Of a DNA stretch of 64,000 bases, positions 1 to 64,000 are shown piece after piece; positions within the stretch are counted from its first letter, which is position 1; every line of letters starts with the position of its first letter. The notes below the pieces were generated by a model. That model did not search any database, was not told the origin of the DNA, and saw nothing but the letters and a program-made list of their open reading frames with translations. The DNA comes from Candidatus Portnoybacteria bacterium (GTDB taxonomy: Bacteria > Patescibacteriota > Minisyncoccia > Portnoybacterales > GWB1-42-6). The position numbers and the translations under genes are program-made. Where the stretch lies: assembly GCA_028688325.1 (NCBI GenBank), contig JAQTYI010000001.1, positions 104,820 through 168,819 of the forward strand, read 5' to 3'.

Positions 1-632
1 TTGTGCTTAACTTTGCTCTTCTCCAAGAGCCGCTTAATTTCATCCAGCGCCGCGGGCGAGACCGAAATAACGGTTTGGCCAGGGCTGTTAAGATTGCTGA
101 CATAAAATTCCGTTTTCGCCAGAATATTTTTAGTTGACTGTTCATTGGCGTTAACGGCCATCATAAATCCCGCTTCGTTGGCCTTGGGGCAAAAAAGATC
201 GCGATGGTAAATAATATCAAACATTTCTTCAAATGAAATTATTCCCGCCGCCACCAGCGCCGCGTATTCGCCAAAGCTGTGGCCTGTCACGATTTGAGGA
301 ATGATTTTCTGGTCAACAAGAATTTCATGCAGCGCCACTTCCAGGGTAAACAAGGCCAGATTCCTGACAATCGGCAATGTTTCTTCTTTTAAGCCCTCTG
401 TCTGCAAAATATAGTTTGATATTTTGGGCAAGGCAAGTTCCTTCGCCAAAGAATCCGCTTGCTTAAACTTATCGCGGATTATTTTAAAGTCCGCATATTG
501 TTTTTTGAACATTCCAGGAAAAGCAGCGCCCTGCCCGGGAAAAATAAAACAACGCCTGGAAAAGTCTGCTCCCAGGTATTGCTCCGCCTCAACGCGATAA
601 GCGCCAAAATAATATCCCCGGCTGTTATTCAT
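1..632 (-). CDS. Discrete acyltransferase (malonyl-CoA:ACP transacylase-type AT domain), 3' end runs off window
   Basis: Manual reverse-complement translation from ATG at 632-630: MNNSRGYYFGAYRVEAEQYLGADFSRRCFIFPGQGAAFPGMF...VTGHSFGEYAALVAAG. It carries the FPGQGA and GHSxG motifs typical of FabD/PKS AT domains. The start overlaps the ketosynthase (KS) stop at 625-627. The ORF is open to position 1, which is probably why it is missing from the ORF track. Confidence 0.65.
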   Translation of the reverse strand, partial: MNNSRGYYFGAYRVEAEQYLGADFSRRCFIFPGQGAAFPGMFKKQYADFKIIRDKFKQADSLAKELALPKISNYILQTEGLKEETLPIVRNLALFTLEVALHEILVDQKIIPQIVTGHSFGEYAALVAAGIISFEEMFDIIYHRDLFCPKANEAGFMMAVNANEQSTKNILAKTEFYVSNLNSPGQTVISVSPAALDEIKRLLEKSKVKH

Positions 633-2691
633 GGTAATCTATTTTTTTAATCAGTTCGTTGATCGGATAATTGTTCTTTTGGGCGAAAGATAGAGTGGAT
701 AAAATCAAGCAGTGAATTTTTGTTCTTTCAATTTTGAGCTTGCTCTTATTCAGTTTCTCTTCGCTGCCGATCAGAATAATTAAGCCATCCTGTTTTTGCA
801 GTTCACGGCCGGCAATATTCAAGGCGGCGTCAAAAGAATTGAAATCGGCGTCAACATTGAAATTTTTTCCTTTAAAATCAAACGCGTTGCAAATTCTGCC
901 GGCAACGACATTATTTAAGACGCCCGGGCCGGTATCTTCGGTCGCTTCGGGAAATTTGTTTTTATGCCCGATCAAAAGCTCCAACGAATTTTTATCAAGA
1001 AAAGCTAAGGCGTCTTTAAACTCCCAATGCCTGATCCGTTTGTCAAAATCAATGGCCGAATCCAAGCCCAGGCAGCCGGCCGAAATTACCTTAACATTTT
1101 CTTTGTCCAGCGAATCAATTTCCATATTGGCCTTGGCCAATGCTGCAGCAACCGCCAACAAAGCATTCAATTGGCTCTTGTCCATGTGCGGCAAGCTCTG
1201 CGGAGGAATTTTAAATTTTGCCGCTATCAAATTAAAATCAACTTTTTTCAGAGAGATGGAGCTGCCGCCCAAAATAACCACGGGGCTGGCCGCTCCGCCC
1301 TTTTTGGCTTTTATTATTTCTTGGCCGCCATTGAATTCATCCAGCACCAAATGATAATTTATATTGCCAAACCCAAAAGAAGAGATTCCCAAGCGCAGGG
1401 GCCGGGAAATGTTTCCCAGCATGACCGGCTCTTTGTTGATATATACGGACTTATTCTGGCCGACTATGAGCGCTTCAAAATATTTGACCGGCGGAATCAC
1501 TTTATTTTGCAAGATCAAAACGCATTTAAGCAGTCCGGCCGCTCCGGCTGCGCCCTTGGTGTGGCCGATCAATGATTTTACCGAACCGACGGGAAGCCGT
1601 TGGCCGACAAAAAACTCACTTAAAGACGCCAATTCCGTGCTATCGCCCACTTTCGTGCCAGTGCCATGGCCCTCAATATAGCTGACGCTGTTTTTGTCCA
1701 AACTCCGGTATGCCCGTTTAAAAGCCAAGACCTGGCCACCTTGGCTCGGCGAAAATAAGCTAGAACTCCGGCCGTCGCTGGAACTACCGATTGATCTTAT
1801 CACACCGTAAATTTTGTTTTTATCTTTAAGCGCGTCGGCCAGACGCTGCAAAACGAAAATAACCGTCCCTTCGCCCTGCAACAATCCTTCAGTTTTTTTA
1901 TCGTAAGGCAAACATTTGCCGGGCGACAAAGCGCCGGCCTTGCTGAATAAAATAAAAGTGTTCGGAGACAAATTGCTCTCCACTCCCCCGGTTATGGCCA
2001 AGTTCGCCTGATAATTTTTTAAAGCCGTGGCAGCCGCGTCAATCGCCGCCAAAGAAGAGGCGCAAGCCGCGTCAATCAAGGCGCCCTCTCCCTGGAGACA
2101 GAATTTTTGTTTGATCAAGTTTATGACGGAAGTTGTGAGCACCGAAGAAACCATGATTTCTGTCTTTGTCTCGCGCCGATTAAAATATTCCTTGATTGAT
2201 TTAAAGATCCGCTTCTGATTTTTTAAATTACTTCTGCCAATGTGTCTCTTTAACGACTCCTCCGTGTGCCGATAGAACTTAACCAGCGAAAAGGCCTCGT
2301 CCAGCTCCATGCAGCCCAAAAAAATCGGCGTGTTTTGCCTTTCTCTGGCCAGTGTTTCGCGGTTCAAACCGGACAGGGCCTGCTCGGTTGCTTCCAGTGC
2401 CATCGTCTGCAGCCGGTTGCTTTGGGAGAAATCAGGACCAAGTTTATCGCGCAATTTCTCAAGTTGCCTTTCTTCCACAAAGGCCGCGACATTAGAATAG
2501 GTCTTATCCGGCTCATTTTTGTCTTGGCTAAAATAAAGACGGCTCGGCCACCGCTCTTCCGGCACTTTCCTGATGGAGCATTTCCCAGCCGAAAGATTGT
2601 GCCAAAATTCCGAGGGATTGCCGGCGTCCGGTAAAACGCATCCCAGGCCTACAATACAAATATCATTATCGTAATAAAAGCGTTTGTTCAT
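625..2691 (-). CDS. Type I PKS-like beta-ketoacyl synthase (KS domain plus ~250 aa C-terminal region of unknown function)
   Basis: 688-aa ORF with KS signatures: active-site Cys motif IDAACASSL, HGTGT, and GHTKGAAG. The stop overlaps the start of the downstream AT gene. Confidence 0.75.
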   Translation of the reverse strand: MNKRFYYDNDICIVGLGCVLPDAGNPSEFWHNLSAGKCSIRKVPEERWPSRLYFSQDKNEPDKTYSNVAAFVEERQLEKLRDKLGPDFSQSNRLQTMALEATEQALSGLNRETLARERQNTPIFLGCMELDEAFSLVKFYRHTEESLKRHIGRSNLKNQKRIFKSIKEYFNRRETKTEIMVSSVLTTSVINLIKQKFCLQGEGALIDAACASSLAAIDAAATALKNYQANLAITGGVESNLSPNTFILFSKAGALSPGKCLPYDKKTEGLLQGEGTVIFVLQRLADALKDKNKIYGVIRSIGSSSDGRSSSLFSPSQGGQVLAFKRAYRSLDKNSVSYIEGHGTGTKVGDSTELASLSEFFVGQRLPVGSVKSLIGHTKGAAGAAGLLKCVLILQNKVIPPVKYFEALIVGQNKSVYINKEPVMLGNISRPLRLGISSFGFGNINYHLVLDEFNGGQEIIKAKKGGAASPVVILGGSSISLKKVDFNLIAAKFKIPPQSLPHMDKSQLNALLAVAAALAKANMEIDSLDKENVKVISAGCLGLDSAIDFDKRIRHWEFKDALAFLDKNSLELLIGHKNKFPEATEDTGPGVLNNVVAGRICNAFDFKGKNFNVDADFNSFDAALNIAGRELQKQDGLIILIGSEEKLNKSKLKIERTKIHCLILSTLSFAQKNNYPINELIKKIDYHE

Positions 2692-3836
2692 TGAGTCCTT
2701 TTTAATTTGATGACAATTGATTTTTCTTGCAAAAATCTGATGCTCAGCGCTCCGATCAGCCAGCCCAAACCGAGCAAACCGACCGGCAAAATAAAATAAG
2801 CAAGAGACGGCTCATCCATGGGGAAAAAATCTTTAACGAGCCAGGACAATTTCTGACTGGCGAACATTTGCGCCACATAGATCCAAAGAATTCCCTTGCC
2901 GTAGCTGTTTATTATGCCATATTTGCTAAAGCGGCTGTTATTTAAAAAAGTGTTGGCTACGACCACCAGCAGACAAAAAAGCCCCAATGCCGCCAGTACC
3001 CAGCCGATCTTTGGCTGAAAAATACTGGGACCCCAAACATAATTAGGATCCAAATAAGGCGAGGCCTCGCCCCGCGAAACGGCCAAGGATAAAAGAATCG
3101 CGCCAGCAGCAAATAACCCAACCCTGAATTTAACGCTGTCTTGATATTTCAAATAATAATGCGCGACTAAAAATCCGAATACCACCACGCCAAACCAAGG
3201 AAAAAACGGCCAAAAAATAAAAGCATTATGAACTCCGATAAAAATCCCGACAAAATACAGGTGGTCCCAGTTTCCCAAAATATTCCTTAGAGGATCGGCT
3301 ACCAGCAAAACGGCCAGCCCGAACCAGCCAACAGCGCGAACAGAAAACTTTTTCAGCAAAAAAACAATAACAATTAACGATAAGCCAATCAATTGCAAAA
3401 CATTCCAGGAAAAAGTGTAACCGATGCCGAAAGTGATCATATTCATAAAAAAACCAGCCAATGATAGAAAAGTCGCTATTTTTATTATTCCGCCGAGACG
3501 ATAATCATTCTTTAACTTATCCTGAATGAACCCTTTATCCAGGTCCATTCTTAAAACAGCGCCGGCGATTATCGGTAAAGCAATCAAAAATAAGCCCAGA
3601 TACATAAGGTTGCTGGTAATTTTGTAAAAAATGCCGAACGGATTGACGAAAACGCCCGAATTGGTGACCAACGCCACATGGGCGTGGACGAATATCAGTA
3701 CGGCCAAACAAACAAATTTGACCGCGCTTAACGCGGGCCATCTTTTTTTCCGATGCTCTAAATCATCAATCATTGCCCTATTATAGCACTTCAAAAAAGT
3801 TTTCTCTATGTTAAACTTTATTGCGCTAAAAAACAA
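2688..3836 (-). CDS. Polytopic membrane protein, acyltransferase-3/DUF1624-like candidate
   Basis: 382 aa with about 10 hydrophobic segments. The N-terminal R/K...L...H pattern (KRWPALSAVKFVCLAVLIFVHAH) resembles membrane O-acyltransferases. The stop overlaps the KS start in an ATGA arrangement. Confidence 0.35.
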   Translation of the reverse strand: MFFSAIKFNIEKTFLKCYNRAMIDDLEHRKKRWPALSAVKFVCLAVLIFVHAHVALVTNSGVFVNPFGIFYKITSNLMYLGLFLIALPIIAGAVLRMDLDKGFIQDKLKNDYRLGGIIKIATFLSLAGFFMNMITFGIGYTFSWNVLQLIGLSLIVIVFLLKKFSVRAVGWFGLAVLLVADPLRNILGNWDHLYFVGIFIGVHNAFIFWPFFPWFGVVVFGFLVAHYYLKYQDSVKFRVGLFAAGAILLSLAVSRGEASPYLDPNYVWGPSIFQPKIGWVLAALGLFCLLVVVANTFLNNSRFSKYGIINSYGKGILWIYVAQMFASQKLSWLVKDFFPMDEPSLAYFILPVGLLGLGWLIGALSIRFLQEKSIVIKLKRTQ

Positions 3837-3933
3837 GCCGGGCTTGCCGTCTCAACTTTTGCATCAACAAAATCATGCTCTTTCCAAAAAGAAAAAGCGC
3901 ATAGCCGTTTGGCGGACTATGCGCTTAATAACT

Positions 3934-4533
3934 TTAACGCATCCAGCTTTTAACAAGCTGGATGACCACTTGAGAATTGAGCACTTCGGTATGCTCGCCC
4001 TCGACAACCTTTTGGTCAATAACTTTTTTGCCTCGAAGATCCAAGGCGGATTTCAAGTCGACGACACCATCGTTCTTTTCAGTTCCCATATAAAACCTGG
4101 GAGCTGAGTTGTTGTATGCCGCGATGACATACAACGGGGTTTTGCTTTCTTTGTCTCCTGTGTCAAAGAAAACTCTGACGAACGCCGGACCGAATCCGCC
4201 GGACGGAGAAGCTATGGTAATAATCTTCTCCACCAAGCCGGGATTATCGGCGTCAATCCTCCGGGCAATTAAACCACCCCAGGAATGAGCAACGACAATA
4301 AATTGTTCGGTTACTCCCGCTTCTCTTATTCGTCCGAGAAGCTCTTCGGCTGCATAAGACAGCGGCCACATCTTGTCCGGAATAATTACGATGGATCCGG
4401 GAATGCCGTCCTTTAGACCATTCACTTGCTCCAGATTACTACCCACGCCTCCCACAATAATAATCGGGGTTTCGGCGAGGGCGACAGATGCAACCAGCAA
4501 AAAACTGATTACTGCCAATGCTATCTTCTTCAT
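3934..4533 (-). CDS. Secreted alpha/beta hydrolase (lipase/esterase-like)
   Basis: Signal peptide MKKIALAVISFLLVASVALA. GXSXG nucleophile elbow AHSWGG. Confidence 0.6.
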   Translation of the reverse strand: MKKIALAVISFLLVASVALAETPIIIVGGVGSNLEQVNGLKDGIPGSIVIIPDKMWPLSYAAEELLGRIREAGVTEQFIVVAHSWGGLIARRIDADNPGLVEKIITIASPSGGFGPAFVRVFFDTGDKESKTPLYVIAAYNNSAPRFYMGTEKNDGVVDLKSALDLRGKKVIDQKVVEGEHTEVLNSQVVIQLVKSWMR

Positions 4534-4768
4534 TTTGGCACCCTCCTTTCCGAGGTATGGTTTTATTAAGTTTTTAAGGGGCCGTGAAACATCCGGTATT
4601 CCCTTTTCTTCCTACCCTTATTATACTGCAATTAAAAATGCTTGTCAAGCCCTATTCGCACATTTGGACTTCTTGCGATTGGGGCGTTTTCGCCTGTCCC
4701 CCTCCATATCCGTATAAATAAGTGAAAAATTAAAGATTGCGCCGCGAAAAAAGCGGGCGGCCTTTTGG

Positions 4769-5596
4769 TTATCCGCAAAGCGCGAGGAAACCGAGCCAAG
4801 CCGACAAAAATTGTCCCCAAAACAAGGCCGCCAATGTCCCGAATACCAAGAACGGGCCGAAGGGAATTTGCGACTTCATGGTCTTGCGCTTCAGCGCTAT
4901 CAGAACCAGGCCCGCCGCCGCGCCGGAAAAAAAAGCCGAAAATAAAGCGAATAAAATGCCGGGCCAGCCCAAAACCAGCCCCATAAAAAAGGTTAGCTTT
5001 ACATCCCCCATCCCCATGCCCCGGCCGCGCGTTGCGAGCGCCAAAAACAAAAAAAACGCGGCGGCGGCGATGGCGGATAACAGATAGGGGTAAAGAATTT
5101 CCAATCTCCAGCTCCCGATTCCCAACAAATGGCCTGCCTTAAGACCAGAAACTTCAAACAAACGATATATTAACGAAATTATAACCGCCGGAAACAGAAC
5201 CTTGTCCGGAATGATATAATGGCGCAAATCATAAACAAAAATTACGACGCAGCAACTGATGATAAAAAACCGATAAATAAGATCGATCTGATCCGCGATT
5301 TGAAAATTGAAAATTGCGACAAACAACGCCCCGGTCGCCGCTTCCACCAGCGGATATTGCCAAGATATTTTTTCGCGGCAATTGCGGCATCGGCCGCGCA
5401 AAACAATAAAGCTGAGGATCGGGATCAGGTCGTGCCATGCCAGGACCCGTCCGCATAACGGGCAATGGGAGCGCTTTTTGACGATATCTTCTTTTTCCAG
5501 GCGGAAAATGACCACATTCAAAAAACTGCCGACGGCGGAACCGATAATAAAAATTATGATGTCGAATAAATAGCTCATATCGTCGCTAATTGTCAT
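4769..5596 (-). CDS. pilD: Type IV prepilin leader peptidase (A24 family)
   Basis: N-terminal zinc motif CPLCGR...CRNC. Catalytic Asp motifs YDLRHYIIPD and GMGDVKL. Polytopic membrane protein. Confidence 0.8.
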   Translation of the reverse strand: MTISDDMSYLFDIIIFIIGSAVGSFLNVVIFRLEKEDIVKKRSHCPLCGRVLAWHDLIPILSFIVLRGRCRNCREKISWQYPLVEAATGALFVAIFNFQIADQIDLIYRFFIISCCVVIFVYDLRHYIIPDKVLFPAVIISLIYRLFEVSGLKAGHLLGIGSWRLEILYPYLLSAIAAAAFFLFLALATRGRGMGMGDVKLTFFMGLVLGWPGILFALFSAFFSGAAAGLVLIALKRKTMKSQIPFGPFLVFGTLAALFWGQFLSAWLGFLALCG

Positions 5597-5668
5597 TCGT
5601 TCGTTTTGTTCGGAACGACAACAAAAAAAGATCTCACGCGAAATAACAATTATATTCTAACATAAAAA

Positions 5669-5709
5669 ACAAAAACCATCCCGAAAAGCGGCTATGGTTT
5701 TTGTTTTTT
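5669..5709 (-). terminator. Stem-loop plus U-run downstream of pilin gene 1 (near-identical copy at 6339-6378)
   Basis: aaaaaccat-cccgaaaagcggct-atggttttt followed by tgtttttt. It could function on either strand. Confidence 0.5.
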
Positions 5710-5727
5710 AAAAATATGAAAATAAAA

Positions 5728-6192
5728 CTACGGAATCACATCATAAACATTGTCCGTGCCGTCAAAGCCGCCCGCGGCGCAATCGGCGGCCGCCTTATCC
5801 GCGTCGCTGTTTAAGGCGGAGTTGGCCGCCTCCAGCGGCGCATTGGTTCCCAAATGATAACCGTGGGAAGCGGAAACGCAATATTTGAAGTCAAGATTGT
5901 TGAGCGGGTCTTTGGGCAGGGAGTTGATATAAACCGGGGTTAAAAGCACCAAGGCGTCCCCGTCTTGGCCGACCGGATAATAGCCGTTGGCGTCATAATA
6001 CATTTGCAGCGCCACCTTAAATTGCCCGATATCGGAGATCCTTTTCACATCTCTGGCTTTGGCGCGGGCCGTGTTTAAAGAAACCGTCACTATCGTGGCC
6101 AAAAGGCCGATAATGGCGATAACCACCAGCAATTCAATCAAGGTAAAACCTTTTGATTTGCTCGGGGCAATGCCTTTTTTTTGTTTATTCAT
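5728..6192 (-). CDS. Type IV pilin (prepilin, N-terminal methylation motif)
   Basis: KGFTLIELLVVIAIIGLLA class III signal. Confidence 0.8.
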   Translation of the reverse strand: MNKQKKGIAPSKSKGFTLIELLVVIAIIGLLATIVTVSLNTARAKARDVKRISDIGQFKVALQMYYDANGYYPVGQDGDALVLLTPVYINSLPKDPLNNLDFKYCVSASHGYHLGTNAPLEAANSALNSDADKAAADCAAGGFDGTDNVYDVIP

Positions 6193-6338
6193 AATCGTCG
6201 CTATCCTTTCGTTTGCGCGTTATTTTAACATACAAACAACTAAACGCGTCCGGACGCAAAACCCGACCATCTTGGACGCTGAAATATTTATATGTTTAAT
6301 GCTTAGTATTATTGCTCATATTATATCACTCTTTTTAA

Positions 6339-6378
6339 AAAAACAAAAACCATCCCGAAAAGCGGCTATGGTTTTTGT
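6339..6378 (-). terminator. Duplicated stem-loop terminator downstream of pilin gene 2
   Basis: Same ~40-nt sequence as at 5669-5709. Confidence 0.5.
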
Positions 6379-6400
6379 CTGCAATTTAATTAAGGTGAAA

Positions 6401-6835
6401 TTACGGGCAAGCATATACGCCGGCCGCTAAATTGGCCAATACCATTTTGTTGTTACCTGTGCTGTCAACGCACCAAAAATTAGAACTTTTAAGCGCTGAT
6501 GAAGCCGCCCAGTCGGCTGCCCGATTGTTGCAAACCGTTGCCCCGCCGCTCGCCGAGTCGGCCGAAGCCAAGGCCTTCACGACTGTCGCGTCGGCGCAAA
6601 CGGCCGCGTATGAACTATTCGTATCGTAGACCATTTCCGCTTGGGTCATTACGGCTTTCAAATTCGCTTTTATGGCCGTATCCGCGCCTTTGCTTCTCGC
6701 TGAATTCAACGAAACCATCACGATTGAAGCCAGAATGCCGATAATGGCGATAACCACCAGCAATTCAATCAAGGTAAAGCCCGTCTGTTTGTTGTTTCTC
6801 AATTTTTTCACCTCCTTTCGCACCGCGGATATCAA
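6401..6835 (-). CDS. Type IV pilin (second paralog)
   Basis: QTGFTLIELLVVIAIIGILA. Tandem paralog of the 5728-6192 pilin. Confidence 0.8.
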   Translation of the reverse strand: MISAVRKEVKKLRNNKQTGFTLIELLVVIAIIGILASIVMVSLNSARSKGADTAIKANLKAVMTQAEMVYDTNSSYAAVCADATVVKALASADSASGGATVCNNRAADWAASSALKSSNFWCVDSTGNNKMVLANLAAGVYACP

Positions 6836-6963
6836 CGCGGATCCGGCACGCGGATTTAAACGCTGATAAAATACGGTTTTTTAATTTTTATTTTATTGTA
6901 AACTGTCTTTCCCTCTGATCCGCCTTAAGATCCGCGCAACGGATCAGCGTTTTGATCCGCGGC

Positions 6964-8172
6964 TTAGAGGCCTCCCGCGACATTATATATCGGCATCAAA
7001 ATAGCCATAATAAGCACAATAACCCCGCCGCCGATCAGCAGAATAAGAAATGGTTCTATCAGCTGGCTTATGGTATCAATGGTGGTGTCGGCCTCGCGGC
7101 TGTAAAATTGCCCCATTTTTTTCAGAATGACATCCAAGGAGCCGGTTTGTTCGCCGGTAGCGATCATTTGCGTGACCAGCGGCGGCATTTCTTTGTGTTT
7201 GGCCAAAGAGCTGGAAAGCGATTCGCCGATCCGCACGCTTTCTTTCGCCTCAATGACTATGTCGCGGTATATGACATTGCCCAAGACCTCGCTGGTCACC
7301 TGCAAGGCCTGCAAAATGGAAAGTCCGCCTTGGATCAGGGTGCTCAGATTTTCCGCAAAACGGGTGATGTAAATTTTTTCAAAAACCCTTTTGCCGAACA
7401 CCGGCATTTTTAATTTCAAAAGGTCCCATTGCCGGCGGGCCGAGGGTTTGTTCTTAACGGCGTAAAAAGCGTAGTAGGTCCCTCCGGAAATCAGAATGAG
7501 CAGCAACCACCACCAGCTTATCAAAAAATTGGATGTGCCGATCATCGCCCTCGTCATAAAGGGCAGCTCCTGGCCGGCTTCCTGCAAAAAGCTTGTGAGC
7601 TTGGGCACCACGAATATCATCATTAAAACCGCGATGGCCGCGAACGCCCCCAGAATCACTCCCGGATAAATCAACGCTCCGCGCACCCGAGAATTCAAGT
7701 GGTCTTGTTTTTCCAGATAATCAGCCAAATACAGCAGGGATTTTTCCATCCCCCCCGAGGCCTCCCCCGCTTTTATCATATTGACAAAAAACTCCGAAAA
7801 GATCTTGGGATGGCGAGCCAGCGCCTTGGAAAAAAGAGTTCCGCCTTCAATATCATTAGACACCTCAAAGAGGATCTCCTTGAAATATTCGTTTTCCACT
7901 TGCTTGGACAGCGACTGCAGCGATGTCAAAAGCGGCACCTGAGCCGAAACCAAAGTCGCCAGCTGGCGGGCGAAAATGGAAACTTCTTTGGATTTGACCC
8001 GCTGAAAAAGTTTGAGGTTCAGAGAAAAAGCGGAGCCGGAAAACGCTTTCAATTCCAAAATTATCAAGCCCTTGGCTTGCAGCGCCGCGATGGCCGCTTT
8101 CTCGTTGATCGCTTCAACCACGCCGTTTTGCATTTCGCTCAGTTTGGTTCTGGCTATATAGTCAAATTGCAT
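6964..8172 (-). CDS. pilC: Type IV pilus inner-membrane platform protein (GspF/PilC family)
   Basis: 402 aa with two GspF-type repeats and three TM segments. Confidence 0.8.
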   Translation of the reverse strand: MQFDYIARTKLSEMQNGVVEAINEKAAIAALQAKGLIILELKAFSGSAFSLNLKLFQRVKSKEVSIFARQLATLVSAQVPLLTSLQSLSKQVENEYFKEILFEVSNDIEGGTLFSKALARHPKIFSEFFVNMIKAGEASGGMEKSLLYLADYLEKQDHLNSRVRGALIYPGVILGAFAAIAVLMMIFVVPKLTSFLQEAGQELPFMTRAMIGTSNFLISWWWLLLILISGGTYYAFYAVKNKPSARRQWDLLKLKMPVFGKRVFEKIYITRFAENLSTLIQGGLSILQALQVTSEVLGNVIYRDIVIEAKESVRIGESLSSSLAKHKEMPPLVTQMIATGEQTGSLDVILKKMGQFYSREADTTIDTISQLIEPFLILLIGGGVIVLIMAILMPIYNVAGGL

Positions 8173-8291
8173 AACAATGATTTTTTATTATCGATTTTTT
8201 TAATTATCAAAAACTTAATTATTGAAAGGCCCGGTCGTTTCTCTGCTTCCTGCGGTTTAGAAAATAGAAGTAAAAATTCCCGCGTCTCTTT

Positions 8292-9416
8292 CTACCTTTG
8301 CAGTATCATCTTTAATTCGTGGGGGTTGTTGGAAAACATTTCCGCGTTTTCAAAGCTGACCAATCCCTGGTTCACCAAGTCCGCCAGCGACCGATTCAGC
8401 GATATCATCCCTTCTTCCACGCTGGTTTCTATCACCATATCGATTTGGTGGGTTTTACCCTCGCGGATCAAATTGCGCACGGCGGAGTTGGCGATAAGCA
8501 ATTCCACGGCGTTTATCAGCCCGCCCTTTGCCGCCGGAACCAAGCGGCGCGAAAGCACACCCAGCAAAGTGGCGGAAAGCTGCATGCGAATCTGCCCCTG
8601 CTGATGGGGCGGGAAGCTGTCAATTATGCGGTCGATGGTCTGGGCTGCGGTGTTGGTATGCAAAGTTGAGAAGATAAGATGTCCCGTTTCGGCCGCGGTC
8701 ATGGCGGTGGAAATGGTTTCCGGGTCGCGCATCTCACCTATCATGGCCACATCCGCATCCTGGCGGAACATGGCGCGCAGACCGCGATGAAAATCGGCCA
8801 CATCCACGCTCACCTCGCGCTGGTCAATGATGCATTTGTCCTGCGGAAAAATATATTCTATCGGGTCTTCAATGGTTATCATATGATCCGTCCTAGAATG
8901 GTTGATCTCATCCACCATGGCGGCCAGCGCGGTTGATTTGCCGTGCCCGGAAGGGCCCACCACCAGAAAGAATCCCTGCGAGGCCTGAGTGAATTGATGC
9001 AATATCGGCGGCAAACTCAATTCTTCTATCGTGCGGATGCGGGAAGGAATAAAACGCATCGCCGCCGCGATATTATTGCTTTCCTGGTAAATATTGACCC
9101 TGAATCTGGCCTTGTCTTGATACGCGATGGAAAGATCGACATCTTTGTCAGCCAAAAATTTTTCTTCCTGCGCCTTATTAAGAAGACTCAGGGCAAGGCC
9201 TTTGGCGTGATCGGGAGAAATAGGATCCTTGCCTTCCATAACAACCAATCCTCCGTCAACCCTGAAAATCGGCGGCCGGCCGGCTGAAATATGCAGGTCG
9301 GTCGCATCACGCTTAATAACCTCTTCCAGGAGCCCGTCCATCTCTTTTTTATAATCTTCTGGCATATATCGCTGATCTGAGCGCCGATCCGACAAGCGAA
9401 TCTTAACGCCGATCAA
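8292..9416 (-). CDS. pilT: Twitching-motility retraction ATPase PilT
   Basis: Walker A GPSGHGKST. Asp box, His box and AIRNLIREGK-like motif (SAVRNLIREGK). It has no PilB-type N-terminal domain. The true start may be an internal Met. Confidence 0.75.
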   Translation of the reverse strand: MIGVKIRLSDRRSDQRYMPEDYKKEMDGLLEEVIKRDATDLHISAGRPPIFRVDGGLVVMEGKDPISPDHAKGLALSLLNKAQEEKFLADKDVDLSIAYQDKARFRVNIYQESNNIAAAMRFIPSRIRTIEELSLPPILHQFTQASQGFFLVVGPSGHGKSTALAAMVDEINHSRTDHMITIEDPIEYIFPQDKCIIDQREVSVDVADFHRGLRAMFRQDADVAMIGEMRDPETISTAMTAAETGHLIFSTLHTNTAAQTIDRIIDSFPPHQQGQIRMQLSATLLGVLSRRLVPAAKGGLINAVELLIANSAVRNLIREGKTHQIDMVIETSVEEGMISLNRSLADLVNQGLVSFENAEMFSNNPHELKMILQR

Positions 9417-9531
9417 AAATTAAATTATTATAATACCGCTAAACTACTATATTAACACCAATCCGTATGATTTGAACTTACCTGAATCGCGTCCATATCC
9501 GCGTCGTAGATCTGCGTTAAAATCCGCGGTC

Positions 9532-9912
9532 CTATATTCCCAGCACTTTTTTAATTTTGGCCACCACTTCGGTGGGCGTAAAATGCGCTTTGATGATGTA
9601 GTCGCTGGCGCCCAGCGACATGCCCTTTTCCACTTCTTCTTTTTGCCCAAGATTCGTCAGGGCAATGATTTTCATATCTTTCAGAAACCCTTTTTCTTTT
9701 AGCGCCGCCAAAACCTCAAACCCGTCTTTTTTGGGTAAAACGATGTCCAGCAAGACCAGTTTGGGCTTTATATTTTCTGCCTTGGCCAGCCCTTCCTCTC
9801 CATTAAAAGCGGTCTCCACGATAAAACCGCTTTCGGTCAATTTGGTAGCATACATCTCCGAAAGAAATCTATCATCTTCAATGAGTAAAATTTTGATTTT
9901 TTCTTCGGCCAT
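9532..9912 (-). CDS. Stand-alone CheY-like response regulator receiver domain
   Basis: MAEEKIKILLIEDD...LLDIVLPKKDGFEVL...KIIALT. The track ORF 9532-10059 is trimmed to the ATG at 9912 because its 5' extension overlaps the pilB 3' end. Confidence 0.65.
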   Translation of the reverse strand: MAEEKIKILLIEDDRFLSEMYATKLTESGFIVETAFNGEEGLAKAENIKPKLVLLDIVLPKKDGFEVLAALKEKGFLKDMKIIALTNLGQKEEVEKGMSLGASDYIIKAHFTPTEVVAKIKKVLGI

Positions 9913-10003
9913 ACATAATAAAATTATTTTAATGTCAAACATCAAGTGTGCGAACCTCCGATGCGCTTGCCGCGCCGACCGGCGCCGCAAAACTTCAATG
10001 CAT

Positions 10004-11662
10004 TTATTCTTCCGCCGCCTCTTTTTGCAGCACCTCCACCGACCCGATAAGCTCCTCAAAAGAAATGACGCCGCGCAGAACTTTGATTATCCCGTCCTGT
10101 TTCATCGTTGTCATGCCCTGGCGCGCGGCCTCTTTGGCGATTTTTCCTTCCGTCGCCCCCTCAACCACGATTTGCTCAAGCTGAGGCGTCATGGTGAGCG
10201 CTTCAAAAATGGCGATGCGCCCTTTGGTGCCTTTTTGCGCGCAAAACTTGCAGCCCGGCGCTTGCCAAATTTTCAAATTTTTAAAATCAACATCCTTGAC
10301 GCTCTCCTTGGCCGTCGTTGGCAATTCTGCCACTTCCCTCGCCAGCAGCTCTTTGACTTTCGGCGCCGGTTCAATCGCTTTTTTGCACTCCGTGCATAGC
10401 CGCCGCAACAGCCGTTGCGACATGGCCAAAGACAAAGCGGAGGGTATCAAAAATCTTTGCACGCCCATATCGGTCAACCGCGGAATCACGCCGACGGCGT
10501 TATTGGTATGGATGGTTGAAAGCACAATATGGCCGGTCAAAGCGGCATGCGTCGCCAACTCGGCGGTTTCGCTGTCGCGAATTTCGCCGACCATGATGAC
10601 ATCCGGATCCTGGCGCAAGATTGAGCGAAGCCCCGAAGCGAATGAATAGCCGATCTCCGGCTTGATCTGCGACTGGCTTACGCCTTCTATATAATACTCC
10701 ACCGGGTCCTCCAGGGATACGATATTCACCGCTTCTTCGTTCAGGGTTTTCAAGATCGCATACAAAGTCGTTGTTTTGCCGGAACCCGTGGGGCCGGAAA
10801 GCAATATCATGCCGAAGGGTTTGCCGATCGCTTCTTCAACCACCTGGCGATTATGACCATCCAGCCCCAGCTGTTCAAAAGTCCTCACCCCTTGGCTGGG
10901 ATCCAGCAGGCGCAACACGACTTTTTCGCCGAAAGCCGTCGGGAAAGTGGAAACGCGAAAATCAATTTTATTGTTGTCAATGACCGAATGAAACCGCCCG
11001 TCTTGCGGCACCCGCGTTTCGTCAATTTTCAAAGAAGATAAAATTTTTATCCTGGAAACGACCGCCGGCTGAATGGCCCGAGGCAAAAGCAAGCTGGTGT
11101 AAAGGATTCCGTCCACCCGGAAACGGATTTTTAAGCGGTCCTCCACCGGCTCAATATGGATATCGGAAGCCCGGCCTTCGTTAGCGTGGCGCAAAATGAC
11201 CGCCACGATTTTAGTTATCGGCGCTTCCGCCATCACCCGCTCCAGCGCCGATTCGGCTTCCAGCTTTCTGTCTTCATTGCCGGCCGTTTCGTCGCGGACA
11301 GACAACTCTTTTTCCAACTCCGACAAGGCCGTGTCCACCTCTTCTTTCAAGGTGCGGTATTGCTTCAAAACATTCTTAAAATCATTATCCGTAATTAAAA
11401 AAATCTTGGGAACAAAATTTTTGTTTTGGGCGATAAAACGCAAGGCCTCCTGCGATTTTATGTCATCGGGATTAAGCATTCCCACATCCAAAACATTCCC
11501 TCTTTTTTCCAGCGGAACGAACTGATAAAAAGTCGCCGCTTCTTCGGTCATCTCCCTTAAAACCTGCGGCGGTATCAGCTTGCCAGTCAAGTCGGCCAAA
11601 GGAACGCCCAACCCCTTGGCGCGCTCTTGAGCAAGCTTTATTTCATTGGCTGGATTGGGCAC
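10004..11662 (-). CDS. pilB: Type IV pilus assembly ATPase (GspE/PilB family)
   Basis: 552 aa. Walker A GPTGSGKTTTLY. Tetracysteine motif CTEC...CKFC. N-terminal GSPII-like domain. Confidence 0.85.
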   Translation of the reverse strand: MPNPANEIKLAQERAKGLGVPLADLTGKLIPPQVLREMTEEAATFYQFVPLEKRGNVLDVGMLNPDDIKSQEALRFIAQNKNFVPKIFLITDNDFKNVLKQYRTLKEEVDTALSELEKELSVRDETAGNEDRKLEAESALERVMAEAPITKIVAVILRHANEGRASDIHIEPVEDRLKIRFRVDGILYTSLLLPRAIQPAVVSRIKILSSLKIDETRVPQDGRFHSVIDNNKIDFRVSTFPTAFGEKVVLRLLDPSQGVRTFEQLGLDGHNRQVVEEAIGKPFGMILLSGPTGSGKTTTLYAILKTLNEEAVNIVSLEDPVEYYIEGVSQSQIKPEIGYSFASGLRSILRQDPDVIMVGEIRDSETAELATHAALTGHIVLSTIHTNNAVGVIPRLTDMGVQRFLIPSALSLAMSQRLLRRLCTECKKAIEPAPKVKELLAREVAELPTTAKESVKDVDFKNLKIWQAPGCKFCAQKGTKGRIAIFEALTMTPQLEQIVVEGATEGKIAKEAARQGMTTMKQDGIIKVLRGVISFEELIGSVEVLQKEAAEE

Positions 11663-11760
11663 AGAAAAAAAGAATCGTGAATTGTGAATTATGAATTATA
11701 ATTCAATTTTCCCTAATTCATCATCCGCGATTCATTGTTCGTTATTCACGCGTCCCGACC

Positions 11761-12102
11761 TTAATACGGAGCGAATGGATTTTCTCTCCCCCGCTGGCCG
11801 ATGCTTACGGGAAATTCGCCGTTTTGCGTCAACGCCTCAAATTTCTTCTCCTTAAAAACCATATTTTCCAGATCGGCTTTTCGCAAACCGTCAAAAAGTT
11901 TGTTATCTTGGGCCGTCTGCGCGGCGTCGGCATCCGGCGCGCCGGTCTTGGCGGGTGAAGAATCGCCTTTTATCCCAAGATATAAAAACACCGCGGCAAC
12001 AATAACGATCAAAACCAGCAGATAGCTCATCTGCTCGGTTTTTTTCCGCTGCTGCGTTTCTATGTTTAATTCTTTGTTCACTCCGTTTGGAATAATCGCC
12101 AT
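11761..12102 (-). CDS. Small single-pass membrane protein in the T4P operon (function unknown, possible PilP-like accessory)
   Basis: 113 aa with one TM helix (YLLVLIVIVAAVFLYL). The assignment rests on its position only. Confidence 0.35.
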   Translation of the reverse strand: MAIIPNGVNKELNIETQQRKKTEQMSYLLVLIVIVAAVFLYLGIKGDSSPAKTGAPDADAAQTAQDNKLFDGLRKADLENMVFKEKKFEALTQNGEFPVSIGQRGRENPFAPY

Positions 12103-12111
12103 ATATAAAAT

Positions 12112-12672
12112 TTATTCGCGATAATAAGCATTGATTAAAACCTGAAAATCGGTCTGCTCGGAAGATGCAGAAACATTAAAATTCACAGACGAAACATCCA
12201 TTAATCTCAGATTGCTTTCCACCGCCTTCAAAAAATTCCTGAATGCGTTTTCCGCGCCGCTTAAACTGATGTCCAAGACAGTGTTTTTGGCGAAAGCCGA
12301 AACGCTTTCGCCGCCGGACGAGGAAGGCGCGGCGGCATCCTGTTTTTTAGCCGGCGAAGAAAAAGCGATTGAATTCAAGATCAAGCCGTTCTGCGAAGAC
12401 AGCGCTTCCATTTGAACCAGAAGCCCGGAAAGATCTTCTTTTCGCGGCACAACCGCGGCCATTTTTTCGGCCTCGCTTCCCAGGGCGCTGTATTTTTTGT
12501 CGAGCTCTCCCAATTTTTGTCTCAGCTTGACGGTGTCTTCCAATTTCGCCTGCCAAGCGTTGCGCTCCTTGCGCAACAAAGAAACATCGCCGTAAGCCGG
12601 CAAAAAAATCTGCCAGATGAAAAAACCCAGCGCCAAAATTAAAATTATCAAAATAAATCCCTGTTTGTTCAT
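12112..12672 (-). CDS. pilO: PilO-like pilus assembly protein
   Basis: N-terminal TM, coiled coil, then a C-terminal domain. Located between the pilN-like gene and pilB. Confidence 0.5.
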   Translation of the reverse strand: MNKQGFILIILILALGFFIWQIFLPAYGDVSLLRKERNAWQAKLEDTVKLRQKLGELDKKYSALGSEAEKMAAVVPRKEDLSGLLVQMEALSSQNGLILNSIAFSSPAKKQDAAAPSSSGGESVSAFAKNTVLDISLSGAENAFRNFLKAVESNLRLMDVSSVNFNVSASSEQTDFQVLINAYYRE

Positions 12673-12683
12673 TTTCTTTTTTG

Positions 12684-13328
12684 TTATTTACGCAAAAACT
12701 TGGGGTCAAAATTCAAGCCCGCCTCAAAAGCGACGCCGCCCAATTTATCAAGTTTGATTTTGCTAACGGACACATTTAAAAATCCGCTTTCCCGCAAAGC
12801 CAGTATTTGCTTGGCCAGAACGGAATAATTGCTCGCCGCGCCTCCAAGCTTAAGAGATCTTTCGGCCGCCAACAGATTCAGCGATCGCCACTGCACCTGC
12901 GGCAAAGTGGCGGCGGCCAGTTTGTTAAAAAACTCGGAGACGAAATTATGGGAAATCAGCAGCTCCTTGGCCGACTCGGAACTTTTTTCCAAATTGATGA
13001 TTTTCAGGGCCGTTTCTTTGTCTTTGTCGCTGAAAACTTTGGATTGCTTGTCTTTCAAGCCGATTATTTGATCGGTTAAAGAATTTTTATAATAAAACAT
13101 CCCGCCCCACAGCGTCAGCGCGGCAACCATTAAAATGCTGCAGATTATTATGCCCGGACGCGTTAACGATTGGCCGACATCCGTCAACCTGGAAAGATCG
13201 ACGGATTTCAAATCAAACTTTCCCGAGCCGGAACCGGGCAAGCTGCCATTCGCGTTTTCTTTTGTTTTATATTCCTTGGGAAGCAGATCCATGTTTAAAA
13301 TTTTAGCGCCGCTCCGCGACTTATTCAA
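12684..13328 (-). CDS. pilN: PilN-like pilus assembly protein
   Basis: Cytoplasmic N-terminus, a single TM (IIICSILMVAALTLWG), and a periplasmic domain. It directly follows pilM. Confidence 0.5.
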   Translation of the reverse strand: MNKSRSGAKILNMDLLPKEYKTKENANGSLPGSGSGKFDLKSVDLSRLTDVGQSLTRPGIIICSILMVAALTLWGGMFYYKNSLTDQIIGLKDKQSKVFSDKDKETALKIINLEKSSESAKELLISHNFVSEFFNKLAAATLPQVQWRSLNLLAAERSLKLGGAASNYSVLAKQILALRESGFLNVSVSKIKLDKLGGVAFEAGLNFDPKFLRK

Positions 13329-13369
13329 TTATTGCCCGGAGCGAATATTTTAATTTTACATTTTACTTT

Positions 13370-14341
13370 TTAAATTTCCCTGAGCGCCAATCCGACGGCC
13401 ACGGCAAATTGGGGAGCTATCTCTTTTAGCGTCAGTTCCTTTGCCACCCCGTGGCCGATACGCGCAAAAGGGTCGCCGATCTTAACAGGAACTTTCAGCT
13501 TTATGGACAAAAATTCAAACATCTCCTTTTCGCCCGCCCGTCCGCCGGTCAGCAAACATTGTCCCACCTTTTTATTATAACGCATTTGAAAAATGTTAAC
13601 AATGCGATCTATTTCCATTAAGATAATGTCCTTGTTTACGGATTCCAAATTATGGCTCAGTTTTATAAACCCTTGATCCACCACGATAATGTCGGTTCCC
13701 CGCCGGCCAAGATCTATCACCATGAAAGTATTCTTATCGTTGCCGATAAGAGAGCGCACCAAGCTGAAGGCCTCTTGTTCAAGCGCGTCCACGCTCAATC
13801 CGGCCAACCGCACAACATTGGTTATTTTATTTATTATTTCTTTGGGCACCGCCAGCAGCAATATCTGGATCGCCTGATCCTGGCCGGCTTGACCGCCCTG
13901 AATGGAATCGGCCGCGCCCGCCGGTCTGGTTTTTGCCGGACCCGGGCTGCCGGAAATCACGGTCCAATCCAGCACCACTTCGTTCAAGGGCACCGGCACA
14001 TATTTTTGCGCCTCAAAAGAAACTGCCGCCGCCAATTCGTTTTCCGGCATTATCGGCATGGAAATGACCGTGGAAAATGTTTTTTCAACCGGCAAAGAAA
14101 CATTGGCGCTCCGGCCGGTAATTTTCGCTTCGGCGATTAATTTTTTCAGAATATCGGCCAATTCCGCATCTTTCAGGTCGGCAATGTTAAAAATCGCTTC
14201 GCTTTTTGCTTGAATTAAGCCGTAGTTCGCCAAAAAAGCCCGTTCGTCCTTCCGGCCGAGTTCCGCAATCTTGATTGACGAACTGCCCAAATCAATGCCA
14301 ATCCGCGTTTTTGATTTTTTTCCGAAAAGCCAATCAAACAT
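13370..14341 (-). CDS. pilM: PilM, actin-like ATPase of the T4P alignment complex
   Basis: GIDLGSSSIKIAEL N-terminal phosphate-1 motif. Ends with ...LTGGRAG. Confidence 0.75.
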   Translation of the reverse strand: MFDWLFGKKSKTRIGIDLGSSSIKIAELGRKDERAFLANYGLIQAKSEAIFNIADLKDAELADILKKLIAEAKITGRSANVSLPVEKTFSTVISMPIMPENELAAAVSFEAQKYVPVPLNEVVLDWTVISGSPGPAKTRPAGAADSIQGGQAGQDQAIQILLLAVPKEIINKITNVVRLAGLSVDALEQEAFSLVRSLIGNDKNTFMVIDLGRRGTDIIVVDQGFIKLSHNLESVNKDIILMEIDRIVNIFQMRYNKKVGQCLLTGGRAGEKEMFEFLSIKLKVPVKIGDPFARIGHGVAKELTLKEIAPQFAVAVGLALREI

Positions 14342-14467
14342 TTTTTAAGCTTAAATTACTTTTAGTATGCCGCGGCTAATTTTTAGCGCGGCGTTTTTAC
14401 CCGTAAAAAACGCATAGCACTCAATGTTGTTTTGTCATGTCGCATAATCAATTCTTTCTTCGCCTGA

Positions 14468-15505
14468 TCAACGAATGCTTTCGGCAAAACTATTGTTGAT
14501 ATAGTCCTCTATCCTCGCTTTTTTATTAATAACGCCGTATTTTATTTCCAGATCCTGGAGTTGATATAATCTATCCACATTAACGACTGGCGGATAATCA
14601 TATTCCGGCAAAGCGCCGATTTCTTTCCAATCGCCAATAACAAATTCGACGCCGGTTTCCGATAAATTCTTTTGGAAATCCGGCCTGTCTTTTTCATATT
14701 TCAATCTTTTGCCGTAGGCCCGGATTATTTTTTCCACTTTGTCTGTGTGATTTTTAATAAAATCCTGATTAAAGACCAAAACTGAAAAATTTAAACGTGG
14801 GTCCAGCCAATCCATTTGGCGATAAACATATCCTGTATCTTCCTTTAAAATGGTTTCTATGTCCCGCGATTTATATATCCCGCCGTCCACTTTTTTTTCT
14901 TTCAGCAGTTCCAAGCTTTTGGCGCTATTTACCTGATCGATAATCTTCACATCAACGGCCGGGTCCATTCCCGCGCTTTTAAAAAATTCTTTCAAATACA
15001 TTACTTCTTCCTGGCTTCCCGACTGAGATAGGAATGTCATTCCCTTCATTTCACCGGGAGAGCCAATTTTGATGTCTTTTCTCAAAATGAAATTCCTGTT
15101 TAAGGCCTGATTATAGCCCAATCCTGTAACGACCGCGATCGGAAGATTTCTATTGACGGCGAACAAAAACGCTCCGCCGTCGACCACTCCTCCGTCAAAT
15201 TCCTTATTTGCGATTTTTTGAATAATATCTCTCCCCGATGTTTCGCCAAAATTGGTGAAATTGTTGTCAAAAATCTTGAATTCGCCGCTTTTCAGATCTT
15301 TGCTGTACAGCTTTACCTTGACATCTTCGCCGTCAAAATAATTTCCTAAATATGTGCGGTATATTATGCTGTTTCTTTTATTGGGAAAGGCCGCCAGCGT
15401 TGTGTCTCGGTTGACAATGTTCGCGTTGTAATAAAACCAACCGGCTATTCCCAGGCCCGACAAAACAATGAATGAAATAATTATTATCGCAAGTCGTCTG
15501 TTCAT
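14468..15505 (-). CDS. Membrane-anchored periplasmic solute-binding protein (NMT1/SsuA-like)
   Basis: 345 aa. N-terminal anchor followed by a substrate-binding-protein-like domain. Confidence 0.4.
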   Translation of the reverse strand: MNRRLAIIIISFIVLSGLGIAGWFYYNANIVNRDTTLAAFPNKRNSIIYRTYLGNYFDGEDVKVKLYSKDLKSGEFKIFDNNFTNFGETSGRDIIQKIANKEFDGGVVDGGAFLFAVNRNLPIAVVTGLGYNQALNRNFILRKDIKIGSPGEMKGMTFLSQSGSQEEVMYLKEFFKSAGMDPAVDVKIIDQVNSAKSLELLKEKKVDGGIYKSRDIETILKEDTGYVYRQMDWLDPRLNFSVLVFNQDFIKNHTDKVEKIIRAYGKRLKYEKDRPDFQKNLSETGVEFVIGDWKEIGALPEYDYPPVVNVDRLYQLQDLEIKYGVINKKARIEDYINNSFAESIR

Positions 15506-15618
15506 AATAAATAATTTTAAATCGCTTAATACTATCCATATTTTATCAAATCAACGACGCTAAGTCCATTGCTCCGCGCGCCGTTCCTATATTCCCATGG
15601 AAATTAACATTTTAAAAA

Positions 15619-15648
15619 TTGACGAAAATACGATTATCGTGATATAAA
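15619..15648 (+). promoter_or_regulatory. Sigma70-like promoter upstream of tctA
   Basis: TTGACG-N18-TGaTATAAA (extended -10), about 65 nt upstream of the tctA ATG. A strong SD sequence GGGAGG lies at 15703-15708. Confidence 0.4.
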
Positions 15649-15715
15649 TTAATTGTTTTAAGTTCAAGTAGGGGGAGTTCTTTTATAATTACATTATAAC
15701 ATTAGGGAGGGAAAA

Positions 15716-17227
15716 ATGCTAAACGCTTGCATTGATGGACTGTTGATAAACCTGCAGCTGATGCCCTTTACCTATATGCTGATCGGCTGCGCGATAGGAT
15801 TTTGGGTAGGAATACTGCCGGGGCTGGGAGGAGGGGCCGCTATGGCTCTTATGATGCCATTCATCTATACTATGACGCCCCGGGAAGCTCTGCCTTTTTT
15901 ATTGGGCATGCATTCGGTCACCGCTACCACCGGGGACATCACTTCGGTCTTGTTCGGGATTCCCGGAGAAGCGACAACCGTGGCCACGATCGTTGACGGC
16001 TATCCCATGGCCAAAAAAGGAGAAGCGGGTCGGGCGCTGGGAGCGGTTCTGACGAGCTCTTTGGTCGGGGCGATATTCGGAGCAATGGTCTTGGCTTTTA
16101 TTATCCCCGTCGTGCGACCGGTGGTCTTTGCTTTCGGCTCCCCAGAAATATTCATGCTGACGATTTTGGGACTAACCTGCATTTCCTCTCTGAGCAGCCA
16201 TGGGAAAAAAGGCCTTTTGCAGGGGCTGATGATCGGCGGGTTTGGATTCATTTGCTCCATAGTGGGACAAGACGGCCAAGTAGGCACCCTTCGTTTCACC
16301 TTCGGCACATTCTATTTGTGGGGCGGACTGGAGATTGTTCCGGTGGCAGTGGGATTTTTCGCTATTCCGGAAATCATAAACCTGGCCATACAAAAAACAG
16401 CCATTGCCGGCAATGTTCCGTTCGGCAAGCTGGGAGCTGGGGCAATAGAAGGAATAAAAGACACCTTCCGGCACTTCTGGCTCGTAATGCGTTGCAGTTT
16501 TATCGGCTCTTTCATCGGACTGCTGCCTGGAGTCGGCGGTGGCATACCCCAATGGATCGCCTACGCCCACGCAACGCAAAGCGCCAAAAACGAAAAAGAG
16601 AAAGATAGTTTTGGCAAAGGAGATATCCGCGGAGTTTTGGGGCCAGGGGCCTCAAATAATTCCCGAGAAGGAGCGGCCTTGATTCCGGTTGTTGCCTTTG
16701 GCATTCCCTCCGGTCCGGGTATGGCCATTCTTCTTGGAGCTCTAATGGTGATGGGAATTATGCCCGGCCCGGATATGCTCACCAAACACCTGGCCCTGAC
16801 CTATTCCATGGTCTGGACAATCGTCATCGCCAATATCGTTTGCGTTGCCGTTTCGCTGCTTTTCATCAACCACATTGCCAAACTCACGACGATCCGCGGA
16901 GAGCTGATGGTCCCCTTTCTGTTATTTTTGTGCTTTGTGGGCGCCTTCACTAGTAATCACTATGGCGACCTTGTTGTGCTGATAATTTTTGGAGGCATCG
17001 GCTACATTCTGATGAGATGCGGCTGGCCTCGTCCGCCCTTCATTCTGGGTTTTGTCCTGGGCCGGGTTACGGAAATAAATCTTTTTACGACCATAACTCG
17101 ATACGAGAAGTTCATCTGGCTTTACCGGCCTCAAGTGATCGCCATCCTGCTGATTATCGCGCTTTTCATCATAGCACCGGGATTCCTGGAGAAATGGAGG
17201 TTGCGCGATGAAGAAAACGGAAATTAA
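15716..17227 (+). CDS. tctA: Tripartite tricarboxylate transporter large permease TctA
   Basis: 503 aa polytopic. Characteristic GLGGG and PGVGGG loops. Confidence 0.8.
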   Translation: MLNACIDGLLINLQLMPFTYMLIGCAIGFWVGILPGLGGGAAMALMMPFIYTMTPREALPFLLGMHSVTATTGDITSVLFGIPGEATTVATIVDGYPMAKKGEAGRALGAVLTSSLVGAIFGAMVLAFIIPVVRPVVFAFGSPEIFMLTILGLTCISSLSSHGKKGLLQGLMIGGFGFICSIVGQDGQVGTLRFTFGTFYLWGGLEIVPVAVGFFAIPEIINLAIQKTAIAGNVPFGKLGAGAIEGIKDTFRHFWLVMRCSFIGSFIGLLPGVGGGIPQWIAYAHATQSAKNEKEKDSFGKGDIRGVLGPGASNNSREGAALIPVVAFGIPSGPGMAILLGALMVMGIMPGPDMLTKHLALTYSMVWTIVIANIVCVAVSLLFINHIAKLTTIRGELMVPFLLFLCFVGAFTSNHYGDLVVLIIFGGIGYILMRCGWPRPPFILGFVLGRVTEINLFTTITRYEKFIWLYRPQVIAILLIIALFIIAPGFLEKWRLRDEENGN

Positions 17228-17708
17228 AAACAACAGCGCAATATGGATAAGTTTGGCATTGATGTTCATCGGCGCCGGCGTGGCCATTACGGCGATCGTA
17301 AAAAAATGGCCTTTCCGGTCCGCCCTGTTTCCGGTGGTCGTCGGCCTTTGCATCCTTATTTTGGCTGCCGCCTATTTATTGTTGGAGCTGTTCGGGAAAA
17401 AAGAGGAAAATCCAAAACAAAAAGTGCTTGATGTGGAAATTTCCTCTAGCATTGACCGGAAAACGGAGATCAGCCGGACCATTTTCATCTTCCTGTGGAT
17501 ATTCCTGTTCTTTTTGCTGGCTGTCTTTCTCGGCCTCCCCGTTGCCACCCCTCTGCTGATCTTTTCGTATCTGAAATTCCAAAACAAAGAAAGCTGGGGG
17601 CTCTCGCTTCTTTTAACCGGCGCAACAATTCTTTTCTTCTGCGTCCTGTTCGTCTGGTTAATGGAAATCCAGTTCCCCGCGGGGCTCCTCATTGAATGGC
17701 TGAGCTGA
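17208..17708 (+). CDS. tctB: Tripartite tricarboxylate transporter small permease TctB
   Basis: 166 aa with 4 TM segments. It overlaps the tctA stop. Confidence 0.6.
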   Translation: MKKTEIKNNSAIWISLALMFIGAGVAITAIVKKWPFRSALFPVVVGLCILILAAAYLLLELFGKKEENPKQKVLDVEISSSIDRKTEISRTIFIFLWIFLFFLLAVFLGLPVATPLLIFSYLKFQNKESWGLSLLLTGATILFFCVLFVWLMEIQFPAGLLIEWLS

Positions 17709-17744
17709 ACAGTCGTTTCCGTACCTTAATTAATATTGATTTTG

Positions 17745-17777
17745 AGACACCATGAGTAATCGTGGTGTCTTTTTTTA
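17745..17777 (+). terminator. Rho-independent terminator after tctB
   Basis: agacacca-tgagtaatc-gtggtgtct followed by ttttttt. Confidence 0.65.
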
Positions 17778-17875
17778 TGATCGCGCGCCTTATATTTTAC
17801 TAAAAATAAAGGGCTGTCCGAGATAAATCTCGGACAGCCCGGATAATGCTTTTACAAAAAACGAAGAACCAAAAA

Positions 17876-18823
17876 CTATTTGCCGGAAAAACCCGACGCG
17901 GAACCGTAATGAGGATTGGCATTGGCCACATAATGGGACGCGTATTTGATCTTACCCATATGGAAATGGAAAGACGAGCCGCTCTGAAAAAAACCATCGC
18001 CCCGCGAACTGACCTCATCTCCCGGCAAATCCATATAGAGTTCATCAACATGCTTGAGGCGCTCCTGATGCGTCAACAGTATGACTGCACCCGCAAACCC
18101 ATCAAGGCCGAATTCCTCGGCAGACATTGTCTCCAACGCCCGGCGGATTGAACAGCCCCGATGCATGAATCCAAGCTGGGCGGCAAAGATTAAAAAGTCG
18201 CAATTCCTTTGTTCTTTGCCCATCCGCCGAAACTTTCCGGCTGTTTTGGCTGATTGCCGAAGATGGCGCGGACCAAGCTGATTTTCCCGCCAATTGTAAA
18301 ATTTACCGTTCCGAGATTTACCGATCAAATCAAGAACAATGCCAAACGCTTCATTGTATGTCGGCGCGATATCTTCCCATTTGGGAACCGCAAACCATCC
18401 CTCGGCTCCGCCCGGAAGAGGCCGTTTAGCGAAGCGTTCATTGGCGCGGGTAAAACCGGGAAAAAATTGACGCAAAAGCCGAAGTTGTTCCGAGATATCC
18501 TTGGGCTTATCATACCCGGAAACATAACCAAAATCCGACCGGACTTCTTCATCCGCAAAGCGACCGTTCGCAGTCAGCCCTTGAAGGATGTCCGTGATGC
18601 GGGCTTGGAGTTCGTCGCTGTTTTCCATAAGCCGCAACTTCCCATTTTTACCGACTCCGGCTCTTTTAGCCGCCGCCCCAAAAACATCTTTTAAAAACCT
18701 ATCATACTTTTTTTGCGTTGATGTTTTTGTTGTACTCTCCCTTTTTTTCATTTTATTTATTTTTTTATTTATGGATATATTTTTAAGATACATCGCTTTG
18801 TCAGCATATGAAAACAACGCCAA
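17876..18823 (-). CDS. Hypothetical protein
   Basis: 315-aa ORF with no recognisable motifs. Confidence 0.3.
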   Translation of the reverse strand: MALFSYADKAMYLKNISINKKINKMKKRESTTKTSTQKKYDRFLKDVFGAAAKRAGVGKNGKLRLMENSDELQARITDILQGLTANGRFADEEVRSDFGYVSGYDKPKDISEQLRLLRQFFPGFTRANERFAKRPLPGGAEGWFAVPKWEDIAPTYNEAFGIVLDLIGKSRNGKFYNWRENQLGPRHLRQSAKTAGKFRRMGKEQRNCDFLIFAAQLGFMHRGCSIRRALETMSAEEFGLDGFAGAVILLTHQERLKHVDELYMDLPGDEVSSRGDGFFQSGSSFHFHMGKIKYASHYVANANPHYGSASGFSGK

Positions 18824-18857
18824 AAAGTCAAATACCGCGCCTTACGGCCGCGAATAT

Positions 18858-18891
18858 AAAAAAAGGGGCGCCTGATGCTAAATGGCGCCCC
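18858..18891 (-). terminator. Rho-independent terminator after tctC (minus strand)
   Basis: ggggcgcc-tgatgctaaat-ggcgcccc with an adjacent A7 run (U-run on the minus strand). Confidence 0.6.
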
Positions 18892-18903
18892 GCATATATT
18901 GTT

Positions 18904-19932
18904 TTAGATTTTTAAGTACTTTTTTACCCCCTCCACCACTTCTGGCGGCTGATTAAGAATCCGCTTGATTTCATTCAAGGATTTTTCCGCCGAAGTGTAT
19001 TCAACCGGGGTCCCCTGCCTTTCGGCATCCTTTAAAAACAGGGGGTCTTTGCTTACATCACCAAAGGCCTTTCTTAGGATGTCCGCTGTCTCTTTTCGCA
19101 TGCCCGGAGGAGCAACAAACGGCCGGGAAAGGTTGTCCATAATTGACCGGATGGCCATAAGCTGCTTGCCGATTTTATCCGTGGTTAAATCTTCATCAAC
19201 CGGCAAATATTTGGTTGCCGGATTGGAATTTCTTCCCCGCAAAATCGGCCTGAGCGCGCCTCGATCAATCGCCGGTTTTAAAAAACTGTATGCGGTCGCC
19301 GTGCCGTCCGTTTCCCCGCTCTCCACTTTCATCACCAGCCCGGGAGGAGGAGTGCCAGCATAGTATATGATCTTAATATTCTGGCTTAAAAAATTTTCCG
19401 CCAAAATACTGAATTGGGTGGAGCGGGACACTGGTCCGGCGCCGGCAATGGGGATTTTTTCCTTTACTTTCCTGAATTCGTCAAAGGTTTTATAGGGCAG
19501 ATTACCTCTGATGCACAGCAGGGTTATTTCGCTGCTGACCGACCCCAGCCAAGTAAATTGGCTGAAGTCAAATTTTATCCCCTCCATCTTTATTAACTGG
19601 CCCAGCAAAAGGCCGGGGTTAATGGTTCCAACGGTCAGGCCATCTGGCTTAACAACATTAAATACATAGTTTGCCGCCACCATGCTGCTGGCGGTCGGCT
19701 GGTGTTCGATAATAATCTTGGGATTGCCGGGAACATACTTGGGAAGATGTTTGGCCAGCAATCTGGATACATTATCAAACCCGCTGCCCGGAGGCCCCCC
19801 GACAATAATTTTGATTTTTTTGCCCTGATAGTACGGGGCGGCCCAAAGACCGGAAGAAAAAATAGTCAAAATAATAAAGAACGAAACTACCGCGTACATT
19901 GCCGCTCGCCACCCATACCTTTTCATAATCAA
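18904..19932 (-). CDS. tctC: Bug/TctC-family tripartite tricarboxylate transporter substrate-binding protein
   Basis: 342 aa with a signal/anchor sequence. Size and composition match the Bug family. It is adjacent to tctAB. Confidence 0.55.
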   Translation of the reverse strand: MIMKRYGWRAAMYAVVSFFIILTIFSSGLWAAPYYQGKKIKIIVGGPPGSGFDNVSRLLAKHLPKYVPGNPKIIIEHQPTASSMVAANYVFNVVKPDGLTVGTINPGLLLGQLIKMEGIKFDFSQFTWLGSVSSEITLLCIRGNLPYKTFDEFRKVKEKIPIAGAGPVSRSTQFSILAENFLSQNIKIIYYAGTPPPGLVMKVESGETDGTATAYSFLKPAIDRGALRPILRGRNSNPATKYLPVDEDLTTDKIGKQLMAIRSIMDNLSRPFVAPPGMRKETADILRKAFGDVSKDPLFLKDAERQGTPVEYTSAEKSLNEIKRILNQPPEVVEGVKKYLKI

Positions 19933-19956
19933 CTCTCCTCTCTCTGTTTTTCTGCG

Positions 19957-20385
19957 TTATAAGTTTGACAAAGGCAGTTCTGAAACAGGAATTTCTTCCG
20001 TTTCAAACGCACCGTCAAAACCTCTATTCAACAAATCCATGGCCTTTAAAAAACGATGGCGCACCCCTTCTTCTCCCGAGGGCTTTCTGTCGCCGATCTT
20101 TTCATCAAGCCGCCGAAACTCGGCTGCATTGGAACCGCGGTAACGATAAGGGGTTATTGTCGTTAAACGATAAGCCCTGCCGCTCTTGCGTCCGATAATG
20201 GTGAATGTTCTTTTGCCGCCGGATTTTTCGCCGTAATTTTCCAGGATCAGATTGCCTTTTTCCGTTGTTACCCCCAGCAGCACTTTTAAAGCGTCCACGC
20301 CGCAAGAATCATTTTCGGGAATTACCATCACTTCTTCGCCGGAACGGTCCGGCCCGAAAAGACGGATCGCTTCTTTTGCCGCCAA
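19957..20385 (-). CDS. Hypothetical protein (weak FmdE-like resemblance)
   Basis: 142 aa. The DSCGVDALKVLLG segment loosely resembles the FmdE HxCPG region. Confidence 0.25.
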   Translation of the reverse strand: MAAKEAIRLFGPDRSGEEVMVIPENDSCGVDALKVLLGVTTEKGNLILENYGEKSGGKRTFTIIGRKSGRAYRLTTITPYRYRGSNAAEFRRLDEKIGDRKPSGEEGVRHRFLKAMDLLNRGFDGAFETEEIPVSELPLSNL

Positions 20386-20683
20386 GTACCCGTAAACCAG
20401 CCCAAGGCAAAGATGGCTGTGAAAATCAACGCACTTTTGCAGATCAGCGGGAATCGCTCCTTCTTTCCCTGCCGATAACTTTTTATTTTTTCCCTTTATA
20501 AATGCCTCCTTTCATGCAAAATATAATTTATGGTTTTTTAAGAACTGCTTGGTCTTTATCGGCCATTTCGCGCCTAAAAAACACTGTTCATACGATAACA
20601 TAAATATTATAACATATCAACCAAAAACCTATCAGATAATTCTGCCGCGCCCGGCCATAAAGATTTACCGCCGATACCCATCT

Positions 20684-21346
20684 TTATTTCTTAACGAAAA
20701 ATCCTGTCACTATCGAACGGCGCGCTGCCTCAATGTTAATGATAATTTTTTCACTGACCGCGCCTTCCGGAAAAAGATTATTTTTTTTAAGAAGCTCTGA
20801 CAGACCGTTTTTCGGCAAAAGAACCGAAGGTCGGCCGGAAGCCCTCAAATAAACGAATTTTTTGTCTTTGGCTTTTTTCAATTTATCACTCGTGGTTTTG
20901 GAAGAAAAAACCGCCAGCACCAATTTTCCGCCACTTTTAAGTATCCTTGCCGTTTCACTGAACGCCGTTCTCAATTCTTGAAAAGAGCAGGCATTATGGT
21001 ATGTCCCAATCGAAACGGCGTAATCAAAAAATCCGTCCGGGTACGGCAAAGAAGTCATGGGAGCGGAAACAATGTTTCTCGCCATTTTCCCGCTTATTTT
21101 GGCGATTCTTTTTTTCGTGAATCTGACCATCGCCCCGGCGCAATCGCAGGCGTAAACATCAAAGCCGAGCTTAACCAACAGCTCCGCGTTTCTTCCTCCG
21201 CCGCAACCGATATCCAACACCTTAATCCCTTCGGCCTTTTTTATTTTGGTGAAATAATCCGCGATCTGTGCGGAGGGCTCCATATCCGCGAAAACATTTA
21301 CGATTTTTTTTGAATTAAAATGTTTTCTAATTATTTTCTGGCTCAT
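20684..21346 (-). CDS. Class I SAM-dependent methyltransferase
   Basis: Motif I VLDIGCGGGRNA. Confidence 0.7.
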   Translation of the reverse strand: MSQKIIRKHFNSKKIVNVFADMEPSAQIADYFTKIKKAEGIKVLDIGCGGGRNAELLVKLGFDVYACDCAGAMVRFTKKRIAKISGKMARNIVSAPMTSLPYPDGFFDYAVSIGTYHNACSFQELRTAFSETARILKSGGKLVLAVFSSKTTSDKLKKAKDKKFVYLRASGRPSVLLPKNGLSELLKKNNLFPEGAVSEKIIINIEAARRSIVTGFFVKK

Positions 21347-21553
21347 GTTCTCTCTTTATGCGATTTTTTAAAAAAGTTGGCTGATGCGTTATCGCGCCTA
21401 AAAAACTCCGATAACAAGATAATGATAATATTTTAACATATCGATTGGCTATCGTGGTTCCTGCTCTATTTCAAAACCGCGGCTAAACTTGCCGCAATCA
21501 TAATAAGTCCGTTGTTTTTAATATAAGATCGGTTTGACGGAGGCAAAACAGCG

Positions 21554-22843
21554 ATGTTATTCTTATCTACAATGGACGACAATAATCTGCCAAAATTCAA
21601 GAAATTATTGCGCTTTGTTTATAAAAACAAGCTCAGCGATTTTTATCGCGCCAAATACGGCAAAGCGGGATTTAATCCCCCGGCGGATTTCCGTTCAATG
21701 AACGATGTTGAAAAGATTCCCCTCCTCTCCAAAAAAGAATTGTCCCAAAAAACCGCCGGGGAAATATTATTTGTTCCGGAAAAAGACATTCTTTGCATAG
21801 CCGCATCTTCCGGCACGACGGGAGAGCCGATGTTATTCTTTCACTCCAAACCCGAAAAGCCCGGCGTGTTCCGCCTTCACGGCGCGCCCTTCGGCCGGAT
21901 AATGTTTTTAAGAAATTCCTTCCGCGCCGGCCGAGATGTATTAAGGGCGCACGAATTGGAGCACGCTTCATTGGTCGGCGACATCCACGACCTGTCCACC
22001 AGCTGCCGATTGGCGGAAAAAGCCGGAATTGAAACCATTGTGACCATCCCCACCTTGGCCATCATATTAAAGGATTATCTGAAAAAATACCCGAATTTGG
22101 AAAAATCATTGAAATTTTTCCGTTTAAGCGGCGAAACAGTTTCTCCCGTCAAAAAAAACTTTTTGAAAAAATTGTTTCCCGGCGTGGAAATTTTTTTCCA
22201 CTACGGCAGCGCCGAGACCAGTCGGCGGGCGTACCAATGCCGGTACCTGGCCCGCAAAGACGGTCCTGTTTTCTATCACCCGTTGCTGGCCGATTTTCAT
22301 TTCGAGCTGATAGACCAAGAAACCGGCCAACCGACCAAGTTCGGCGAGAAAGGAGAACTGGTGCTAACTGATTTTTGGAACCGGGCCACACCCTTGATCC
22401 GGTATAAAACCGGCGACTCGGCCAGCTTTCATAAAAATAACTGCCCTTGCGGCGCCCCCGGGCCCTTGCTGCAAGTTTGGGGCAGGATAAATCGTGATTC
22501 GGTCCGCGCCGGCGGGCTTGAAATAAGGAAAGATATGCTGGAAAAACCGCTTATTAATTTAAGGGACCATATCAAAGAAGATTTTGAAGCGCATATCTAT
22601 GAAAGCTTCGTAAACACCAAACCAAAAATAAAAATAATCTTGAATTTGTCTCTGAAAGAGGGCGTCGAGGAATCGCTCTGGCTCAAAAAAACAATAACCG
22701 AAGAATTTTTAAAGAACTGTCAGCTCTCTCCCCGCTTGAATTTGAAAATGGCGGTCGAGGCCGGATTGTTCTACCGGCCGGAAATAAATTTCGTCGTCTT
22801 CCCCCGATCGGCCAAGACCAAAGGAGCGTTGATTCTACACTGA
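21554..22843 (+). CDS. Adenylate-forming enzyme, phenylacetate-CoA ligase / coenzyme F390 synthetase (PaaK) family
   Basis: SSGTTGEP AMP-binding motif. 429 aa, which fits the PaaK family. Confidence 0.6.
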   Translation: MLFLSTMDDNNLPKFKKLLRFVYKNKLSDFYRAKYGKAGFNPPADFRSMNDVEKIPLLSKKELSQKTAGEILFVPEKDILCIAASSGTTGEPMLFFHSKPEKPGVFRLHGAPFGRIMFLRNSFRAGRDVLRAHELEHASLVGDIHDLSTSCRLAEKAGIETIVTIPTLAIILKDYLKKYPNLEKSLKFFRLSGETVSPVKKNFLKKLFPGVEIFFHYGSAETSRRAYQCRYLARKDGPVFYHPLLADFHFELIDQETGQPTKFGEKGELVLTDFWNRATPLIRYKTGDSASFHKNNCPCGAPGPLLQVWGRINRDSVRAGGLEIRKDMLEKPLINLRDHIKEDFEAHIYESFVNTKPKIKIILNLSLKEGVEESLWLKKTITEEFLKNCQLSPRLNLKMAVEAGLFYRPEINFVVFPRSAKTKGALILH

Positions 22844-22848
22844 CACCA

Positions 22849-24324
22849 ATGAAAAATAAGCGTTTGTTTTCGATTTTTTCTCCAGGCATCTTGGCGGTTC
22901 TGCTCATTTTGGCGGCCGCTCTCGTTTTTTTCGCGCTCAAAAACCAGCAAAAATCCGCCCAAGAAAACTTAGCAGCTTTTAATGAAATGACATCCTTAGA
23001 CCCCCTTTTTTATTCGCCGTTTTTTGACCAAAAAAACTTTGACGAAGCGATCAACGGCTTGGCGGAATCGGAAAATATCCTCAAAAAAAGTATTGTCGAC
23101 AACCTCAAGCTTCCCACCAATGCCAATGAAGCGTGGCATGTCCCCGTACTGAAAGACACGCCTCTCTTCCCTTTCCAGTTTTTAAGGGATTTATCCGTGA
23201 TAAACCGAAAAACCGATGAATTCTTAAAAAACCCCTCCCCAAAACAAGCCCGGAATCTTTTGGCGCTTTATGATGACGCCGCCGACGCTTATCTTGAAGG
23301 TGTTTCGAATCTGATCAGCGGCCTCGAGCAGACCGAGAGAAAAAAACTCATGGATTCTTACTTCTTTTTTACCGACAGCGTCTCTTCCGTCAATGTCGCC
23401 AAAAATGACCTATCGACTATCCGGGCCAACGGCTATGCGCTGAAAGAGGAAATAAAAAAAAGAAGAAAATGCCTTCTGGATAAAACATTCTGCCGCGTAT
23501 CAGCCGCCAAAGACAACGGCTCTTTTGTCGATTCCCTGAACGCTGATTTCAATTTAAAAGGCGAAAAAATCGATTTTATCAAAAATACCCTCCCCGCCGC
23601 CGCCCAAGATAAAATAAAAGGGCCTTATAAAATCGCCTCTCCCTGCTGGCAAGGTGCCGATTCCAAACATTGGCTGTATCTTATCTACGCCGCAAAAGAC
23701 AACAAATCCATCGTTATCCCGAAACTGGCGGACCAAAATTATTATCAAAAACTTCCCCCTCGTTCGGAGGCCAAAACAAACGAGATTCTTTTATTGGAAA
23801 AAAATATAAATTTTGTCAGGCGCCTGGAAGCCAACACTTATCAATGCCTTGACTTGAATTTTTACCCCCTTCTTCTTGCTTTGGATTTTATAAAAGACCG
23901 GTTTGGCGCAAAAAAAATCACCATTGGCGATTTTAATGAAAACCCTGGTTATCGGCTGCTGGCGGAAAACCAATTCGGCCTAATTGCGCCGGCCATAAAC
24001 AGAGTTTCCGACAATCTGAAAACACTGAAAATAAACCTGCTGATTAATAAAGCAACCGTTTCTCCAGAATATTTATTTTCGGTAAGGTCCTCTTATTCGA
24101 TTTTTTATTTCCCTTTTGCCAGGTCAATCTGGAGAGCCGACAGACAGCTTCAATATTTTATTCCCAAGGAAGATGCGCCATTAAATAAAGAATCGGGTTA
24201 TTTCACTTTAGATCAATTGGAAAAAATGGGTTATTCAAAAAAAGAAATCGAGCGATTCAATGTCAACACCGCTGGCCTCCTTGAACTTTTCAAGGCATCG
24301 CCGGAAAGTCAATCTCTCAAATAA
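22849..24324 (+). CDS. Membrane-anchored hypothetical protein
   Basis: 491 aa. An N-terminal TM, then a large hydrophilic domain. Confidence 0.35.
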   Translation: MKNKRLFSIFSPGILAVLLILAAALVFFALKNQQKSAQENLAAFNEMTSLDPLFYSPFFDQKNFDEAINGLAESENILKKSIVDNLKLPTNANEAWHVPVLKDTPLFPFQFLRDLSVINRKTDEFLKNPSPKQARNLLALYDDAADAYLEGVSNLISGLEQTERKKLMDSYFFFTDSVSSVNVAKNDLSTIRANGYALKEEIKKRRKCLLDKTFCRVSAAKDNGSFVDSLNADFNLKGEKIDFIKNTLPAAAQDKIKGPYKIASPCWQGADSKHWLYLIYAAKDNKSIVIPKLADQNYYQKLPPRSEAKTNEILLLEKNINFVRRLEANTYQCLDLNFYPLLLALDFIKDRFGAKKITIGDFNENPGYRLLAENQFGLIAPAINRVSDNLKTLKINLLINKATVSPEYLFSVRSSYSIFYFPFARSIWRADRQLQYFIPKEDAPLNKESGYFTLDQLEKMGYSKKEIERFNVNTAGLLELFKASPESQSLK

Positions 24325-24442
24325 TAGAATCTCGCCCTTAATTCAGGGTAGCCGATCATCAATAGATGCCGGTCATTTTAAGCAATGAAAAACACCGATT
24401 TGCCGGTGAAATAATATTACCGCTCTTATCGGGGGATAAACG

Positions 24443-24766
24443 CTAAAAAATTCCGCTGCAACCGACGGAGAAACAATTGACTATTTCCGTTTTGCCATAT
24501 TCCTTTAAAATTAAATCATTCCCCTGTTCGTTCAGCAGGTCGTCGCAAACCACTTTGGGCTTATTTGCTTCCTTTTTACTTAAATCCGGCGCGCCGGAAC
24601 GGCTGGAGTCATAATTTTCCCTCGGCGGCTGTTTTAGGCCGTAACTAAAACCGTTTTTTGCTTCCTTAATGATTATCCCGACCGCCGCGCTCAGCAATAA
24701 AACGCCCAGAGAAACGATTTTTACTATCTTTTTTGTTTTTTTATTCAATATGGACATATTTTTCAA
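24443..24766 (-). CDS. Small anchored protein with C-terminal Cys cluster (candidate substrate or accessory)
   Basis: 107 aa. TM/signal segment, then ...VVCDDLL...IVNCFSVGCSGIF. The start is TTG at 24766 or ATG at 24757. Confidence 0.35.
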   Translation of the reverse strand: MKNMSILNKKTKKIVKIVSLGVLLLSAAVGIIIKEAKNGFSYGLKQPPRENYDSSRSGAPDLSKKEANKPKVVCDDLLNEQGNDLILKEYGKTEIVNCFSVGCSGIF

Positions 24767-24866
24767 ACGATGATCTTTTATCCGGACGCATCATCTTCTC
24801 TTGTCTATAATATCACGCTTCTTTTAATTTACCTTAATCATTATCCACAATCGCCGGCAATATCAG

Positions 24867-25814
24867 CTATCCCGCCCGATAGATAACCGGCTTTAATTCT
24901 TCGTCCCCGTAATGGCCCAGATATGTTTTCCAGATTCCTTCGCACCGGTCGCGCAACCGGCACTTCTGGCACTTGGCGGTTTTAGCCCGACCGACCATGG
25001 CCCGGGAACTCTCCACATCAAAATTAACAAAGTCCGGAGCCAGATGCTCCGTTTTGAATTTTTCAACTTCCAGTAGTTCGCTCACCTGGTCAAGGTAATC
25101 GGCAAAATAACAAAGGGGCACATAACGGATATGCCAATGCCCGGCTTTATTTTTTTTGCCGATATCCAGGCACTGCCGTATAAAAGGCGCGGCTTCCGAT
25201 ATTTTGGGGACAAGTTCTTCAAAATTGTTGTGCGCCGCCCCCTCGTTGCAGTCAACAAAAATAAATTCGCAATTGCGGATGCCGAGCCCCAAAATGAACT
25301 CCCCGATTTTTGGCAGCTCTTGATAATTATGTTTGACGATAGTTGTGTTGGAGCCGATATTTTCAATCCCTAAGAATTCTTTGGCGTTGTTTAAGCCCGC
25401 CAGCAATTGGTCAAAACTGCCCTTGGCCTGGGTCAAAAAATCGTGCGTACCGGCGCTTGCGCCGTGAATAGAAAAAACCACGCTGTTAAGTCCGGCGGCA
25501 AAAAGTTTTTTCGCGTAAGGCCGGTAAGAAAGCATCCGGCCGTTGGTAGCCATCATGATGGTTTTAAAACCTAAGGCCTTGGCTTTTTTCACCAGGCGCA
25601 CAAAATCCGGCCTGACTGTGGTTTCTCCGCCGATGAATTCCAGATAGGTGGTTCCCCTTTTTCTGGCGTCGAGCATTTCCCGCTCGATCTGCGCCGTGCT
25701 TTTCTTGACTAGCCGGCGCTTGTCCGAGTCAATGCAAAAACGGCAATTGTTATTGCACTCATACCCGATGATGATGACGGTTTTTTTTATTTTCGACTGC
25801 TGCTTCCTTTTCAT
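24867..25814 (-). CDS. Radical SAM enzyme, twitch/SPASM-like paralog 1
   Basis: CNNNCRFC, GGETT, TNGRML, SIHGASAGTHD, AKGSF. C-terminal C-x2-C-x5-C (CQKCRLRDRCEGIW). The start is taken as the ATG at 25814, which overlaps the upstream gene stop in an ATGA arrangement. The track gives 25895. Confidence 0.8.
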   Translation of the reverse strand: MKRKQQSKIKKTVIIIGYECNNNCRFCIDSDKRRLVKKSTAQIEREMLDARKRGTTYLEFIGGETTVRPDFVRLVKKAKALGFKTIMMATNGRMLSYRPYAKKLFAAGLNSVVFSIHGASAGTHDFLTQAKGSFDQLLAGLNNAKEFLGIENIGSNTTIVKHNYQELPKIGEFILGLGIRNCEFIFVDCNEGAAHNNFEELVPKISEAAPFIRQCLDIGKKNKAGHWHIRYVPLCYFADYLDQVSELLEVEKFKTEHLAPDFVNFDVESSRAMVGRAKTAKCQKCRLRDRCEGIWKTYLGHYGDEELKPVIYRAG

Positions 25815-27037
25815 AAGCGACTGACCCATTCCAATAAGATATTGGCCAGAGATTTTTCCAGAAGCAAAGTGGTTATCGCTCCCGCGAACATCCACAAGGC
25901 GAACGGAGAACTTTTAAAGACATTCAACGAATCGATATTTTTACCCAAAAGAACCGCCTTGATCTTTTGGGCCCCCTCGCTGCTCAAACCGCCGATGGAA
26001 TCGCCTTTCATATCCGCCAGGCCCATGCTTTCCAGGCAAGCCGGATCAATCGCCATGCCGGGCTTCAGATCCGCAGTTTTCACCGTCTGAAGCTGATTTT
26101 TTTTCGTATAAAAATCCGACAGCCACTGGAACAAAGCCAGCAGAACAACAAAAATAACAGACGCGTTGACCGTCCGATAAAGTATCTGCAAGGTGGCGGA
26201 AAAATCATTTAAAAGGCCGAGAACGCAGATAAGAACGGTTGCCGATATTATCCATTTGGCGGCCCGGGCTTTCTTGATCGCGCCGGCCACGGCTTTATTA
26301 AAGAGAATCAAGGCCGCAAAAATTATCTGCTGCGCGCCCCCCAGATCGATCGACCAGCGGGATTGCGCCAGATGCTGGATGAAGTTGAACGCCAATATCA
26401 GGAATACCGGGATCATCAATCCGTTCAAAAAACTCTTGATCTTGTCTGCGGCCTTGGGCAAAAAATGCGCCCAATCAAAAATCTTTTCCCGCCTCAGCGC
26501 CTCAAAAAAACCGGCAGGATTATCCGCCAGCCGCCGGTAAAAGGAAAAGAAAAAGTGGCCGATCGCGCTGAATAAAAAATAAACCCAAAAAACAAGAAAG
26601 ATGTTGACCAGCAGGACAAAAGAGGGAAAGACCGGCAAATAGGACTTTTGATAATGAAAAAGCGGAATGAGTAGGGAGTAAACGATGAAAAGCTTGGCAT
26701 CGCCGGCCGCCCAAGAGTTGGCTTTCCACATGATAAAGCTCACCACCGCGGCGACAATGAAATTCAGAAAACTTTTCAGCAAGAACGGCAGATTGAAAGT
26801 ATATACCGTCAATGGCGCGTCCGCCGGCAACTTCAAAATTTTGGAATGATAAAAAGCGGTCAGTGAAGGAGCCAAAAAATACCAGACGAGAAACAAAAAA
26901 AGCGCTCCCAGCCCCCAATATAACCCCAAGGTTATCCATTTATTCCTGATCTTATTATATTTTATGTCTTCATAGCTTGTGACCAGTCCAATAAAAAAAA
27001 GCATCGGCAACAACACTATGTCAAGCAATAGCAACAT
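25811..27037 (-). CDS. Polytopic membrane protein with N-terminal A24-type aspartyl peptidase-like domain (TadV/CpaA-like)
   Basis: Motif YEDIKYNKIRN aligns with the YDLRHYIIPD of the pilD in this window. Motif AAGDAKL aligns with GMGDVKL. About 250 aa of additional TM domain follow. Confidence 0.45.
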   Translation of the reverse strand: MLLLLDIVLLPMLFFIGLVTSYEDIKYNKIRNKWITLGLYWGLGALFLFLVWYFLAPSLTAFYHSKILKLPADAPLTVYTFNLPFLLKSFLNFIVAAVVSFIMWKANSWAAGDAKLFIVYSLLIPLFHYQKSYLPVFPSFVLLVNIFLVFWVYFLFSAIGHFFFSFYRRLADNPAGFFEALRREKIFDWAHFLPKAADKIKSFLNGLMIPVFLILAFNFIQHLAQSRWSIDLGGAQQIIFAALILFNKAVAGAIKKARAAKWIISATVLICVLGLLNDFSATLQILYRTVNASVIFVVLLALFQWLSDFYTKKNQLQTVKTADLKPGMAIDPACLESMGLADMKGDSIGGLSSEGAQKIKAVLLGKNIDSLNVFKSSPFALWMFAGAITTLLLEKSLANILLEWVSRL

Positions 27038-27084
27038 TGATTTAATGGGAATTGCGGCTAATTTTCTAGGCCGCGTTGATTAAT

Positions 27085-27597
27085 CTATTTTTTTACTTCA
27101 GCGCACAAAGGAGCGGTTTTAAAATTCCTGTCTCCCCAGCCCCACCAGCCGGCTTTCTGCCCGCTTGCATCCTCAACGGTCACGCCCCAATAATACGGCT
27201 TGTCAAATTCCAATTCCGGCCCGTCAACCGAATAATTTGTTGCCGGCGACTCTTTTTTTTGCGCGTCAAACACCACCATGGGAAAAACATTGTTATAATA
27301 GGCCTGGCTGCTGACCTGAACCTGAAAATATTTTTGATCTTTGGCCGCCGCTTCATCGCAATATTTCCATTTGAAGGTCGGGGTCGGAAAATTTCCGTTG
27401 TAGCATTGCGGCTGCTCGACCGAAACGCTGCAAAACGGGAACGCGACCTCCGGCCCGAAAAATTGCGTCAACTGCAAAGATTGTGTGTCATTCTTTAAAT
27501 AAAACCGGTTAAAAAAATATCCCAAAACGACAACCGCAACGATAATAATGATTATTAATTTTATATTATTTTTAAAAAAATTGGTTAAAGCGCTCAT
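27085..27597 (-). CDS. Membrane-anchored Cys-containing hypothetical protein
   Basis: 170 aa. An N-terminal TM (IIIIIVAVVVLGYFF) and 4 Cys. Confidence 0.35.
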   Translation of the reverse strand: MSALTNFFKNNIKLIIIIIVAVVVLGYFFNRFYLKNDTQSLQLTQFFGPEVAFPFCSVSVEQPQCYNGNFPTPTFKWKYCDEAAAKDQKYFQVQVSSQAYYNNVFPMVVFDAQKKESPATNYSVDGPELEFDKPYYWGVTVEDASGQKAGWWGWGDRNFKTAPLCAEVKK

Positions 27598-27637
27598 ATT
27601 GATATTGTTTTAATTAATTATAAAGCTTATGTATATA

Positions 27638-28588
27638 TTATAATATCACAACATCACCTGCCGGCAAAATGTTATTGATCGGCCGGTAAAAATCGCCGGA
27701 CAGCTCCATTCCTATCTTTTCTTTGACTGGAAAAAAATCTTCCCGGCCGACGCTCTTCAAATATCCTTTATGAATCCCGGAGCAAAGCTTTTTATAGCCG
27801 CATTTGCCGCAAGCCCTGACAAAACTCACTTCCTTGGCCGGCAAAGTCCGCCAAACATACGGCCAGATATTTTTGGCGACTGTGCACAAAGGAAAATGAT
27901 AGAACCTTATATCCTTGAAATCTTTCAGGATCGGCCCGGCTTCGTCAAGATACGGGCGCGCCTGGGCGTAATTAATTTTGACCAAATCAATATTTTTTAT
28001 GGCCTGCGCTTCAAATTCCATAAAAATAACGATTACCCTGTCTAGATCCTGAAATTTATCGCGCAACAGCCGCAGTGTGCCGCCGATATGTCGAAAAGTG
28101 GCTTTATTCAGAACGGTCCTGACGCCTATCTCTTGTCCCGGACGCCTGTTTTCCAAGATTATCCGCAGTCCCTTGGCCGCCTGCTCAAAGCTCCCCGCGG
28201 CCCTGGTTACGCCGTCGTGCACCGCGCTTTCCGGCCCGCAAAGCGACATATCAATTTCCAGATTATTGGTCACGGCCAAAAATTTTTCTGCAAAATCCCG
28301 ATAAATGAATCTCCGTCCGTTGGTTAAAAGCTTGATGCGCTGAGCGGGAAATGTTTTAGCCAAGTATCTAAAAATATCCAAAAAACGCGGGTGCAAGGTC
28401 GGCTCCCCGCCTGTCAGATAAATGGATTCGGCGGCTTTTATTTTTTTCCGGTTTTTTTCAAGCCGCCCGATGATCGCTTCAAAAGAATAATCAAAACTGC
28501 CGTCCCAAGCTGGCCAGGGCCTGTCGGGGTTGGTGCACATCAAACATTTGTTGTTGCATCTGTCCCAGACGCAAAGATCAATGGTCAT
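27638..28588 (-). CDS. Radical SAM enzyme, paralog 2
   Basis: CNNKCLMC, GGEPTL, TNGRRF, C-terminal CGKCGYKKLCSG. Confidence 0.8.
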   Translation of the reverse strand: MTIDLCVWDRCNNKCLMCTNPDRPWPAWDGSFDYSFEAIIGRLEKNRKKIKAAESIYLTGGEPTLHPRFLDIFRYLAKTFPAQRIKLLTNGRRFIYRDFAEKFLAVTNNLEIDMSLCGPESAVHDGVTRAAGSFEQAAKGLRIILENRRPGQEIGVRTVLNKATFRHIGGTLRLLRDKFQDLDRVIVIFMEFEAQAIKNIDLVKINYAQARPYLDEAGPILKDFKDIRFYHFPLCTVAKNIWPYVWRTLPAKEVSFVRACGKCGYKKLCSGIHKGYLKSVGREDFFPVKEKIGMELSGDFYRPINNILPAGDVVIL

Positions 28589-29460
28589 AATTTAAATTCC
28601 TTCGCGCCGTATAAATTTATGTAATACTGGTGGACGCCGGCGCACTTTGAGACATAAGCGCATTTGGCGCACAAATCAAAACGGACTTTCTGCGGGCTTT
28701 CTTCCAGACACGGAAAAGACAGGTGCCGATATTTTTTAGGAAAAATGCAAGGCGGATACTCAACAAACAAAAATTTGGCCAAAGCACCGAATTTTTCCTG
28801 GATTTTGATGAGATACGGCGCAGCTTGCGACATCTTTGCTATGATGCAGCGGGAATTTACGATGTTTTTGTTGAAGGGCAGGATGTGCCCGATATTAATC
28901 TCTTTTACTCCCAGGTCAATGTAAAATTTTACGATTTTAAGTAGCTCCTTGTAGTTAAGTTTGGTAACCATAACATTCAAGACCAAACTTAATCTGCGCT
29001 CTTTTTGCAAAGCAATGAAATTTTTTATTCCTTGCAGTGTTTCCTTGAAGCTTCCCTTGGCCGCGGTATGCCTGTCGTGCAGCAGAGCGTTGCACCCGGC
29101 CACCGTTATCACTGCCTGGTCCAAGCCGCTGTCGGCCAGCTTGTGCGCAAAATCCGGATAAGCCAGCAAACGGCCGTTGGTGGTTATCCCGATCTGCGAG
29201 AATTTCAAACCTTTGGCATATCTTATCAACTCAAAAATGTCCTTGCGCAGAGTCGGCTCCTGCCCCATAAAATTAATGAGATCAAATTTTTCTCTGATGG
29301 CGGCGATCTCGCGCCTGAGCTCGTCCGTGCTTTTTTGGCGGAAAATCAGGTCCCTTTCAAAGCAATAAACGCAGCGGTTGTTGCAAACATCGCCGGCGTA
29401 AACAAAGGGGCTGGCGCCCACCGGGCCCTGATAATTTTCTCTTTTAATGGCTGCCCTCAT
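28585..29460 (-). CDS. Radical SAM enzyme, paralog 3
   Basis: CNNRCVYC, TNGRLL, AAKGSF, C-terminal CAKCAYVSKCAG. ATGA overlap with paralog 2. Confidence 0.8.
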   Translation of the reverse strand: MRAAIKRENYQGPVGASPFVYAGDVCNNRCVYCFERDLIFRQKSTDELRREIAAIREKFDLINFMGQEPTLRKDIFELIRYAKGLKFSQIGITTNGRLLAYPDFAHKLADSGLDQAVITVAGCNALLHDRHTAAKGSFKETLQGIKNFIALQKERRLSLVLNVMVTKLNYKELLKIVKFYIDLGVKEINIGHILPFNKNIVNSRCIIAKMSQAAPYLIKIQEKFGALAKFLFVEYPPCIFPKKYRHLSFPCLEESPQKVRFDLCAKCAYVSKCAGVHQYYINLYGAKEFKL

Positions 29461-29476
29461 AATCTGTTCCCGTTAT

Positions 29477-30466
29477 TTATTTTACCGGTTTGAGCTCTGT
29501 CAAACCGAAAAGTTCGGCGTAAGAGCGCCAAACACCGTGGCAAGCGCTGTTATATTTGCATTGCTGGCAAACCGGCGCTTTGATCTTTTTCCCTTTCATC
29601 GATTCGTCGAGCATCGCTTCAAATTCCGGCCCGATAAGCAAAGTGCCCAGCGGCCCTAGATCATTGATATATATCTCGTGACCCGGTACCAGGCAAGGCA
29701 CCATATTATATATGAAAGATTGCACTCTTCTTGCCGTTAAATTATTAACAATATCTATGGCCCGGCAAAGATACGGCGCCACCTTGCTCATCGGGGCGAC
29801 AATATCGGTATTATCAATGGCATTGCCTTCAAGCATGACCATGGTAAAACGAATTTCTTGAATCTTAAAATTCTTCAATAAAAATTTAACATGCTCTTCC
29901 AGCTGTTTATAGTTTAATTCCAGCATAACTATGTTGATCTTGACCTTGTGGCCGAGTTCATTGAGATTTTTTATTCCCTGGAAGGCCTGTTTGAAAGTCC
30001 CCGGCACGCCCATGATCTTGTCGGCCAGCTCGGGCTTGTGGGAATGGAAAGAAACCACAAAATTATTAACGCCGCTGTCAATTAATTTCCGGCAATATTC
30101 TTTGTACGCGTAAACCCGGCCGTTGGACTGGACTTCAATATGAGATAGGCCGATCTTTTTGGCGTAAGCGGCCAATTCCGGCAGGTCCCGGCGTAAATTC
30201 GGCTCGCCGCCCGAAAAAGCGAAACCCGCCGCCTTCATTTCCTTTACCCTGTCTATATCTTTTTTAACATCCTCAAAGGGACGCACGGCATGATAATCGG
30301 CGCTGCCGATGTTGCGCTTTATTTGGAGCCCCGTAGAACACATCAGGCAATTGCAATTGCACTTAAAAATCACCAAACTTTCCACTTTGCTCGCCTGCCT
30401 CCCCTCTGGCATTGTTTGTTCTTCTATATTTTTTGTATTTTGCTTAACTGTATTTTTTTTAACCAT
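29477..30466 (-). CDS. Radical SAM enzyme, paralog 4
   Basis: CNCNCLMC, GGEPNL, SNGRVY, C-terminal CQQCKYNSACHG. Confidence 0.8.
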   Translation of the reverse strand: MVKKNTVKQNTKNIEEQTMPEGRQASKVESLVIFKCNCNCLMCSTGLQIKRNIGSADYHAVRPFEDVKKDIDRVKEMKAAGFAFSGGEPNLRRDLPELAAYAKKIGLSHIEVQSNGRVYAYKEYCRKLIDSGVNNFVVSFHSHKPELADKIMGVPGTFKQAFQGIKNLNELGHKVKINIVMLELNYKQLEEHVKFLLKNFKIQEIRFTMVMLEGNAIDNTDIVAPMSKVAPYLCRAIDIVNNLTARRVQSFIYNMVPCLVPGHEIYINDLGPLGTLLIGPEFEAMLDESMKGKKIKAPVCQQCKYNSACHGVWRSYAELFGLTELKPVK

Positions 30467-30469
30467 AAA

Positions 30470-31450
30470 TTAATTAAGGCAGCCGTGTTTTGCCGCCAGT
30501 TTTTTTATTTCCGCGCCGCCGTAACGGTTTAAATATTCCCGCCAAATGCCGCCGCATTCCTTATAATACCGACAGCCGGCGCAAATGGCAATGTTTTCCC
30601 GGTAGGCATCCGCGAAAATCCCCTCTTCATTTTTTTCTATGCGTTTGGGGTCATATCCAACCTGATAGCTTGTTTCCGCCCGTTTTTTGGCGTTGACCAA
30701 GCAGACATTTTTCAAAGACCTAATCTCGGGCGAAAAAACGCAAAGCGGAAAATCAAAAAAACCAAGCTCCTTAAAATCGCCGGCGATCGATGCCAGAGAA
30801 TTCAGTTCTTTGGCCAATTCAGCCAAACGCACGGCCAAAATATCATAAAACTTTTTGGCATTGCCGTCGGGGATCAGATCCAGCAAATACCAATGCTTGA
30901 CCCCCAGGCCCCGCACAAAAGCGCCGAACTTTTCCAAAGATTTATGGTTCAAGCGCGAAATGACCGAGCTGATGTTTAAATGGACTGGCGGAAACTTTTT
31001 TATGTTTTCTATCCCCGCCAAAATTTCGCCAAAAGATCCCGGCACGCGCGTCAGCGCTTCATGCGTTTTTTTATCCGGCCCCAGCAATGAAAAAGTCACT
31101 TTATTGAGCCCGGCCGCCACGATCTTTTGGCAAAAATCCGGATAACCCAGCAGCCGACCATTGGTGCTCAGCGCAATAGTTTGATACCCTATGTCTTTAG
31201 CCGCTGCCACCAGATCAAAAATATCGCGCCGCAGCGTCGTCTCCCCGCCAGTGAATTCAACCCCGTTAAAACCCTCTTCCCTGCCTTGCTTCAGATCTCC
31301 TATCAGATCATGATGGGTCCGATCCGGGTAAAATTTTTCTTTTCCCCTGATCGAACACATCAGGCAGTTATTGTTACAGGAAAAGCCGACCAGCACCAAA
31401 AGGCCTTCGGCGATCGGTTCTTTTTTTTCAGCTTTTTTCTTTTCAGGCAT
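30470..31450 (-). CDS. Radical SAM enzyme, paralog 5
   Basis: CNNNCLMC, GGETTL, TNGRLL, C-terminal CAGCRYYKECGG. Confidence 0.8.
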   Translation of the reverse strand: MPEKKKAEKKEPIAEGLLVLVGFSCNNNCLMCSIRGKEKFYPDRTHHDLIGDLKQGREEGFNGVEFTGGETTLRRDIFDLVAAAKDIGYQTIALSTNGRLLGYPDFCQKIVAAGLNKVTFSLLGPDKKTHEALTRVPGSFGEILAGIENIKKFPPVHLNISSVISRLNHKSLEKFGAFVRGLGVKHWYLLDLIPDGNAKKFYDILAVRLAELAKELNSLASIAGDFKELGFFDFPLCVFSPEIRSLKNVCLVNAKKRAETSYQVGYDPKRIEKNEEGIFADAYRENIAICAGCRYYKECGGIWREYLNRYGGAEIKKLAAKHGCLN

Positions 31451-31459
31451 TTTTCAACT

Positions 31460-32479
31460 TTAATAATACCGCCGATGGCAGCAACAGCCGCAAATCGCGG
31501 GCAACCCTCCTTTTTTAATTTGTTTGCGGAAGCCGGCCAAAGCCGGCCCCTGCCAGATCTCTTTAATGCCAGCTGATTTTAAATTACCCAAAATAAAATT
31601 ACAACCCAAAACTCCGCCGCCTGGCGAAACATCAAGATCGGGTAACAAGCTCAAGCCAAGCCATGGCAAAAAACAATCTTTTTTGAATCTATCTTTGCCG
31701 GCGGGAAAATAAAAATCGGCCAGATCTCTCTTTTTGACCGCCGGAACAAAAATGACATCAAAGGGCAGGTCCATTTTCTCCAGCGCCGACATTTGCGCCG
31801 CTATTTCTTCAGAATTCAGCTTTGTCGGCTTGGCGTTGGCGGCAAAATAAGGGTGCTGAAAAGACAAGAGGTTTATTTCAATCCGATTATCAGCAAAATA
31901 TCGCGCGATCTGCGCCAAACGAAAAAAATTATTTTCTCCAATTAAGCAGTTAACATTGATTATCTTCTTGTTCCGCTTCCCCTTCTCCAGGGCGCGCATC
32001 TTCTTTATCCCCGCCAGTGCCAATTCGAAACAGCCGCGCAGTTTCCTTGCTTCATCATGCGTCTCGCCCAGATCATCCAATGAAACATTGATCTGGTCCA
32101 AGCGCGACGAAGATAAAATTTCAGCCCGGCGGCCCAGCATAACGCCGTTAGTTGTCAGGGAAAATCTGAACCGGCCGGCGTCAAGCGACTTTACTATTTT
32201 TTCAAACTCCGGGTGCAACAACGGCTCTCCCCCGAACAAATGTATCCGGGGTTTGATAAAAAATTTTTTGGCCTCTTTTAAAATACGCTCAAAATCACCC
32301 AAAGCCATAAAGCCCTTTCGACCGCGGTAAAAATCGCCGTTTTTTTGGTAGCAAAAAGCGCAATCGCAATTGCATTCCAAAGTCAGATGGACCAGCAAAA
32401 AAAGCGGCGAGGGGCCGCCGAAAAATCTTATCGGAGCAAAAAATTTTGATGATTTACCGATTATTTTTTTCAGATTCAT
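31460..32479 (-). CDS. Radical SAM enzyme, paralog 6 (divergent Cys-rich C-terminus)
   Basis: CNCDCAFC, GGEPLL, TNGVML. C-terminal GGGVLGC...CGCCCH. Confidence 0.75.
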   Translation of the reverse strand: MNLKKIIGKSSKFFAPIRFFGGPSPLFLLVHLTLECNCDCAFCYQKNGDFYRGRKGFMALGDFERILKEAKKFFIKPRIHLFGGEPLLHPEFEKIVKSLDAGRFRFSLTTNGVMLGRRAEILSSSRLDQINVSLDDLGETHDEARKLRGCFELALAGIKKMRALEKGKRNKKIINVNCLIGENNFFRLAQIARYFADNRIEINLLSFQHPYFAANAKPTKLNSEEIAAQMSALEKMDLPFDVIFVPAVKKRDLADFYFPAGKDRFKKDCFLPWLGLSLLPDLDVSPGGGVLGCNFILGNLKSAGIKEIWQGPALAGFRKQIKKGGLPAICGCCCHRRYY

Positions 32480-32483
32480 CTTT

Positions 32484-33692
32484 TTATTTAGCCGATCCGT
32501 TCTTGATCAAATTATTTGATCTTATTATTTCACTCAGCATTTGCGCGGCGACCGCGTGTCCCCTTTCGTCGTAGTGGCCGCCTTCATCGCCTGTTTCCAA
32601 TTTTGATTTGACATCCCGCACATCGTCCACGCGGTCGCAAATATTGGCATAAAATATATCCTTGCCGCCGGCAAACTTTCTCAATTTTTTGTCGAGCTCC
32701 GCACCCCGATATTTCCTCTTAGCCAGACAGAGATTCTCGCTGGCAAAAGCCGGAGGGAAATTAATCAGTATGAAGGGGATGTTTTTCTTTTTGGCCAACT
32801 CGCCAAATTCAGCCAAAGAATCAAAAGCGGCGTTCATGGTGTCGTCGGTAATACTATTTCCGGCATATATTAGATTCAATTTATAAGACACAAATCTCAT
32901 AAAATTTGAATTTTTCAATAAAAAAGAGCTGGTGCTCCGGCCGACCATCGGCAGCATCGGGACTATCTTATCGCCGACCAACAGCACATCAGTTTTTGTG
33001 CTGACGCTCTGGCCGCTGCCGTTGAATCCCAATTGGTATCTGACCGGCCCAAGGTCGTTATTGGTGAATTGAAGGATCAAAAGATCCGGCTGGAGCCCAA
33101 GGCCGATTTCTTTGAATAATTTCAATTCCTGATAAGTATTCAGCCCGCCGTCCGATAAATTTATGACCTGGACCGGGACTGCCTTTTCGGGCGCATCCTT
33201 AGTTAATAATCCTTCCAGCTGATTAGTGTATATGCTGCCGTTTTTCTGAGGACTCTCCAGGCCGGCGCCGGTCGTAAACGAGTCGCCTACGGCCAATATC
33301 CGGAAAGTGCCTTCTTTTTCAATCTTCGTATTTCTCAAATACCACTGCTCGGAAATTTTATTATCACTTAGATCATAGACAAGGCCGTCTTCTCTGTCGA
33401 TATACGCGTCGTTCTTAAAAAAATTTTCCAATATGCTGGCCTTCCAGCGAGTATGCTCGTCATATATGCTTTTCTCGTCAAAAAATAATCTGCTGGGTAT
33501 TTCCAGCGCCGAAAAAACAGCCGCCATGGCTACGATGGATATCGCGATATTTATTATGTATTTGCTCAAAAGATCCCTATTGATCGATTTCATTAAAATA
33601 TCGTGTAGATAAAAGGCGAAAGGGCGCTTTCCTGGCCCAGAACGATCAGCAAACCGGCTAAGGCCAGCATCACGATGATCGGCGCCAACCAC
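32484..33692 (-). CDS. Membrane-anchored SGNH/GDSL-family hydrolase
   Basis: GDSx block AVGDSFTTG. C-terminal DEGGHYDERGH (DxxH). An alternative start is the ATG at 33593 (MKSINRDLL... followed by a TM). Confidence 0.6.
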   Translation of the reverse strand: MVGADHRDAGLSRFADRSGPGKRPFAFYLHDILMKSINRDLLSKYIINIAISIVAMAAVFSALEIPSRLFFDEKSIYDEHTRWKASILENFFKNDAYIDREDGLVYDLSDNKISEQWYLRNTKIEKEGTFRILAVGDSFTTGAGLESPQKNGSIYTNQLEGLLTKDAPEKAVPVQVINLSDGGLNTYQELKLFKEIGLGLQPDLLILQFTNNDLGPVRYQLGFNGSGQSVSTKTDVLLVGDKIVPMLPMVGRSTSSFLLKNSNFMRFVSYKLNLIYAGNSITDDTMNAAFDSLAEFGELAKKKNIPFILINFPPAFASENLCLAKRKYRGAELDKKLRKFAGGKDIFYANICDRVDDVRDVKSKLETGDEGGHYDERGHAVAAQMLSEIIRSNNLIKNGSAK

Positions 33693-33769
33693 CAGGCCTT
33701 CCTAACTTTCAAAAAATCCCAGATTTCCGCCGACAATGATTTATTTTCTTGTTCCATAAAATTGATCTA

Positions 33770-35485
33770 TTATTGTTTTTTTATTAAAAAATTACCCATG
33801 ACCAAATAGTCTATCCCGGTATTCAAGAAGCACAAATAAGCGTCTTTCAGCGAAGAAACTATCGGCTCGCGATTTATATTGAAAGAAGTATTGACCAGAA
33901 TCGGCACTCCCGATATTTTACCAAACTTCTTGATTAAATCATAATACGGCGGATTATCGCTTCTCTTGACGATTTGCGGGCGGGCAGTGCCGTCAATGTG
34001 GCAAACCGCCGGAATTTTTGTTTGCCAATATTTTTTTATCGGACAGACCGCCAGCATATACTCGGCCGGGATAAAAAGCGCTTTGTCCAGCTTAAAATAT
34101 TCTCCGGCGTCTTCACGGCAGACGGCGGGAGCGAACGGCCGGAAATTTTCCCGATGCTTGACCCCCAGATTCAGGATATCTTTCATTTTCGGGTTCAGCG
34201 GATTGGCTAAAATGCTTCTGGCGCCCAGCGCCCGCGGCCCCCACTCTTCCCTGCCCTGAAACCAACCGATAATTTTGTCTTCGAATATCAACCGGGCGGT
34301 TTTTTCAACCAATTCTTTTTTATCGGCAAATTCATGATATGCCGCCCGATTCCGATCTAAAAATTCTTTGATTTCCTGATCGGAATATTCCGGCCCCAGA
34401 TAAGCATCGGGCAGCAGCCGGCGATTCCCATTGGCGAAGATTTGATGATAGGCGAAAAGTGCCGCCCCCAGGCTCGTTCCGCCATCGGCAGCATTGGGCT
34501 GTATCCAAACATTTTTAAATTTGGTTTTTTCCGGGATCTTTCCGTTTAAAACACTGTTTAACGCCACCCCGCCGGCCAAAATGATATTTTTGCATTTATA
34601 AATATCGTATAGATGGTTCAATATTTTGAAAACCGCCTCTTCCGTTATCATCTGCAGGGCCGCAGCGATGTCTTGGTGCCGCTTTTCTATCGAAGAATCT
34701 TTTTCCCGAACCGGGCCACCAAGCAACGAACACAATTTAGACGATGGCATCCGGCCGGCATAATGATACTCAAAATAGCTCATGTCGATCCTGAAACTTC
34801 CATCTTCCTTGATATCTATCGCTCCCCTTAATTTTTCATAATAAATATTTTTCAGCTTGTCTTTTTCCCCGTATGCGCCAAGCCCCATAACCTTATATTC
34901 CGAGTCATTGACCGGAAAGCCCAGATAAGCGGTAATTGCCGAATAGAACAGCCCCAAAGAGTGCGGAAAATTTATCTGACCGGCAAGCTTTATTCTGTCC
35001 TTATCGCCAAATCCGTAAGCGGTCGTCGCCCACTCACCAGCTCCGTCAACGGTCAAGATCGCCGCCTTTTCAAAAGGGCTACAGAAAAAAGAACCGGCCG
35101 CGTGCGCCTGATGGTGCTCAACGAACAAAACGCTTTTTTTATATCCTAATTTTTTTCTGACCGCTTTCATTATCCGCAATCTTTCGCCCAGCCATACCGG
35201 AATAACCGCTAAAAACCGGCGCCAGCCCCGAGGAAAGGTCTCTATGAACTGACAAAGAAGTCTTTCAAATTTCAGTAAGGGCTTTTCATAAAAGACGATG
35301 AAATCGATTTCATCGATCAAAATTCCCTGGCTGGACAGACAATAATCGATCGCTCCGGAGGGAAAAGAATTGTCGTGCTTTTTCCGCGTCAATCGCTCCT
35401 CTTGGATGGCCGCCACCACTCGGCCGTCTTTTAGCAGGGCGGCGGAAGAATCATGAAAAAAACAGCTGATGCCTAAAATATACAT
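33770..35485 (-). CDS. NodU/CmcH/TobZ-family carbamoyltransferase
   Basis: N-terminus MYILGISCFFHDSSAALL is the family signature. 571 aa, the same size as TobZ. Confidence 0.75.
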   Translation of the reverse strand: MYILGISCFFHDSSAALLKDGRVVAAIQEERLTRKKHDNSFPSGAIDYCLSSQGILIDEIDFIVFYEKPLLKFERLLCQFIETFPRGWRRFLAVIPVWLGERLRIMKAVRKKLGYKKSVLFVEHHQAHAAGSFFCSPFEKAAILTVDGAGEWATTAYGFGDKDRIKLAGQINFPHSLGLFYSAITAYLGFPVNDSEYKVMGLGAYGEKDKLKNIYYEKLRGAIDIKEDGSFRIDMSYFEYHYAGRMPSSKLCSLLGGPVREKDSSIEKRHQDIAAALQMITEEAVFKILNHLYDIYKCKNIILAGGVALNSVLNGKIPEKTKFKNVWIQPNAADGGTSLGAALFAYHQIFANGNRRLLPDAYLGPEYSDQEIKEFLDRNRAAYHEFADKKELVEKTARLIFEDKIIGWFQGREEWGPRALGARSILANPLNPKMKDILNLGVKHRENFRPFAPAVCREDAGEYFKLDKALFIPAEYMLAVCPIKKYWQTKIPAVCHIDGTARPQIVKRSDNPPYYDLIKKFGKISGVPILVNTSFNINREPIVSSLKDAYLCFLNTGIDYLVMGNFLIKKQ

Positions 35486-35491
35486 AAAAAA

Positions 35492-35743
35492 TTAAAATTG
35501 CCTGAAAAAATTATCTTTTTTTTCGCCAACTATGCTCCGTTTTTCCCAATAAGTTTTTGCTTTTTTATCAATATCTAAACTTAGAAATTTTTTGCCCATT
35601 ATTTTTGCCGCCAAAAAAACCGAACCCGCGCCAAAAAAATAGACCAGCGCCAACAAAAATAAATTTAAAAAAATTCCGATATTTTCGGAGAAAACGACGA
35701 ATCCCTTTCTAAGACCTTTAAAAAAATGCGTCCTTGCGGTCAT
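35492..35743 (-). CDS. Small membrane hypothetical
   Basis: 83-aa ORF with one TM. It overlaps the GT2 start by 25 nt. Confidence 0.25.
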   Translation of the reverse strand: MTARTHFFKGLRKGFVVFSENIGIFLNLFLLALVYFFGAGSVFLAAKIMGKKFLSLDIDKKAKTYWEKRSIVGEKKDNFFRQF

Positions 35744-36599
35744 AAATTGATCTACTGATCAAACGGCCCAAAAAATAGAGTGCCGCGACCAAAGCCCCCA
35801 CCAAAAAAATCCCCGGATAGCCGGCCCTCCGGAACAACAAAAAGTAAAAAAAGGCGGTGAAAAAACAAAAAGCCGAAGTAAAACCGAGTTTTTGACCGAT
35901 CTTTTCCGGCTTAACGCCCCGGAAAGATATCTCCGCCCTTTTTTTGAACAGAAAGAATATGTTTCCCAGTCCGTCGCGCCATTTTCTCAATTTGACTTCG
36001 CCGATCCGGTCAGCATAGCCGATCGGCACTTCGGCGAATTTGAGACCCTCGGCCAGCAGCGCCTCCATTTTTATCTCTTCAGACAGCGCCATCCCCTTGC
36101 TTTTGAGCATGAACGAAAAAAGAACTTTCCGCTTAAACACCCACATGCCCGACTGGGAATCTTTCATCCTTTTTGCCGTCATCAAAAAAAACAGAGCGGT
36201 CAGTATCGCGTTGCCGAATTTATTGATCGTCTTCATTGAGCCGCTTTTTTTCAAAGGGAATCTGGCTCCGGAAATAAAATCCAGATCCCGGTCAAAGAAA
36301 ACCGCCAGAAGCCCCTTAACCTCTTCAATGGGATAAGAATTATCGCCGTCCATCGTCACAATAACATCTCCGCCGGCCGCCCGGAAACCGGCCTGATAAG
36401 CCGCTCCATATCCCCGCCGCGCCTCAAAAACGACTTTGGCGCCCAATCCTTCGGCCACCTTCGCGCTTTTATCGGTTGAGCGGTTGTCGACCACTATAAT
36501 TTCGTCGAAAAAATCCGGCCGGCGTTCCAGGATTTTTTTTATTCCTTCTTCTTCGTTATAGCAAGGAATGACCAACGAGATCTTTCTATCGCAAAACAT
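35718..36599 (-). CDS. Family 2 glycosyltransferase (Dpm1/GtrB-like, C-terminal TM anchor)
   Basis: VIPCYNEE, VVDNRSTD, TMDGD (DxD). Confidence 0.7.
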   Translation of the reverse strand: MFCDRKISLVIPCYNEEEGIKKILERRPDFFDEIIVVDNRSTDKSAKVAEGLGAKVVFEARRGYGAAYQAGFRAAGGDVIVTMDGDNSYPIEEVKGLLAVFFDRDLDFISGARFPLKKSGSMKTINKFGNAILTALFFLMTAKRMKDSQSGMWVFKRKVLFSFMLKSKGMALSEEIKMEALLAEGLKFAEVPIGYADRIGEVKLRKWRDGLGNIFFLFKKRAEISFRGVKPEKIGQKLGFTSAFCFFTAFFYFLLFRRAGYPGIFLVGALVAALYFLGRLISRSIYDRKDAFF

Positions 36600-36607
36600 A
36601 ATCGGCG

Positions 36608-38548
36608 TTATTTAACTTTCATCTTATACACGGATAAGAGCCCTTGAGTGAAAAGCAATTCTTTTTTTTCCAGATTATCCCGCAAAAAACGGCAACCCCG
36701 GTCGGCGAACAAAGGATCAGAGCAGAGGCGGTCGCCGATATAAACCAAGCACTCATTTTTTTTCACTTCCCGCAAAAAGAGATGCTCCGTTTCGTCGTTC
36801 ACTAAAGAAAGAGAGGCGGTTTGCCGGCGATTATCCTTGAAATAATCGCTGGTAACCACCATATGCTGGCTGGTTATTATCAAGCACCCGTTGGGAATTC
36901 TACCGATCGCCATCCAGTAATCTTGGGGGGGATAAATCAAAGAACGGTCGCCTTTCTTGTCCGCCCGGGCATCTTGGAAGATAACGCCGGGAAAATAAAC
37001 CGATGAAATCTGCTCCCGAGAGACCATCCTGCCGGAAAAGTAAGAGAGGGCTCCGCCGGGCTTAGAAAAAGGAAAATAAGAAATAATATTGAAAGACGCG
37101 GCGGCCAAAAAGACAAGCAGCAAGTTCAATGCCAAAAATCGCCGTCCTTTCATCGGATTGAAAGAATAAAATCCCCAGCCGGCGATTATCGCCATCGGCA
37201 GATGGAACATCAGCGAGCGGCGATAGTAATCCCCCGTCAAAGCGCCGGTGCCGCTGATATTGCCGTCAAAAAGCATGCAATAAACCAGAAAATAAGCGCC
37301 AAAAAATCCCCAGGGCAGCCAGTGTTCTTTTTCTTTCCAATAGGAAAAAAGCAGCGCCGCGGCCGCCAGAAAAACCAAAGAAACCAAAAGATCATAATGC
37401 CAGATCCCGCTTCCCAGGGGCGACAGATTGAAAAATTGCAGAAAAAACGCCCAAGCCGGTAAGGCCGCCGTCTTTAACGACAACGCAAGAAAACCGATTT
37501 TTCCTCCTTGATAAGTGCTGTAAGGATTATTGAACAGGAGCCAATGCAGCACCGGCAACTGCAAAATGATAAAAAACAAGGCAAAAGACGCCACCATAAA
37601 AAGCCCTTTGAAATCCGGCCGGCCGGACAACAAAGACAAAAACCATGACTTGATTCGCGGCCAATTGAAAACCAGCAGGAAAAACAGGAAAAAAGGCACC
37701 AGAACATAACTTTCCTGCCTTATATAAATGGCGTAGGACAAGCTGGCCAGCCAAGCCAGCCAGACGGCCGGCCGGCCGTTTTTTTGCGCCAGGATGAAAA
37801 GCAGCAGTGCCAGCCCCGCGAAAAAAAGACCCGCCGGGCGCGCCTCGCCGCTCTGCGAGTTGATGATATTGAGCGGAATCAAAGAAAAAACCAGCGCGGC
37901 ATAGAGCCCCGCTTCTTCTTTTTTGAAGACAAGGTATGCGATGAGGAATGCCAGCAGTATCGTCAAGCTGCTCAGGATCGCTGAGATAACTGAAGCGTTC
38001 AAACTGTGTATCCCGAATACCAGATGAGCCAAAGCAATGAGGAAAGGAAAACCGGGCGGCGCCAAAACCTGCTCAAACAGCTGGCAATCAGCATGGGTTC
38101 CTAGCGCACAAGATTTAACGAACTGGCCGTGCAGGACCCAAAGATGGGCCGATTCTTGCGCCACATAGCCGTCGGTATGCGGCCCCAGCCAATACTGGGC
38201 GTTTCTCACCCAAAAACCATATAAAAAAATCACCAGCAAAAGCAGCCAGATTTTTTTATCTATTTTTTTCACTTCTTCCCAAGTGCGCCGGGCGTTTATG
38301 GCAACTAGAAAAACCAGCAGCGAAAAATGCGCCAACATGAAATAAAAAAGCCAACTTTGGAAGATTTTATAACCGAACATAAAGGGTATTAAACTCCAGA
38401 ACAAAGCCCTGGGCTCAAAGCCGGAGAATGCCCCCGCAATTGCGTGGTTAAGGCATAAAAGGGCCCTGTATTTTGTTTTCACTCGAACAATATGCCCCTG
38501 GCGCATTGTCCTCGCTATCCAAAATAAAAAACTCCCCGGCTTAAACAA
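36608..38548 (-). CDS. Large polytopic membrane protein, GT-C (ArnT/PMT-like) glycosyltransferase candidate
   Basis: 646 aa with more than 12 TM segments. It is paired with a GtrB-like GT2. There is no sequence-level proof. Confidence 0.35.
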   Translation of the reverse strand: MFKPGSFLFWIARTMRQGHIVRVKTKYRALLCLNHAIAGAFSGFEPRALFWSLIPFMFGYKIFQSWLFYFMLAHFSLLVFLVAINARRTWEEVKKIDKKIWLLLLVIFLYGFWVRNAQYWLGPHTDGYVAQESAHLWVLHGQFVKSCALGTHADCQLFEQVLAPPGFPFLIALAHLVFGIHSLNASVISAILSSLTILLAFLIAYLVFKKEEAGLYAALVFSLIPLNIINSQSGEARPAGLFFAGLALLLFILAQKNGRPAVWLAWLASLSYAIYIRQESYVLVPFFLFFLLVFNWPRIKSWFLSLLSGRPDFKGLFMVASFALFFIILQLPVLHWLLFNNPYSTYQGGKIGFLALSLKTAALPAWAFFLQFFNLSPLGSGIWHYDLLVSLVFLAAAALLFSYWKEKEHWLPWGFFGAYFLVYCMLFDGNISGTGALTGDYYRRSLMFHLPMAIIAGWGFYSFNPMKGRRFLALNLLLVFLAAASFNIISYFPFSKPGGALSYFSGRMVSREQISSVYFPGVIFQDARADKKGDRSLIYPPQDYWMAIGRIPNGCLIITSQHMVVTSDYFKDNRRQTASLSLVNDETEHLFLREVKKNECLVYIGDRLCSDPLFADRGCRFLRDNLEKKELLFTQGLLSVYKMKVK

Positions 38549-39485
38549 AATTCAAAAAATACGCGGCTAATTGCTCGTTGTTGCGCCATTCGAAGATTTT
38601 TTTAGCTCCCTTGAAAACCGAAAAATGCTCCCTGCCAAAAACTATCTTGTTGCCGCCAGCAATCCCCTTTTTCACAGAGAGCAAAGCCGCGCCGTCCCTT
38701 TCTTTTTCTCCGAATTCCGGATAACTAGCCCTGAGATATCTCGCCCGCTCGTAAAAAAGCCCTCCCCGGCCCGCCTTTCCGTCGAATAAAAACCCTTGCC
38801 GCCTGTCCCAAGAATTATAAATATTCTCGCCGACCGGATCTAAAAAGATCAGCAACGGTCTTTTCAGGAGGCCGACCAGCTCCCGATAAAATTCCGGCGA
38901 ATCTTTTTTGACGCAAGCCATGATCTTTTTATGGTAAGCCAGGGTGCTCTTGCAGGAAAAGGAACAGGGCAGATGGAAAGAGAGATAATGATTGGAAATG
39001 CCGTTCAAAAAACTGTTCATCAAAAAATCAATCTTCGGCGGGATCTCTTTAAAAATAGGGCTCTGCGCGGCGGTGACCGAATGCGTCACATTTTCGATGT
39101 AGCGGTCGACACAGCAAGCCGGATAGCCCAAAAGCCGGCTGAATTCCTTGACTTCTTTCAGCGCCTGGCCGAAGTCTTTTTTTTCTATGATGATTTTGAA
39201 AGACGGATCGACCCTCTTGGCTTTCTTGGCCGATTTCGCGTCAAGCGAAAAATAGATGTTATGTCTGCCCAGCAATTTTTTGTCGCTGACAGCCATCTTC
39301 AGCCCCCATTTTTTGCACACCTCCCGATAAAGCGCCAGGTCTTCCTCCTTGCTGATCTCTCCCCGAAAAACTTTTTTCAATCCGTTCTTGACGGCGATGA
39401 GATCCACCGAAGAGAGCAGCATATCCCCTCCCCAGAAGCCCCTAACGCTCTCGCCCGGCCAGAATGTTTTTTCTTTTTTTGCCAT
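38541..39485 (-). CDS. Hypothetical Cys-motif protein (LGYPACC motif)
   Basis: 314 aa, embedded in the rSAM array. Motifs GYPACCVDRY and HLPCSFSCK. Confidence 0.4.
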   Translation of the reverse strand: MAKKEKTFWPGESVRGFWGGDMLLSSVDLIAVKNGLKKVFRGEISKEEDLALYREVCKKWGLKMAVSDKKLLGRHNIYFSLDAKSAKKAKRVDPSFKIIIEKKDFGQALKEVKEFSRLLGYPACCVDRYIENVTHSVTAAQSPIFKEIPPKIDFLMNSFLNGISNHYLSFHLPCSFSCKSTLAYHKKIMACVKKDSPEFYRELVGLLKRPLLIFLDPVGENIYNSWDRRQGFLFDGKAGRGGLFYERARYLRASYPEFGEKERDGAALLSVKKGIAGGNKIVFGREHFSVFKGAKKIFEWRNNEQLAAYFLNFV

Positions 39486-39486
39486 G

Positions 39487-40383
39487 CTATTTCTTTACCG
39501 GCTTAAACTCGCTCCATCCGAAAATCGCCGGATATTCCTTCCAAGGACCCTCGCACCGGCTAAAATACTTGCAGGAACGGCATTTGGCCGCCTTTTCTTT
39601 GCCGCTGTTGCGGCGATAATCGCCGTAATCGGCCACTGTGAAATTAGAGTCGTAGATGCTGGTCTTGGGCATGATATCTTCGGCCACGCATTGTTCATAT
39701 CCCCTCAAAAAACAGAACGGAACGGCTTCGGCGGTGACTCTTTTGCCGGCCTTGAGGCCGATCTCAAGGCCCTTTTTCAGATACGGCATTATCTCGCTTT
39801 TTTTAGGCACAAGCCACTTTTCGTTCTCCTTGGCCGAGCCCAGGATATGCACGAACGCGAATTGGAACTGGTCCACTCCCAAATCCACCAAAACCTTTGC
39901 CAGTTCCGGCAAAAATTTATAATTGCTGCTGGTGATAACGGAATTGGTCAAAACGAATTGGTTTAATTTTTTCAGGTTCTTGATGCCCCGCGTCGTTTGC
40001 TCAAAGCTCCCTTTGGCCGCCGTCAGAGAGTCATGGATCTTCGCATTGTGGCCATGAAGCGACGGGCCAAATTGCGTGGCTCCGGCCCTGATGGCCCGAA
40101 CGCAAAAATCAGGATACGCGAAAATCCGCCCGTTGCTCTGGATCTGAATTTCTTCAAAGCCGATCTTTTTGGCCGCCGCGATCAATTCGAGAAAATTAGT
40201 GTGTAAACTCGGCTCGCCGCCGGTGAAGACCACTTCCCTTTTTCCCGCCGCAAAAGCTTCTTGCAGCGAATCGACCACTTCCTTTTTGCTTTTGGACGGA
40301 AGGGTTTCCCGTTTCCTGCCTTGCACGCAAAAAACGCAGTGGTTGTTGCAGTTAAAGCCAACTTTTATGTCCACTCTTTCCAT
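39487..40383 (-). CDS. Radical SAM enzyme, paralog 7
   Basis: CNNHCVFC, GGEPSL, SNGRIF, AAKGSF, C-terminal CRSCKYFSRCEG. Confidence 0.8.
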   Translation of the reverse strand: MERVDIKVGFNCNNHCVFCVQGRKRETLPSKSKKEVVDSLQEAFAAGKREVVFTGGEPSLHTNFLELIAAAKKIGFEEIQIQSNGRIFAYPDFCVRAIRAGATQFGPSLHGHNAKIHDSLTAAKGSFEQTTRGIKNLKKLNQFVLTNSVITSSNYKFLPELAKVLVDLGVDQFQFAFVHILGSAKENEKWLVPKKSEIMPYLKKGLEIGLKAGKRVTAEAVPFCFLRGYEQCVAEDIMPKTSIYDSNFTVADYGDYRRNSGKEKAAKCRSCKYFSRCEGPWKEYPAIFGWSEFKPVKK

Positions 40384-40405
40384 ATATAAATATCGCTAAA
40401 AATAG

Positions 40406-40431
40406 ATACCGCGGCCCGACAGCCGCGGTAT
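40406..40431 (-). terminator. GC-rich hairpin plus U-run downstream of the 73-aa ORF
   Basis: ataccgcgg-cccgacag-ccgcggtat. On the minus strand it is followed by cuauuuuuag. Confidence 0.45.
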
Positions 40432-40469
40432 TGCGCCGTAAACATCAAAACCGGCCGGCTCCGGCAATG

Positions 40470-40691
40470 CTATTTCACTTCGTCTATCAATTTTACGATT
40501 TTGTCCTTGGTCCCGGGAATTTCTTCGTAAGGAAAATTGTTGATAAAAAGAAATGTCTCCAGTTCCTTTACCTGATCTCCCTGTTTGTCAAAAATGGTGA
40601 AGGTCGCCAAAAACGGCTCGCCTTTTTTCATTTTTTTGACTTTGGCCGTGAAGCTTTTATACATATCGTTGCCCGATTCTTTTTTCTTCAT
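40470..40691 (-). CDS. Small 73-aa protein with own promoter and terminator (candidate precursor or recognition element)
   Basis: MKKKESGNDMYKSFTAKVKKMKKGEPFLATFTIFDKQGDQVKELETFLFINNFPYEEIPGTKDKIVKLIDEVK. It has no Cys. Confidence 0.4.
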   Translation of the reverse strand: MKKKESGNDMYKSFTAKVKKMKKGEPFLATFTIFDKQGDQVKELETFLFINNFPYEEIPGTKDKIVKLIDEVK

Positions 40692-40724
40692 ATTGTTGTC
40701 TTTATTGGTTATCCTGTGGCTTTT

Positions 40725-40752
40725 ATTATACAGCTTAGAAAATTTATTTCAA
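40725..40752 (-). promoter_or_regulatory. Sigma70-like promoter for the 73-aa ORF
   Basis: On the minus strand: TTGAAA-N16-TATAAT, ending about 33 nt upstream of the ATG. It overlaps the rSAM paralog 8 stop. Confidence 0.4.
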
Positions 40753-41751
40753 CAGAGAATCCCTTTCCGCAAAAAAGATCCTAAAATCGTCGATTTTTTT
40801 CCCCTTCACGGGCTTCAGCTCCCCGAAGCCGTAAAAATCCGCGTAGCCCTCCCTGATGCCGTAACAGATATTGTCGTAGCGGCATCCGGCGCATCCTTTA
40901 TCCTTGCGGTCATGGGCGTTTTTGGGCTCGATCGTGATGACAAAATTGGGGTTATCAATGACCGTTTTTTTCTGGACCTTCACCCAGATATTATATTTAT
41001 TCGCTTCGCCGAGCACGCAAAACGGCAGATGCTGGACGGAAATTTTAGTTTTACCGGAATTGGCTTGCAGCGCTTTTTTTATATATGGCACGGCGTCTGT
41101 CATTTTCGGCACAAGATTGCGGTGCCGCATCAGTTCTCCGGACATAATAGGAAAGCTCAAGGTGACGCTCGATTGCCCCAGCTTATCTCTCAATAAGCGC
41201 ACTACTTCGGGCAAATATTTATAGTTGCGGGCGGTAATGACAATATTTATGCTAACTCTCTGACCCAAATTACCCAAATTGATGATCCCTTGCTTAGCCC
41301 TGGTGAAAGAACCCGGAGAACAGGTCATTGAATCATATAGTTTCGCGTTATGGCCGTGAAAAGAAATGAAAAAATCATCGGCGCCGGCCTGAACCGTTTT
41401 TTCGGCAAAAGACAAATCGGAAAATTTCTGGCCGTTCGATTCCACGGCGATGGTCTCAAAACCGATGCTTTTGGCGTATTTTATTATCTCCAGGAAATCT
41501 TTTCTAACCGCCGCTTCGCCGCCCGTTATCCTGATTTTATGCGACAATTTCTTGAATTGATCCAGCCGGTTTTTTATTTCCGAAAGAGCCGGCTCTTTCC
41601 GGCCGCCGGGCTTGTTGGCGCTCACGGAACAAAACAGACAATTTTGGTTGCATCTGCCGGTTATATATATTTCCGGAACAAACAAGGCGCCTTTGTGATT
41701 TTCGGCTCTTGATTCGGATCGACTGTTGCCCGGTAATTGTTCTTTTTTCAT
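40744..41751 (-). CDS. Radical SAM enzyme, paralog 8
   Basis: CNQNCLFC, GGEAAV, SNGQKF, C-terminal CAGCRYDNICYG...GELKPV. Confidence 0.8.
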   Translation of the reverse strand: MKKEQLPGNSRSESRAENHKGALFVPEIYITGRCNQNCLFCSVSANKPGGRKEPALSEIKNRLDQFKKLSHKIRITGGEAAVRKDFLEIIKYAKSIGFETIAVESNGQKFSDLSFAEKTVQAGADDFFISFHGHNAKLYDSMTCSPGSFTRAKQGIINLGNLGQRVSINIVITARNYKYLPEVVRLLRDKLGQSSVTLSFPIMSGELMRHRNLVPKMTDAVPYIKKALQANSGKTKISVQHLPFCVLGEANKYNIWVKVQKKTVIDNPNFVITIEPKNAHDRKDKGCAGCRYDNICYGIREGYADFYGFGELKPVKGKKIDDFRIFFAERDSLLK

Positions 41752-41778
41752 ATTTTAACGCCCGGCTTTTTCCATTGA

Positions 41779-42696
41779 TTATTTTAAAATCGCTTTCAAT
41801 TTTCCCGTCCCGAATTCCTCCAGATCGCTTTTGGCAAAACCATCGCAGAAAGAATCGGCCTTGCACTTTTTACATATGGCCGCCTTGCTTTTCAACCGAT
41901 AGATCGGCAGATCTTTTATTTTTGTTTTTAATTTTCTTTCCGGCTGGCAGTATTTTCCATGGTCCGGCGGCAAGCAATTATTGATGATGTTGTTTTTTAT
42001 TTCTCCAAAAACACAAAAAGGAATTTCCATAAAACGAACCGTCTTGCCGTGTTTCCGGGAGTATTCCGCCGCTTTCTTTACATAAGGCGGCAGATCCTTT
42101 ATCGGGATATAATATTCGTGGTTGTTCCCCTCCACCTTTTTTCTGAAGGGTATAGACAAATAATAATCAACAATTGCCAATTCGTCCATTAATCTTAACC
42201 AATCCGCTAAATCGTTCTTATTTTGCTCCATGATCAAATTGGATACCTGTATCTCGATTGCCGGTGCAAGTTTTTTTATGGTGCGGAGCCCCTTTAAGAC
42301 CGAATCGAAGCTCCCTTTTCTTCTGGTGATCAAATCGTGTATCTCTTTATTTGACCCGTAAACGGGGACCCTTAATTTATCGACGCCGGTTTTTATTAAT
42401 TTTTTTAAAAAATCCTCTTCCCCCAGTTTGTTGCCGTGGCTGGAAAGCTGCACGAATCCAAATCCGATATTTTTCGCATATTTTATCAGCCTTAAGATCC
42501 CGCCGTACTCGATCGGATCCGCTCCTGATATTTCCAGCCGCCCCAGGCCCTTTTGTTTGAATTCAAGCAAACACTTGAAAACATTGATCTCTTGCTTTTC
42601 CAGTTCGGTTCGGCTGGCTTTCGGCACCCTTCGACAAAAAACACAATGGTTTTCGCATGAGGGATTGATGATTACGCCCCCTGTTTCTTTTTTCAT
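41779..42696 (-). CDS. Radical SAM enzyme, paralog 9
   Basis: CENHCVFC, C-terminal CKKCKADSFCDG. Confidence 0.75.
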   Translation of the reverse strand: MKKETGGVIINPSCENHCVFCRRVPKASRTELEKQEINVFKCLLEFKQKGLGRLEISGADPIEYGGILRLIKYAKNIGFGFVQLSSHGNKLGEEDFLKKLIKTGVDKLRVPVYGSNKEIHDLITRRKGSFDSVLKGLRTIKKLAPAIEIQVSNLIMEQNKNDLADWLRLMDELAIVDYYLSIPFRKKVEGNNHEYYIPIKDLPPYVKKAAEYSRKHGKTVRFMEIPFCVFGEIKNNIINNCLPPDHGKYCQPERKLKTKIKDLPIYRLKSKAAICKKCKADSFCDGFAKSDLEEFGTGKLKAILK

Positions 42697-42703
42697 ATCT
42701 TTA

Positions 42704-44044
42704 TTAAATCAGCGGATCTCGGGCCGACCATCGGCCGCCGGCCAATTTGGCCGCGTGCCGGCTGCCGCCGCGGCACTTATATCTGAAGTCGCAATTATCG
42801 CACCCTTTGGGCAAAAATCCCAGCGAGCGCATTTTTTTCATGAAGGGATGGCGCCAGGCCTTTAAAATTTCCAAAGGGCCGGCCAGCTTCTTGTCGATAA
42901 AATAATGCGGCTTGACAAATCCCCGCGGGTCGACCACCAGGCGGCTGTGGCCTTCATCAAATAAAGCGCCCGAGCTTATCGCGTTCATTTTGTTCCGGTC
43001 CTCTATCACACAGAACGGAACGGAATTGGCAATGGAAATTATTTTATCCGTCCGGTTTCTCAACTGAAAAATTTTATCAACCAGAGCACTTAAATCCGCT
43101 CGGCTGAGCTCGGCTTGCTTGCTAATGAACGCCGGCCGGTAAAATTCCCACTCGTCGATCGGCAAAGCTAAAATAAATTCGGCCATTTTGTCAAAATTTA
43201 AAATGGCATCGCGGCTGACCACGCTCCCCGCCCTCACCTTTGGAACTCCGGCTTTTTTCAATGAAGTTGCCGCTTTTGTCTTTTTTTCCAAAGCATCAGG
43301 AAAGCCGCAAAGTTTCTCCTCGATTTTATTATCACAACTTTCTATCGGTATCAAAATATTATCGACTAAGCCGGTCAGCTTTTTAATTGTTCGCTCATCC
43401 AATAAAGAACCGTTGGTATTAAGCCGCGTTTCCAGCTTCTTTTTCTTGGCGTAACGCAAAAGTTCAAAAATATCCGCTCTGAGCATGGGCTCACCGCCCG
43501 TAAACCTGATAATTTTTACGCCCGCTTTAGCAACGCTGTCAATAATTTTTTTCACATATTGCGTACTGAAAGGCCTGACATTCCTGCCTTGTTTGGCAAA
43601 AGATATTTTATTGAAACAAAATTGACAATTGAAATTACACTTGGGTTCAACTTCAACCATAACCTCAACAGGCAGATCTTTGATCGGCTTAATCTCTTGA
43701 TTGCCGTATTTTTTAAAATAACCGGCTGGGAAACCCGCGCAATCCTTAAAATATTTACACTGACGGCAATCGACTGTTTTTTTTCTCCTACGAGCTCCTT
43801 TTTCCGGCAAAATGTGGTCCCGTGATCTTTCATTGACAACGCAAAAAGGAAACCCTTTCAGCCAGACCTCCAGATGGTCTTCTTTATCCAAAGCATGATA
43901 AACCGATGGAATGATCGCGGAAAATTGCGGCAAAACGGCCGCCCGCTTGTTCACCGTTATTTCCAGCTTGCCGCCCCTCTTGGCGGCGATATCGGCCGCC
44001 GCCGGGATTTTTGCATGGTTGGATTTATCCGTTATGAATATCAT
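42704..44044 (-). CDS. Radical SAM enzyme, paralog 10, with extra N-terminal copy of the Cys-rich C-terminal domain (fusion)
   Basis: N-terminal FPFCVV...CRQCKYFKDCAG...YGNQEIKPI, then the core CNFNCQFC, GGEPML, TNGSLL, and a C-terminal CDNCDFRYKCRGG. Confidence 0.75.
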   Translation of the reverse strand: MIFITDKSNHAKIPAAADIAAKRGGKLEITVNKRAAVLPQFSAIIPSVYHALDKEDHLEVWLKGFPFCVVNERSRDHILPEKGARRRKKTVDCRQCKYFKDCAGFPAGYFKKYGNQEIKPIKDLPVEVMVEVEPKCNFNCQFCFNKISFAKQGRNVRPFSTQYVKKIIDSVAKAGVKIIRFTGGEPMLRADIFELLRYAKKKKLETRLNTNGSLLDERTIKKLTGLVDNILIPIESCDNKIEEKLCGFPDALEKKTKAATSLKKAGVPKVRAGSVVSRDAILNFDKMAEFILALPIDEWEFYRPAFISKQAELSRADLSALVDKIFQLRNRTDKIISIANSVPFCVIEDRNKMNAISSGALFDEGHSRLVVDPRGFVKPHYFIDKKLAGPLEILKAWRHPFMKKMRSLGFLPKGCDNCDFRYKCRGGSRHAAKLAGGRWSARDPLI

Positions 44045-45036
44045 TTTTCCGTTCCGGTTAAATTTTTATCACGGTCTTGCGCCAATTTTTTATAAACCGC
44101 CGCGCAATAATCGCATCTGTAACATTCGCTCTTGCAGCTTAATATTTTTTTATGGAAAGCCGCGGGTAATTTGTCAGTGGTGATGCCCAAAGGAGATTTT
44201 TTGCTGGTAAAAACGGCGCTAACATCCATCGGTTCGCCAAAAACATAATACCTGATCATTTTTTCCAACATATCGACGGGCGTGTCCCGGCCGACCAATT
44301 TGAAGAACTTCGCCTTGTAGTACGGCAGCATCTCCCTGGTAACAAACGGCGATCTTAAAACATTGGCGGGATCGTTGGCAAAAAAAGAATTGCAGAGGCT
44401 CTTTATTTTTGCCAGGGGCTGGCTCTGATCGGAAAAGTGCGCCAGAGTGATGAAAGTGCCGTGGTCGCCCGAGAGCGAACAGCGAGGCGCGCAACCTTCA
44501 TTGAGCATCACATCGGCGTCCACGCCGATTGAATCAGCGTAATCTATGATCCTATTGACCAACTTATAGTCGCGGTTGATATCTCTGTCTATTACAAGAT
44601 ATTTTATTTCCGGGAACCTGGACTTGATGCTGTGCAAATGCTGAGGCGTACCAACCCGATAAGTGACACTCACGCCTTTCTGGAAATTCCCAAAATTCTT
44701 ATGCGCGAACAAAACCATGGAGGCAAAGATCAGGACGGTATGCTTGCTACTATAAGGCGTCAGATCGACCGCGTCGTAATCAAAACCTCCTTGAAGATCG
44801 TGCGGAGTTGCGTTGAACAAAATGTTGAATCTTTTATTATTTTTAAGACACCACTTATATACCCTGTCGAAAAAATCTTCAGAAGGAGAAAGCAGCACCC
44901 GGCCGGAGGGAGCATTTTGCCAACCCAAATATACTCCACCTATGAATTTCTTATATTTTTCCAAGATGCGGAAATATCCCTCGTCGTCCTTGCCTATAGG
45001 CATCAAAAAACGGTTATTCAAAAAATTTTGAGTCAT
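44041..45036 (-). CDS. Hypothetical protein with C-terminal CxxxCxxCxxC
   Basis: 331 aa. NEGCAPRCSLSG and CKSECYRCDYC. A weak resemblance to U32-type proteins is not established. Confidence 0.35.
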   Translation of the reverse strand: MTQNFLNNRFLMPIGKDDEGYFRILEKYKKFIGGVYLGWQNAPSGRVLLSPSEDFFDRVYKWCLKNNKRFNILFNATPHDLQGGFDYDAVDLTPYSSKHTVLIFASMVLFAHKNFGNFQKGVSVTYRVGTPQHLHSIKSRFPEIKYLVIDRDINRDYKLVNRIIDYADSIGVDADVMLNEGCAPRCSLSGDHGTFITLAHFSDQSQPLAKIKSLCNSFFANDPANVLRSPFVTREMLPYYKAKFFKLVGRDTPVDMLEKMIRYYVFGEPMDVSAVFTSKKSPLGITTDKLPAAFHKKILSCKSECYRCDYCAAVYKKLAQDRDKNLTGTEK

Positions 45037-45041
45037 GGCGG

Positions 45042-45989
45042 TTAATTTCCGATACGGCTGAAATTATTTTTTATGGTTTTTGGCGGCCAACAGAACATCG
45101 GATGAAAGCAGGCCTCGTCGCAACAAGGGCATTGTTCATGCTGCCCCAAGTCCTTTATTTTTTTAACATAAACGCCTTTGGCGACATTTCCTATTTCCCG
45201 GGTGCTGTTAAAACAGGGATACACCGACCCATCCGGCCTAACATCGGCAAAAATGTTTCCGGCCAGGCATTTATCCATCAGCGGCATCTTGCCTGTTTTT
45301 AAATATTCGCCTTGCGCCTTTAAAAATGGATCATCCGAGCCGCAATTTTTTATGAAATCGACAACCAGCGCCTTTTGCTTGCCAGAAAATTCAAGCCGCT
45401 TTTCATGATTATAATGGTAAACGCTGTTATAAAACGGCCTGAAAGAAAAAGCACTGCCGGTTTGGACCGCGATTTTTTTAATATGATTAAGAGAGCGTCG
45501 ATTGCAATTTAGATGTGTTAAAGTGGTTAAAATAACCGTCTGTAGCCGAGGCGCCGCTGCTCGACAAAGCTTTAAAGTCAGGAGCGCAGAATTATAGCTG
45601 TCAATGCCTCTGATCTTTTTATTAGTCACCCCGTCTCCTTCCAAAGAAACGGCCAAGCGCAAGGTTTTTATCTGTTGATTTTTATTCAATTTTTTAAATA
45701 ATTCAGCCGCTTTTAAGGGAGAAGTGCCGTTGGTCGTTAAAAGAAACTTCGTAACCTTGGGCATGGAGCGCAAAATAGTTTTAATAATCTGCTCTATGTC
45801 TTTTCTCAAAAATGCCTCTCCTCCGGAAATAAAAAATTCTTCCACTTCTTGAAATTCCGGTTGGGAAAATAATTTTTTATATTGAGAAGCGCTAACTTCT
45901 CGACCCGTTGCTTGTTCCTTCCAAAGATGACAAATCAAACAACGACTGTTGCATTTTCTGGTAACTCTAATTCCCAAGCTTTTTAACAT
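45042..45989 (-). CDS. Radical SAM enzyme, paralog 11
   Basis: CNSRCLIC, GGEAFL, TNGTSP. C-terminal Cys residues CPCCDEAC. Confidence 0.75.
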   Translation of the reverse strand: MLKSLGIRVTRKCNSRCLICHLWKEQATGREVSASQYKKLFSQPEFQEVEEFFISGGEAFLRKDIEQIIKTILRSMPKVTKFLLTTNGTSPLKAAELFKKLNKNQQIKTLRLAVSLEGDGVTNKKIRGIDSYNSALLTLKLCRAAAPRLQTVILTTLTHLNCNRRSLNHIKKIAVQTGSAFSFRPFYNSVYHYNHEKRLEFSGKQKALVVDFIKNCGSDDPFLKAQGEYLKTGKMPLMDKCLAGNIFADVRPDGSVYPCFNSTREIGNVAKGVYVKKIKDLGQHEQCPCCDEACFHPMFCWPPKTIKNNFSRIGN

Positions 45990-46038
45990 TGTTTTTTATT
46001 AAATTCGCTTCTGTCCGCACAAAGAACCTCCCCGATTT

Positions 46039-47262
46039 TTAACCGAAATTCTCGTTGATAGAACCAATCACCGTTCCCAGCGCTTTATTTAAAATATTTT
46101 TTCTAATATTAAGTGGCGGCTGCACAAACAGCATGTTATCGGAATAATTTTTAAAAAGCAGCACGCCCTTTTTTAAACAATCATTAAAAATCTTTCTGGC
46201 GTCATTGTTGTTAAAAAATTCTATCGCGATAATCAGCCCCTTTCCTCTAATCTCTTTGACTGCCTTGTTTTTACTCAAACTTTTTTTTAAAAAACCGAGG
46301 GTCAAGCGTCCCAGATCACAGCTGTTTTTTGCCAGTTTTTCCTCTTCAATGATGTTAATATTTTCCAGGGCAACGGCGCACGCCAAAGGAGACCAGGCGA
46401 AAGTCGACATATAAACAAAGTTACCGATAAGTTCTTTTCTGGAAACCACCGCCGATATTGGAGCGTAACCGCTGCCAAGCCCCTTGGCCAAACAAACCAT
46501 ATCCGGACAAATACTGAAATGCTCGAAAGAAAACATTTTGCCAGTCCGGCCAAAACCCGTCAAAACCTCGTCAAAGATAAGTAAGGTTCCGTATCGCCGG
46601 CACATTTTAAGAACTTCTTTGAAAAAACCATCCGGAAAATTAAAACAGCCGGCGCTGGTCACGACTCCCTCCGCTACAAATCCCGCGCAGCCCCCCCGCT
46701 TAAGCTCCTTTTCTATGGACTTTAAAGTTTTTTTAAAATCAGCGGGAAGGGCGCGGCCTTTGTTCAAAGAAGACGGATGTTTGATAGTGGCAAAGCGCGC
46801 TAATATCGGCGTAAATTCTTTGGTCAGCCGGTTCTCCCCTCCCAAAGACATAGCGGCGAAAGTATGGCCGTGGTAGGCACCCTTAAAACTCAAAAATTTG
46901 CTCCGCCCTGTTTGGCGCGCGGCGATTTTCATGGCGATTTCCACCGCTTCGCTCCCGGTCGTGGCGCGCAAAACCGAATCAAAACCCGCCGGGAACAGAC
47001 CTAAAATCTTTTTGGCCAATAAGATCGATTCGCTGGTTTCCTGTAATTGCGGCGAAAATATGTTTTTTTCGGCCTGCCGGCGCATCACTTCCTTCATCCT
47101 ATGACTGTTGTACCCCACGGCCACCACGCCGGCGCTGGCCGACAGATCAACATATTTTTTATTGTTTTCATCGTAAAGATAAACATCGTCCGTCCGGACG
47201 ATTTTCAAGCCGGGCAGATTGCAAGGATAAAGATATGATTCTTTTTTCGGTTTCGTTTTCAT
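46039..47262 (-). CDS. Class III PLP-dependent aminotransferase
   Basis: DEVLTGFGRTG motif. 407 aa. Confidence 0.75.
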   Translation of the reverse strand: MKTKPKKESYLYPCNLPGLKIVRTDDVYLYDENNKKYVDLSASAGVVAVGYNSHRMKEVMRRQAEKNIFSPQLQETSESILLAKKILGLFPAGFDSVLRATTGSEAVEIAMKIAARQTGRSKFLSFKGAYHGHTFAAMSLGGENRLTKEFTPILARFATIKHPSSLNKGRALPADFKKTLKSIEKELKRGGCAGFVAEGVVTSAGCFNFPDGFFKEVLKMCRRYGTLLIFDEVLTGFGRTGKMFSFEHFSICPDMVCLAKGLGSGYAPISAVVSRKELIGNFVYMSTFAWSPLACAVALENINIIEEEKLAKNSCDLGRLTLGFLKKSLSKNKAVKEIRGKGLIIAIEFFNNNDARKIFNDCLKKGVLLFKNYSDNMLFVQPPLNIRKNILNKALGTVIGSINENFG

Positions 47263-47272
47263 TAAAATAAGT

Positions 47273-48355
47273 TTACCGACGCTTTTTATTCTTTAAGACC
47301 AGCGGCCGGATAATATCTTCGTATTTTTTTACCCAATCGTTGATGGAAAAATTATTTTCGGCGTATCGCCTGACTCCCCGCCGGTTGATATTCCCTATTT
47401 TTTTTATCGCCCGGGCCATTGCTTCTATATCCCCGTCGGGAACTATATAGCCGCTAACCTTGTCTTCCACAACTTCCCTTACCGCCGCCCGGTCAAAAGC
47501 AATGACGGGCGCGCCACAAGCCATTGATTCCACCAAAACTAAGCCGAAGGGCTCATCCCATTGGATCGGAAAAAGGGTCGCTGCGGCTTTTTGAAAAAGC
47601 TTAATCTTTGTCTTAAAATCCACTTCTCCCGAATAAACAATGTTTTTATTGTCAATATGCGGTTTTATGAGATCGTTGAAATAAGAAAGGTTGGACGGGC
47701 TGATGCCGCCGGCGATGATCAGTTTCCTGCCCGCCCTTTTGGCGGCCTCGATCGCCAAATGAACTCCTTTTTCCGGGCAAATCCTGCCGATAAACAGCAA
47801 ATGTTCTTTTTTTGAAAAAGACAAGGGAAAATCCTTAAAATCAAAAGATGGATAAAACGGTTCCAGATAATTGAGTCCCGGCATCGCGCTTTTTATGAAA
47901 TCGGACATCGGCAAATAATGAACATTTTTTATCCCTGATATGGATTTTTTTAAATAAGGAAAAATTTCTTTGTGGGGATAATTTATTTGAATTACTATCG
48001 GTATTTCTGACTGCCCGGCAAAGGGCAGAATTTTATAAAAAACATGGTCATTGAACTGAATCAGGTCAAAATTTTTCTGCCGGCCGGAACTGAAAAAATC
48101 GGCCAGCGCCACGGTATCGTAAAAATTATTGACTCTTTCTTCCAGCTGACCCCTTTCCAATTTTGCAATAGTGGAAAATGGAGAAATTTTCTCAACTTTT
48201 GCTCCTTTTATCTTTGACCCGGGCGCGGCAAAAAGAACGATCTTGTGGCCTCTTTTTACCAGCTCTTTTATCAAATAAAATGCCGGCTGTTCTATTCCGC
48301 CGGTTTTTGGCGGCGGCACGATATTTCTTGAAGACATAAAAAAAGCGATTTTCAT
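47273..48355 (-). CDS. GT-B glycosyltransferase (GT4-like)
   Basis: EPFGLVLVESMACGAPVI motif. Confidence 0.7.
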   Translation of the reverse strand: MKIAFFMSSRNIVPPPKTGGIEQPAFYLIKELVKRGHKIVLFAAPGSKIKGAKVEKISPFSTIAKLERGQLEERVNNFYDTVALADFFSSGRQKNFDLIQFNDHVFYKILPFAGQSEIPIVIQINYPHKEIFPYLKKSISGIKNVHYLPMSDFIKSAMPGLNYLEPFYPSFDFKDFPLSFSKKEHLLFIGRICPEKGVHLAIEAAKRAGRKLIIAGGISPSNLSYFNDLIKPHIDNKNIVYSGEVDFKTKIKLFQKAAATLFPIQWDEPFGLVLVESMACGAPVIAFDRAAVREVVEDKVSGYIVPDGDIEAMARAIKKIGNINRRGVRRYAENNFSINDWVKKYEDIIRPLVLKNKKRR

Positions 48356-48372
48356 TGGAGCGAAGTAAAAAA

Positions 48373-49293
48373 TTATTTGCTTTTTATCACCGCCTTATCC
48401 CAAAAAATCCGGTCGACGGAAAGGGAGCAGGAACATTCTTCGTATAAACACTGGGAAAATGTTTTTCTTAGCTCAAAATCACCCTTTAAAAGATTACCCA
48501 AATAGCCCTTTTTCGCCCGGCAAGCCATCACGCAAGAATAGGCGGCCCCGTTAGGAAGCATAAAAAAAGACCAGAAACCGGCAGAACATTTCCGGCCCTT
48601 AAAGCTGGCCGACGGCTTGTCTATCCCCTGATTGCTGCAAGCCGCGGCAAAATCATTGAATCTTGGCAGATTATAATTTTGGTTGAGCTGCTTCAGAATT
48701 TTTTTTTGTCTGGCAGAATATTGAAAAAAAGTGCGATCGGGGCGCTGATAGGCCCAAATTATAAGCTGAACACCGGCTTCAAAAAACTTCTTTTTGATTT
48801 TCTCCAGATAAGGCAGCTTATCGACTATTCCGACCGAGGTGACCAGCAAATTTTTTTTAAAACCGGGAAATGATTTTTCTATTTCTGATACCTTGCTTAA
48901 AAAAGCATCTGACTTGACATAATCTAAGTGCAAGCTGGCAAAAACCAAGAAAAGTCGGCCCTTGGTTATCTTCAAGAATTTGACGATCTTATCCGACTTG
49001 GCAGAAAAATTAGTGTAAATGGAAATGCGATGCAACTGCTTTAGCTTGGTCAATCCTTTAATCGCTTCCAAAAAATCATCGTGAAAAAACGGCTCTCCGC
49101 CTAAAATAGTAACATCCCATTTCCCCTTCAGTTTGTTTTTCAGGCCTTCCACTATTGCCAGAGGGCTAACCGAGCTTGGTTCTTTTTTCACCGAGGCAAA
49201 ACAATACGGACACCTGTAATTGCAAGTATCTGTAATAACCCAATTGATATTATGAGTATAAATCGAGAACGGATTATTTTTTGCCTTTTTCAT
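48373..49293 (-). CDS. Radical SAM enzyme, HxsC-like partner maturase
   Basis: CNYRCPYC, GGEPFF. A Cys-rich C-terminus distinct from paralogs 1-11. It lies immediately downstream of the HxS-repeat gene. Confidence 0.6.
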   Translation of the reverse strand: MKKAKNNPFSIYTHNINWVITDTCNYRCPYCFASVKKEPSSVSPLAIVEGLKNKLKGKWDVTILGGEPFFHDDFLEAIKGLTKLKQLHRISIYTNFSAKSDKIVKFLKITKGRLFLVFASLHLDYVKSDAFLSKVSEIEKSFPGFKKNLLVTSVGIVDKLPYLEKIKKKFFEAGVQLIIWAYQRPDRTFFQYSARQKKILKQLNQNYNLPRFNDFAAACSNQGIDKPSASFKGRKCSAGFWSFFMLPNGAAYSCVMACRAKKGYLGNLLKGDFELRKTFSQCLYEECSCSLSVDRIFWDKAVIKSK

Positions 49294-49430
49294 AATAATG
49301 ACCGATCAAGCCGATTTAAATATCGCCAAATAAAAACAACTTTTTATAATATTTACTCCATTATATTCTTCCAAACTGATAAGTCAATTAATTCTCTCAA
49401 TGGCAAAACCCGGATAAAATCGCGCGGTCT

Positions 49431-49465
49431 AAAAAAGGATTCCGAACAAAAAATGCTCGGAATCC
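49431..49465 (-). terminator. Rho-independent terminator after the HxS-repeat gene
   Basis: On the minus strand: ggattccgag-cattttttgt-tcggaatcc followed by tttttt. Confidence 0.6.
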
Positions 49466-49498
49466 TACAGAATTATCCGCCCGCCGCAAAAATTCCGG

Positions 49499-49897
49499 TT
49501 AATAAGAGTTGTGCGAGCCGTGGGAGCTGTGAGAAGCGTGAGAAGCGTGAGAAGCGTGAGAAGCGTGGGAGCCGTGGGAAGCATGGGAAGCATGGGAAGC
49601 ATGAGAGCCATGAGAGCCATGGGAAGCATGGGAAGCATGAGAAGCATGAGAAGCATGAGAAGCATGAGAGCCATGAGAGCCATGAGAAGCATGAGAGGCA
49701 TGAGAGGCATGAGAGGCATGAGAGGCATGGAAGCAATAAGCGGAAGCATTATCCGCTTTGGCGAGCCCCGATAACCCCGCGCCCAGAGACAAAACAACCA
49801 AAGATATTTTAGCCATATCCTTTTTGATGATCTTGCCCTCCTCGCTCGTTAAAAAGGTCCTAATGTCTTTTTTTATCTGAGGTAATTTTTTCCTCAT
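49499..49897 (-). CDS. hxsA: His-Xaa-Ser repeat protein (HxsA-like), secreted
   Basis: An alternative ATG at 49816 gives a signal peptide MAKISLVVLSLGAGLSGLAKA. The core is DNASAYCF(HAS/HGS)n...SHNSY. It is flanked by two rSAM genes, as in the defined Hxs system. Confidence 0.55.
   Translation of the reverse strand: MRKKLPQIKKDIRTFLTSEEGKIIKKDMAKISLVVLSLGAGLSGLAKADNASAYCFHASHASHASHASHASHGSHGSHASHASHASHASHASHGSHGSHASHASHASHGSHASHASHASHASHSSHGSHNSY
49511..49735. repeat. About 25 tandem 9-bp units (RTGVGARSC) encoding the HxS repeats
   Basis: Sequence is gtgagaagc/gtgggaagc/atgagagcc... It is open in 4-5 reading frames on both strands. Confidence 0.9.
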
Positions 49898-49970
49898 TTT
49901 TCTTTTCTCAAAATTTTATTCTTTTGCCTCTTTCGGTTTCAAAATCGGCGCAAAACACCTTCTTCGTTTG

Positions 49971-50000
49971 ATTATAACAGATAATAAATATCCCCGTCAA
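49971..50000 (-). promoter_or_regulatory. Near-consensus sigma70-like promoter for the HxS-repeat gene
   Basis: On the minus strand: TTGACG-N18-TATAAT, about 70 nt upstream of the ATG at 49897. Confidence 0.5.
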
Positions 50001-50041
50001 CGATCTTATCGGCAACCGTTCCGCTTGGCGCGGCAAAAGGA

Positions 50042-51514
50042 TCATCGTTTCACCCAGTTCTCAAAAACCGCCTTTATTTTATCATCGGACATCTTCTCAA
50101 AAAGATAATCCAGGATTGCCTTGCTTATTTTGCAGCGCTCGTTGGTCGCCATCTGGCCAAAAATATTTCCCTGGTCCACATAATTGAAAATGGGGCAGGT
50201 GCCGCAATATGGCTGATAAGCGCAATCGCTGCAGCCGGCCGCGCCCGCCAGGCAAGAAGCCAGGCAAACGGTCTTTATCACCGGACTGTCTATCAATTCC
50301 CGGTAAGTATTCTTATGGACATTCCCGAGCTTGAAGCTTTCGTCATCCATCATGCTCAGCATCCGGCCTTCGTCGCAAGTGTAAACATCGCCATTGTAAT
50401 TATAAGCCATCTGGCCAATGCCCGCGCCGCAAGGCGAACGGTAATCAACCATATTGATATCTTCGTCGGTCAAAATCTTCATCAGAAATATCTTGGCAAA
50501 CCGTTCCTCGAATTTTACGCCTTTCAGGTTTATCTCAATGATGTAATCCAGGGCCTTTTTATAGAAAGCGATGAAATCGTCGCTGTCGTAGCCGAACTGG
50601 CTCCAAGCTTTTTTGGAAAAGCCGAATGGATCAAGCGGTCGCAAAAAGATATTGCCGAATCCCAATCGCACATATTCGTCGACTATCTCTTTGGGATGCG
50701 CCAGCGCCGGCCGGCTCACAGTTATGATCCCGGCCACGCGCCAGATAAAGCCCTTCCTTTCCATTTTCGCGTAATCTTTTTGGAACCTTTCTATCCAACG
50801 GACGGCCCGTTCATATCCGTTCGCCTTTTTACCGTTATCTATCAGCGGCCGGTTCTGGTTGTGGATCGCTTCCGGGCCGTCGAGAGAAGTGCAGGTGCTG
50901 ACTTTATTCTTCAGCAAATACTGGTATTTTTCCTCGGTCATCAAGCTGAAATTGGTCACAAGGCGCAACTCCAGTTTTTTCCCGGTCTTTTTACTTTTCT
51001 GACGCGCTTTTTTAACGATGAACCGCACCAGAGGCCAGTTGGCCAGCGGCTCGCCGCCCTGGAATTCAATGGCGACAAAGGGGCTCGTCGTTTCAAAGAT
51101 GACATCCAAAGCTTTGGCCGCCGTTTCTTTGCTCATATCCGCGTTTTTCTGCTCTATCGTCTGGGCCGAAGCGTGGCAATAAACGCACCGGTGGTTGCAG
51201 CGCAGAGTAACCACCATAACATGCAGAGTTGGACCAAAAAACAGGTATTCGTGCCTTGAGCGGTGCTGCCTGATGGCCAGTTCCGCGTTGAATTCCTTTT
51301 TGACGAAATTATTTTCAACCAAAGACAAATATGGCTTGCTTTTTTTATCCAGCTTGCCCTCAATGAAATTCGTGAATTCTTTGGCGGCCAGAAATTGGTA
51401 TCTCCCCTCTTCATTGGTCAGAAGATACTTGTCTTTCAGTTTCTTGAACCGAAAAAATCCCAATTCCTTATATTTTATTTTTTTCAGGTCTATCACCATA
51501 GCGCCGTTTATCAA
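50042..51514 (-). CDS. hxsB: Radical SAM/SPASM enzyme, HxsB-like (anSME-like)
   Basis: CNHRCVYC, GGEPL, SLDGPEAIHNQNRP. Full SPASM domain: CGAGIGQ...C and CLAGAAGCSDCAYQPYCGTCP. Confidence 0.6.
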   Translation of the reverse strand: MINGAMVIDLKKIKYKELGFFRFKKLKDKYLLTNEEGRYQFLAAKEFTNFIEGKLDKKSKPYLSLVENNFVKKEFNAELAIRQHRSRHEYLFFGPTLHVMVVTLRCNHRCVYCHASAQTIEQKNADMSKETAAKALDVIFETTSPFVAIEFQGGEPLANWPLVRFIVKKARQKSKKTGKKLELRLVTNFSLMTEEKYQYLLKNKVSTCTSLDGPEAIHNQNRPLIDNGKKANGYERAVRWIERFQKDYAKMERKGFIWRVAGIITVSRPALAHPKEIVDEYVRLGFGNIFLRPLDPFGFSKKAWSQFGYDSDDFIAFYKKALDYIIEINLKGVKFEERFAKIFLMKILTDEDINMVDYRSPCGAGIGQMAYNYNGDVYTCDEGRMLSMMDDESFKLGNVHKNTYRELIDSPVIKTVCLASCLAGAAGCSDCAYQPYCGTCPIFNYVDQGNIFGQMATNERCKISKAILDYLFEKMSDDKIKAVFENWVKR

Positions 51515-51517
51515 CGA

Positions 51518-51736
51518 TTATTTCATCAGCCCCAGAACATAATTGCAAAATTCCTGCTCAACGGCGCCGGCCATTTCCGGGTCGATATTCCTCAACAAAA
51601 CCTTGATATATCCTTTTCCGTCAACCACGGAAAAATCGGCCAGGTCCTTAAATTCCCGGCTGGCCATCTTTATCGCTTTCAAGCTGTAGAAGCGCTTGTT
51701 GAAATTGATATCCGCGCTGTTTTTTTCTTTAGGCAT
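51518..51736 (-). CDS. Small protein, HxsD-like by position
   Basis: 72 aa from MPKEKN. The track ORF extends to 51841, which would overlap the upstream gene. Confidence 0.3.
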   Translation of the reverse strand: MPKEKNSADINFNKRFYSLKAIKMASREFKDLADFSVVDGKGYIKVLLRNIDPEMAGAVEQEFCNYVLGLMK

Positions 51737-51747
51737 CCTTCTCGTGG

Positions 51748-52290
51748 TTATTTCTTGCTCTTGGCTTTTTTCGGCTTTTTCTCTTCTTGTTTCGCTTCGG
51801 GCTCTTCCTGTTTTTCCGGCTGACCGTATTTTTCTTCCCAAGGAACAGCGATGCCCAAGGGGTCGCTGGCGGAATCAAAGCCGATTTCCACGGGTTTGGC
51901 TTCGCAGTCGCACGGTTCACTGTTGGCGGCTGAAAATAACGCCCGCTCCACCACATATTGGCGGATCTTCTTGTTCTCCGCGGAAATCCCGACCCGCAAA
52001 GCGTAGTTTAAAAGTTCATTCAGAAAGTCGCCGGCCAAAACCCGGAGCTCTCCGGCCGACAACTTTTGCTTGGGCGTCAGAACCACTTCTATTTTTGAAC
52101 CGTTGCTGTCCAGAAACAAATATGCCTTGTCTATAAAAACATAACTGGCGCCGTAAACGGCCTCCAGCGGATAAATCGTCGTATTTAATGCCAAGGTTAA
52201 AGAATTTTTGTTGATTTTTTTTAGCATGCGTCGAAAATAATTTATTGGTGTTGTAATTTTAGACGACTGCCTGGCGGAAGTCAATATCAA
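51748..52290 (-). CDS. Hypothetical protein with Lys/Glu-rich C-terminal tail
   Basis: 180 aa. Confidence 0.35.
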   Translation of the reverse strand: MILTSARQSSKITTPINYFRRMLKKINKNSLTLALNTTIYPLEAVYGASYVFIDKAYLFLDSNGSKIEVVLTPKQKLSAGELRVLAGDFLNELLNYALRVGISAENKKIRQYVVERALFSAANSEPCDCEAKPVEIGFDSASDPLGIAVPWEEKYGQPEKQEEPEAKQEEKKPKKAKSKK

Positions 52291-52326
52291 AAATCATTCA
52301 ATTTGTTTTCCGCGCTGAATATAGAA

Positions 52327-52827
52327 TTACTTCAACCTTATGTCGCCCCGAATCCTTAGTCCGCCTTTTAAATTGATCGAAGGGATAAGCAAGAGAAAAG
52401 AATCACCGGAAATCCAGTCTGTAACACTGCTGTTATTATCGGTTATCTGCAACCGCCAATAATACCTAATGTTCAAAGACAAACCGCCAGTGCTATATGA
52501 TCTGGCTGCAGCGTTTGAAACGACCCCGGAATCCACATTAACCGAGCCGAACCCGGAATCATCATCAATCTGCACCTGATAAGCTGCTTGCGTATTGCCA
52601 ACAGCCGAAGCAAAAGTCCAATAAACAGTGGCATAACCGGCCCAAGGAGACAAAACGGCCTGGGCCGTGCAAGCGGTAAAATTACTGCCGGCATTCAATG
52701 TGGCCGCTTGGGCTTTCTGAATCGGAGAAAAAGAATGAAATATTAAATCTAAAACCAGCGCTAAAGCGATCATTTTATAAATTGCCGGTTTTGATAAAAA
52801 TTTTAATTCTGGCTTAATAAAAATCAT
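52327..52827 (-). CDS. Secreted hypothetical protein
   Basis: 166 aa. N-terminal anchor or signal sequence. Confidence 0.35.
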   Translation of the reverse strand: MIFIKPELKFLSKPAIYKMIALALVLDLIFHSFSPIQKAQAATLNAGSNFTACTAQAVLSPWAGYATVYWTFASAVGNTQAAYQVQIDDDSGFGSVNVDSGVVSNAAARSYSTGGLSLNIRYYWRLQITDNNSSVTDWISGDSFLLLIPSINLKGGLRIRGDIRLK

Positions 52828-52883
52828 TTTTGTTGCCGTTGATTAATTCTGATTTCCTTGTAGAAACCGAACCTACAAATATT

Positions 52884-53603
52884 TTATTCTAAAATTACGC
52901 CCCTTACACTTTCCAGCGATAGATCGTTAAGCCCTTTTTTAACTGACTTCTCATATCCCCTTTTTCCGCCAAAAACTTCCAGCAAGAAATCCCTTTGCGT
53001 GACCGATGGAAAATTATACTCGCCCAAATAATCCAAGTGGCTGCTCCATTTATATTTGTTCAAAAATTTCCATGCTTTGTCCGAATCTTTAATTTTTCCT
53101 TCCCGCCATTCCGGCGCCGCCAAATCCAACGGATTTAAATGAATATAATAAGGCAAATGGATGAAATGGGATCGGTTCTCAACCAAAACCGATTTGTATT
53201 TTCTTTCAAAAAGAGTTCCGGTCCTCTCGCGGCGTTGATTGAAATATTGAACATATCCGCCGTTTAATTTTTGCATGAATAACGCGATGCCTTTCTCAAC
53301 CGCCGGGCTTAGCAATAAATGATAGTGGTTTGGCATCAGACAAAAAGCGTGGATTTTAACCAACAATTTCCTTTCTCTTTGCCGTATCTCACGCACTCTG
53401 ACTGCGTGAGATACGGCATTAAACTTATAAAAATTTGACTGGACTCTTTGCTGATCGTTGAATTCAAAAAGGTCGTGGATAAAACGAAAACGGTCTTTAT
53501 CGTCCATAAAAATTTTACGCTTGTCGACTCCCCTGTTCAGCACATGGTATATTTCCGTCATAAATTTTAATTTAATTTTATTAAGTATCGCGCTCCGCCT
53601 CAC
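52884..53603 (-). CDS. Y1 (HUH) transposase, COG1943 / IS200-like long form
   Basis: HRGNRRQDIF-type N-terminus HVLNRGVDKRKIFMDDKDR. HUH motif LMPNHYHLLL. RYKS Tyr block. The likely start is the ATG at 53561. Confidence 0.7.
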   Translation of the reverse strand: MRRSAILNKIKLKFMTEIYHVLNRGVDKRKIFMDDKDRFRFIHDLFEFNDQQRVQSNFYKFNAVSHAVRVREIRQRERKLLVKIHAFCLMPNHYHLLLSPAVEKGIALFMQKLNGGYVQYFNQRRERTGTLFERKYKSVLVENRSHFIHLPYYIHLNPLDLAAPEWREGKIKDSDKAWKFLNKYKWSSHLDYLGEYNFPSVTQRDFLLEVFGGKRGYEKSVKKGLNDLSLESVRGVILE

Positions 53604-53630
53604 GCAGTCAGAGTGCGTGAGATTACGATG
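53380..53630. mobile_element. IS200-like subterminal hairpins
   Basis: Hairpin 53380-53418 (16-bp stem) and hairpin 53599-53621 (8-bp stem). Their cores are exact reverse complements of each other. Confidence 0.4.
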
Positions 53631-53870
53631 TTGGGGTCGGGGTTGGTGTAGCTTCCGGAGTAGTCAATGGAGTCGATGTTGGTGTTGGTGTTGGGGTTGG
53701 TGTAGCTTCCGGAGTAGTCAATGGGGTCGGTGTTGGTGTAGGAGTTGGGGTTGGGGTTGGTGTTGGGGTTGATGTCGGAGTCGGAGTAGCGGCCGGGGTT
53801 GGTGTTGGTGTGGCTTCCGGAGTAATCAATGGGGTAGCAGTTGGTGTTGGTGTAGCCAAAGGAATTTCCG
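53623..53870. repeat. GGTGTT-rich microsatellite-like region with about three ~57-bp tandem units encoding the TP linker
   Basis: The unit ggtgtagcttccggagtagtcaatgg(a/g)gtcg repeats and encodes LTTPEATPTPTP... Confidence 0.7.
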
Positions 53871-56800
53871 CCTGCCGGGTATTTTCGGCTACCGTGTCCA
53901 CTATCCACCAGCTGAAGCCGATTATTTGAGTGGAAGAAGCATTCATGCAAACCCTGAATCCCTGCGGCCGCTCAACGCTTCCCACATATTCGGGCTGGCT
54001 ATGCCGCTCGCAAATACCCATCGCCACCGGCATATCCGGCGTCACAAATATCTTGGTGGTTGTTGAAACCTGATTATTCATTATATAGGTATCCATTTCG
54101 CCTACATTTATTTGGCTCGAACCGATGGTCGCGTCTCCTTGGGCCGGAGTGGTGTTAATGGCCAGCTTGTCGGCCTGCAAAATATTTGCCGCCAATTTTT
54201 GCGCCTGCACTATTCCCTGACCCACTATCAGACCCATTTGGCGCAAACCGCCGATGACCGAAGCATACAAATTATCCACTAAAGCCACGATGGACGAAGG
54301 CGCAAGTTCTATCTTGTCGCCGCCTAATGTTTCCAACACCTGGTTGAAATTCGTCTGGGCGCTCAAAGCCCCGCTGGCCACGGTGTTTTCCAGTGTTGCC
54401 AGCCGCGTTTCCAGCGAATCAGTTTTTATTTTCACTTCGTCCACTTTGCCGCTCAGCGTTTTAACGCCCGCCAAAGTGAAGCTCGACAATTTATACAAAT
54501 CCACCCCTTTGCCGTCCGCGCTCAAAACCTCAAGCGGCGCTTCTTCGGCAATAAGGCCCAAGCGCTTATTACAGCCCCCGCTCCCACTATTGTCACCCTG
54601 AACTTGGTTCAGGGTCTGAGATCCCGAACCAAGTTCGGGATGACAAACTTCATCGCTGTTGTAGTAATAGGTCGCCACTTTGGCGTTGGTTATTTTGGCC
54701 AAAACATTCTCATAGTCCGCCGAACTCAAATACTCAATATCTTTTTTCGCCTCGCGCGTTGACAAATTGACAAAACCGGTAGCGCCGATATCCCCGCCCA
54801 CGGCCAGCCGAATGCCTGTGCTGGTGGCCGGTGTGCTTGTGCCGATGCCAATATTCCCCAGCGCATCCACGCTCATAAACGGCGAAGTGGTGGAAATGTC
54901 CGAAGCAATACTGATGCCCGAGAATAAGGGGGAAGAAGAAGCATAGAGCGCTTGGATGGAGTTAACCAGATAAGGAATTATGAAATCGGTTTTTAATCCC
55001 AGCATGCCGGTGGCCGGGTTTGTAACAACCACCGCTTCTGGAATCACGCTTTGTACCTCCTGCGCGATAAAGCCAAGTTGATTGGTTTGGCCATTGATAT
55101 AATCAAACCGTACGGGATTTAACTGAAGGATTATCTCCAACCCTCTGCCCAAATTGACAACATTTTCTTTAAGGCGGCGATCCGAACCATAAACCCAAGA
55201 AGCGGCTTTTATTTCCGCATATCCGTCATCGCGTATCACCAGAGTCGCGGAATCGTTTGAATCAACGACGATAAGACCATAGGTGCCACTCGTAGTTCCG
55301 CTACCTCCGACTTTTAATCTGGCGGATATATTCGCCGTCCCGATGCCGACATTGCCGCTGGTATCTATCGTCATTCTTTGCGGATTAGTCGCCCCGTCAA
55401 TTTCCTGAAACATTAATCTGCCTGTATCAGTCATATGCTGTATTCTCCAGGTTTGCGGCGAATCTTTATCAATAAGATCTAAAAAAGGATAATCTCCGGT
55501 CAATTCAACTCCACCGTTTCCCGTTGTTGTAAGGTTTAGGATAACATTATCAGAGCCAGCGTTTACATCTAATTTATACCCCGGGCTCGCCGTCCCGATG
55601 CCGACATTGCCGTTTTTAGAAATCTGCATAACTGGTGTGGTTGCATCATTGTTTGTAAAGAACATGAAATTACCGAAATTGGTTCCGGAGCCGGCCGTGG
55701 AGTAGTTGATAAACTTCATATTATCGTTTGCGTCGTTTACTAACATGTCTATCTTCCCATTCGCAGAAGATAATCTTATTGTTCCATTAACACCAGAGAC
55801 AGAATAAACATGCAACTTCGCCTCTGGACTATTTGTCCCAATTCCGACATTGCCGTTTCCATCAATCGTCAATCTATCGCTAGTACCGACCGCGGTAGAA
55901 GAAGCAATCTTGAATTTATTGGCGTCAGCGGTGTCTATTCCCATAGTCCATGCAATAGTTCCATCTCCGGTTGTGATGCCTATGGCTGGAGTAGTATCGT
56001 TATGGAGAGTTAAAACATTGTTGGGAGTGCTCGTCCCTATCCCCACACTCCCATTGGCCAGCACGGTCAGCAGAGTGGAGGTTGCCGTTCCGGCGGTGGT
56101 GCTCGCGATAGTGAAGAGCGGCGTGTTGGCAAGAGTGGTTGCGCTGTTTGAAATGGAAAGTAGAGAATATGGCGAGGTGGTGCCGATGCCGACGGAGCCC
56201 TCTATTATTGCTCCCGATGTAGGCGCAGCCAATGTTCCATAGGTCGCTCCTACGGCAAGATTTCCGACAACGCCCAATTTTGCCGCCGGCGCTGTTCCAG
56301 TGCCAACCCCCAAATAACCAAGAATATTGTTAGAGGCAGATGCCCCCCTAACATAAAGACCGCGAAATGAATCTGTGCCATCTACATCAAGGCCTATGTT
56401 AGAAGAGTCGGCAGGATATATAATAACACTCGACTTCCCAGCCGAAGGCACAACATGTAGTTGGCCTATCGGCGCCGCCGTTCCGATGCCCACATTTCCA
56501 TTCTCGTCCACCGTGAAATATGTGCCGGTGGATGAGCCGATGGAGAAACTATGCGCGCCGGCCGGGGCGTTCACGGACAAAGTAGACCAGGGAGTAGTAG
56601 TGCCAATCCCCACATTCCCGTTGGCCGAAACCGTCAAGGTTGAGGTGGCCTGCCAAGCCGAGTCCTGATAGGTCAAGGTCTGGCCTTGGGTGCCGACGGG
56701 CAAAGTGTTTACGCCTATCGTGAATAAAGTTGAGGTGCTCACCCATTCGGTGGCCGAGCCGGTGGATTTGAGAATGTAGCCGTTGGCGCCGGCCGAAGAC

Positions 56801-59800
56801 AAGCTGTCATAGAAGCCGCCGGTCAGGGCGAAGTTGCCCGAGACCGAGAACTTCTGGTAAGGCGAGGAGGTGGCAACGCCGATGTTGCCATTCTTATCCA
56901 CGATGAAGCGGGTAGCGGTGGAAGAGCCAATAGCAAAGGCGTCGCTGCCGGCGGGGGCGTTGACGGAAAGAAGAGCGGCCGGAGAGGAGGTGCCGACGCC
57001 AAAGTTGCCGGAAGAATTTATACGGAAGACATCTGAGTAAGCCAGCGAGCCGGTTGGCGAGCGCTTGATGGCAAAGTAATCATTCTGGCCGCCTAAGGTA
57101 ATATTCCAGGCCGAATAGACATCATTGATAAGGGCGCCCTGGGAGTTGTCGTTGGAGGAGAGAACCAGGTCTCCGGTGCTGGGTGCAATGTAGGCCTGGT
57201 AGGAAAGGTTGCCGGTGGCCTGGTAGTTTTGAAGAGTGAGAAGCCGGGTGTCGCCGGAAGCTTTGCTCTCGTAAAGATGGAGTTTGCCCACGGCCGCGGT
57301 GGTGGAGGCCATGCCAATGCCAACATTGCCGGTGGTGTTAAACCACAGGTTGTTGGAACCAAAGTTGGCTGAAGAGATGGCGGTGCGCAAATCTACCGGG
57401 ACGGTGTGGGTGTCCCCGTCGGTCTGGGTAACCAAGAGCATCATTGACTGGCCGGCCTGGATAGTATCGCCCGAACCCGCGTAGGTGGTTTCGGTGAAGG
57501 TGAGGTCGCCGGTCACAACATTCCGGCCATAGATATTGTTGAATCGCCGGTCGCCGGAACCCAAATTATAAAAAATGTCGGAAGTCGGCACTAAGCTACC
57601 GACCGTGGTCGTGCCGGTCGTATTGATGTTTCCGCTATTCCAGTTAGCAACATCTTCCGCCGTAATCAAAGCCGCGGTGCTGGAAGCAAAAATCGGGTCG
57701 GTCTCCGCCACCAGGCCACCATCACTACTAATCTCGCCCCAGCTTGAAATACACTCCCCGCCCAAGCACAATACGCCGGTGGTGGTGGTAGCGGTAACCG
57801 ACAGACCGTTAAGCGTTAGTTGGGAAAGAATGGAGGCGCCGGAAAGCAGGTCTACTTTGGAGTTGAGTTCCTGAATACCGGCTGTCAGAATTGCCTCAAA
57901 GCCGGAGGGATTATACCAATAGTATTCGTCGCCGCCCTGTTTGACCATTTCCGGAATAACATCCATCAATTCCTGAGCCACGAAGCCATACATCACGCTG
58001 TCAGTGGAGGTGCCATAGAGCTGTTGGTGCAAACTATTCCATTCATATTTGATGGGGCGGAGCCGCGATAAAGTATCTAAGGCCGTGCCATTCAGATCAG
58101 CCAGAATGTTCTTTAGACGGCTGTCAGACAAATCGCTCCAAGCTGTGCCGCCCACGGTCTTGCCGGCTGAACCGGTAACCTGCAAGGTATTGGATGAGGG
58201 GTTAGTCGTCCCGATGCCGACATTGCCGTTATTTTTTATGACCATCTTGGTATTGTCTGTAATGTTATATATATTGGAATCGCTGCTGTCGTCTATGGCA
58301 AAAAACATATCTTGCATTCCGTAGGACGCGCCCGTTGCCTGAGTTACTATAGCCGCTTTTGGAACGCCCACTATATTATTGGCAAATTCGTAGCCGACAA
58401 TCCCAGCATCAGCCACATTGTGCTCAACTAAAATTTTTGAGTTGCTACCATAGACGGTCAAACTACGAGCCGGATCTGTCGTTCCGATGCCGACATTGCC
58501 GCCGGAATTAATAACCATTTGCTGAGAACCATTAGTTCTAAATGTCATTTCGTTTGCTGAATGGTTATACCATAATGCTCCCGGATACTCCGCTTGCGGA
58601 TCTCCCCACATCAAACCAGCCTCCACAGTATTAGGAGTTTGAAATTGTAAAAAAGTTTGAGTATTACTTTCAATGGTCATTCCTACTTCTGCTGATCTAG
58701 CCGTTCCACCAGAAGCACCTAAATAACTATGTAATTTAGACAACGGATTCGCCGTCCCGATTCCGACATTCCCGCTGGCCAGCACAGTAAATAAGGTTGA
58801 AGTAGCCGTTCCGGCAGTGGTGCTCGCGATAGTGAAGAGCGGCGTGTTGGCAGGAGTGGTTGCGCTGTTTGAAATGGAAAGTAGAGAATATGGCGAGGTG
58901 GTGCCGATGCCAAAGTTGCCGGCGCTGGTGAGAATCATCTGGCCCACGCCGCTGCCAGATGTGGCGCCGTTGGAGTAGAAGCGCAGGCCATTACCGGTGT
59001 CGGCCGCCATTACTAAATCCGCGCTCGTATCCGCTTCCCACTGGCCGGAGACGCCGATAAGGCCAGAACGCGTAGCGCTCTTGTAGAAGCTAACCGCGCC
59101 GCCGCGGTTATTATTATCAATTTTCAAATCAGCATCTGTTCCCGTGCCGCGGATTTCCAGGAGCGAGCGGGCGGTTGAGGTGCCGATGCCAACATTCCCG
59201 GTATTGTAGTAAACATCGGAGCCCGTAATATTCCAGAGGTTGGAAGAAGGCGCCATTTTGATACAATAGAGAACCGATGTGTTGACCGGCCGGGTTTCGG
59301 TGCCGCCGGTGGAACCGGAATTAAATTGAGAAATGTCTAAAGCGTGGGTGTGGTCGCCAGCGCTTGATGTATTAGTAACTCCAAAGGTGGTATTCGCACC
59401 GGCCCTCACGGTACTTTGATCTGATCCGACAGCAACATCATCATTCAGTATGCTATGCGTATGCGCCCCGTCACTGGAACTGGTCGTTGATGGCGGATCA
59501 ACCGCATGCAAGTGGCTAGCGTTGGTGTAGGTCTGATATGACCCGACAACATCCCCCGTCGTGCCATCGCCTCTGGCGCCGCGGCTGGCTCTGTCCGGGT
59601 CAGAAGTCGAGGCGTTGGCCCAACCTCTTAAGAACACGCCTCGGTAATCCGGCAGTTTAAAGCTGGCGTCCGAACCGCCGTAGGTGTAGCCGATCTCGTT
59701 AAATAAATCCGGATAAGTGGAGGTAGCCACGGTCGCGCCGTTGGCTTCTGACCAGCCAGTCGGACAGGTGGAGGTGGCAAAAGCCGAGACGGTGCCGGTG

Positions 59801-62800
59801 GGCACAGTGTCCACGCTCACATAGTTGGTCTGGCCCGGCGCGCTGATAGATGTCCAGGAGCCGCCGGAGTTTTTGTATTGTACGGTGCCGGAAAAATCTC
59901 TCAAACCATAACCGGAAGTACCGGCCGTGGCGTTGAAATTGATATAGTTATTGGCGCCCGAAAGCATCAAGCTGCCGGCCGCGTCCAAAACTGAAGCGGG
60001 GCTGGCCGTGCCCAAGCCCACAAAGCCACCTGGCGTGATATACAAACTATTAGCCGGCGCGGCCATGTTCACAACCAAGGCGGCGCTGTTACCAGCCACA
60101 AATCCGCCCGAGAGAGTGGAAGTGGCAGTGGTGGTGGTGGCCGTGAAATAGTCAGCTCTGATATCTTGATTGAAAACCCCGCGGCCGGCGACGGCTAAAG
60201 CGGCGTATGGGGAGGTAGTGCCAATTCCCACATTCCCGTTGGCCAGCACCGTCAGAGTTGAAGTCGCTTGCCAGGCAGAATTTTGATAGGTCAAGGTCTG
60301 GCCTTGGGTGCCGACGGGCAAGGTGTCCACTCCTATCGTGAATAAAGTTGAGGTGCTCACCCACTCGGTGGCCGAGCCGGTGGATTTGAGAATGTAGCCG
60401 TTGGCGCCGGCCGAAGACAAGCTGTCATAGAAGCCGCCGGTCAGGGCGAAGTTGCCCGAGACCGAGAACTTCTGGTAAGGCGAGGAGGTGGCAACGCCGA
60501 TGTTGCCATTCTTATCCACGATGAAGCGGGTAGCGGTGGAAGAGCCAATAGCAAAGGCGTCGCTGCCGGCGGGGGCGTTGACGGAAAGAAGAGCGGCCGG
60601 AGAGGAGGTGCCGACGCCAAAGTTGCCGGAAGAATTTATACGGAAGACATCTGAGTAAGCCAGCGAGCCGGTTGGCGAGCGCTTGATGGCAAAGTAATCA
60701 TTCTGGCCGCCTAAGGTAATATTCCAGGCCGAATAGACATCATTGATAAGGGCGCCCTGGGAGTTGTCGTTGGAGGAGAGAACCAGGTCTCCGGTGCTGG
60801 GTGCAATGTAGGCCTGGTAGGAAAGGTTGCCGGTGGCCTGGTAGTTTTGAAGAGTGAGAAGCCGGGTGTCGCCGGAAGCTTTGCTCTCGTAAAGATGGAG
60901 TTTGCCCACGGCCGCGGTGGTGGAGGCCATGCCAATGCCAACATTGCCGGTGGTGTTAAACCACAGGTTGTTGGAACCAAAGTTGGCTGAAGAGATGGCG
61001 GTGCGCAAATCTACCGGGACGGTGTGGGTGTCCCCGTCGGTCTGGGTAACCAAGAGCATCATTGACTGGCCGGCCTGGATAGTATCGCCCGAACCCGCGT
61101 AGGTGGTTTCGGTGAAGGTGAGGTCGCCGGCGATGATATTCTGGCCGTAGATATTGGCGAATTTCCTGTCTGGCGAACCGAGATTGTATGAAAGATTGAT
61201 AGACGGCACCAAGCTGCCCACCGTCGTTGTACCGATTAAGTCAATCTCTCCCCCATCGCCCCAAGCCGTCCGGCAACTATCGCCCAAGCACAACGCGCCA
61301 GTCGTGGTGGTAGCGGTAACCGACAGACCGTTAAGCGTTAGCTGGGAAAGAATGGAGGCGCCGGAAAGCAAGTCTACTTTGGAGTTGAGTTCCTGGGTGG
61401 CCTTTATTAATATTGGCACAAACTTTGAATAAGCTACTGTTTTATAACCATCCTCCCCTTCACCAACCAACTGAGGAAAAATACTTTCTATTTCCTGCGC
61501 AATCACGCCAATATCGTTGGCTGCGACCTGATGGTCAGAAATAAAACTATATTCCCTAACCTTTATATTGTTCAAATCGCTCAAATAGCCCCGCGCGTCA
61601 ACAATATTTTCTTTTAATCTAATATCTGATATGCCGCCGTATGAGTTGTCGTGGTTTTGGACATCGCCATCGGAATAAATAATAACCCGCGCAGTTGTAC
61701 TGTCTTGTCCTTTAAATAAATAACTGCTGTTATCATCTGGAGAGCCGCCGCTAAAAGAGACATAAATACCCAAAGGAACGGTAGCATTCGTATTAACAAA
61801 TTGAGCGGCTAAGGATTGTTCGCCGGTTTGTACCTGTAATTTATACTCCGGCGCCGCCGTCCCGATTCCGATGTTGCCGGTCGAGTCCATTCTCATCAAT
61901 ACCGCGTCTGAGGAGTTGACGATATACAAGGGGGACTCAGATGCTCCAGCTTTGATGGAGACCGTGGAAGCGGGAGTGGAAGTGCCCACGCCGAACTTGG
62001 AGCCGGTATCAACATAGACATTGCCATTGTCACCGTTATTGCCAGCGATGGTCATCAGGCCGTTGGAATCAACGCCAATCGTGCCGTATTTGGTGTCGCT
62101 ATAAGCCAGCGTTAATTGGGAAGAGCCGGTTGACTTGAGGGACAAAAGGGACATGGGCGAAGTTGTTCCGATGCCGACATTGCCGTTATTCAAAATGGTT
62201 AAAGCCGCCGGGGTTGAAGTGGCATAGGAATCGGTGGAAGTGCCAACATATAAGTTCCCGCCCATACTTGATAGCAACCAATGTTTCAAATTGGCAGAAG
62301 CGGAATAGTCCGAAAGGGCCAGCGATGGACGCGTGCCGGAGATTTGGGTCTTCCAGGCCGGACTCGTCGTCCCGATCCCGACATTGCCGCTCTTTATCAC
62401 CATACTGACGGTGTCGGTAACGCCGGAAACAAACCCCAGAGTATTAGCTCCGACCCAATACATGCCAGTATCCGTATCCCCGTCAAAAGAATATGTCGGC
62501 CAATTAACATTTCCCGCGGTATCGCTGTCAATTAAAAATGTGCCGGTGGTGCCAGAGCCCACGATTGAGCCGTCGTCCCAAATGCCCATACGCCGGGTGC
62601 CGTTGGTGGAAATACCGATAACATTGGCGCTCATGCTATAAATACCAGTATTCGGATCGCTCCCAAAGGTATATGAAGGCAAAGCCGCCGAGCCGTTCGA
62701 GGCATAGAACATCCCGCTCGTTTCAATATTGCCCAAAGCGTAAAAATTGCCGCTTGTGCCAAGGTTGCCGGTGGAAGTGGCGGCGCCGGAGATGCTCAAT

Positions 62801-63999
62801 GCGCCGCCAAGAACGGCGGCGCCGGTGACGGACAAATTCCCGCCGGTATAAAGAGCGCCGCCAAAGTATCCCATACCCGTACTCTGCACGACTCCCGCGG
62901 TGGTGGTGGCAATGCCCACTCCCAAACCGCCGGCCATGTAAGTATTGCCGGTGACCGAATCCACGGTCAGATAAGTGGTGTTCACTGAAAAGTTGCCAGC
63001 AACATTCAACGCGCCGTCAACCTGCAAATCCGAGCCAAAAGTGGAAGCGCCGGAAAAATAGGCCGAGCCCTCCACCGATAATTTCTTGAACGGGGAGGTC
63101 GTGCCAATGCCAATGTTACCATTATTTAAAAGAGTTAACGCGGCCGGCGAACTCGTGGCATACGAATCCGTGGAGGTGCCAACATACAAATTCCCACCCA
63201 TAGAAGATACAAGCCAATGCTTCAGGTTCGTTCCGGCCGAAGAGTCAGAGAGCGCCAAGGAGGGCCGCGTACCGTTAACTTGCAGTTTCCAGTAGGGAGT
63301 GGTCGTGCCGATGCCAACATTGTAGGAGATATCGTTTACATAAATACTTGAGCCGCTCTTATCCCAATAGATCGCCGAACTGCCGACCAGTGCCGTGCCG
63401 TTCCAATAAAGCGCGCCGCTCAACGAGTAAAGCCGGTTATCGGTCGCCACCGGCGCGACTGTATCGCCGATTATGATATTGCCGTTGCTGGCCACGCCAA
63501 AGGGCGGATTGCCGGAAACTTTGGTGGAAGTTGAAATGAAAAAGTCGTTAGTGTCGTTGGAATTAAAATCCGTGCCGATGACGAACTGTTCCCCGCTGGT
63601 GCTGTCGCCATAAAACAAAGCTCGCGTGGTGTGTGAAGCGGTATCGTTATTGATAATACGCAAGCCGTATTTGATATCGCCGGTGGCGCGGCCGTTGGCC
63701 AAAATATCAAGATGCGAAGTCGGGGTGGTGGTGCCGATTCCAACCAAACCGTTGACCACGAATTCGGCGCTCGGATTGGTGTAGCCAATGCCGATGTTCC
63801 CTGATGAATTCATATACAAACCGTTATTGGAGCCGGTTTTGATTTGAATGTCGCGCACCTGGCCCACGCCGCCCTGAGCCGTGGCGATGATAAAAACATC
63901 CGTGCCGGAAAATCCAATATTGGCCTTTTCATAATTATTGCCGGTGCGCGTCCAAACATTCAAACCGGCAGTTCCCAAATTTGCTTCCTTCCAGCGCAA
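53623..63999 (-). CDS. Giant repetitive surface protein (C-terminal 3458 aa; N-terminus beyond window) with S74-like intramolecular chaperone modules
   Basis: Single ORF open to the window edge. GN(V/I)GIGTTSP repeats. SD(I/S/R)RLKENI(V)... modules occur at least 3 times. C-terminal (TP)n linker. Confidence 0.75.
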   Translation of the reverse strand: MRWKEANLGTAGLNVWTRTGNNYEKANIGFSGTDVFIIATAQGGVGQVRDIQIKTGSNNGLYMNSSGNIGIGYTNPSAEFVVNGLVGIGTTTPTSHLDILANGRATGDIKYGLRIINNDTASHTTRALFYGDSTSGEQFVIGTDFNSNDTNDFFISTSTKVSGNPPFGVASNGNIIIGDTVAPVATDNRLYSLSGALYWNGTALVGSSAIYWDKSGSSIYVNDISYNVGIGTTTPYWKLQVNGTRPSLALSDSSAGTNLKHWLVSSMGGNLYVGTSTDSYATSSPAALTLLNNGNIGIGTTSPFKKLSVEGSAYFSGASTFGSDLQVDGALNVAGNFSVNTTYLTVDSVTGNTYMAGGLGVGIATTTAGVVQSTGMGYFGGALYTGGNLSVTGAAVLGGALSISGAATSTGNLGTSGNFYALGNIETSGMFYASNGSAALPSYTFGSDPNTGIYSMSANVIGISTNGTRRMGIWDDGSIVGSGTTGTFLIDSDTAGNVNWPTYSFDGDTDTGMYWVGANTLGFVSGVTDTVSMVIKSGNVGIGTTSPAWKTQISGTRPSLALSDYSASANLKHWLLSSMGGNLYVGTSTDSYATSTPAALTILNNGNVGIGTTSPMSLLSLKSTGSSQLTLAYSDTKYGTIGVDSNGLMTIAGNNGDNGNVYVDTGSKFGVGTSTPASTVSIKAGASESPLYIVNSSDAVLMRMDSTGNIGIGTAAPEYKLQVQTGEQSLAAQFVNTNATVPLGIYVSFSGGSPDDNSSYLFKGQDSTTARVIIYSDGDVQNHDNSYGGISDIRLKENIVDARGYLSDLNNIKVREYSFISDHQVAANDIGVIAQEIESIFPQLVGEGEDGYKTVAYSKFVPILIKATQELNSKVDLLSGASILSQLTLNGLSVTATTTTGALCLGDSCRTAWGDGGEIDLIGTTTVGSLVPSINLSYNLGSPDRKFANIYGQNIIAGDLTFTETTYAGSGDTIQAGQSMMLLVTQTDGDTHTVPVDLRTAISSANFGSNNLWFNTTGNVGIGMASTTAAVGKLHLYESKASGDTRLLTLQNYQATGNLSYQAYIAPSTGDLVLSSNDNSQGALINDVYSAWNITLGGQNDYFAIKRSPTGSLAYSDVFRINSSGNFGVGTSSPAALLSVNAPAGSDAFAIGSSTATRFIVDKNGNIGVATSSPYQKFSVSGNFALTGGFYDSLSSAGANGYILKSTGSATEWVSTSTLFTIGVDTLPVGTQGQTLTYQNSAWQATSTLTVLANGNVGIGTTSPYAALAVAGRGVFNQDIRADYFTATTTTATSTLSGGFVAGNSAALVVNMAAPANSLYITPGGFVGLGTASPASVLDAAGSLMLSGANNYINFNATAGTSGYGLRDFSGTVQYKNSGGSWTSISAPGQTNYVSVDTVPTGTVSAFATSTCPTGWSEANGATVATSTYPDLFNEIGYTYGGSDASFKLPDYRGVFLRGWANASTSDPDRASRGARGDGTTGDVVGSYQTYTNASHLHAVDPPSTTSSSDGAHTHSILNDDVAVGSDQSTVRAGANTTFGVTNTSSAGDHTHALDISQFNSGSTGGTETRPVNTSVLYCIKMAPSSNLWNITGSDVYYNTGNVGIGTSTARSLLEIRGTGTDADLKIDNNNRGGAVSFYKSATRSGLIGVSGQWEADTSADLVMAADTGNGLRFYSNGATSGSGVGQMILTSAGNFGIGTTSPYSLLSISNSATTPANTPLFTIASTTAGTATSTLFTVLASGNVGIGTANPLSKLHSYLGASGGTARSAEVGMTIESNTQTFLQFQTPNTVEAGLMWGDPQAEYPGALWYNHSANEMTFRTNGSQQMVINSGGNVGIGTTDPARSLTVYGSNSKILVEHNVADAGIVGYEFANNIVGVPKAAIVTQATGASYGMQDMFFAIDDSSDSNIYNITDNTKMVIKNNGNVGIGTTNPSSNTLQVTGSAGKTVGGTAWSDLSDSRLKNILADLNGTALDTLSRLRPIKYEWNSLHQQLYGTSTDSVMYGFVAQELMDVIPEMVKQGGDEYYWYNPSGFEAILTAGIQELNSKVDLLSGASILSQLTLNGLSVTATTTTGVLCLGGECISSWGEISSDGGLVAETDPIFASSTAALITAEDVANWNSGNINTTGTTTVGSLVPTSDIFYNLGSGDRRFNNIYGRNVVTGDLTFTETTYAGSGDTIQAGQSMMLLVTQTDGDTHTVPVDLRTAISSANFGSNNLWFNTTGNVGIGMASTTAAVGKLHLYESKASGDTRLLTLQNYQATGNLSYQAYIAPSTGDLVLSSNDNSQGALINDVYSAWNITLGGQNDYFAIKRSPTGSLAYSDVFRINSSGNFGVGTSSPAALLSVNAPAGSDAFAIGSSTATRFIVDKNGNIGVATSSPYQKFSVSGNFALTGGFYDSLSSAGANGYILKSTGSATEWVSTSTLFTIGVNTLPVGTQGQTLTYQDSAWQATSTLTVSANGNVGIGTTTPWSTLSVNAPAGAHSFSIGSSTGTYFTVDENGNVGIGTAAPIGQLHVVPSAGKSSVIIYPADSSNIGLDVDGTDSFRGLYVRGASASNNILGYLGVGTGTAPAAKLGVVGNLAVGATYGTLAAPTSGAIIEGSVGIGTTSPYSLLSISNSATTLANTPLFTIASTTAGTATSTLLTVLANGSVGIGTSTPNNVLTLHNDTTPAIGITTGDGTIAWTMGIDTADANKFKIASSTAVGTSDRLTIDGNGNVGIGTNSPEAKLHVYSVSGVNGTIRLSSANGKIDMLVNDANDNMKFINYSTAGSGTNFGNFMFFTNNDATTPVMQISKNGNVGIGTASPGYKLDVNAGSDNVILNLTTTGNGGVELTGDYPFLDLIDKDSPQTWRIQHMTDTGRLMFQEIDGATNPQRMTIDTSGNVGIGTANISARLKVGGSGTTSGTYGLIVVDSNDSATLVIRDDGYAEIKAASWVYGSDRRLKENVVNLGRGLEIILQLNPVRFDYINGQTNQLGFIAQEVQSVIPEAVVVTNPATGMLGLKTDFIIPYLVNSIQALYASSSPLFSGISIASDISTTSPFMSVDALGNIGIGTSTPATSTGIRLAVGGDIGATGFVNLSTREAKKDIEYLSSADYENVLAKITNAKVATYYYNSDEVCHPELGSGSQTLNQVQGDNSGSGGCNKRLGLIAEEAPLEVLSADGKGVDLYKLSSFTLAGVKTLSGKVDEVKIKTDSLETRLATLENTVASGALSAQTNFNQVLETLGGDKIELAPSSIVALVDNLYASVIGGLRQMGLIVGQGIVQAQKLAANILQADKLAINTTPAQGDATIGSSQINVGEMDTYIMNNQVSTTTKIFVTPDMPVAMGICERHSQPEYVGSVERPQGFRVCMNASSTQIIGFSWWIVDTVAENTRQAEIPLATPTPTATPLITPEATPTPTPAATPTPTSTPTPTPTPTPTPTPTPLTTPEATPTPTPTPTSTPLTTPEATPTPTPTS
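56590..57885. repeat. Internal duplication copy 1 within the giant gene
   Basis: Near-identical to 60210-61395, with an offset of 3618 bp that shrinks to 3522 bp after a 96-bp indel. Confidence 0.8.
60210..61395. repeat. Internal duplication copy 2 within the giant gene
   Basis: See copy 1. The identical shadow ORFs 57093-57362/60711-60980 and 57284-57484/60902-61102 confirm the identity. Confidence 0.8.
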
Positions 64000-64000
64000 A

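Follow-up and report, generated by a model that had tools for sequence, protein, structure and literature searches.

Eight HxsC-family radical SAM paralogs in a probable enlarged 'type 4' His-Xaa-Ser operon of Candidatus Portnoybacteria

[quoted passage not shown] HXS is a four-gene antiphage system found almost entirely (99.7%) in Pseudomonadota (Li et al., Nat Commun 2026, PMC13128918). In the canonical system, HxsA is matured by HxsB, HxsC, and HxsD, HxsC binds HxsD, and a C-terminal region of about 95 residues in HxsA is described as a peptidoglycan-binding domain (PMC13128918). NCBIfam already holds HxsA4, HxsC4, and HxsD-like models of 'type 4', and the claim of the first-pass annotation that no described system resembles the present locus fails at the family level. 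A literature search found no publication on type 4 systems, their paralog multiplicity, or multi-enzyme versions. BlsE, viperin, and BtrN-type small-molecule enzymes are also among the closest known systems.

The operon described here lies in the window, the stretch of 64,000 nucleotides that was analyzed, from a Candidatus Portnoybacteria MAG. It comprises 30 co-directional genes over about 28 kb (52827 to 24867, minus strand; Table 1). The interval originally flagged, 24867-45989, does contain eleven closely spaced radical SAM (rSAM) genes in one direction, and all eleven pass the Pfam profile PF04055 Radical_SAM (48-89 bits, cut-off 29.5). R12 and HxsB, located beyond the interval, bring the operon total to 13. 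The key Hxs genes, at 49499-52290, are just upstream of the interval and had been missed by it. The locus is a new, enlarged variant of the known Hxs peptide-maturation system, and we give a probability of roughly 0.7 to the reading that this region represents the enzyme-rich portion of an expanded type 4 Hxs maturation operon. The 'many' ATGA overlaps reported earlier were overstated: there are two true 4-nt cases (UNK331/R10 and R3/R2), and elsewhere the gaps measure 1 to 205 bp or vary with the choice of start codon. UNK331 has no Pfam or NCBIfam match, and the 73-aa and 83-aa ORFs have no family match. Related loci repeatedly carry homologues of the first Ig-like membrane protein at their ends.

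Table 1. Features of the operon, in gene order, with window coordinates.
Feature	Position	Strand	Basis
Small membrane protein with Ig-like domain, first gene of block	52327..52827	-	PF25788 Ig_Rha78A_N, 34.3 bits (cut-off 27.4)
HxsD	51748..52290	-	TIGR03976, 60.6 bits (cut-off 50)
HxsD-like protein	51518..51841, likely ATG start 51736	-	NF038315, 68.7 bits (cut-off 41)
HxsB, radical SAM/SPASM maturase	50042..51514	-	TIGR03978, 541.5 bits (cut-off 370)
Promoter-like site upstream of hxsA4	49971..50000	-	TTGACG-18-TATAAT, 11/12, extended TG; consensus match only
HxsA4 precursor, 132 aa	49499..49897	-	NF038313, 92.2 bits (cut-off 55)
Terminator-like hairpin directly after hxsA4	49436..49466	-	13-bp stem, 6 GC pairs, then T-run; consensus match only
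R12, rSAM of other subtype, STM4011-like	48373..49293	-	PF04055 47.6 bits; NF038073 69.6 bits, below 200
GT4 glycosyltransferase	47273..48355	-	PF00534, 108.5 bits
Class III aminotransferase	46039..47262	-	PF00202, 295 bits
R11, rSAM of other subtype	45042..45989	-	PF04055 55.4 bits; partial SPASM 16.8 bits, below 21.5
UNK331, 331-aa protein, Cys-rich C-terminus	44041..45036	-	ATGA overlap with R10
R10, HxsC-type 4-Cys domain at N-terminus and SPASM-like rSAM	42704..44044	-	PF04055 87 bits
R9, HxsC-family paralog, degenerate GGE motif	41779..42696	-	PF04055 48 bits; top NCBIfam HxsC4 and HxsC
R8, HxsC-family paralog	40744..41751	-	PF04055, NCBIfam, alignment
73-aa ORF	40470..40691	-	Called as gene in two assemblies
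R7, most conserved HxsC-family paralog	39487..40383	-	PF04055 85 bits; HxsC4 162 bits, below 500
DUF483 protein	38541..39485	-	PF04467, 35.8 bits (cut-off 25)
PMT_2/GT-C family membrane glycosyltransferase	36608..38548	-	PF13231, 45 bits (cut-off 26.1)
GT2 glycosyltransferase, hydrophobic C-terminal tail	35718..36599	-	PF00535, 84 bits
83-aa membrane ORF adjoining carbamoyltransferase	35492..35743	-	Gene call
NodU/CmcH-type carbamoyltransferase	33770..35485	-	PF02543 279 bits; PF16861 229 bits
DUF5989 small membrane protein	33593..33757	-	PF19451, 80.7 bits
GDSL/SGNH-type hydrolase or acyltransferase	32484..33692, likely start 33593	-	PF00657, 26.1 bits (cut-off 23.6)
R6, radical SAM/SPASM, not HxsC-like	31460..32479	-	PF04055 75 bits; PF13186 SPASM 31 bits (cut-off 21.5)
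R5, HxsC-family paralog	30470..31450	-	PF04055, NCBIfam, alignment; orthologues up to 61%
R4, HxsC-family paralog	29477..30466	-	PF04055, NCBIfam, alignment; orthologues up to 65%
R3, HxsC-family paralog	28585..29460	-	PF04055, NCBIfam, alignment; orthologues up to 59%
R2, paralog nearest canonical HxsC	27638..28588	-	TIGR03977 HxsC 154 bits, E 3e-45, below 267.9
Second small Ig-like membrane protein	27085..27597	-	PF25788, 39 bits
A24-family (prepilin/preflagellin-type) membrane aspartyl peptidase homologue	25811..27037	-	Family-level Pfam matches and motifs
R1, HxsC-family paralog, last operon gene	24867..25895, likely start 25814 or 25829	-	PF04055 80 bits; HxsC4 165 bits

HxsA4, HxsB, HxsD, and the HxsD-like protein all exceed their curated NCBIfam cut-offs. 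HxsB also passes PF13186 SPASM (24.7 bits, cut-off 21.5) and carries the same name in the NCBI annotation. In translation, HxsA4 consists of a conserved leader, a hydrophobic stretch, and 25 H-[AGSN]-S repeats, the gene containing a 23-fold tandem repeat of 9 bp; conservation of the leader is seen in 30 homologues. Since this HxS-repeat precursor, its gene flanked by a promoter-like site and a terminator-like hairpin of its own, is encoded 3.5 kb upstream of the interval, a heavily modified peptide becomes the better of the two products originally suggested.

As in the canonical system, HxsB, HxsD, and an HxS-repeat protein are recognized above curated cut-offs, the rSAM genes adjoin the gene for the repeat-protein substrate, and the HxsC-type skeleton is present. 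There are also differences. Eight HxsC-family paralogs are found instead of one, together with four other rSAM enzymes, and each paralog lacks the N-terminal domain of about 110 aa of canonical HxsC. HxsA4 has a different leader, 25 repeats rather than 5, and no counterpart of the C-terminal region of canonical HxsA. The operon further encodes an additional HxsD-like protein, an A24 peptidase, and membrane proteins of the Ig-like type, and its genes run D, D-like, B, A, and then the rest, whereas the canonical order is D-B-C-A. Instead of Pseudomonadota, the hosts belong to Patescibacteria, DPANN, Elusimicrobia, and Omnitrophota.

A single motif skeleton had been assigned to all eleven rSAM genes of the interval. 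In our alignment the full skeleton is common to eight of them, R1-R5 and R7-R9, and R6, R10, and R11 are of other types. It runs CxxxCxxC, GGE, (T/S)NGR, HD, G(S/T)F, and then PxC...CxxCxxxxxCxG. Every invariant position, the C-terminal part included, also occurs in canonical HxsC from an Aeromonas plasmid, and the skeleton is, as judged from the alignment, the signature of the HxsC family. The paralogs are 23-35% identical to one another, and pairwise BLASTP matches are near full length with E from 1e-11 to 1e-55, far beyond chance. Their top NCBIfam matches are HxsC for R2, which covers almost the entire TIGR03977 model, and HxsC4 (NF038332) for R1, R3, R4, R5, R7, R8, and R9. None of the eight reaches the equivalog cut-off of HxsC (best R2, 154 against 267.9) or HxsC4 (74-165 bits against 500). 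Because the scores fall so far short of the latter, none is, by this measure, HxsC4 proper. PGAP names them merely 'radical SAM protein'.

The extra Cys motif at the C-terminus was noticed in the first-pass annotation, and it holds for the eight paralogs as one subtype, but the placement of these genes among twitch/SPASM-like enzymes is not supported. None of the eight matches Pfam SPASM, and four C-terminal Cys are invariant across 68 sequences, compared with the seven extra Cys of SPASM/twitch RiPP maturases (anSME, SkfB, SuiB, PqqE, and CteB). These four probably hold one auxiliary Fe-S cluster per paralog. The rSAM fold is modelled with confidence (R7 AF2 model, pLDDT 96.6). The nearest solved relatives by sequence are BlsE and viperin, and matches in the PDB end at residue ~207, short of the Cys-rich tail. 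R9 may be non-catalytic because its GGE motif is degenerate. In R10, the HxsC-type Cys domain is present solely as an N-terminal addition: residues 1-122 align with the C-terminal third of R8 (E 9e-8), and the NirJ2 and PqqE models extend to the protein end.

Relatives of R7 were found in 224 species, of which 80, at 49-72% identity, were kept for a survey of loci. The hosts include Patescibacteria, Elusimicrobia, Omnitrophota, and DPANN archaea, with medians, per 21 kb, of 5 HxsC-like genes and 7 rSAM genes in total. The array is not unique: MAGs commonly contain multi-HxsC loci, and comparable multi-enzyme systems are present in numerous uncultured ultrasmall bacteria and archaea. Several genomes (e.g., loci L004, L024, L034, L040, L050, L052, and L063) share the contiguous order HxsD, HxsD-like, HxsB, HxsA, (R10), R7, R5/R4, R3, R1, R2, A24, and an HxS-repeat ORF with the same leader as HxsA4 is present in 31 of the 80 loci. 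Reciprocal-best orthologues reach about 50-72% identity for R1, R2, R3, R4, R5, R7, R8, and R10. They were found in 29 loci each for R1 (up to 68%) and R2, in 17 loci at >=40% for R10, and once for R8 (53%). No orthologue of R9 was found among the sampled loci, and R9 is lineage-specific. With identity at 23-35% inside the window and 50-72% to orthologues elsewhere, the paralogs are, on this comparison, ancient and distinct.

The A24 homologue is present in 26 of 40 full-length loci and is a candidate leader peptidase. The window protein on its own scores below the Pfam cut-off, and alignment with the PilD of the same genome by hhalign failed. Of 24 family members, however, 20 match PF01478 (best 8e-8) and 3 match Arc_PepC, with D24 and G112-D113-x-K115 invariant. 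The glycosylation and carbamoylation block is lineage-specific; DUF483-like ORFs occur in 15 of the 80 related loci.

In the working proposed here, the gene identities are as found and the roles are those that we infer. The substrate would be HxsA4, a ribosomally made protein of 132 aa with a leader, a hydrophobic export/anchor segment, and 25 tandem His-Xaa-Ser units. In the cytoplasm, the SPASM enzyme HxsB would modify these units with HxsD, the HxsD-like protein, and the eight non-redundant HxsC-family rSAMs, which probably perform different radical steps rather than one step at different positions. The four further rSAMs of other subtypes may contribute additional steps. The A24-type peptidase probably cleaves the leader at or near export. 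In this lineage only, the inserted block (GT4, aminotransferase, GT2, PMT_2/GT-C transferase, carbamoyltransferase, and GDSL enzyme) probably decorates either the Ser-rich product after its export or the envelope. By extrapolation from the four-gene HXS antiphage system, the product may act as an effector at the cell envelope.

Some observations count against the expanded-Hxs reading. A near-perfect repeat substrate has no obvious need for eight different enzymes, the substrates of BlsE and viperin are sugar nucleosides or nucleotides rather than peptides, and no paralog attains an equivalog cut-off. Only 20 of 40 full-length loci have Hxs markers no farther than 10 kb from R7; the limit on flank length makes this figure a minimum. 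In some Elusimicrobia the R7 orthologues stand in a different, non-Hxs setting.

A division of labor is an unlikely alternative. Maturation of the HxS peptide would then fall to a core subset alone, consisting of HxsB, HxsD, R2, and perhaps R1 and R7. The remaining rSAMs (R6, R10-R12, and part of the HxsC-like set, for instance R8 and R9) would act with the aminotransferase, glycosyltransferases, and carbamoyltransferase to make and modify an unusual sugar or glycan, later joined to the peptide or envelope. For R8, R9, R6, R11, and R12, related loci contain few orthologues or none, and these genes adjoin the lineage-specific block, R11 and R12 being interleaved with the GT4 and aminotransferase genes, and BlsE is a sugar-nucleoside decarboxylase. 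On the other hand, the full HxsC skeleton with its 4-Cys tail is retained in R8 and R9, and glycosylation genes are often entirely absent from related loci that have 5-8 HxsC-like genes (e.g., L028, L040, L043, and L063). It is far less probable that the array in its entirety serves to tailor a glycan or small molecule by radical chemistry, with the Hxs genes as mere neighbors. The glycosyltransferases, aminotransferase, carbamoyltransferase, and GDSL enzyme within the array and the resemblance of the fold to BlsE and viperin would suit such a pathway, the second of the products first suggested. Glycosylation genes are present in only 13 of the 40 full-length loci, which makes a pathway confined to a glycan or small molecule unlikely. 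Across phyla and domains without such genes, HxsC-like paralogs also stay syntenic with HxsA, HxsB, and HxsD, and the skeleton is the same as in canonical HxsC, an HxsA-maturing enzyme (PMC13128918). Misassembly and very recent tandem duplication of a single rSAM gene, suggested by nothing beyond superficial motif repetition, can be set aside, as the paralogs are only 23-35% identical, each has closer orthologues in other species, and the gene order is identical in the 789 kb NCBI MAG contig and an independent Logan assembly.

In one Paceibacterota locus, YcaO and a nitroreductase-family dehydrogenase, a classic Ser-modifying RiPP pair, are inserted beside HxsA, in keeping with a linkage of the system to the peptide.

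The radical SAM (rSAM) array belongs to a locus of the Hxs family, the His-Xaa-Ser peptide-maturation system. The locus encodes a repeat precursor, HxsB, HxsD, eight HxsC-family paralogs, and four other rSAM enzymes. Thirty co-directional genes with gaps of at most 205 bp run from 52827 to 24867 on the minus strand, and 13 of them are rSAM genes (R1 to R12 and hxsB). The first-pass annotation had counted eleven rSAM genes between 24867 and 45989, which is correct, as eleven ORFs there each pass Pfam Radical_SAM. Five more genes, for R12, HxsA4, HxsB, HxsD-like, and HxsD, lie just upstream in transcription, outside that range. Membership in the Hxs system is seen in an HxS-repeat HxsA, HxsB, and HxsD, all found in the locus and above cut-off. 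The NCBI annotation gives HxsB by name and calls the paralogs merely 'radical SAM protein'.

Features of the window, with profile scores in bits against the model cut-off and orthologue counts. Orthologues are loci with a reciprocal-best match at >=40% identity among the best 80 of the 224 species with R7 relatives.
Feature	Coordinates	Strand	Profile match or remark	Orthologous loci	Best identity
R1	24867-25895	-	Radical_SAM; HxsC4 NF038332, 165 vs 500	29	68%
R2	27638-28588	-	Radical_SAM; HxsC TIGR03977, 154 vs 267.9; HxsC4, 99 vs 500	16	56%
R3	28585-29460	-	Radical_SAM; HxsC4, 114 vs 500	13	59%
R4	29477-30466	-	Radical_SAM; HxsC4, 112 vs 500	5	65%
R5	30470-31450	-	Radical_SAM; HxsC4, 149 vs 500	8	61%
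R6	31460-32479	-	Radical_SAM; genuine SPASM enzyme
R7	39487-40383	-	Radical_SAM; HxsC4, 162 vs 500	80 (by construction)	72%
R8	40744-41751	-	Radical_SAM; HxsC4, 112 vs 500	1	53%
R9	41779-42696	-	Radical_SAM; HxsC4, 74 vs 500	0
R10	42704-44044	-	Radical_SAM; SPASM-like	17	55%
R11	45042-45989	-	Radical_SAM
R12	48373-49293	-	further rSAM
HxsA4 (132 aa)	49499-49897	-	NF038313, 92.2 vs 55
HxsB	50042-51514	-	TIGR03978, 541.5 vs 370
HxsD-like	51518-51841	-	NF038315, 68.7 vs 41
HxsD	51748-52290	-	TIGR03976, 60.6 vs 50
A24 homologue (408 aa)	25811-27037	-	Peptidase_A24, 17.2 vs 26.5
Carbamoyltransferase and flanking genes	33593-35743	-
186-aa ORF	49252-49812	+	antisense reading of hxsA4
Ketoacyl synthase (688 aa)	625-2691	-
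Type IV pilus set	4769-14341	-
Methyltransferase and AMP-dependent ligase	20684-22843		DVU_1556, DVU_1553, below cut-off
Transposase-like protein	52884-53603	-	NF047646, 42.9 vs 80
Surface-type ORF	53623-63999	-	runs off the window end

The precursor HxsA4 has a basic leader and a hydrophobic stretch, followed by 25 consecutive H-[A/G/S/N]-S triplets that are encoded by a 9-bp x 23 tandem repeat. By consensus match only, a promoter-like site (11/12) precedes hxsA4, and a terminator-like hairpin with a 13-bp stem and a second promoter-like site follow it. Such a layout is typical of precursor genes. The HGK/HEK/HER-rich 186-aa ORF on the opposite strand was rejected as a gene, being the antisense reading of the HxS repeat. 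Judged from sequence, the locus has the features of a RiPP pathway: the precursor combines a conserved leader with a variable core, and its gene stands beside those of modifying enzymes and a peptidase. That the array serves only a glycan or small-molecule pathway is unlikely.

The first-pass annotation ascribed one motif skeleton to all eleven rSAM genes. All-vs-all BLASTP and alignment bear this out for R1-R5 and R7-R9, which form one family with 23-35% identity over near full length (E 1e-11 to 1e-55), and not for R6, R10, and R11, which are rSAM subtypes apart. The eight paralogs share CxxxCxxC, one Gly of GGE, G(S/T)F, and a C-terminal P-x-C...C-x2-C-x5-C-x-G. When the canonical HxsC of a D-B-C-A system from an Aeromonas plasmid was aligned with them, all skeleton invariants, including the four C-terminal cysteines, proved common to both, so the 'motif skeleton' is the signature of the HxsC family. 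Canonical HxsC differs in an additional N-terminal domain of ~110 residues. The best NCBIfam models of the eight are HxsC or HxsC4, all below cut-off. R2 is the nearest to canonical HxsC, and the other paralogs reach 70-104 bits with TIGR03977.

The assignment of the array to the SPASM enzymes does not hold for this family. Pfam SPASM has no match in the eight paralogs nor in canonical HxsC, whereas HxsB (24.7 bits vs cut-off 21.5) and R6 do match. Across 68 sequences, the invariant cysteines are C12, C16, and C19 together with C224, C268, C271, and C277, that is, four extra cysteines and not seven. These four fit one putative auxiliary cluster with full Cys ligation, and not the seven-Cys SPASM motif. 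'Twitch-like' is a tentative description of the eight. In a PDB sequence profile search, the matches of the paralogs cover residues ~5-207 only (best BlsE, E 1e-25) and never reach the Cys-rich tail. The structure comparison figures were 22.8 for viperin, 22.6 for SkfB, 22.5 for GDGT-MAS, 22.4 for BlsE, 20.6 for SuiB, 19.3 for anSME, 18.8 for MoaA, and 12.3 for BtrN. PADLOC 2023 models, which include no Hxs model, gave only generic viperin-core similarity. The Cys-rich tail also occurs elsewhere: the first ~122 residues of R10 align to the last third of R8 (E 9e-8) and represent a free-standing copy of the HxsC-type C-terminal 4-Cys domain, fused to a SPASM-like rSAM. In about 17-19 other loci, relatives of R10 (44-61% identical) stand immediately before R7, so the Cys domain behaves as a self-contained unit.

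The eight HxsC-family paralogs are ancient. Recent duplication or a collapsed assembly is ruled out by their 23-35% identity, by orthologues in other genomes, and by two agreeing assemblies. The exact window proteins are found on a 789-kb contig of the Candidatus Portnoybacteria MAG GCA_028710785.1, and again, in unchanged gene order, in an independent Logan assembly. The ATGA overlaps, thought to be many, are true at two gene junctions only. R7 has 1372 database relatives at E<=1e-10, of which >100 are >=59% identical. When one genome per species was scanned, R7 relatives turned up in 224 species, and the best 80 are 49-72% identical. The hosts of these 80 include Patescibacteria (Falkow-, Buchanan-, Pacei-, Uhr-, Nealson-, and Moraniibacteria), DPANN archaea (Woese-, Aenigmat-, and Iainarchaeota and Fermentimicrarchaeum), Elusimicrobia, Omnitrophota, Myxococcales, and Verrucomicrobia. 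Reciprocal-best counts replaced a single-linkage clustering of the 288 HxsC-like ORFs, in which R1 and R7 fell together at 42% identity. These counts (see table) point to old paralogs, each conserved in its own right, and favor distinct functions.

Loci with multiple HxsC genes, HxS-repeat precursors, and an A24-family peptidase (the prepilin/preflagellin-type aspartyl peptidases) are widespread in uncultured lineages. When their ORFs were mapped onto the window proteins, the recurrent order was HxsD, HxsD-like, HxsB, HxsA, (R10), R7, R5/R4, R3, (DUF483), R1, R2, A24 peptidase, and Ig-like protein. The 38 full-length 21-kb loci carry, in the median, 5 HxsC-like genes and 7 rSAM genes in all (at most 11). 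In 31 of the 80 loci, an HxS-repeat protein is encoded, its repeats numbering 5-50. The leader of this protein reads roughly LPxIKKxIxxFLxSEEGxIxKK, with a hydrophobic stretch behind it, and is conserved in bacteria and archaea alike (30 homologues). In three of the loci around R7 orthologues (L004, L034, and L052), the repeat genes hold N runs, a masked or unresolved repeat, and the window copy has no N. Repeat counts are unreliable in these public MAG assemblies. Among the 40 longest loci, Hxs markers lie within 10 kb of R7 in at least 20, a lower bound because the window's own HxsB is already ~10 kb from R7, an A24 peptidase lies within the same distance in 26, and glycosylation-type genes do so in 13.

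The composition of these loci varies among lineages. A Paceibacterota locus (L050) carries genes for YcaO, a nitroreductase-family dehydrogenase, and a TPR protein (4828-8400, minus strand) between HxsA, which has 504 aa and 41 HxS repeats, and an R7-R4-R1-R2-A24 array. The YcaO and the dehydrogenase hint at azoline or azole formation on Ser residues. YcaO was rejected as a general component, being present in 1 of 80 loci only. Five Elusimicrobia loci (L042, L044, L046, L049, and L071) have two HxsD-HxsB pairs and a third HxsB-like gene around one HxsA, so paralog expansion hits different Hxs components in different phyla. In five others (L032, L035, L039, L045, and L048), R7 orthologues of 54-55% identity stand in a different conserved context, with one or two ~475-aa proteins, a ~200-aa protein without a Pfam match, and another rSAM. 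No Hxs marker was found within 10 kb of R7 in these five, so R7 may have a second role. A tie to the rSAM suite beside nitrogenase paralogs in groundwater Elusimicrobia (Meheust et al.) is not established, as the 82 loci contain no NifH-type P-loop ORF.

The operon also encodes two small Ig-like membrane proteins, a GT4 glycosyltransferase, a class III aminotransferase, a 331-aa protein without a family, a 73-aa ORF, a DUF483 protein, a PMT_2/GT-C transferase, a GT2, and a GDSL-type enzyme. The gene for a carbamoyltransferase has an 83-aa membrane ORF on one side and a gene for a DUF5989 protein on the other; these flanking genes may resemble the small genes beside the carbamoyltransferase SxtI in saxitoxin clusters (SxtJ/SxtK). 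The remaining component is a 408-aa polytopic membrane protein, which stays below threshold with the Peptidase_A24 profile. In related loci, PF01478 is matched by 20 of its 24 homologues (best E 8e-8), and the archaeal A24 C-terminal domain by three. D24 and (A/G)-G-D113-x-K are invariant among the 24. An hhalign comparison of this family with the window's own PilD gave no signal, and a PDB profile search returned only a spurious match to a designed protein. As both were uninformative, the A24 assignment rests on the family PF01478 matches and the motifs. The window separately contains a type IV pilus set with a PilD-type A24 peptidase, a pilin with an N-methylation motif, PilC, two T2SSE ATPases, and PilM. 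This PilD-type enzyme is the genome's ordinary prepilin peptidase and is distinct from the A24 homologue of the Hxs operon.

In E. coli, HXS is a four-gene antiphage system of the order D-B-C-A (PMC13128918). HxsB, HxsC, and HxsD mature HxsA, which involves processing of its N-terminus and a shift of +8 Da on a single SHRSS motif, and HxsC binds HxsD. Canonical HxsA has five HxS repeats and a peptidoglycan-binding domain, and its mature form works in the periplasm against phage DNA entry. Pseudomonadota hold 99.7% of HXS systems, and >99.8% of the systems have exactly four proteins. The radical chemistry was left unresolved (PMC13128918). This is the only functional study of HXS found in the literature, and no publication was found on expanded or candidate-phyla (CPR) Hxs systems. 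Since NCBIfam models for HxsA4, HxsC4, and HxsD_rel exist, curators have seen the 'type 4' form. The window operon has 30 genes instead of four, with D, D-like, B, and A followed by the rest. Its HxsA4 has 25 repeats instead of five and ends without the long C-terminal region that canonical HxsA has.

The first-pass annotation took the array for a system without a described counterpart. It is instead a strongly expanded variant of a recently characterised family, neither categorically new nor unique to this genome; the observation is confirmed in part, and the interpretation partly supported. Systems of the Hxs type occur widely among candidate-phyla bacteria and DPANN archaea, which contradicts the published four-gene, proteobacterial picture. 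In these versions, 4-8 distinct enzymes of the HxsC family come together with a membrane peptidase of their own and precursors of up to ~50 repeats. Tailoring modules differ by lineage, with glycosylation and carbamoylation here and YcaO with a dehydrogenase in the Paceibacterota locus. The locus and its relatives reveal a large undescribed class and widen the range of the family, and their natural series of enzyme sets offers a way into HxsC chemistry.

We propose that most if not all of the rSAM enzymes work on the HxS core, in the cytoplasm, and that each performs a different step. The A24 homologue would remove the leader, with a candidate cleavage site after the conserved SEE(G/A). The lineage-specific block of glycosyltransferases, aminotransferase, carbamoyltransferase, and GDSL-type enzyme may decorate either the Ser-rich product after its export or the envelope. 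The analogy with HXS suggests that the product may be an envelope effector; if so, it points to a surface structure still to be explored, in organisms reliant on contact between cells. In the main rival reading, the labour is divided and part of the array builds a modified sugar; we regard it as rather improbable. A wider and tentative reading, to which we give a probability of roughly 0.3, makes the four-gene proteobacterial HXS a pared-down offshoot of a larger undescribed maturation class, which transfer has spread among ultrasmall bacteria and archaea of groundwater (Patescibacteria, DPANN, Elusimicrobia, and Omnitrophota). The 4-8 ancient HxsC paralogs would each add a different radical modification to every HxS unit, yielding a densely cross-linked polymer that is glycosylated in this lineage and processed by the A24 peptidase for surface display. 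If true, the modified protein would form a material of a new type, which could serve, for instance, to keep phage DNA out, to bind metal, or to attach to a host.

Several other genes of the window were noted. A stand-alone ketoacyl synthase, which has both the N- and the C-terminal KS domain, is encoded some 22 kb away from the array, and no further PKS domains were seen near it. A methyltransferase and an AMP-dependent ligase, with DVU_1556 and DVU_1553 as best or near-best NCBIfam matches, are apparently unrelated to the Hxs operon. At the other end, a surface-type ORF of >3458 aa has a Peptidase_S74 (endosialidase chaperone) domain, a large internal duplication, and a Pro/Thr-rich tail. A gene for a REP-associated tyrosine transposase-like protein is placed between this giant gene and the Hxs operon.

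What the first reader, a model, noticed from the sequence alone, without database searches (positions are those of the whole stretch)
25811..27037. A24 (prepilin-peptidase-like) aspartyl protease domain fused to a large membrane protein inside the rSAM array
The N-terminal ~120 aa contain two motifs, YEDIKYNKIRN and AAGDAKL. They align with the catalytic Asp motifs of the bona fide PilD encoded 20 kb away in this same window, which are YDLRHYIIPD and GMGDVKL. The protein continues for ~290 aa of additional membrane domain.

The gene overlaps rSAM paralog 1 in an ATGA arrangement. It could be the leader-removal and export component for a modified peptide. Its presence implies a substrate with a prepilin-like (class III) or other membrane-proximal cleavage site.
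Basis: partly seen in the sequence, partly recalled or inferred. Interest (0 to 1): 0.6.

Follow-up and report, generated by a model that had tools for sequence, protein, structure and literature searches.

The report
Membrane aspartyl peptidase of His-Xaa-Ser system
This gene encodes a divergent, archaeal-type relative of prepilin peptidases that, across ultrasmall bacteria and archaea, always travels with radical-SAM "His-Xaa-Ser" peptide-maturation genes, which makes it the best candidate for the enzyme that cuts the leader off the His-Xaa-Ser repeat protein.

Summary
The ORF is real: 25811-27037 on the minus strand, 408 aa, in a Candidatus Portnoybacteria MAG. Both motifs and the ATGA overlap with the downstream radical-SAM (rSAM) gene are present.

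Alone it misses the Pfam A24 cut-off (17.2 vs 26.5 bits). Family evidence supports a divergent A24 GxGD-type aspartyl membrane protease:
- 32 of 40 homologues hit PF01478.
- Distant homologues hit the archaeal A24 C-terminal domain Arc_PepC.
- D24 and D113 are invariant in 84 of 84 relatives and lie on the predicted cytoplasmic face.

It is not a fusion. The C-terminal 260 aa belong to the family's conserved architecture.

The "rSAM array" is a 31-gene, 28-kb His-Xaa-Ser (Hxs) supercluster. It holds bona fide HxsD, HxsB and an unannotated HxsA4 repeat precursor (49499-49897).

In 75 of 80 loci found through the peptidase, it sits next to rSAM or Hxs genes. DPANN archaea carry compact operons: peptidase-HxsD-HxsD-like-HxsB-HxsA4.

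HxsA4 has a conserved leader (PxIKKxIxxFLxSEEG, then KISK) ahead of a Sec-like hydrophobic segment.

Best explanation (confidence 0.55): it is a dedicated HxsA4 leader peptidase. Cleavage itself is inferred, not shown.

I rate it a new variant of a known kind.

The parts
25811..27037 (-). A24-like peptidase gene ('A24L'), 408 aa. About 10 TM helices; N-terminus predicted outside.
   Evidence: ORF. AlphaFold2 model pLDDT 87.5. PF01478 E 0.0073, sub-threshold. Family evidence.
26537..27037 (-). A24-like catalytic core, aa 1-167 (TM1-TM5). D24 (26966-26968) lies at the cytoplasmic end of TM1. A-A-G-D113-A-K-L (D113 at 26699-26701) lies at the cytoplasmic start of TM4.
   Evidence: Pfam match aa 13-147 to profile positions 3-97 of 104. 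D24, D113, W104, K115 and L116 are invariant in 84/84 sequences. The positive-inside pattern places loops 1, 3, 5, 7 and 9 in the cytoplasm.
26117..26440 (-). Four additional TM helices (aa 200-307), specific to this subfamily.
   Evidence: Helices in the AlphaFold2 model. Hydropathy. Aligned over full length with Arc_PepC-bearing relatives.
25904..26116 (-). Cytoplasmic alpha/beta domain (aa 308-378) with the LKPGM and GL(T/S)xxQ motifs. It corresponds to Pfam Arc_PepC in relatives.
   Evidence: Arc_PepC hits in 5/40 homologues, best 3.7e-9. Archaeal orthologues score above the gathering cut-off. The family consensus scores 24.0 bits against a cut-off of 23.4. Mean K+R count in this domain is 13.4.
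25859..25903 (-). Final TM helix, FALWMFAGAITTLLL (family motif PFAxWMFxG). It may be equivalent to the last PilD helix, PFGPFLxFG.
   Evidence: F379 is conserved in 81/84 sequences. This helix gave the best local hhalign match to CPR (candidate phyla radiation, Patescibacteria) PilDs, but E 0.09 is not significant.
24867..25814 (-). HxsC4-like rSAM gene (315 aa). Its start overlaps the peptidase stop codon (ATGA).
   Evidence: NF038332 HxsC4 at 164.8 bits, below the 500 cut-off. Its orthologue (E 1e-119) sits directly after HxsA4 in the Omnitrophota loci L038 and L064. Overlap shown.
27085..27597 (-). N-terminally anchored Ig-like protein (Ig_Rha78A_N), directly upstream of the peptidase. A second copy lies at 52327-52827 at the head of the cluster.
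   Evidence: Pfam 9.3e-10. A neighbour of the peptidase in 24/80 loci.
27638..32479 (-). Five tandem rSAM genes: 27638-28588 (HxsC-like, 154 bits against a 268 cut-off), 28585-29460, 29477-30466, 30470-31450 and 31460-32479 (with SPASM).
32484..38548 (-). Glycan-type module: SGNH hydrolase, DUF5989, carbamoyltransferase, an 83-aa membrane protein, GT2 and a PMT_2 (GT-C) glycosyltransferase.
   Evidence: One archaeal locus, L061, encodes a single-ORF A24L-PMT_2 fusion.
38541..49293 (-). DUF483 protein, six more rSAM genes, a 73-aa conserved small protein, a 331-aa protein with no family, a class III aminotransferase, a GT4 glycosyltransferase and an STM4011-like rSAM gene.
49499..49897 (-). HxsA4, the His-Xaa-Ser repeat precursor (132 aa) and candidate substrate. 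Leader: MRKKLPQIKKDIRTFLTSEEG|KIIKKDMAK. Hydrophobic segment: ISLVVLSLGAGLSGLAKA. About 25 H[AGS]S repeats follow, ending in ...NSY.
   Evidence: NF038313 at 92.2 bits, above the cut-off of 55. Leader conservation in 27 homologues. The exact sequence is absent from the public protein collection.
50042..52290 (-). Hxs core genes: HxsB 50042-51514, HxsD-like 51518-51841 and HxsD 51748-52290.
   Evidence: TIGR03978 at 541.5 bits (cut-off 370). NF038315 at 68.7 bits (cut-off 41). TIGR03976 at 60.6 bits (cut-off 50). All.
4769..6835 (-). Comparison only: the canonical PilD (4769-5596) and two type IV pilins (5728-6192, 6401-6835) with G|FTLIELL signals.

Best explanation
The gene encodes a divergent, archaeal-type member of the A24 / GxGD family of polytopic aspartyl membrane peptidases. 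I call it A24L here.

A24L is an integral component of an HxsA4-type His-Xaa-Ser system, not of the type IV pilus.

**Proposed mechanism**
1. HxsA4 is made with a conserved roughly 21-32-aa cytoplasmic leader (P-x-I-K-K-x-I-x-x-F-L-x-S-E-E-G / K-I-S-K-x-x-x-x-K-x-[GAS]). A 15-20-aa hydrophobic segment and the HxS repeats follow.
2. The cytoplasmic HxsB, HxsD and HxsC-like rSAM enzymes use the leader to modify the repeats.
3. The hydrophobic segment then inserts into the membrane with the leader on the cytoplasmic side.
4. A24L, whose Asp24/Asp113 dyad lies at the cytoplasmic membrane face, cuts the leader off.
5. The cut falls either after the invariant Gly of EEG or after the small residue that abuts the hydrophobic segment.
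6. A cut after EEG would leave a textbook Sec-type signal peptide: a basic n-region, an h-region and an AxA site.
7. This licenses export or release of the matured repeat protein. On the outer face, the PMT_2 / carbamoyltransferase module may decorate it.

**Shown:** homology, conservation, predicted topology, synteny and the leader motif.

**Inferred:** that HxsA4 is the substrate, the position of the cut, and the order of events.
For: **A24 relationship**
- PF01478 hits the same region in 32/40 homologues, best 4.2e-7.
- One orthologue passes the gathering score (27.3 > 26.5 bits), and six archaeal orthologues pass the Arc_PepC cut-off.
- The full-length profile-profile match to Arc_PepC-bearing relatives has probability 100%.
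- D24 and D113 are invariant in 84/84 sequences from bacteria and archaea.
- Both lie next to K/R-rich cytoplasmic loops. Mean K+R is 3.8, 6.7, 2.2 and 13.4 in the predicted inside loops, against 0.3-0.8 in the outside loops.

**System membership**
- The window holds one co-directional 31-gene cluster (52827 to 24443, largest gap 205 nt).
- The cluster includes HxsD, HxsD-like, HxsB and HxsA4, all above their curated cut-offs.
- Of 80 genome loci found through A24L, 75 carry rSAM or HxsB genes and 34 carry HxsB, HxsD or HxsA4 within 10 kb.
- DPANN archaea have tight operons A24L-HxsD-HxsD-like-HxsB-HxsA4, for example L073 (gaps of 33 nt or less, or overlaps; 2 nt between A24L and HxsD).
- Omnitrophota have HxsD-HxsD-like-HxsB-HxsA4-rSAM-rSAM-A24L.
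- Several different gene orders keep the linkage.

**Substrate**
- 27 HxsA4 homologues share P(-16), K(-13; 25/27), K(-12; 26/27), F(-7), L(-6), E(-3), E(-2) and G(-1). Gly is present in 26/27, Ala in one. I(+2) and K(+4) follow, then a hydrophobic stretch and AxA-like sites.
- 21/80 A24L loci hold an ORF with this leader, against 0 in a reversed-sequence control.
- In L081 the same leader is attached to a different, Cys/Asp/Ser-rich core beside A24L.
- Gly at -1 is the hallmark of A24 substrates (established knowledge of PilD, FlaK and TadV).

**Need for such a protease**
- In the E. coli HXS antiphage system, HxsA undergoes an N-terminal cleavage that is not signal-peptide removal, and its protease is unidentified (PMC13128918).

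**Additional link**
- L061 encodes a single ORF fusing A24L to PMT_2.
Against: - The window protein alone is below the Pfam A24 cut-off.
- Profile comparisons with PilD sequences are not significant.
- No PDB sequence hit.
- Foldseek found no FlaK-like structure for either the full model or the N-terminal model.
- HxsA4 lacks a canonical class III signal: acidic rather than basic residues precede the Gly, and about 10 basic or polar residues separate it from the hydrophobic segment.
- The reciprocal test failed to show adjacency. Only 1 of 80 metagenome loci seeded on the HxsA4 leader contained A24L, and 0 of 30 loci of 10 kb or longer did. These are CPR-type clusters where, as in this window (22.4 kb), A24L would lie beyond the fetched flanks.
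- Canonical four-gene HXS systems cleave HxsA without any A24L gene.
- No cleavage has been observed.
Confidence: 0.55

Rival explanations
1. It is simply a second prepilin or pseudopilin peptidase serving type IV pilus-like proteins, as the NCBI name 'prepilin peptidase' implies. Its position in the rSAM cluster would be incidental.
For: - It is A24-like.
- In several CPR genomes the cluster abuts the type IV pilus operon (L004, L005, L011, L032, L034, L037, L057).
- Loci seeded on HxsA4 often have ...PilC-pilin-PilD directly upstream of HxsD.
- L006 has small proteins with weak N_methyl hits downstream.
Against: - A complete canonical PilD sits beside the only two ORFs in the window with G|FTLIE signals.
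- A24L lacks the A24_N_bact domain.
- Only 7/80 A24L loci have pilus genes within 10 kb, against 75/80 with rSAM or Hxs genes.
- Archaeal operons place it in tight linkage with HxsD, HxsB and HxsA4, with a 2-nt gap to HxsD in L073.
Confidence: 0.1
2. It is an active membrane protease of the Hxs supercluster, but its substrate is another cluster protein rather than HxsA4. Candidates are the N-terminally anchored Ig-like protein encoded next to it, or a membrane enzyme of the glycosylation module.
For: - The Ig_Rha78A_N protein is its immediate neighbour in 24/80 loci.
- A24L is fused to PMT_2 in L061.
- The distant homologue in L007 sits with PMT_2, GT2 and carbamoyltransferase and only one rSAM gene.
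Against: - The N-termini of the Ig-like proteins are not conserved and carry no Gly-containing leader.
- The Ig-like gene is absent from the compact archaeal operons that still keep A24L with HxsA4.
- The one strongly conserved N-terminal leader in these loci belongs to HxsA4.
Confidence: 0.15
3. It has lost or never had peptidase function in this context. It would act as a membrane scaffold, translocation partner or receptor that docks the leader and passes the modified protein to the Sec or glycosylation machinery.
For: - The large subfamily-specific part (four extra TM helices plus a cytoplasmic domain) has no assigned catalytic role.
- The HXS paper suggests dedicated chaperones or accessory translocators for HxsA.
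Against: Absolute conservation of both Asp residues, the G-D-x-K-L motif, W104 and N145 over 84 sequences spanning two domains of life is what an active site would show.
Confidence: 0.1
4. It is not an A24 homologue at all. The two motifs would be chance or convergent features of an unrelated polytopic membrane protein.
For: - Sub-threshold Pfam score.
- Non-significant hhalign against PilD.
- No structural or PDB sequence match to FlaK.
- A profile search of 1.84 billion representatives returned only 2207 proteins, so the profile does not reach the bulk of canonical A24 proteins.
Against: - PF01478 is hit independently, in the same region, by 32/40 members.
- Arc_PepC, a domain defined on archaeal A24 peptidases, is hit above its cut-off by orthologues and by the family consensus.
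- By offset (gaps ignored), D24 and PilD's D123 both fall at about position 14 of the profile; no residue-level Pfam alignment was available.
- The topology matches the A24 paradigm.
Confidence: 0.07

Closest known systems
Peptidase family A24: type IV prepilin/preflagellin peptidases (PilD, TadV/CpaA, archaeal FlaK/PibD/EppA), GxGD aspartyl membrane proteases
   Same: - It is a polytopic membrane protein.
- The first Asp lies just after TM1. The second lies in a G-D-x-K-L motif at the start of a later helix. Both are predicted on the cytoplasmic face.
- Pfam PF01478 similarity is weak but recurrent.
- The Arc_PepC-type C-terminal region matches that of archaeal A24 enzymes.
- The candidate substrate has an invariant Gly between a leader and a hydrophobic segment.
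   Different: - It is below the Pfam cut-off.
- The motif is A-A-G-D rather than G-x-G-D.
- It has no A24_N_bact domain.
- It has about 10 TM helices and is about 400 aa long.
- No PDB or Foldseek link to FlaK was found.
- It is encoded with rSAM/Hxs genes, not pilus or archaellum genes.
- The candidate substrate has E-E-G followed by K-I-S-K instead of [KR]-G followed by a hydrophobic stretch.
HXS antiphage system (HxsA/B/C/D) of Pseudomonadota (Li et al., Nat Commun 2026, PMC13128918) and Haft's His-Xaa-Ser system models
   Same: - HxsB, HxsD and an HxS-repeat protein score above their curated cut-offs.
- HxsC-like rSAM genes are present.
- The effector needs export and an N-terminal cleavage other than plain signal-peptide removal.
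   Different: - The E. coli-type system has four genes, no peptidase gene and five repeats. Its HxsA carries a peptidoglycan-binding domain and an N-terminal signal peptide without a long leader. 99.7% of such systems are in Pseudomonadota.
- Here the system has about 31 genes, at least 13 rSAM genes, glycosyl- and carbamoyl-transferases and about 25 repeats. HxsA4 has a conserved leader of 21-32 aa, and A24L is present. Hosts are CPR, Omnitrophota, Elusimicrobia and DPANN.
- No HxsC-like gene reaches the HxsC or HxsC4 cut-offs.
Dedicated leader peptidases of ribosomally made, post-translationally modified peptides (e.g. C39 peptidase domains of PCAT exporters cutting after Gly-Gly)
   Same: A leader that recruits maturases is removed at a conserved Gly by a protease encoded in the cluster and coupled to the membrane (inference).
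   Different: The catalytic class and fold differ: an intramembrane Asp dyad rather than a cytoplasmic Cys protease. There is no ABC transporter here. The precursor carries its own Sec-like hydrophobic segment.

Membership tests
Peptidase A24 (prepilin/preflagellin peptidase) | Match to the family profile PF01478 at or above the curated cut-off | tested here: not met
   The window protein scores 17.2 bits against a cut-off of 26.5, E 0.0073. 32/40 homologues hit at E < 0.01, best 4.2e-7. Orthologue L056 scores 27.3 bits. The family consensus scores 24.0 bits.
Peptidase A24 (prepilin/preflagellin peptidase) | Two conserved catalytic Asp residues, the second in a GxGD motif | tested here: inconclusive
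   D24 and D113 are invariant in 84/84 sequences, and G112 in 83/84. The motif is A-A-G-D-A-K-L, so the first Gly of GxGD is Ala. Catalysis was not tested.
Peptidase A24 (prepilin/preflagellin peptidase) | Both Asp residues at the cytoplasmic face of a polytopic membrane protein | tested here: met
   Helices come from the AlphaFold2 model and hydropathy. This is a prediction only.
Peptidase A24 (prepilin/preflagellin peptidase) | Fold shared with FlaK/PilD | tested here: inconclusive
Peptidase A24 (prepilin/preflagellin peptidase) | Cleaves class III signal peptides after Gly at the cytoplasmic edge of a hydrophobic helix | not testable with these tools
   No canonical class III motif exists in the cluster. 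The candidate substrate HxsA4 has an invariant Gly about 10 residues before its hydrophobic segment, and a G/A/S residue directly abutting it.
Archaeal A24 with Arc_PepC C-terminal domain (PF06819) | Arc_PepC match in the C-terminal part | tested here: inconclusive
   The window protein has no hit. 5/40 homologues hit. Archaeal orthologues score 24.5-36 bits against a cut-off of 23.4. The family consensus scores 24.0 bits. hhalign between the two groups gives probability 100% over full length.
His-Xaa-Ser (Hxs/HXS) system | HxsB radical SAM/SPASM maturase | tested here: met
   Gene at 50042-51514. TIGR03978 scores 541.5 bits against a cut-off of 370.
His-Xaa-Ser (Hxs/HXS) system | HxsD small protein | tested here: met
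   Gene at 51748-52290: TIGR03976 scores 60.6 bits (cut-off 50). Gene at 51518-51841: the HxsD-like model NF038315 scores 68.7 bits (cut-off 41). Both.
His-Xaa-Ser (Hxs/HXS) system | HxsA protein with tandem His-Xaa-Ser repeats | tested here: met
   Gene at 49499-49897. The HxsA4 model NF038313 scores 92.2 bits (cut-off 55). About 25 H[AGS]S repeats.
His-Xaa-Ser (Hxs/HXS) system | HxsC radical SAM maturase at the curated cut-off | tested here: not met
   The best TIGR03977 score is 154.3 bits against a cut-off of 267.9 (gene 27638-28588). The best HxsC4 score is 164.8 bits against 500 (gene 24867-25814). HxsC-like paralogues only.
His-Xaa-Ser (Hxs/HXS) system | Anti-phage activity by blocking DNA entry | not testable with these tools
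   Known only for the E. coli-type system (PMC13128918). PADLOC 2023 has no models for it.

The most novel reading that the evidence does not exclude
A GxGD-type intramembrane aspartyl protease has been recruited as the leader peptidase of a radical-SAM-modified protein.
- A24L would remove the conserved PxIKKxIxxFLxSEEG leader of HxsA4 at the cytoplasmic membrane face. This would unmask a Sec-type signal, so that only matured HxS-repeat protein is exported.
- That would be a new class of leader peptidase for modified peptides.
- It would identify the type of enzyme missing from the published HXS model.
- It would extend HXS-like envelope systems to CPR bacteria and DPANN archaea. In CPR they often sit beside the type IV pilus / DNA-uptake operon.
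Probability: 0.45. Interest if true: 0.8.

Novelty: new variant of a known kind. Interest (0 to 1): 0.65.

Why it matters
**Open question in the published system.** The His-Xaa-Ser system was shown experimentally to be an anti-phage system only in 2026. That work left open which enzyme performs the essential, non-canonical N-terminal cleavage of HxsA, and how export is coupled to radical-SAM maturation.

**What this finding adds.**
- A large variant of the system in CPR, Omnitrophota and Elusimicrobia bacteria and DPANN archaea carries a dedicated A24-type membrane aspartyl peptidase. The A24L family comprises about 750-2200 sequence clusters (clusters at 50% identity).
- This variant also carries a precursor with a matching conserved leader.
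- That yields a directly testable protease-substrate pair.
- None of the four curated libraries searched has a model specific to this peptidase family (NCBIfam: no significant hit; PADLOC: no hit; Pfam: only the generic A24/Arc_PepC models; PHROGs not searched). No paper in the searchable library links A24 or Arc_PepC with Hxs.

**Annotation.** 'Prepilin peptidase' for these genes is probably a misleading functional label.

**Unannotated precursor.** The precursor gene of this genome is not in the public protein collection.

Tried and rejected
**Searches for a solved or predicted structural relative**
- PDB sequence searches with the protein and with three family profiles found no A24 or FlaK hit.
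- Foldseek against PDB found nothing significant, either with the full model (pLDDT 87.5) or with a separately predicted N-terminal domain (pLDDT 78.6).

**Direct comparison with PilD**
- hhalign of the family against the window's PilD was not significant.
- hhalign against six CPR PilDs was also not significant. Only the GD motif and the last helix aligned locally.

**Other library searches**
- NCBIfam returned no significant hit for any A24L sequence (one chance-level hit to an unrelated family, E 0.11).
- PADLOC gave only generic viperin-like rSAM hits.

**Substrate searches**
- A window-wide regex for canonical prepilin signals matched only the two true pilins. A canonical class III substrate in the array is therefore rejected.
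- The 104-aa ORF downstream (24443-24766) and the Ig-like proteins were considered as substrates. They were rejected as primary candidates because their N-termini are not conserved.

**Reciprocal synteny test**
- 80 metagenome loci seeded on the HxsA4 leader showed A24L in only one.
- I treat this as inconclusive. The fetched flanks (10 kb or less) are shorter than the 22-kb HxsA4-A24L distance in this window.

**Literature**
- Searches for any described A24-Hxs link found none.


Full report
**1. Observation**

The ORF at 25811-27037 on the minus strand encodes 408 aa. Its exact sequence is public and comes from a 789-kb contig of a Candidatus Portnoybacteria MAG (GCA_028710785.1). NCBI labels it 'prepilin peptidase'.

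YEDIKYNKIRN is aa 22-32 and AAGDAKL is aa 110-116. The window's true PilD lies at 4769-5596 on the minus strand. It hits A24_N_bact at 1.2e-33 and Peptidase_A24 at 1.9e-15, and contains YDLRHYIIPD and GMGDVKL.

The stop codon overlaps the ATG of the downstream rSAM gene in an ATGA arrangement. The description is therefore correct.

**2. Is it an A24 peptidase?**

PF01478 gives E 0.0073 and 17.2 bits against a gathering score of 26.5, over aa 13-147.

The negative results are these:
- Comparison of the family profile with the window's PilD is not significant.
- Comparison with six CPR PilDs is not significant either.
- PDB sequence searches find nothing.
- Foldseek finds no FlaK-like match for the full AlphaFold2 model (pLDDT 87.5, pTM 0.81).
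- Foldseek also finds none for an N-terminal-domain model.

The positive evidence is at family level:
- 32 of 40 full-length homologues hit PF01478 in the same region, best 4.2e-7.
- Five of those 40 hit Arc_PepC, the C-terminal domain of archaeal A24 peptidases.
- One orthologue passes the A24 cut-off and six archaeal orthologues pass the Arc_PepC cut-off.
- The family consensus scores 24.0 bits on both models.
- In an alignment of 84 distinct relatives from Patescibacteria, Omnitrophota, Elusimicrobia and DPANN archaea, D24, D113, W104, K115 and L116 are invariant. G112 is present in 83/84.
- By offset (gaps ignored), D24 and PilD's first catalytic Asp both fall at about position 14 of the Pfam profile; no residue-level Pfam alignment was available.
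- The positive-inside rule, applied across the family on the model's helices, places both Asp residues at the cytoplasmic face.

I put A24-superfamily membership at about 0.85-0.9. It is a divergent subfamily, which I call A24L here.

**3. Not a fusion**

A profile of the window's close homologues aligns end to end with a profile of distant homologues carrying Arc_PepC. The hhalign probability is 100%, E 2.8e-71, over 354 columns.

The architecture has four parts:
- An A24-like core, TM1-TM5.
- Four extra helices.
- A K/R-rich cytoplasmic alpha/beta domain, aa 308-378.
- A final helix with the motif PFAxWMFxG.

That last helix gives the best local match to the last PilD helix (PFGPFLxFG), but the match is not significant. 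The family holds 2207 clusters at 50% identity at E <= 1e-3, and 749 at E <= 1e-30.

**4. What the 'rSAM array' is**

From 52827 down to 24443 the minus strand carries 31 co-directional genes. No gap exceeds 205 nt.

The head of the cluster is a bona fide His-Xaa-Ser system:

| Gene | Coordinates | Model | Bits (cut-off) |
|---|---|---|---|
| HxsD | 51748-52290 | TIGR03976 | 60.6 (50) |
| HxsD-like | 51518-51841 | NF038315 | 68.7 (41) |
| HxsB | 50042-51514 | TIGR03978 | 541.5 (370) |
| HxsA4 | 49499-49897 | NF038313 | 92.2 (55) |

HxsA4 is 132 aa and has about 25 H[AGS]S repeats.

The remaining cluster genes are:
- At least 13 rSAM genes, whose best matches are HxsC or HxsC4 but which fall well below those cut-offs.
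- GT4, GT2 and PMT_2 glycosyltransferases.
- A class III aminotransferase.
- A carbamoyltransferase-DUF5989-SGNH trio.
- A DUF483 protein.
- Two membrane-anchored Ig-like proteins.
- A24L itself.
- A last HxsC4-like rSAM gene.

**5. Comparative genomics**

Look-ups of individual homologues showed the same neighbourhood. Arrays of rSAM genes surround the gene in CPR and Omnitrophota. In Elusimicrobia, the neighbourhood holds HxsD, HxsB and an HxsA4-like ORF.

A scan of one genome per species returned 80 loci. I annotated them with phmmer, using the window's proteins as queries:

| Feature within 10 kb of A24L | Loci (of 80) |
|---|---|
| rSAM or HxsB gene | 75 |
| HxsB, HxsD or HxsA4 | 34 |
| HxsA4 | 22 |
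| Ig-like neighbour | 24 |
| Pilus genes | 7 |

Woese-, Nano- and Aenigmarchaeota carry compact operons A24L-HxsD-HxsD-like-HxsB-HxsA4. L073 is an example, with gaps of 33 nt or less, or overlaps; the A24L-HxsD gap is 2 nt.

Omnitrophota carry HxsD-HxsD-like-HxsB-HxsA4-rSAM-rSAM-A24L. Those two rSAM genes are orthologues of the two window rSAM genes nearest A24L on either side (24867-25814, E 1e-119; 27638-28588, E 1e-76).

Several CPR loci show yet other gene orders that keep the linkage: L017, L040, L048, L055, L081 and L083.

In L061 a single 853-aa ORF joins A24L to a PMT_2 glycosyltransferase. The Pfam PMT_2 hit is at aa 446-602, E 5.9e-10.

The reciprocal test did not reproduce the link. 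Of 80 metagenome loci seeded on the HxsA4 leader, only one contained A24L. These are the closest, CPR-type relatives. Their downstream flanks are runs of rSAM genes like those in the window, where A24L lies 22.4 kb from HxsA4, beyond the fetched range. I count this as unresolved, not as support.

**6. Candidate substrate**

Twenty-seven HxsA4 homologues share a strongly conserved N-terminus:

P-x-[IL]-K-K-x-I-x-x-F-L-x-[SG]-E-E-G, then [KR]-I-[STN]-K-x-x-h-h-K-x-[GAS]

Gly in E-E-G is present in 26/27 and Ala in one. A hydrophobic stretch of about 15-20 residues follows. Most then show an AxA-like site (AKA|D, ASA|G, THA|G, VEA|G and others) before the HxS repeats. Many sequences end in Trp or Tyr.

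A regex for this leader matches ORFs in 21/80 A24L loci and never in reversed translations. In L081 it precedes a non-HxS, Cys/Asp/Ser-rich core beside A24L. In the window, only HxsA4 has this leader. Canonical G|FTLIE signals occur only in the two pilins next to PilD.

Two cut sites are compatible with A24 logic:
- After the invariant Gly of EEG. This would leave K-I-S-K-K...h-region...AxA, a classical Sec signal peptide.
- After the G/A/S residue that directly abuts the hydrophobic segment. This is class-III-like geometry.

Which site is used, if either, is inference.

**7. Link to what is known**

Li et al. (Nat Commun 2026, PMC13128918) showed that the four-gene HXS system of E. coli blocks phage DNA entry. 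Their relevant findings are:
- HxsA must reach the periplasm.
- HxsA carries a +8 Da modification in an HxS repeat.
- No protease was identified, and 'additional host factors' were invoked.
- 99.7% of systems were found in Pseudomonadota, and 99.8% have four genes.

The variant here differs in having a long leader, a dedicated A24L, many rSAM paralogues and a glycosylation module. Its hosts are CPR and DPANN. No NCBIfam or PADLOC model covers A24L. No paper in the searchable library connects A24 or Arc_PepC with Hxs.

**8. Mechanism and confidence**

Shown:
- Homology to A24 at family level.
- An invariant Asp dyad.
- Predicted cytoplasmic-face topology.
- Operon-level linkage with Hxs genes in two domains of life.
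- A conserved Gly-containing leader on HxsA4.

Inferred:
- A24L cleaves that leader after cytoplasmic rSAM maturation.
- Cleavage licenses export.
- PMT_2 and the carbamoyltransferase act on the exported product.

Confidence in the whole statement is 0.55.

Rival explanations:

| Rival | Confidence |
|---|---|
| Ordinary second prepilin peptidase | 0.10 |
| Protease of another cluster protein | 0.15 |
| Non-catalytic scaffold | 0.10 |
| Not an A24 homologue | 0.07 |

**9. Verdict**

Three points need correction: 'fusion', 'class III substrate' and the strength of the HMM evidence.

The object is a new variant of a known kind, an Hxs system with its own GxGD-type peptidase. Interest is 0.65. 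It offers a concrete, testable answer to an open question in a newly characterised defence system, and a possible new class of leader peptidase. No cleavage has been demonstrated.

Noticed in passing
window 49499-49897 (-): The HxsA4 precursor ORF (132 aa, about 25 H[AGS]S repeats) is not in the public protein collection, either with this start or with the Met28 start. The gene is apparently not called in the deposited genome. Its repeat DNA also generates long spurious ORFs on both strands (49465-49797, 49473-49736 and 49252-49812).
   Followed up: partly
L099, L101, L107, L115, L122, L126, L132, L167 (HxsD preceded by ...PilC-pilin-PilD); L004, L005, L011, L057 (A24L-rSAM followed by PilM...): In many CPR genomes the Hxs supercluster directly abuts the type IV pilus operon at one end or the other. 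In this window the two are about 10 kb apart. Six of 30 long HxsA4-seeded loci show this, more than expected for roughly 0.8-Mb genomes, but the lineages are not independent. The pattern hints at a functional tie between HxS-repeat proteins and the pilus / DNA-uptake apparatus.
   Followed up: partly
L061:8195-10756 (+): A single 853-aa ORF in an archaeal MAG fuses the A24-like peptidase to a PMT_2 (GT-C) glycosyltransferase. HxsD, HxsD-like and HxsB follow it. This suggests both enzymes act on the same membrane-inserted substrate.
   Followed up: partly
window 53623-63999 (-): A giant ORF of at least 3458 aa lies directly upstream of the cluster. It has three Peptidase_S74 (endosialidase chaperone) domains (7.1e-44), a phage tail collar domain (1.9e-16) and large internal duplications. 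It sits in a region of higher GC (0.52-0.55 against about 0.45 elsewhere).
   Followed up: partly
window 52884-53603 (-): An IS200-like Y1 transposase gene (Pfam Y1_Tnp, 1e-09) lies between the giant ORF and the head of the Hxs cluster.
   Followed up: no
window 40470-40691 (-); L005:826-1035; L006:3299-3508: A conserved 69-73-aa protein with no family assignment (motif ...FLxTxTxF(D/N)...ETFLF(I/V)N.(F/M)PY(E/A)E...) recurs between rSAM genes in many CPR clusters (L011, L016, L017, L020, L023, L025, L029). It may be a small chaperone or recognition subunit, like HxsD-like.
   Followed up: partly
window 38541-39485 (-) and 19 of 80 A24L loci: A DUF483 protein, a family described from archaea, is a recurrent member of the rSAM clusters in CPR and Omnitrophota. 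This fits exchange of the whole system between DPANN archaea and CPR bacteria.
   Followed up: no
L081:1993-2643 (+): The HxsA4-type leader (MKKKKLPQIKKDIASFLNSEEGKITKK...) is attached to a 216-aa Cys/Asp/Ser/Tyr-rich core with no HxS repeats, between HxsB and the A24-like gene. The leader therefore behaves as a portable module.
   Followed up: partly
window 27085-27597 (-) and 52327-52827 (-): Two paralogous, N-terminally anchored Ig_Rha78A_N-like proteins bracket the cluster. One has a conserved C-terminal GWWGWG...F...PLC motif. One is the immediate neighbour of the peptidase in 24/80 loci. Their role is unknown.
   Followed up: partly

Follow-up and report, generated by a model that had tools for sequence, protein, structure and literature searches.

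The window analyzed is a 64,000-nucleotide stretch from Candidatus Portnoybacteria, a candidate-phyla-radiation lineage that fits the symbiont-type host guessed at in an earlier note on this DNA. It contains a co-directional block of ∼30 genes on the minus strand (24867 to 52827), which holds all genes discussed below unless stated otherwise. The intergenic gaps range from -26 to 248 bp, the majority below 60 bp, and the coding ends overlap or almost abut. The arrangement is nonrandom, as the genes share one direction with short gaps and their order is syntenic in a relative with proteins that are 43 to 77% identical. The block is an expanded type 4 His-Xaa-Ser (HXS) system, with HxsD, HxsB, and HxsA4 above the curated cut-offs. 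HXS components occupy both ends of the block and the sugar-tailoring genes lie in between; the HxsC-like enzyme rSAM_b and the A24-like protein mem408 are located 21 kb from HxsB, beyond the tailoring genes.

HXS core and radical SAM enzymes

The core comprises HxsD (51748 to 52290; TIGR03976, 60.6 bits against a cut-off of 50), the rSAM/SPASM maturase HxsB (50042 to 51514; TIGR03978, 541.5 bits against 370), with CX3CX2C at residue 106, and the 132-residue precursor HxsA4 (49499 to 49897; NF038313, 92.2 bits against 55). The precursor shows a conserved leader, kept in more than 40 loci, followed by a hydrophobic segment for export or anchoring, a cysteine, and 25 His-Xaa-Ser repeats up to the C terminus. 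By pattern match only, a promoter-like site lies just 5' of hxsA (49971 to 50000; 11 of 12 consensus matches plus an extended TG) and a terminator-like hairpin (49436 to 49466; 13-bp stem with a T run) lies 33 bp past its stop codon. In Escherichia coli, HxsA is matured by HxsB, HxsC, and HxsD to an exported antiphage effector (PMC13128918). The HXS system with its ribosomal repeat precursor, overlooked in the earlier note, makes the peptide central again; the genes missed there are those for HxsD, HxsB, and HxsA (49499 to 52290) and a DUF483 gene (38541 to 39485).

Three membrane proteins accompany the core. The first gene of the block encodes the small Ig_Rha78A_N (Ig/FN3-like) protein Ig166 (52327 to 52827; Pfam, 3e-08) with one hydrophobic segment, an N-terminal membrane or signal sequence, and a homologue stands immediately 5' of hxsD in loci L010, L011, L023, L031, L033, and L095. 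A second, membrane-anchored Ig_Rha78A_N protein, Ig170, is encoded at 27085 to 27597 (Pfam, 9.3e-10). The seven-segment membrane protein mem408 (25811 to 27037) shows prepilin-peptidase-like (A24) motifs with a weak Peptidase_A24 match (0.0073); its motifs D..KIxN and W[AP]AGDAKLF are kept across eight loci, it recurs in the HXS loci L038, L045, L059, L084, and L086, and its homologue in L092 carries Arc_PepC.

Between 24867 and 51514 lie 13 rSAM genes, namely, HxsB, eight HxsC-like paralogues, and four others, and the tailoring genes are interleaved with them, as the earlier note had observed. A C-terminal CX2CX5C motif is common to the HxsC-like paralogues, all eight of which score below the curated cut-offs for HxsC and HxsC4. 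The closest to canonical HxsC is rSAM_b (27638 to 28588), which matches positions 29 to 289 of the 292-position model TIGR03977 with 154.3 bits against a cut-off of 267.9 and whose homologue lies directly 3' of HxsD/HxsB in L084 and L086. HxsC4-like matches to NF038332 are found for rSAM_a, the last gene of the block (24867 to 25814; 164.5 bits), rSAM_e (30470 to 31450; 148.6 bits), and rSAM_g (39487 to 40383; 162 bits against a cut-off of 500). In L003, the counterpart of rSAM_a is 73% identical, with pilM as the next gene. L003 and L090 share the HxsC-like rSAM_d (29477 to 30466) at 70 to 72% identity, rSAM_e at 69%, and rSAM_g at 76%, and the likewise HxsC-like rSAM_c (28585 to 29460) is 68% identical in L090. 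Profile matches together with a paralogy matrix place rSAM_h (40744 to 41751) and rSAM_i (41779 to 42696; top matches, HxsC4 and HxsC) in the same group. In every case, a gene for a 73-residue protein, sm73 (40470 to 40691; 68% identity in L003 and 53% in L090), stands immediately 5' of rSAM_g, flanked here by pattern matches to a promoter-like site (40725 to 40752) and a terminator-like site (40406 to 40431). Such promoter-like sites inside the block suggest suboperons, as pattern matches only.

The four other enzymes are the rSAM/SPASM protein rSAM_f (31460 to 32479; Radical_SAM, 7.5e-21; SPASM, 3e-07), which is 54% identical in L005, the 446-residue rSAM_j (42704 to 44044), with NirJ2/PqqE-like profile matches and an N-terminal extension, rSAM_k (45042 to 45989; Radical_SAM, 1.1e-14), with a Cys-rich C terminus, and rSAM_l (48373 to 49293; Radical_SAM, 2.8e-12), which weakly resembles the STM4011 family (NF038073, 69.6 bits against a cut-off of 200). 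Homologues of rSAM_j come after hxsA in L012 and L013; in L090, the homologue stands ahead of sm73. Between rSAM_j and rSAM_k lies a gene for a 331-residue protein with a C-terminal CX3CX2CX2C motif (44041 to 45036), which has no match in Pfam, NCBIfam, or the PDB and an unusable AF2 model (pLDDT of 40). The rSAMs, described as BtrN-like in the earlier note, are instead HxsB and HxsC-like paralogues by profile, and the two compared with solved structures, rSAM_k and rSAM_g, show no BtrN match. The top solved relative of rSAM_k is 5WGG (8e-05); that of rSAM_g is BlsE (3e-17, core only), an enzyme acting on a sugar nucleoside, and some of the rSAMs could thus act on sugars rather than on the peptide.

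Sugar-tailoring genes

The carbamoyltransferase cassette begins with sm83, an 83-residue single-pass membrane protein (35492 to 35743) with no Pfam family match, whose gene stands immediately 5' of the carbamoyltransferase gene in L003, L005, L090, and L007 as well. The TobZ/NodU-type O-carbamoyltransferase itself (33770 to 35485; 571 residues; N terminus MYILGISCFFHDSSAALL) matches the Pfam families Carbam_trans_N (1e-82) and Carbam_trans_C (3e-68), aligns over its full length with the solved TobZ, GdmN, and NovN-type enzymes (1e-81 to 6e-91), and has thousands of homologues at ∼62% identity. It is followed by a 54-residue single-pass membrane protein of the DUF5989 family (33593 to 33757; PF19451, 80.7 bits against a cut-off of 27) and a membrane-anchored SGNH/GDSL hydrolase (32484 to 33593; Lipase_GDSL, 26.1 bits against 23.6). 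The hydrolase comprises 369 residues after separation of the overlapping DUF5989 gene; it has a single membrane segment, at the N terminus, and its GDS block lies at residue 103.

Upstream of the cassette, a GT2 of the polyprenyl-phosphate-sugar-synthase type (35718 to 36599; Glycos_transf_2, 1.2e-23) carries two membrane segments at its C terminus in the topology analysis; its top NCBIfam matches, all below cut-off, are AglJ (125.7 bits), a dolichyl-phosphate hexose transferase (105 bits), PpgS (75 bits), and an ArnC-type enzyme (50 bits). The neighboring GT-C of the PMT_2 family (36608 to 38380; 45 bits against a cut-off of 26.1), called by NCBI as 590 residues within an open reading frame of 36608 to 38548, has at least nine hydrophobic membrane segments and homologues of 65% identity in L090, 55% in L091, 50% in L005, and 27% in L092. 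No flippase gene is recognized at the locus. The DUF483 protein (38541 to 39485; PF04467, 35.8 bits against 25) is without a membrane segment and shows the motifs YPxCC and NHYLSFHxxCSxxC, invariant in the alignment.

The class III (omega-type) aminotransferase (46039 to 47262; Aminotran_3, 8e-88) carries the motif DEVLTGFGRTG at residue 231, with CLAKGLG after it. Its top NCBIfam match is BioA, with 263 bits against a cut-off of 405, and its subfamily is rare, with only four 50%-identity cluster representatives among 1.84 billion at 42% identity or above. The GT4 glycosyltransferase (47273 to 48355; Glycos_transf_1, 3.5e-31) has one marginal hydrophobic stretch and no convincing membrane segment; Agl16, GlgA, and SdgA are its top NCBIfam matches, all far below cut-off.

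The enzyme identifications of the earlier note thus hold: every gene that it listed lies at 32484 to 48355 on the minus strand with the motifs described, and the Pfam matches agree. Housekeeping orthology, which that note had named as a possible objection, is not seen, the carbamoyltransferase and aminotransferase both being far below every NCBIfam equivalog cut-off. The small genes for DUF5989, the 83-residue membrane protein, and the 73-residue protein in the same interval were absent from its list.

Related loci

In a Parcubacteria relative, the combined loci L095 and L003 encode, in an order syntenic with the block, Y1_Tnp, Ig, HxsD, HxsB, HxsA, sm73, rSAM_g, DUF483, GT9, and PMT_2, followed by a B12-rSAM, sm83, the carbamoyltransferase, DUF5989, four rSAMs, mem408, and rSAM_a. 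L090 contains rSAM_j, sm73, rSAM_g, DUF483, PMT_2, sm83, the carbamoyltransferase, DUF5989, and rSAMs. The distant locus L092, with an HxsB of 34% identity, shows three DUF483 genes and PMT_2, with hxsA 80 bp downstream, GT4, an S8 peptidase, HxsB, HxsD, and an A24-like gene on the opposite strand, and DUF5989 at the contig end. L091 encodes DUF483 and an ArnB/ArnC/ArnT-like trio of a DegT aminotransferase, GT2, and PMT_2. DUF483 has only rSAM neighbors in L050 and L051, and in other HxsA4 loci a GT4 gene or an aminotransferase of a different class is present.

The tailoring set is therefore modular across related loci, and the pair of DUF483 and GT-C recurs with HXS genes. Conserved context, sought by the earlier note, is found as synteny in the relative, but the genes do not behave as a single conserved set: the aminotransferase and GT4 lack conservation even in the closest relative and were found only in this organism (to which L010, the one other locus with both, also belongs), and a small clade alone has the cassette joined to HXS loci. 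In a survey of 80 HxsB-anchored loci, homologues of the carbamoyltransferase, GT-C, SGNH hydrolase, and DUF5989 were not seen within a 10-kb flank, a range that the layout of the window itself would escape.

Probable product and comparison with known systems

With about even confidence, the tailoring genes can be assigned to the enlarged HXS system rather than to a separate aminoglycoside-like pathway. Their position inside the HXS locus makes a sugar-decorated, rSAM-modified repeat protein at the surface the likely product, rather than a small molecule. We consider it an evenly balanced proposition that a polyprenyl-phosphate sugar serves to glycosylate the exported HxS-repeat protein, with amino or carbamoyl groups as decoration. 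The earlier suggestion that the product is not purely peptidic is probably correct, as several divergent loci again combine a glycosylation route with these rSAM genes.

The main rival, close to the idea of the earlier note, is a separate pathway for an envelope glycan, glycolipid, or wall polymer, in which GT2, GT-C, GT4, the aminotransferase, and the carbamoyltransferase cassette would decorate a lipid-linked or wall glycan, their operon being shared with HXS genes for no other reason than a common role in the cell envelope. This is possible though doubtful. In DPANN archaea (L007 and L094), the cassette is a free-standing unit surrounded by housekeeping genes, away from HXS or rSAM genes; on a further contig, it lies with its 83-residue gene beside PMT_2, GT4, GT2, a polysaccharide deacetylase, and rSAMs, and HXS genes are absent from the surrounding 6 kb; the abundance of carbamoyltransferase homologues points to a general conserved role; and the PMT_2 family has lipid-modifying members. 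However, the tailoring genes are nested between the HXS components, not alongside them. DUF483 and GT-C adjoin HxsC-like rSAMs in all loci retrieved through DUF483, the three being neighbors in L003, L090, L091, and L092, hxsA directly follows GT-C in the distant L092, and the sister loci L005 and L091 encode GT2::rSAM domain fusions as single proteins. It is improbable that another nearby surface protein, i.e., one of the two Ig-like proteins, type IV pilins, or a giant tail-fiber-like protein, is the glycosylation target, since none adjoins GT-C and DUF483 as consistently as the HXS and rSAM genes do. The Ig_Rha78A_N proteins do recur, at the end of L090 and, in L005, beside GT-C and the carbamoyltransferase cassette, and the giant protein with Peptidase_S74 domains, encoded immediately upstream of the block, has a homologue likewise placed in L011. 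Membrane transferases are known to glycosylate pilins, pilM lies next to the block in L003, and the window has a pilus operon (4769 to 14341), but these pilus genes are 10 kb away with opposite-strand genes between.

A small diffusible molecule resembling an aminoglycoside or aminocyclitol, made by sugar-acting rSAMs, the aminotransferase, the glycosyltransferases, and the carbamoyltransferase, is very unlikely. A TobZ-type carbamoyltransferase and a class III aminotransferase, the class of some aminoglycoside 6'-aminotransferases, are present, and the BlsE relationship of rSAM_g would fit. Against it stand the membrane-embedded or anchored key enzymes with outward-facing domains (GT-C, GT2, and SGNH), the ribosomal precursor with its dedicated maturases, and the lack of a BtrN match in the two rSAMs tested. 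Pfam and NCBIfam scans of the ∼30 genes show no cyclitol synthase, DegT-type aminotransferase, nucleotide-sugar biosynthesis, efflux, or resistance gene, and the aminoglycoside analogy of the earlier note fails accordingly; an aminocyclitol is an unlikely product. That unrelated operons came together by chance is also very unlikely and already disfavored by synteny: the modules do occur separately elsewhere and the internal promoter-like sites are compatible with suboperons, but the genes are tightly packed on one strand and the interleaving is repeated across loci with shared proteins of only 27 to 77% identity.

For the glycosylated repeat protein, a multistep route can be proposed. The repeat region would be modified in the cytoplasm by HxsB, HxsD, and the HxsC-like rSAMs, possibly with participation of DUF483 as a soluble Cys/His-motif protein. 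The precursor would then be inserted or exported, with the A24-like protein removing the leader. GT2 would load polyprenyl phosphate with a sugar, which GT-C would transfer on the outward side of the membrane, most simply to the many serines of the HxS repeats, and the membrane-associated cassette would add carbamoyl or acyl groups to the glycan or edit them. An amino group from the class III aminotransferase and a further sugar from GT4 would be additions made only in this organism. The result would be a His-rich repeat polymer at the cell surface, both glycosylated and rSAM modified. Purely by analogy with the HXS system of E. coli, this polymer may obstruct the entry of phage DNA. The HXS locus described here is greatly enlarged and includes the sugar-tailoring genes.

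Genes of the tailoring set and their place in a His-Xaa-Ser locus

Every gene named in the earlier note's aminoglycoside- or glycan-like tailoring set is present on the minus strand at 32484-48355, as established from the ORF listing and profile searches. The carbamoyltransferase (571 aa, N-terminus MYILGISCFFHDSSAALL) aligns over its full length with TobZ, GdmN, and a novobiocin carbamoyltransferase, and the full-length match to TobZ (2e-82) bears out its description as a TobZ-type O-carbamoyltransferase. The aminotransferase is of class III and carries DEVLTGFGRTG, as claimed, and the GT2, the GT-C-like membrane protein, the GT4, and the membrane-anchored SGNH hydrolase, which shows a GDS block and a single membrane segment at its N terminus, are all confirmed. 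Clear housekeeping orthology, named in the earlier note as a ground against its reading, is not seen for the carbamoyltransferase or the aminotransferase; a housekeeping role is rejected for both, with scores that miss all equivalog cut-offs by a wide margin, and the aminotransferase subfamily is rare.

The GT-C is a PMT_2-family protein (45 bits, with the cut-off at 26.1) that contains at least nine hydrophobic segments and gives no match in a sequence search against solved structures. The GT2 has two C-terminal hydrophobic segments, and its best NCBIfam matches are all of the polyprenyl-phosphate glycosyltransferase type, namely, AglJ (125.7 bits), dolichyl-phosphate hexose transferase (105 bits), PpgS (75 bits), and the ArnC type (50 bits), each below its own cut-off. 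Both enzymes lie far below, or are without a match to, any curated equivalog, and no flippase of the GtrA or ArnE/F type is detected in the block. SdgA is among the top NCBIfam matches of the GT4, at 52.9 bits against a cut-off of 800, a similarity that corresponds to the generic GT4 C-terminal domain. Public gene calls for this stretch contain three further small genes, those for DUF5989 (54 aa), a membrane protein of 83 aa, and another protein of 73 aa, and give the SGNH ORF as 369 aa and the GT-C ORF as 590 aa. DUF5989 (PF19451, 80.7 bits), which may be the same family as SxtK, adjoins the carbamoyltransferase; for the 83-aa protein, Pfam gives nothing even at an E value of 0.5, so that no SxtJ-like partner is recognized. 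For DUF483, an AF2 model from a four-sequence alignment reaches a pLDDT of 58, with no Foldseek match in the PDB at an E value of ≤0.001 and none in the PDB sequence search. A 331-aa protein has no Pfam, NCBIfam, or PDB match, and its single-sequence AF2 model (pLDDT of 40) is unusable; its GCAPRC motif gives the impression of a resemblance to U32-family proteins.

These genes form the middle of a block of ∼30 co-directional genes (24867-52827), with gaps of -26 to 248 bp, mostly below 60 bp, and the upstream end of this block is a His-Xaa-Ser (HXS) system by NCBIfam models. The radical SAM (rSAM)/SPASM maturase HxsB (TIGR03978, 541.5 against a cut-off of 370), the small partner protein HxsD (TIGR03976, 60.6 against 50), and HxsA4, a 132-aa ORF at 49499-49897 (NF038313, 92.2 against 55), all exceed their cut-offs. 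In HxsA4, a conserved leader is followed by a hydrophobic segment and a Cys, after which 25 consecutive His-Xaa-Ser units reach the C terminus; the protein has no Pfam domain, and the peptidoglycan-binding domain of the E. coli type is absent. A strong promoter-like site lies 5' of hxsA, with a terminator-like hairpin of a 13-bp stem right 3' of it (consensus pattern matches only); a promoter before and a terminator after the gene is a frequent arrangement for precursor genes. The 73-aa gene (40470-40691) is laid out in the same way by pattern matches, with an 11/12 promoter-like site at 40725-40752 and an 11-bp-stem terminator-like hairpin at 40406-40431, and in the related loci L003 and L090, it is always directly upstream of rSAM_g. 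Its product might serve as another substrate or as a small partner protein.

For eight of the twelve rSAM genes besides HxsB, the best model is HxsC or HxsC4, in all cases below the curated cut-offs (top scores of 154.3 against 267.9 for TIGR03977 and 164.5 against 500 for NF038332). These eight constitute a single paralogous family sharing a C-terminal CX2CX5C motif, a pattern that fits a putative auxiliary cluster of the twitch/SPASM kind. Homology does not uphold the earlier description of these enzymes as BtrN-like: the matches are to HxsC, HxsC4, HxsB, or generic SPASM models, and two rSAMs searched against PDB sequences match BlsE, SkfB, and 5WGG, with no match to BtrN. The paralog nearest to the canonical HxsC, rSAM_b (27638-28588), has as its neighbor a seven-segment, A24-like membrane protein (25811-27037) with the prepilin-peptidase-like motifs D..KIxN and WAAGDAKLF. 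Both are located at the end of the block away from HxsD, HxsB, and HxsA, and the tailoring set is thus bracketed by HXS components. The gene order is D-B-A followed by ∼26 further genes and not the compact four-gene D-B-C-A architecture. A PADLOC 2023 scan, which contains no HXS model, returns only generic rSAM similarity to viperins.

Directly upstream of the block lies an IS200-like Y1 transposase-family gene (52884-53603, minus strand). A 66%-identical copy occupies the same syntenic position in a Parcubacteria relative (L095), and a weaker copy is found a few kilobases upstream of hxsD in L036, so the gene may be a fixed neighbor and not a mobile insertion. Beyond it, a giant minus-strand ORF (53623-63999, running off the window end; >3,458 aa) encodes four Peptidase_S74 (endosialidase chaperone) domains along with a phage tail collar domain, has a C-terminal linker rich in Thr and Pro, and looks like a tail-fiber-like surface protein; a 30%-identical homolog in L011 holds the same position upstream of HxsD and the Ig-like first gene of the block (52327-52827 in the window). 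On the other side, a minus-strand type IV pilus set (4769-14341) comprises a prepilin peptidase, two pilins, PilC, PilT, PilB, PilO, and PilM. In the Parcubacteria relative (L003:18465-21713), pilM comes immediately after the HXS block; in the window, the two are separated by tripartite tricarboxylate transporter genes and a few more genes. A stand-alone ketosynthase-domain protein of 688 aa (625-2691, minus strand) adjoins an HGSNAT-like membrane acyltransferase (2688-3836, minus strand), and a partial AMP-binding-like protein is found beside a 491-aa protein without a family (21554-24324, plus strand). The ketosynthase/acyltransferase and AMP-binding-like genes are unusual for a reduced candidate-phyla-radiation (CPR) genome.

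Distribution of related loci

More than 100 HxsB clusters with 50 to 91% identity are found, largely in Patescibacteria (Portnoy-, Falkow-, and Magasanikbacteria), with 591 metagenome stretches matched. Eighty HxsB-anchored metagenome loci (L010 to L089) share a core of HxsD, HxsB, and HxsA, usually followed by more rSAMs; across them (for example, L011:5344 onward), the number of His-Xaa-Ser units per HxsA4 array varies from 4 to 149, with strong conservation of the leader LPxIKKxIKxFLxSEEGKIxKK. Two hxsA genes or additional HxsB paralogs are present in some loci. Tailoring enzymes are occasional in the surveyed loci (two GT4 genes, a class I/II aminotransferase, and a methyltransferase), and the window's aminotransferase and GT4 recur solely in the locus from the same organism. 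The carbamoyltransferase and the GT-C are not seen in this survey, which is weak evidence with a 10-kb flank too short for the window's layout. A scan of genome contigs with HxsB yields a single locus, L009 (CAYXNZ010000003.1), in a metagenome-assembled genome labeled Gammaproteobacteria, with HxsD, HxsB (63% identical), and an HxsA4-type precursor (76%) on a contig that ends just after hxsA. This could reflect misbinning or the lateral transfer of a CPR-type system. A recent study places 99.7% of HXS systems in Pseudomonadota (PMC13128918), a figure at odds with the many CPR HxsB clusters found here, and the CPR lineage seems to have been overlooked. This second lineage of HXS systems is large and far more elaborate, with many rSAM paralogs, very long arrays of repeats, and built-in glycosylation genes; a literature search on CPR rSAM/RiPP clusters and on DUF5989 turned up nothing specific.

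The earlier note had also called for a check of genomic context conservation, and the overall architecture is indeed syntenic throughout in the Parcubacteria relative, while the aminotransferase and the GT4 are absent there, as are rSAM_h to rSAM_l and the 331-aa protein. The order in the relative is Y1_Tnp, an Ig-like gene, HxsD, HxsB, HxsA, the 73-aa protein, rSAM_g, DUF483, GT9, and PMT_2, followed by a B12-rSAM, the 83-aa protein, the carbamoyltransferase, DUF5989, four rSAMs, the A24-like protein, and rSAM_a. Homologs of DUF483 are rare, and each of the four clusters found adjoins a PMT_2 GT-C and HxsC-like rSAMs. In the most distant of these loci (L092, drawn like L093 from GCA_030634615.1), where HxsB is just 34% identical, the hxsA gene starts 80 bp after the GT-C gene; the opposite strand encodes a GT4, an S8 peptidase, HxsB, HxsD, and the A24-like protein, with DUF5989 at the contig edge. 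The sister locus L091 contains an Arn-like trio of a DegT aminotransferase, a GT2, and a PMT_2 protein. Fusions of GT2 and rSAM into single proteins of ∼575 aa occur at L005:4285-6021, L006:979-2715, and L091:7805-9520; they adjoin B12-binding rSAMs, in L005 together with an amine oxidase.

Homologs of the carbamoyltransferase are extremely numerous, and only the seven closest (70 to 100% identity) lie in CPR-type rSAM clusters, the bulk (∼62% identity) being from DPANN archaea. The adjacency of carbamoyltransferase and DUF5989 is also found in L003 to L007, L090, and L094. In a Nanoarchaeia genome, the cassette (a 77-aa protein, carbamoyltransferase, SGNH hydrolase, and DUF5989) stands alone amid housekeeping genes. 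On a Woesearchaeota contig (L094:5043-7952), the carbamoyltransferase-DUF5989 pair lies directly 3' of an OTCase-family gene, an arrangement that may point to carbamoyl phosphate being made or used nearby. A third contig, where carbamoyltransferase and DUF5989 are again adjacent, combines the cassette with rSAMs and with genes for PMT_2, GT4, GT2, and polysaccharide deacetylase proteins; HXS genes are absent from the surrounding 6 kb.

Possible products of the block

The gene identities and the nesting of the tailoring set in the HXS locus are observed, as is the repeated occurrence of GT-C and DUF483 alongside HXS genes. A far-reaching reading, possible but doubtful at present, is that in CPR and some DPANN-like organisms, an enlarged HXS system makes a new ribosomal glycopolymer, a secreted chain in which tens to >100 His-Xaa-Ser units are cross-linked or altered in other ways by up to a dozen rSAMs and the serines are then glycosylated outside the cell by the GT-C with an aminated or carbamoylated sugar, giving an envelope coat. 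In the more limited main reading, about as likely as not, HxsA4 of the window would be modified in the cytoplasm by the rSAMs and HxsD, perhaps with DUF483, and its leader would be cut off at the membrane by the A24-like protein. The GT2, given its resemblance to enzymes of the AglJ, dolichyl-phosphate hexose, PpgS, and ArnC types, would load a sugar onto polyprenyl phosphate, and the GT-C would transfer it on the outer side, with the serines of the repeats as the simplest target; HxsA as the putative GT-C acceptor is inferred from gene adjacency alone. Elaboration of the glycan might then fall to the aminotransferase, the GT4, and the membrane-associated carbamoyltransferase cassette. A more speculative variant places the chemistry on the peptide itself: an rSAM would oxidize serines to aldehydes, which the class III aminotransferase would convert to amines and the carbamoyltransferase would cap. 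A role in the envelope is suggested by analogy with the HXS system of E. coli only, and such a polymer coat might gate phage DNA entry, as in E. coli, or bind metals or host surfaces.

A serious rival is that the tailoring genes belong to a separate envelope-glycan pathway, in keeping with the occurrence of the carbamoyltransferase cassette and the GT-C without HXS genes elsewhere. That the sugar is instead attached to other surface proteins, with the Ig-like proteins, the pilins, or the giant fiber-like protein as acceptors, seems improbable. The aminoglycoside or aminocyclitol cluster evoked in the earlier note is rejected since the hallmark enzymes are missing: Pfam and NCBIfam scans of the ∼30 genes find no cyclitol synthase (2-deoxy-scyllo-inosose synthase or inositol-phosphate synthase), no nucleotide-sugar genes, and no DegT/DnrJ/EryC1-type aminotransferase, the sole aminotransferase being of class III. 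A diffusible aminoglycoside-like product is unlikely on the same ground and also because the transferases are membrane bound. For annotation, such blocks belong under HXS/RiPP-like systems and not under aminoglycoside-like clusters. If the tailoring genes are truly linked to the HXS system, HxsA4 would be a first case of a ribosomal repeat protein bearing both rSAM modifications and sugars added by a GT-C; DUF483 and the carbamoyltransferase/DUF5989/SGNH cassette, which is very widespread, would gain a function, and the locus would offer a view of envelope building or defense in ultrasmall symbionts.

Comparison with known systems

The HXS system (HxsD-HxsB-HxsC-HxsA) was reportedly predicted by Haft and Basu in 2011. 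The system of E. coli is an antiphage system (Li et al., Nat Commun 2026, PMC13128918) in which HxsB, HxsC, and HxsD mature HxsA to an effector that is exported and keeps phage DNA from entering, and the four-gene D-B-C-A layout accounts for >99% of the described systems (PMC13128918). The antiphage role was shown only in 2026, for systems described as four-gene and nearly all from Pseudomonadota, whose chemistry is unsolved, with an unexplained shift of +8 Da. Like the E. coli system, the block encodes HxsB, HxsD, and an HxS-repeat HxsA above curated cut-offs, HxsC-like rSAMs are present, and in the precursor, a hydrophobic segment of the export type comes after an N-terminal region. Unlike described systems, it comprises ∼30 genes instead of 4, the HxsC-like genes are displaced and multiplied to eight and accompanied by four other rSAMs, and HxsA4 has 25 repeats instead of five and no recognizable peptidoglycan-binding domain. 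The A24-like membrane protein, the Ig-like proteins, DUF483, three glycosyltransferases, the carbamoyltransferase cassette, and the aminotransferase are further additions, and the host is a CPR bacterium.

The pairing of a GT2 of the putative synthase type, which has C-terminal membrane helices, with a PMT_2 GT-C recalls the two-step polyprenyl-phosphate routes of lipid A aminoarabinose modification (ArnB/ArnC/ArnT) and protein O-mannosylation (Ppm1/PMT). As in the Arn pathway, an aminotransferase is encoded in the same block, and that of the sister locus L091 is of the DegT type, as in Arn. In contrast, the aminotransferase of the window is of class III, and no flippase, formyltransferase, or dehydrogenase gene is found. 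The position of a GT4 gene near a protein of short serine-containing tandem repeats recalls SdgA and SdgB, GT4 enzymes glycosylating the Ser-Asp repeats of staphylococcal adhesins, although the repeat type differs and the similarity is far below the cut-off.

The carbamoyltransferase is a full-length two-domain enzyme like TobZ, NodU, GdmN, NovN, and SxtI. In saxitoxin clusters, sxtJ and sxtK adjoin sxtI (PMC2885083). Small ORFs without an assigned function adjoin the carbamoyltransferase here as they do in the sxtI-sxtJ-sxtK arrangement; unlike in the sxt clusters, the enzyme is part of a cassette of four conserved genes, one of them for the membrane-anchored SGNH hydrolase, that occurs mainly in DPANN archaea and CPR bacteria.
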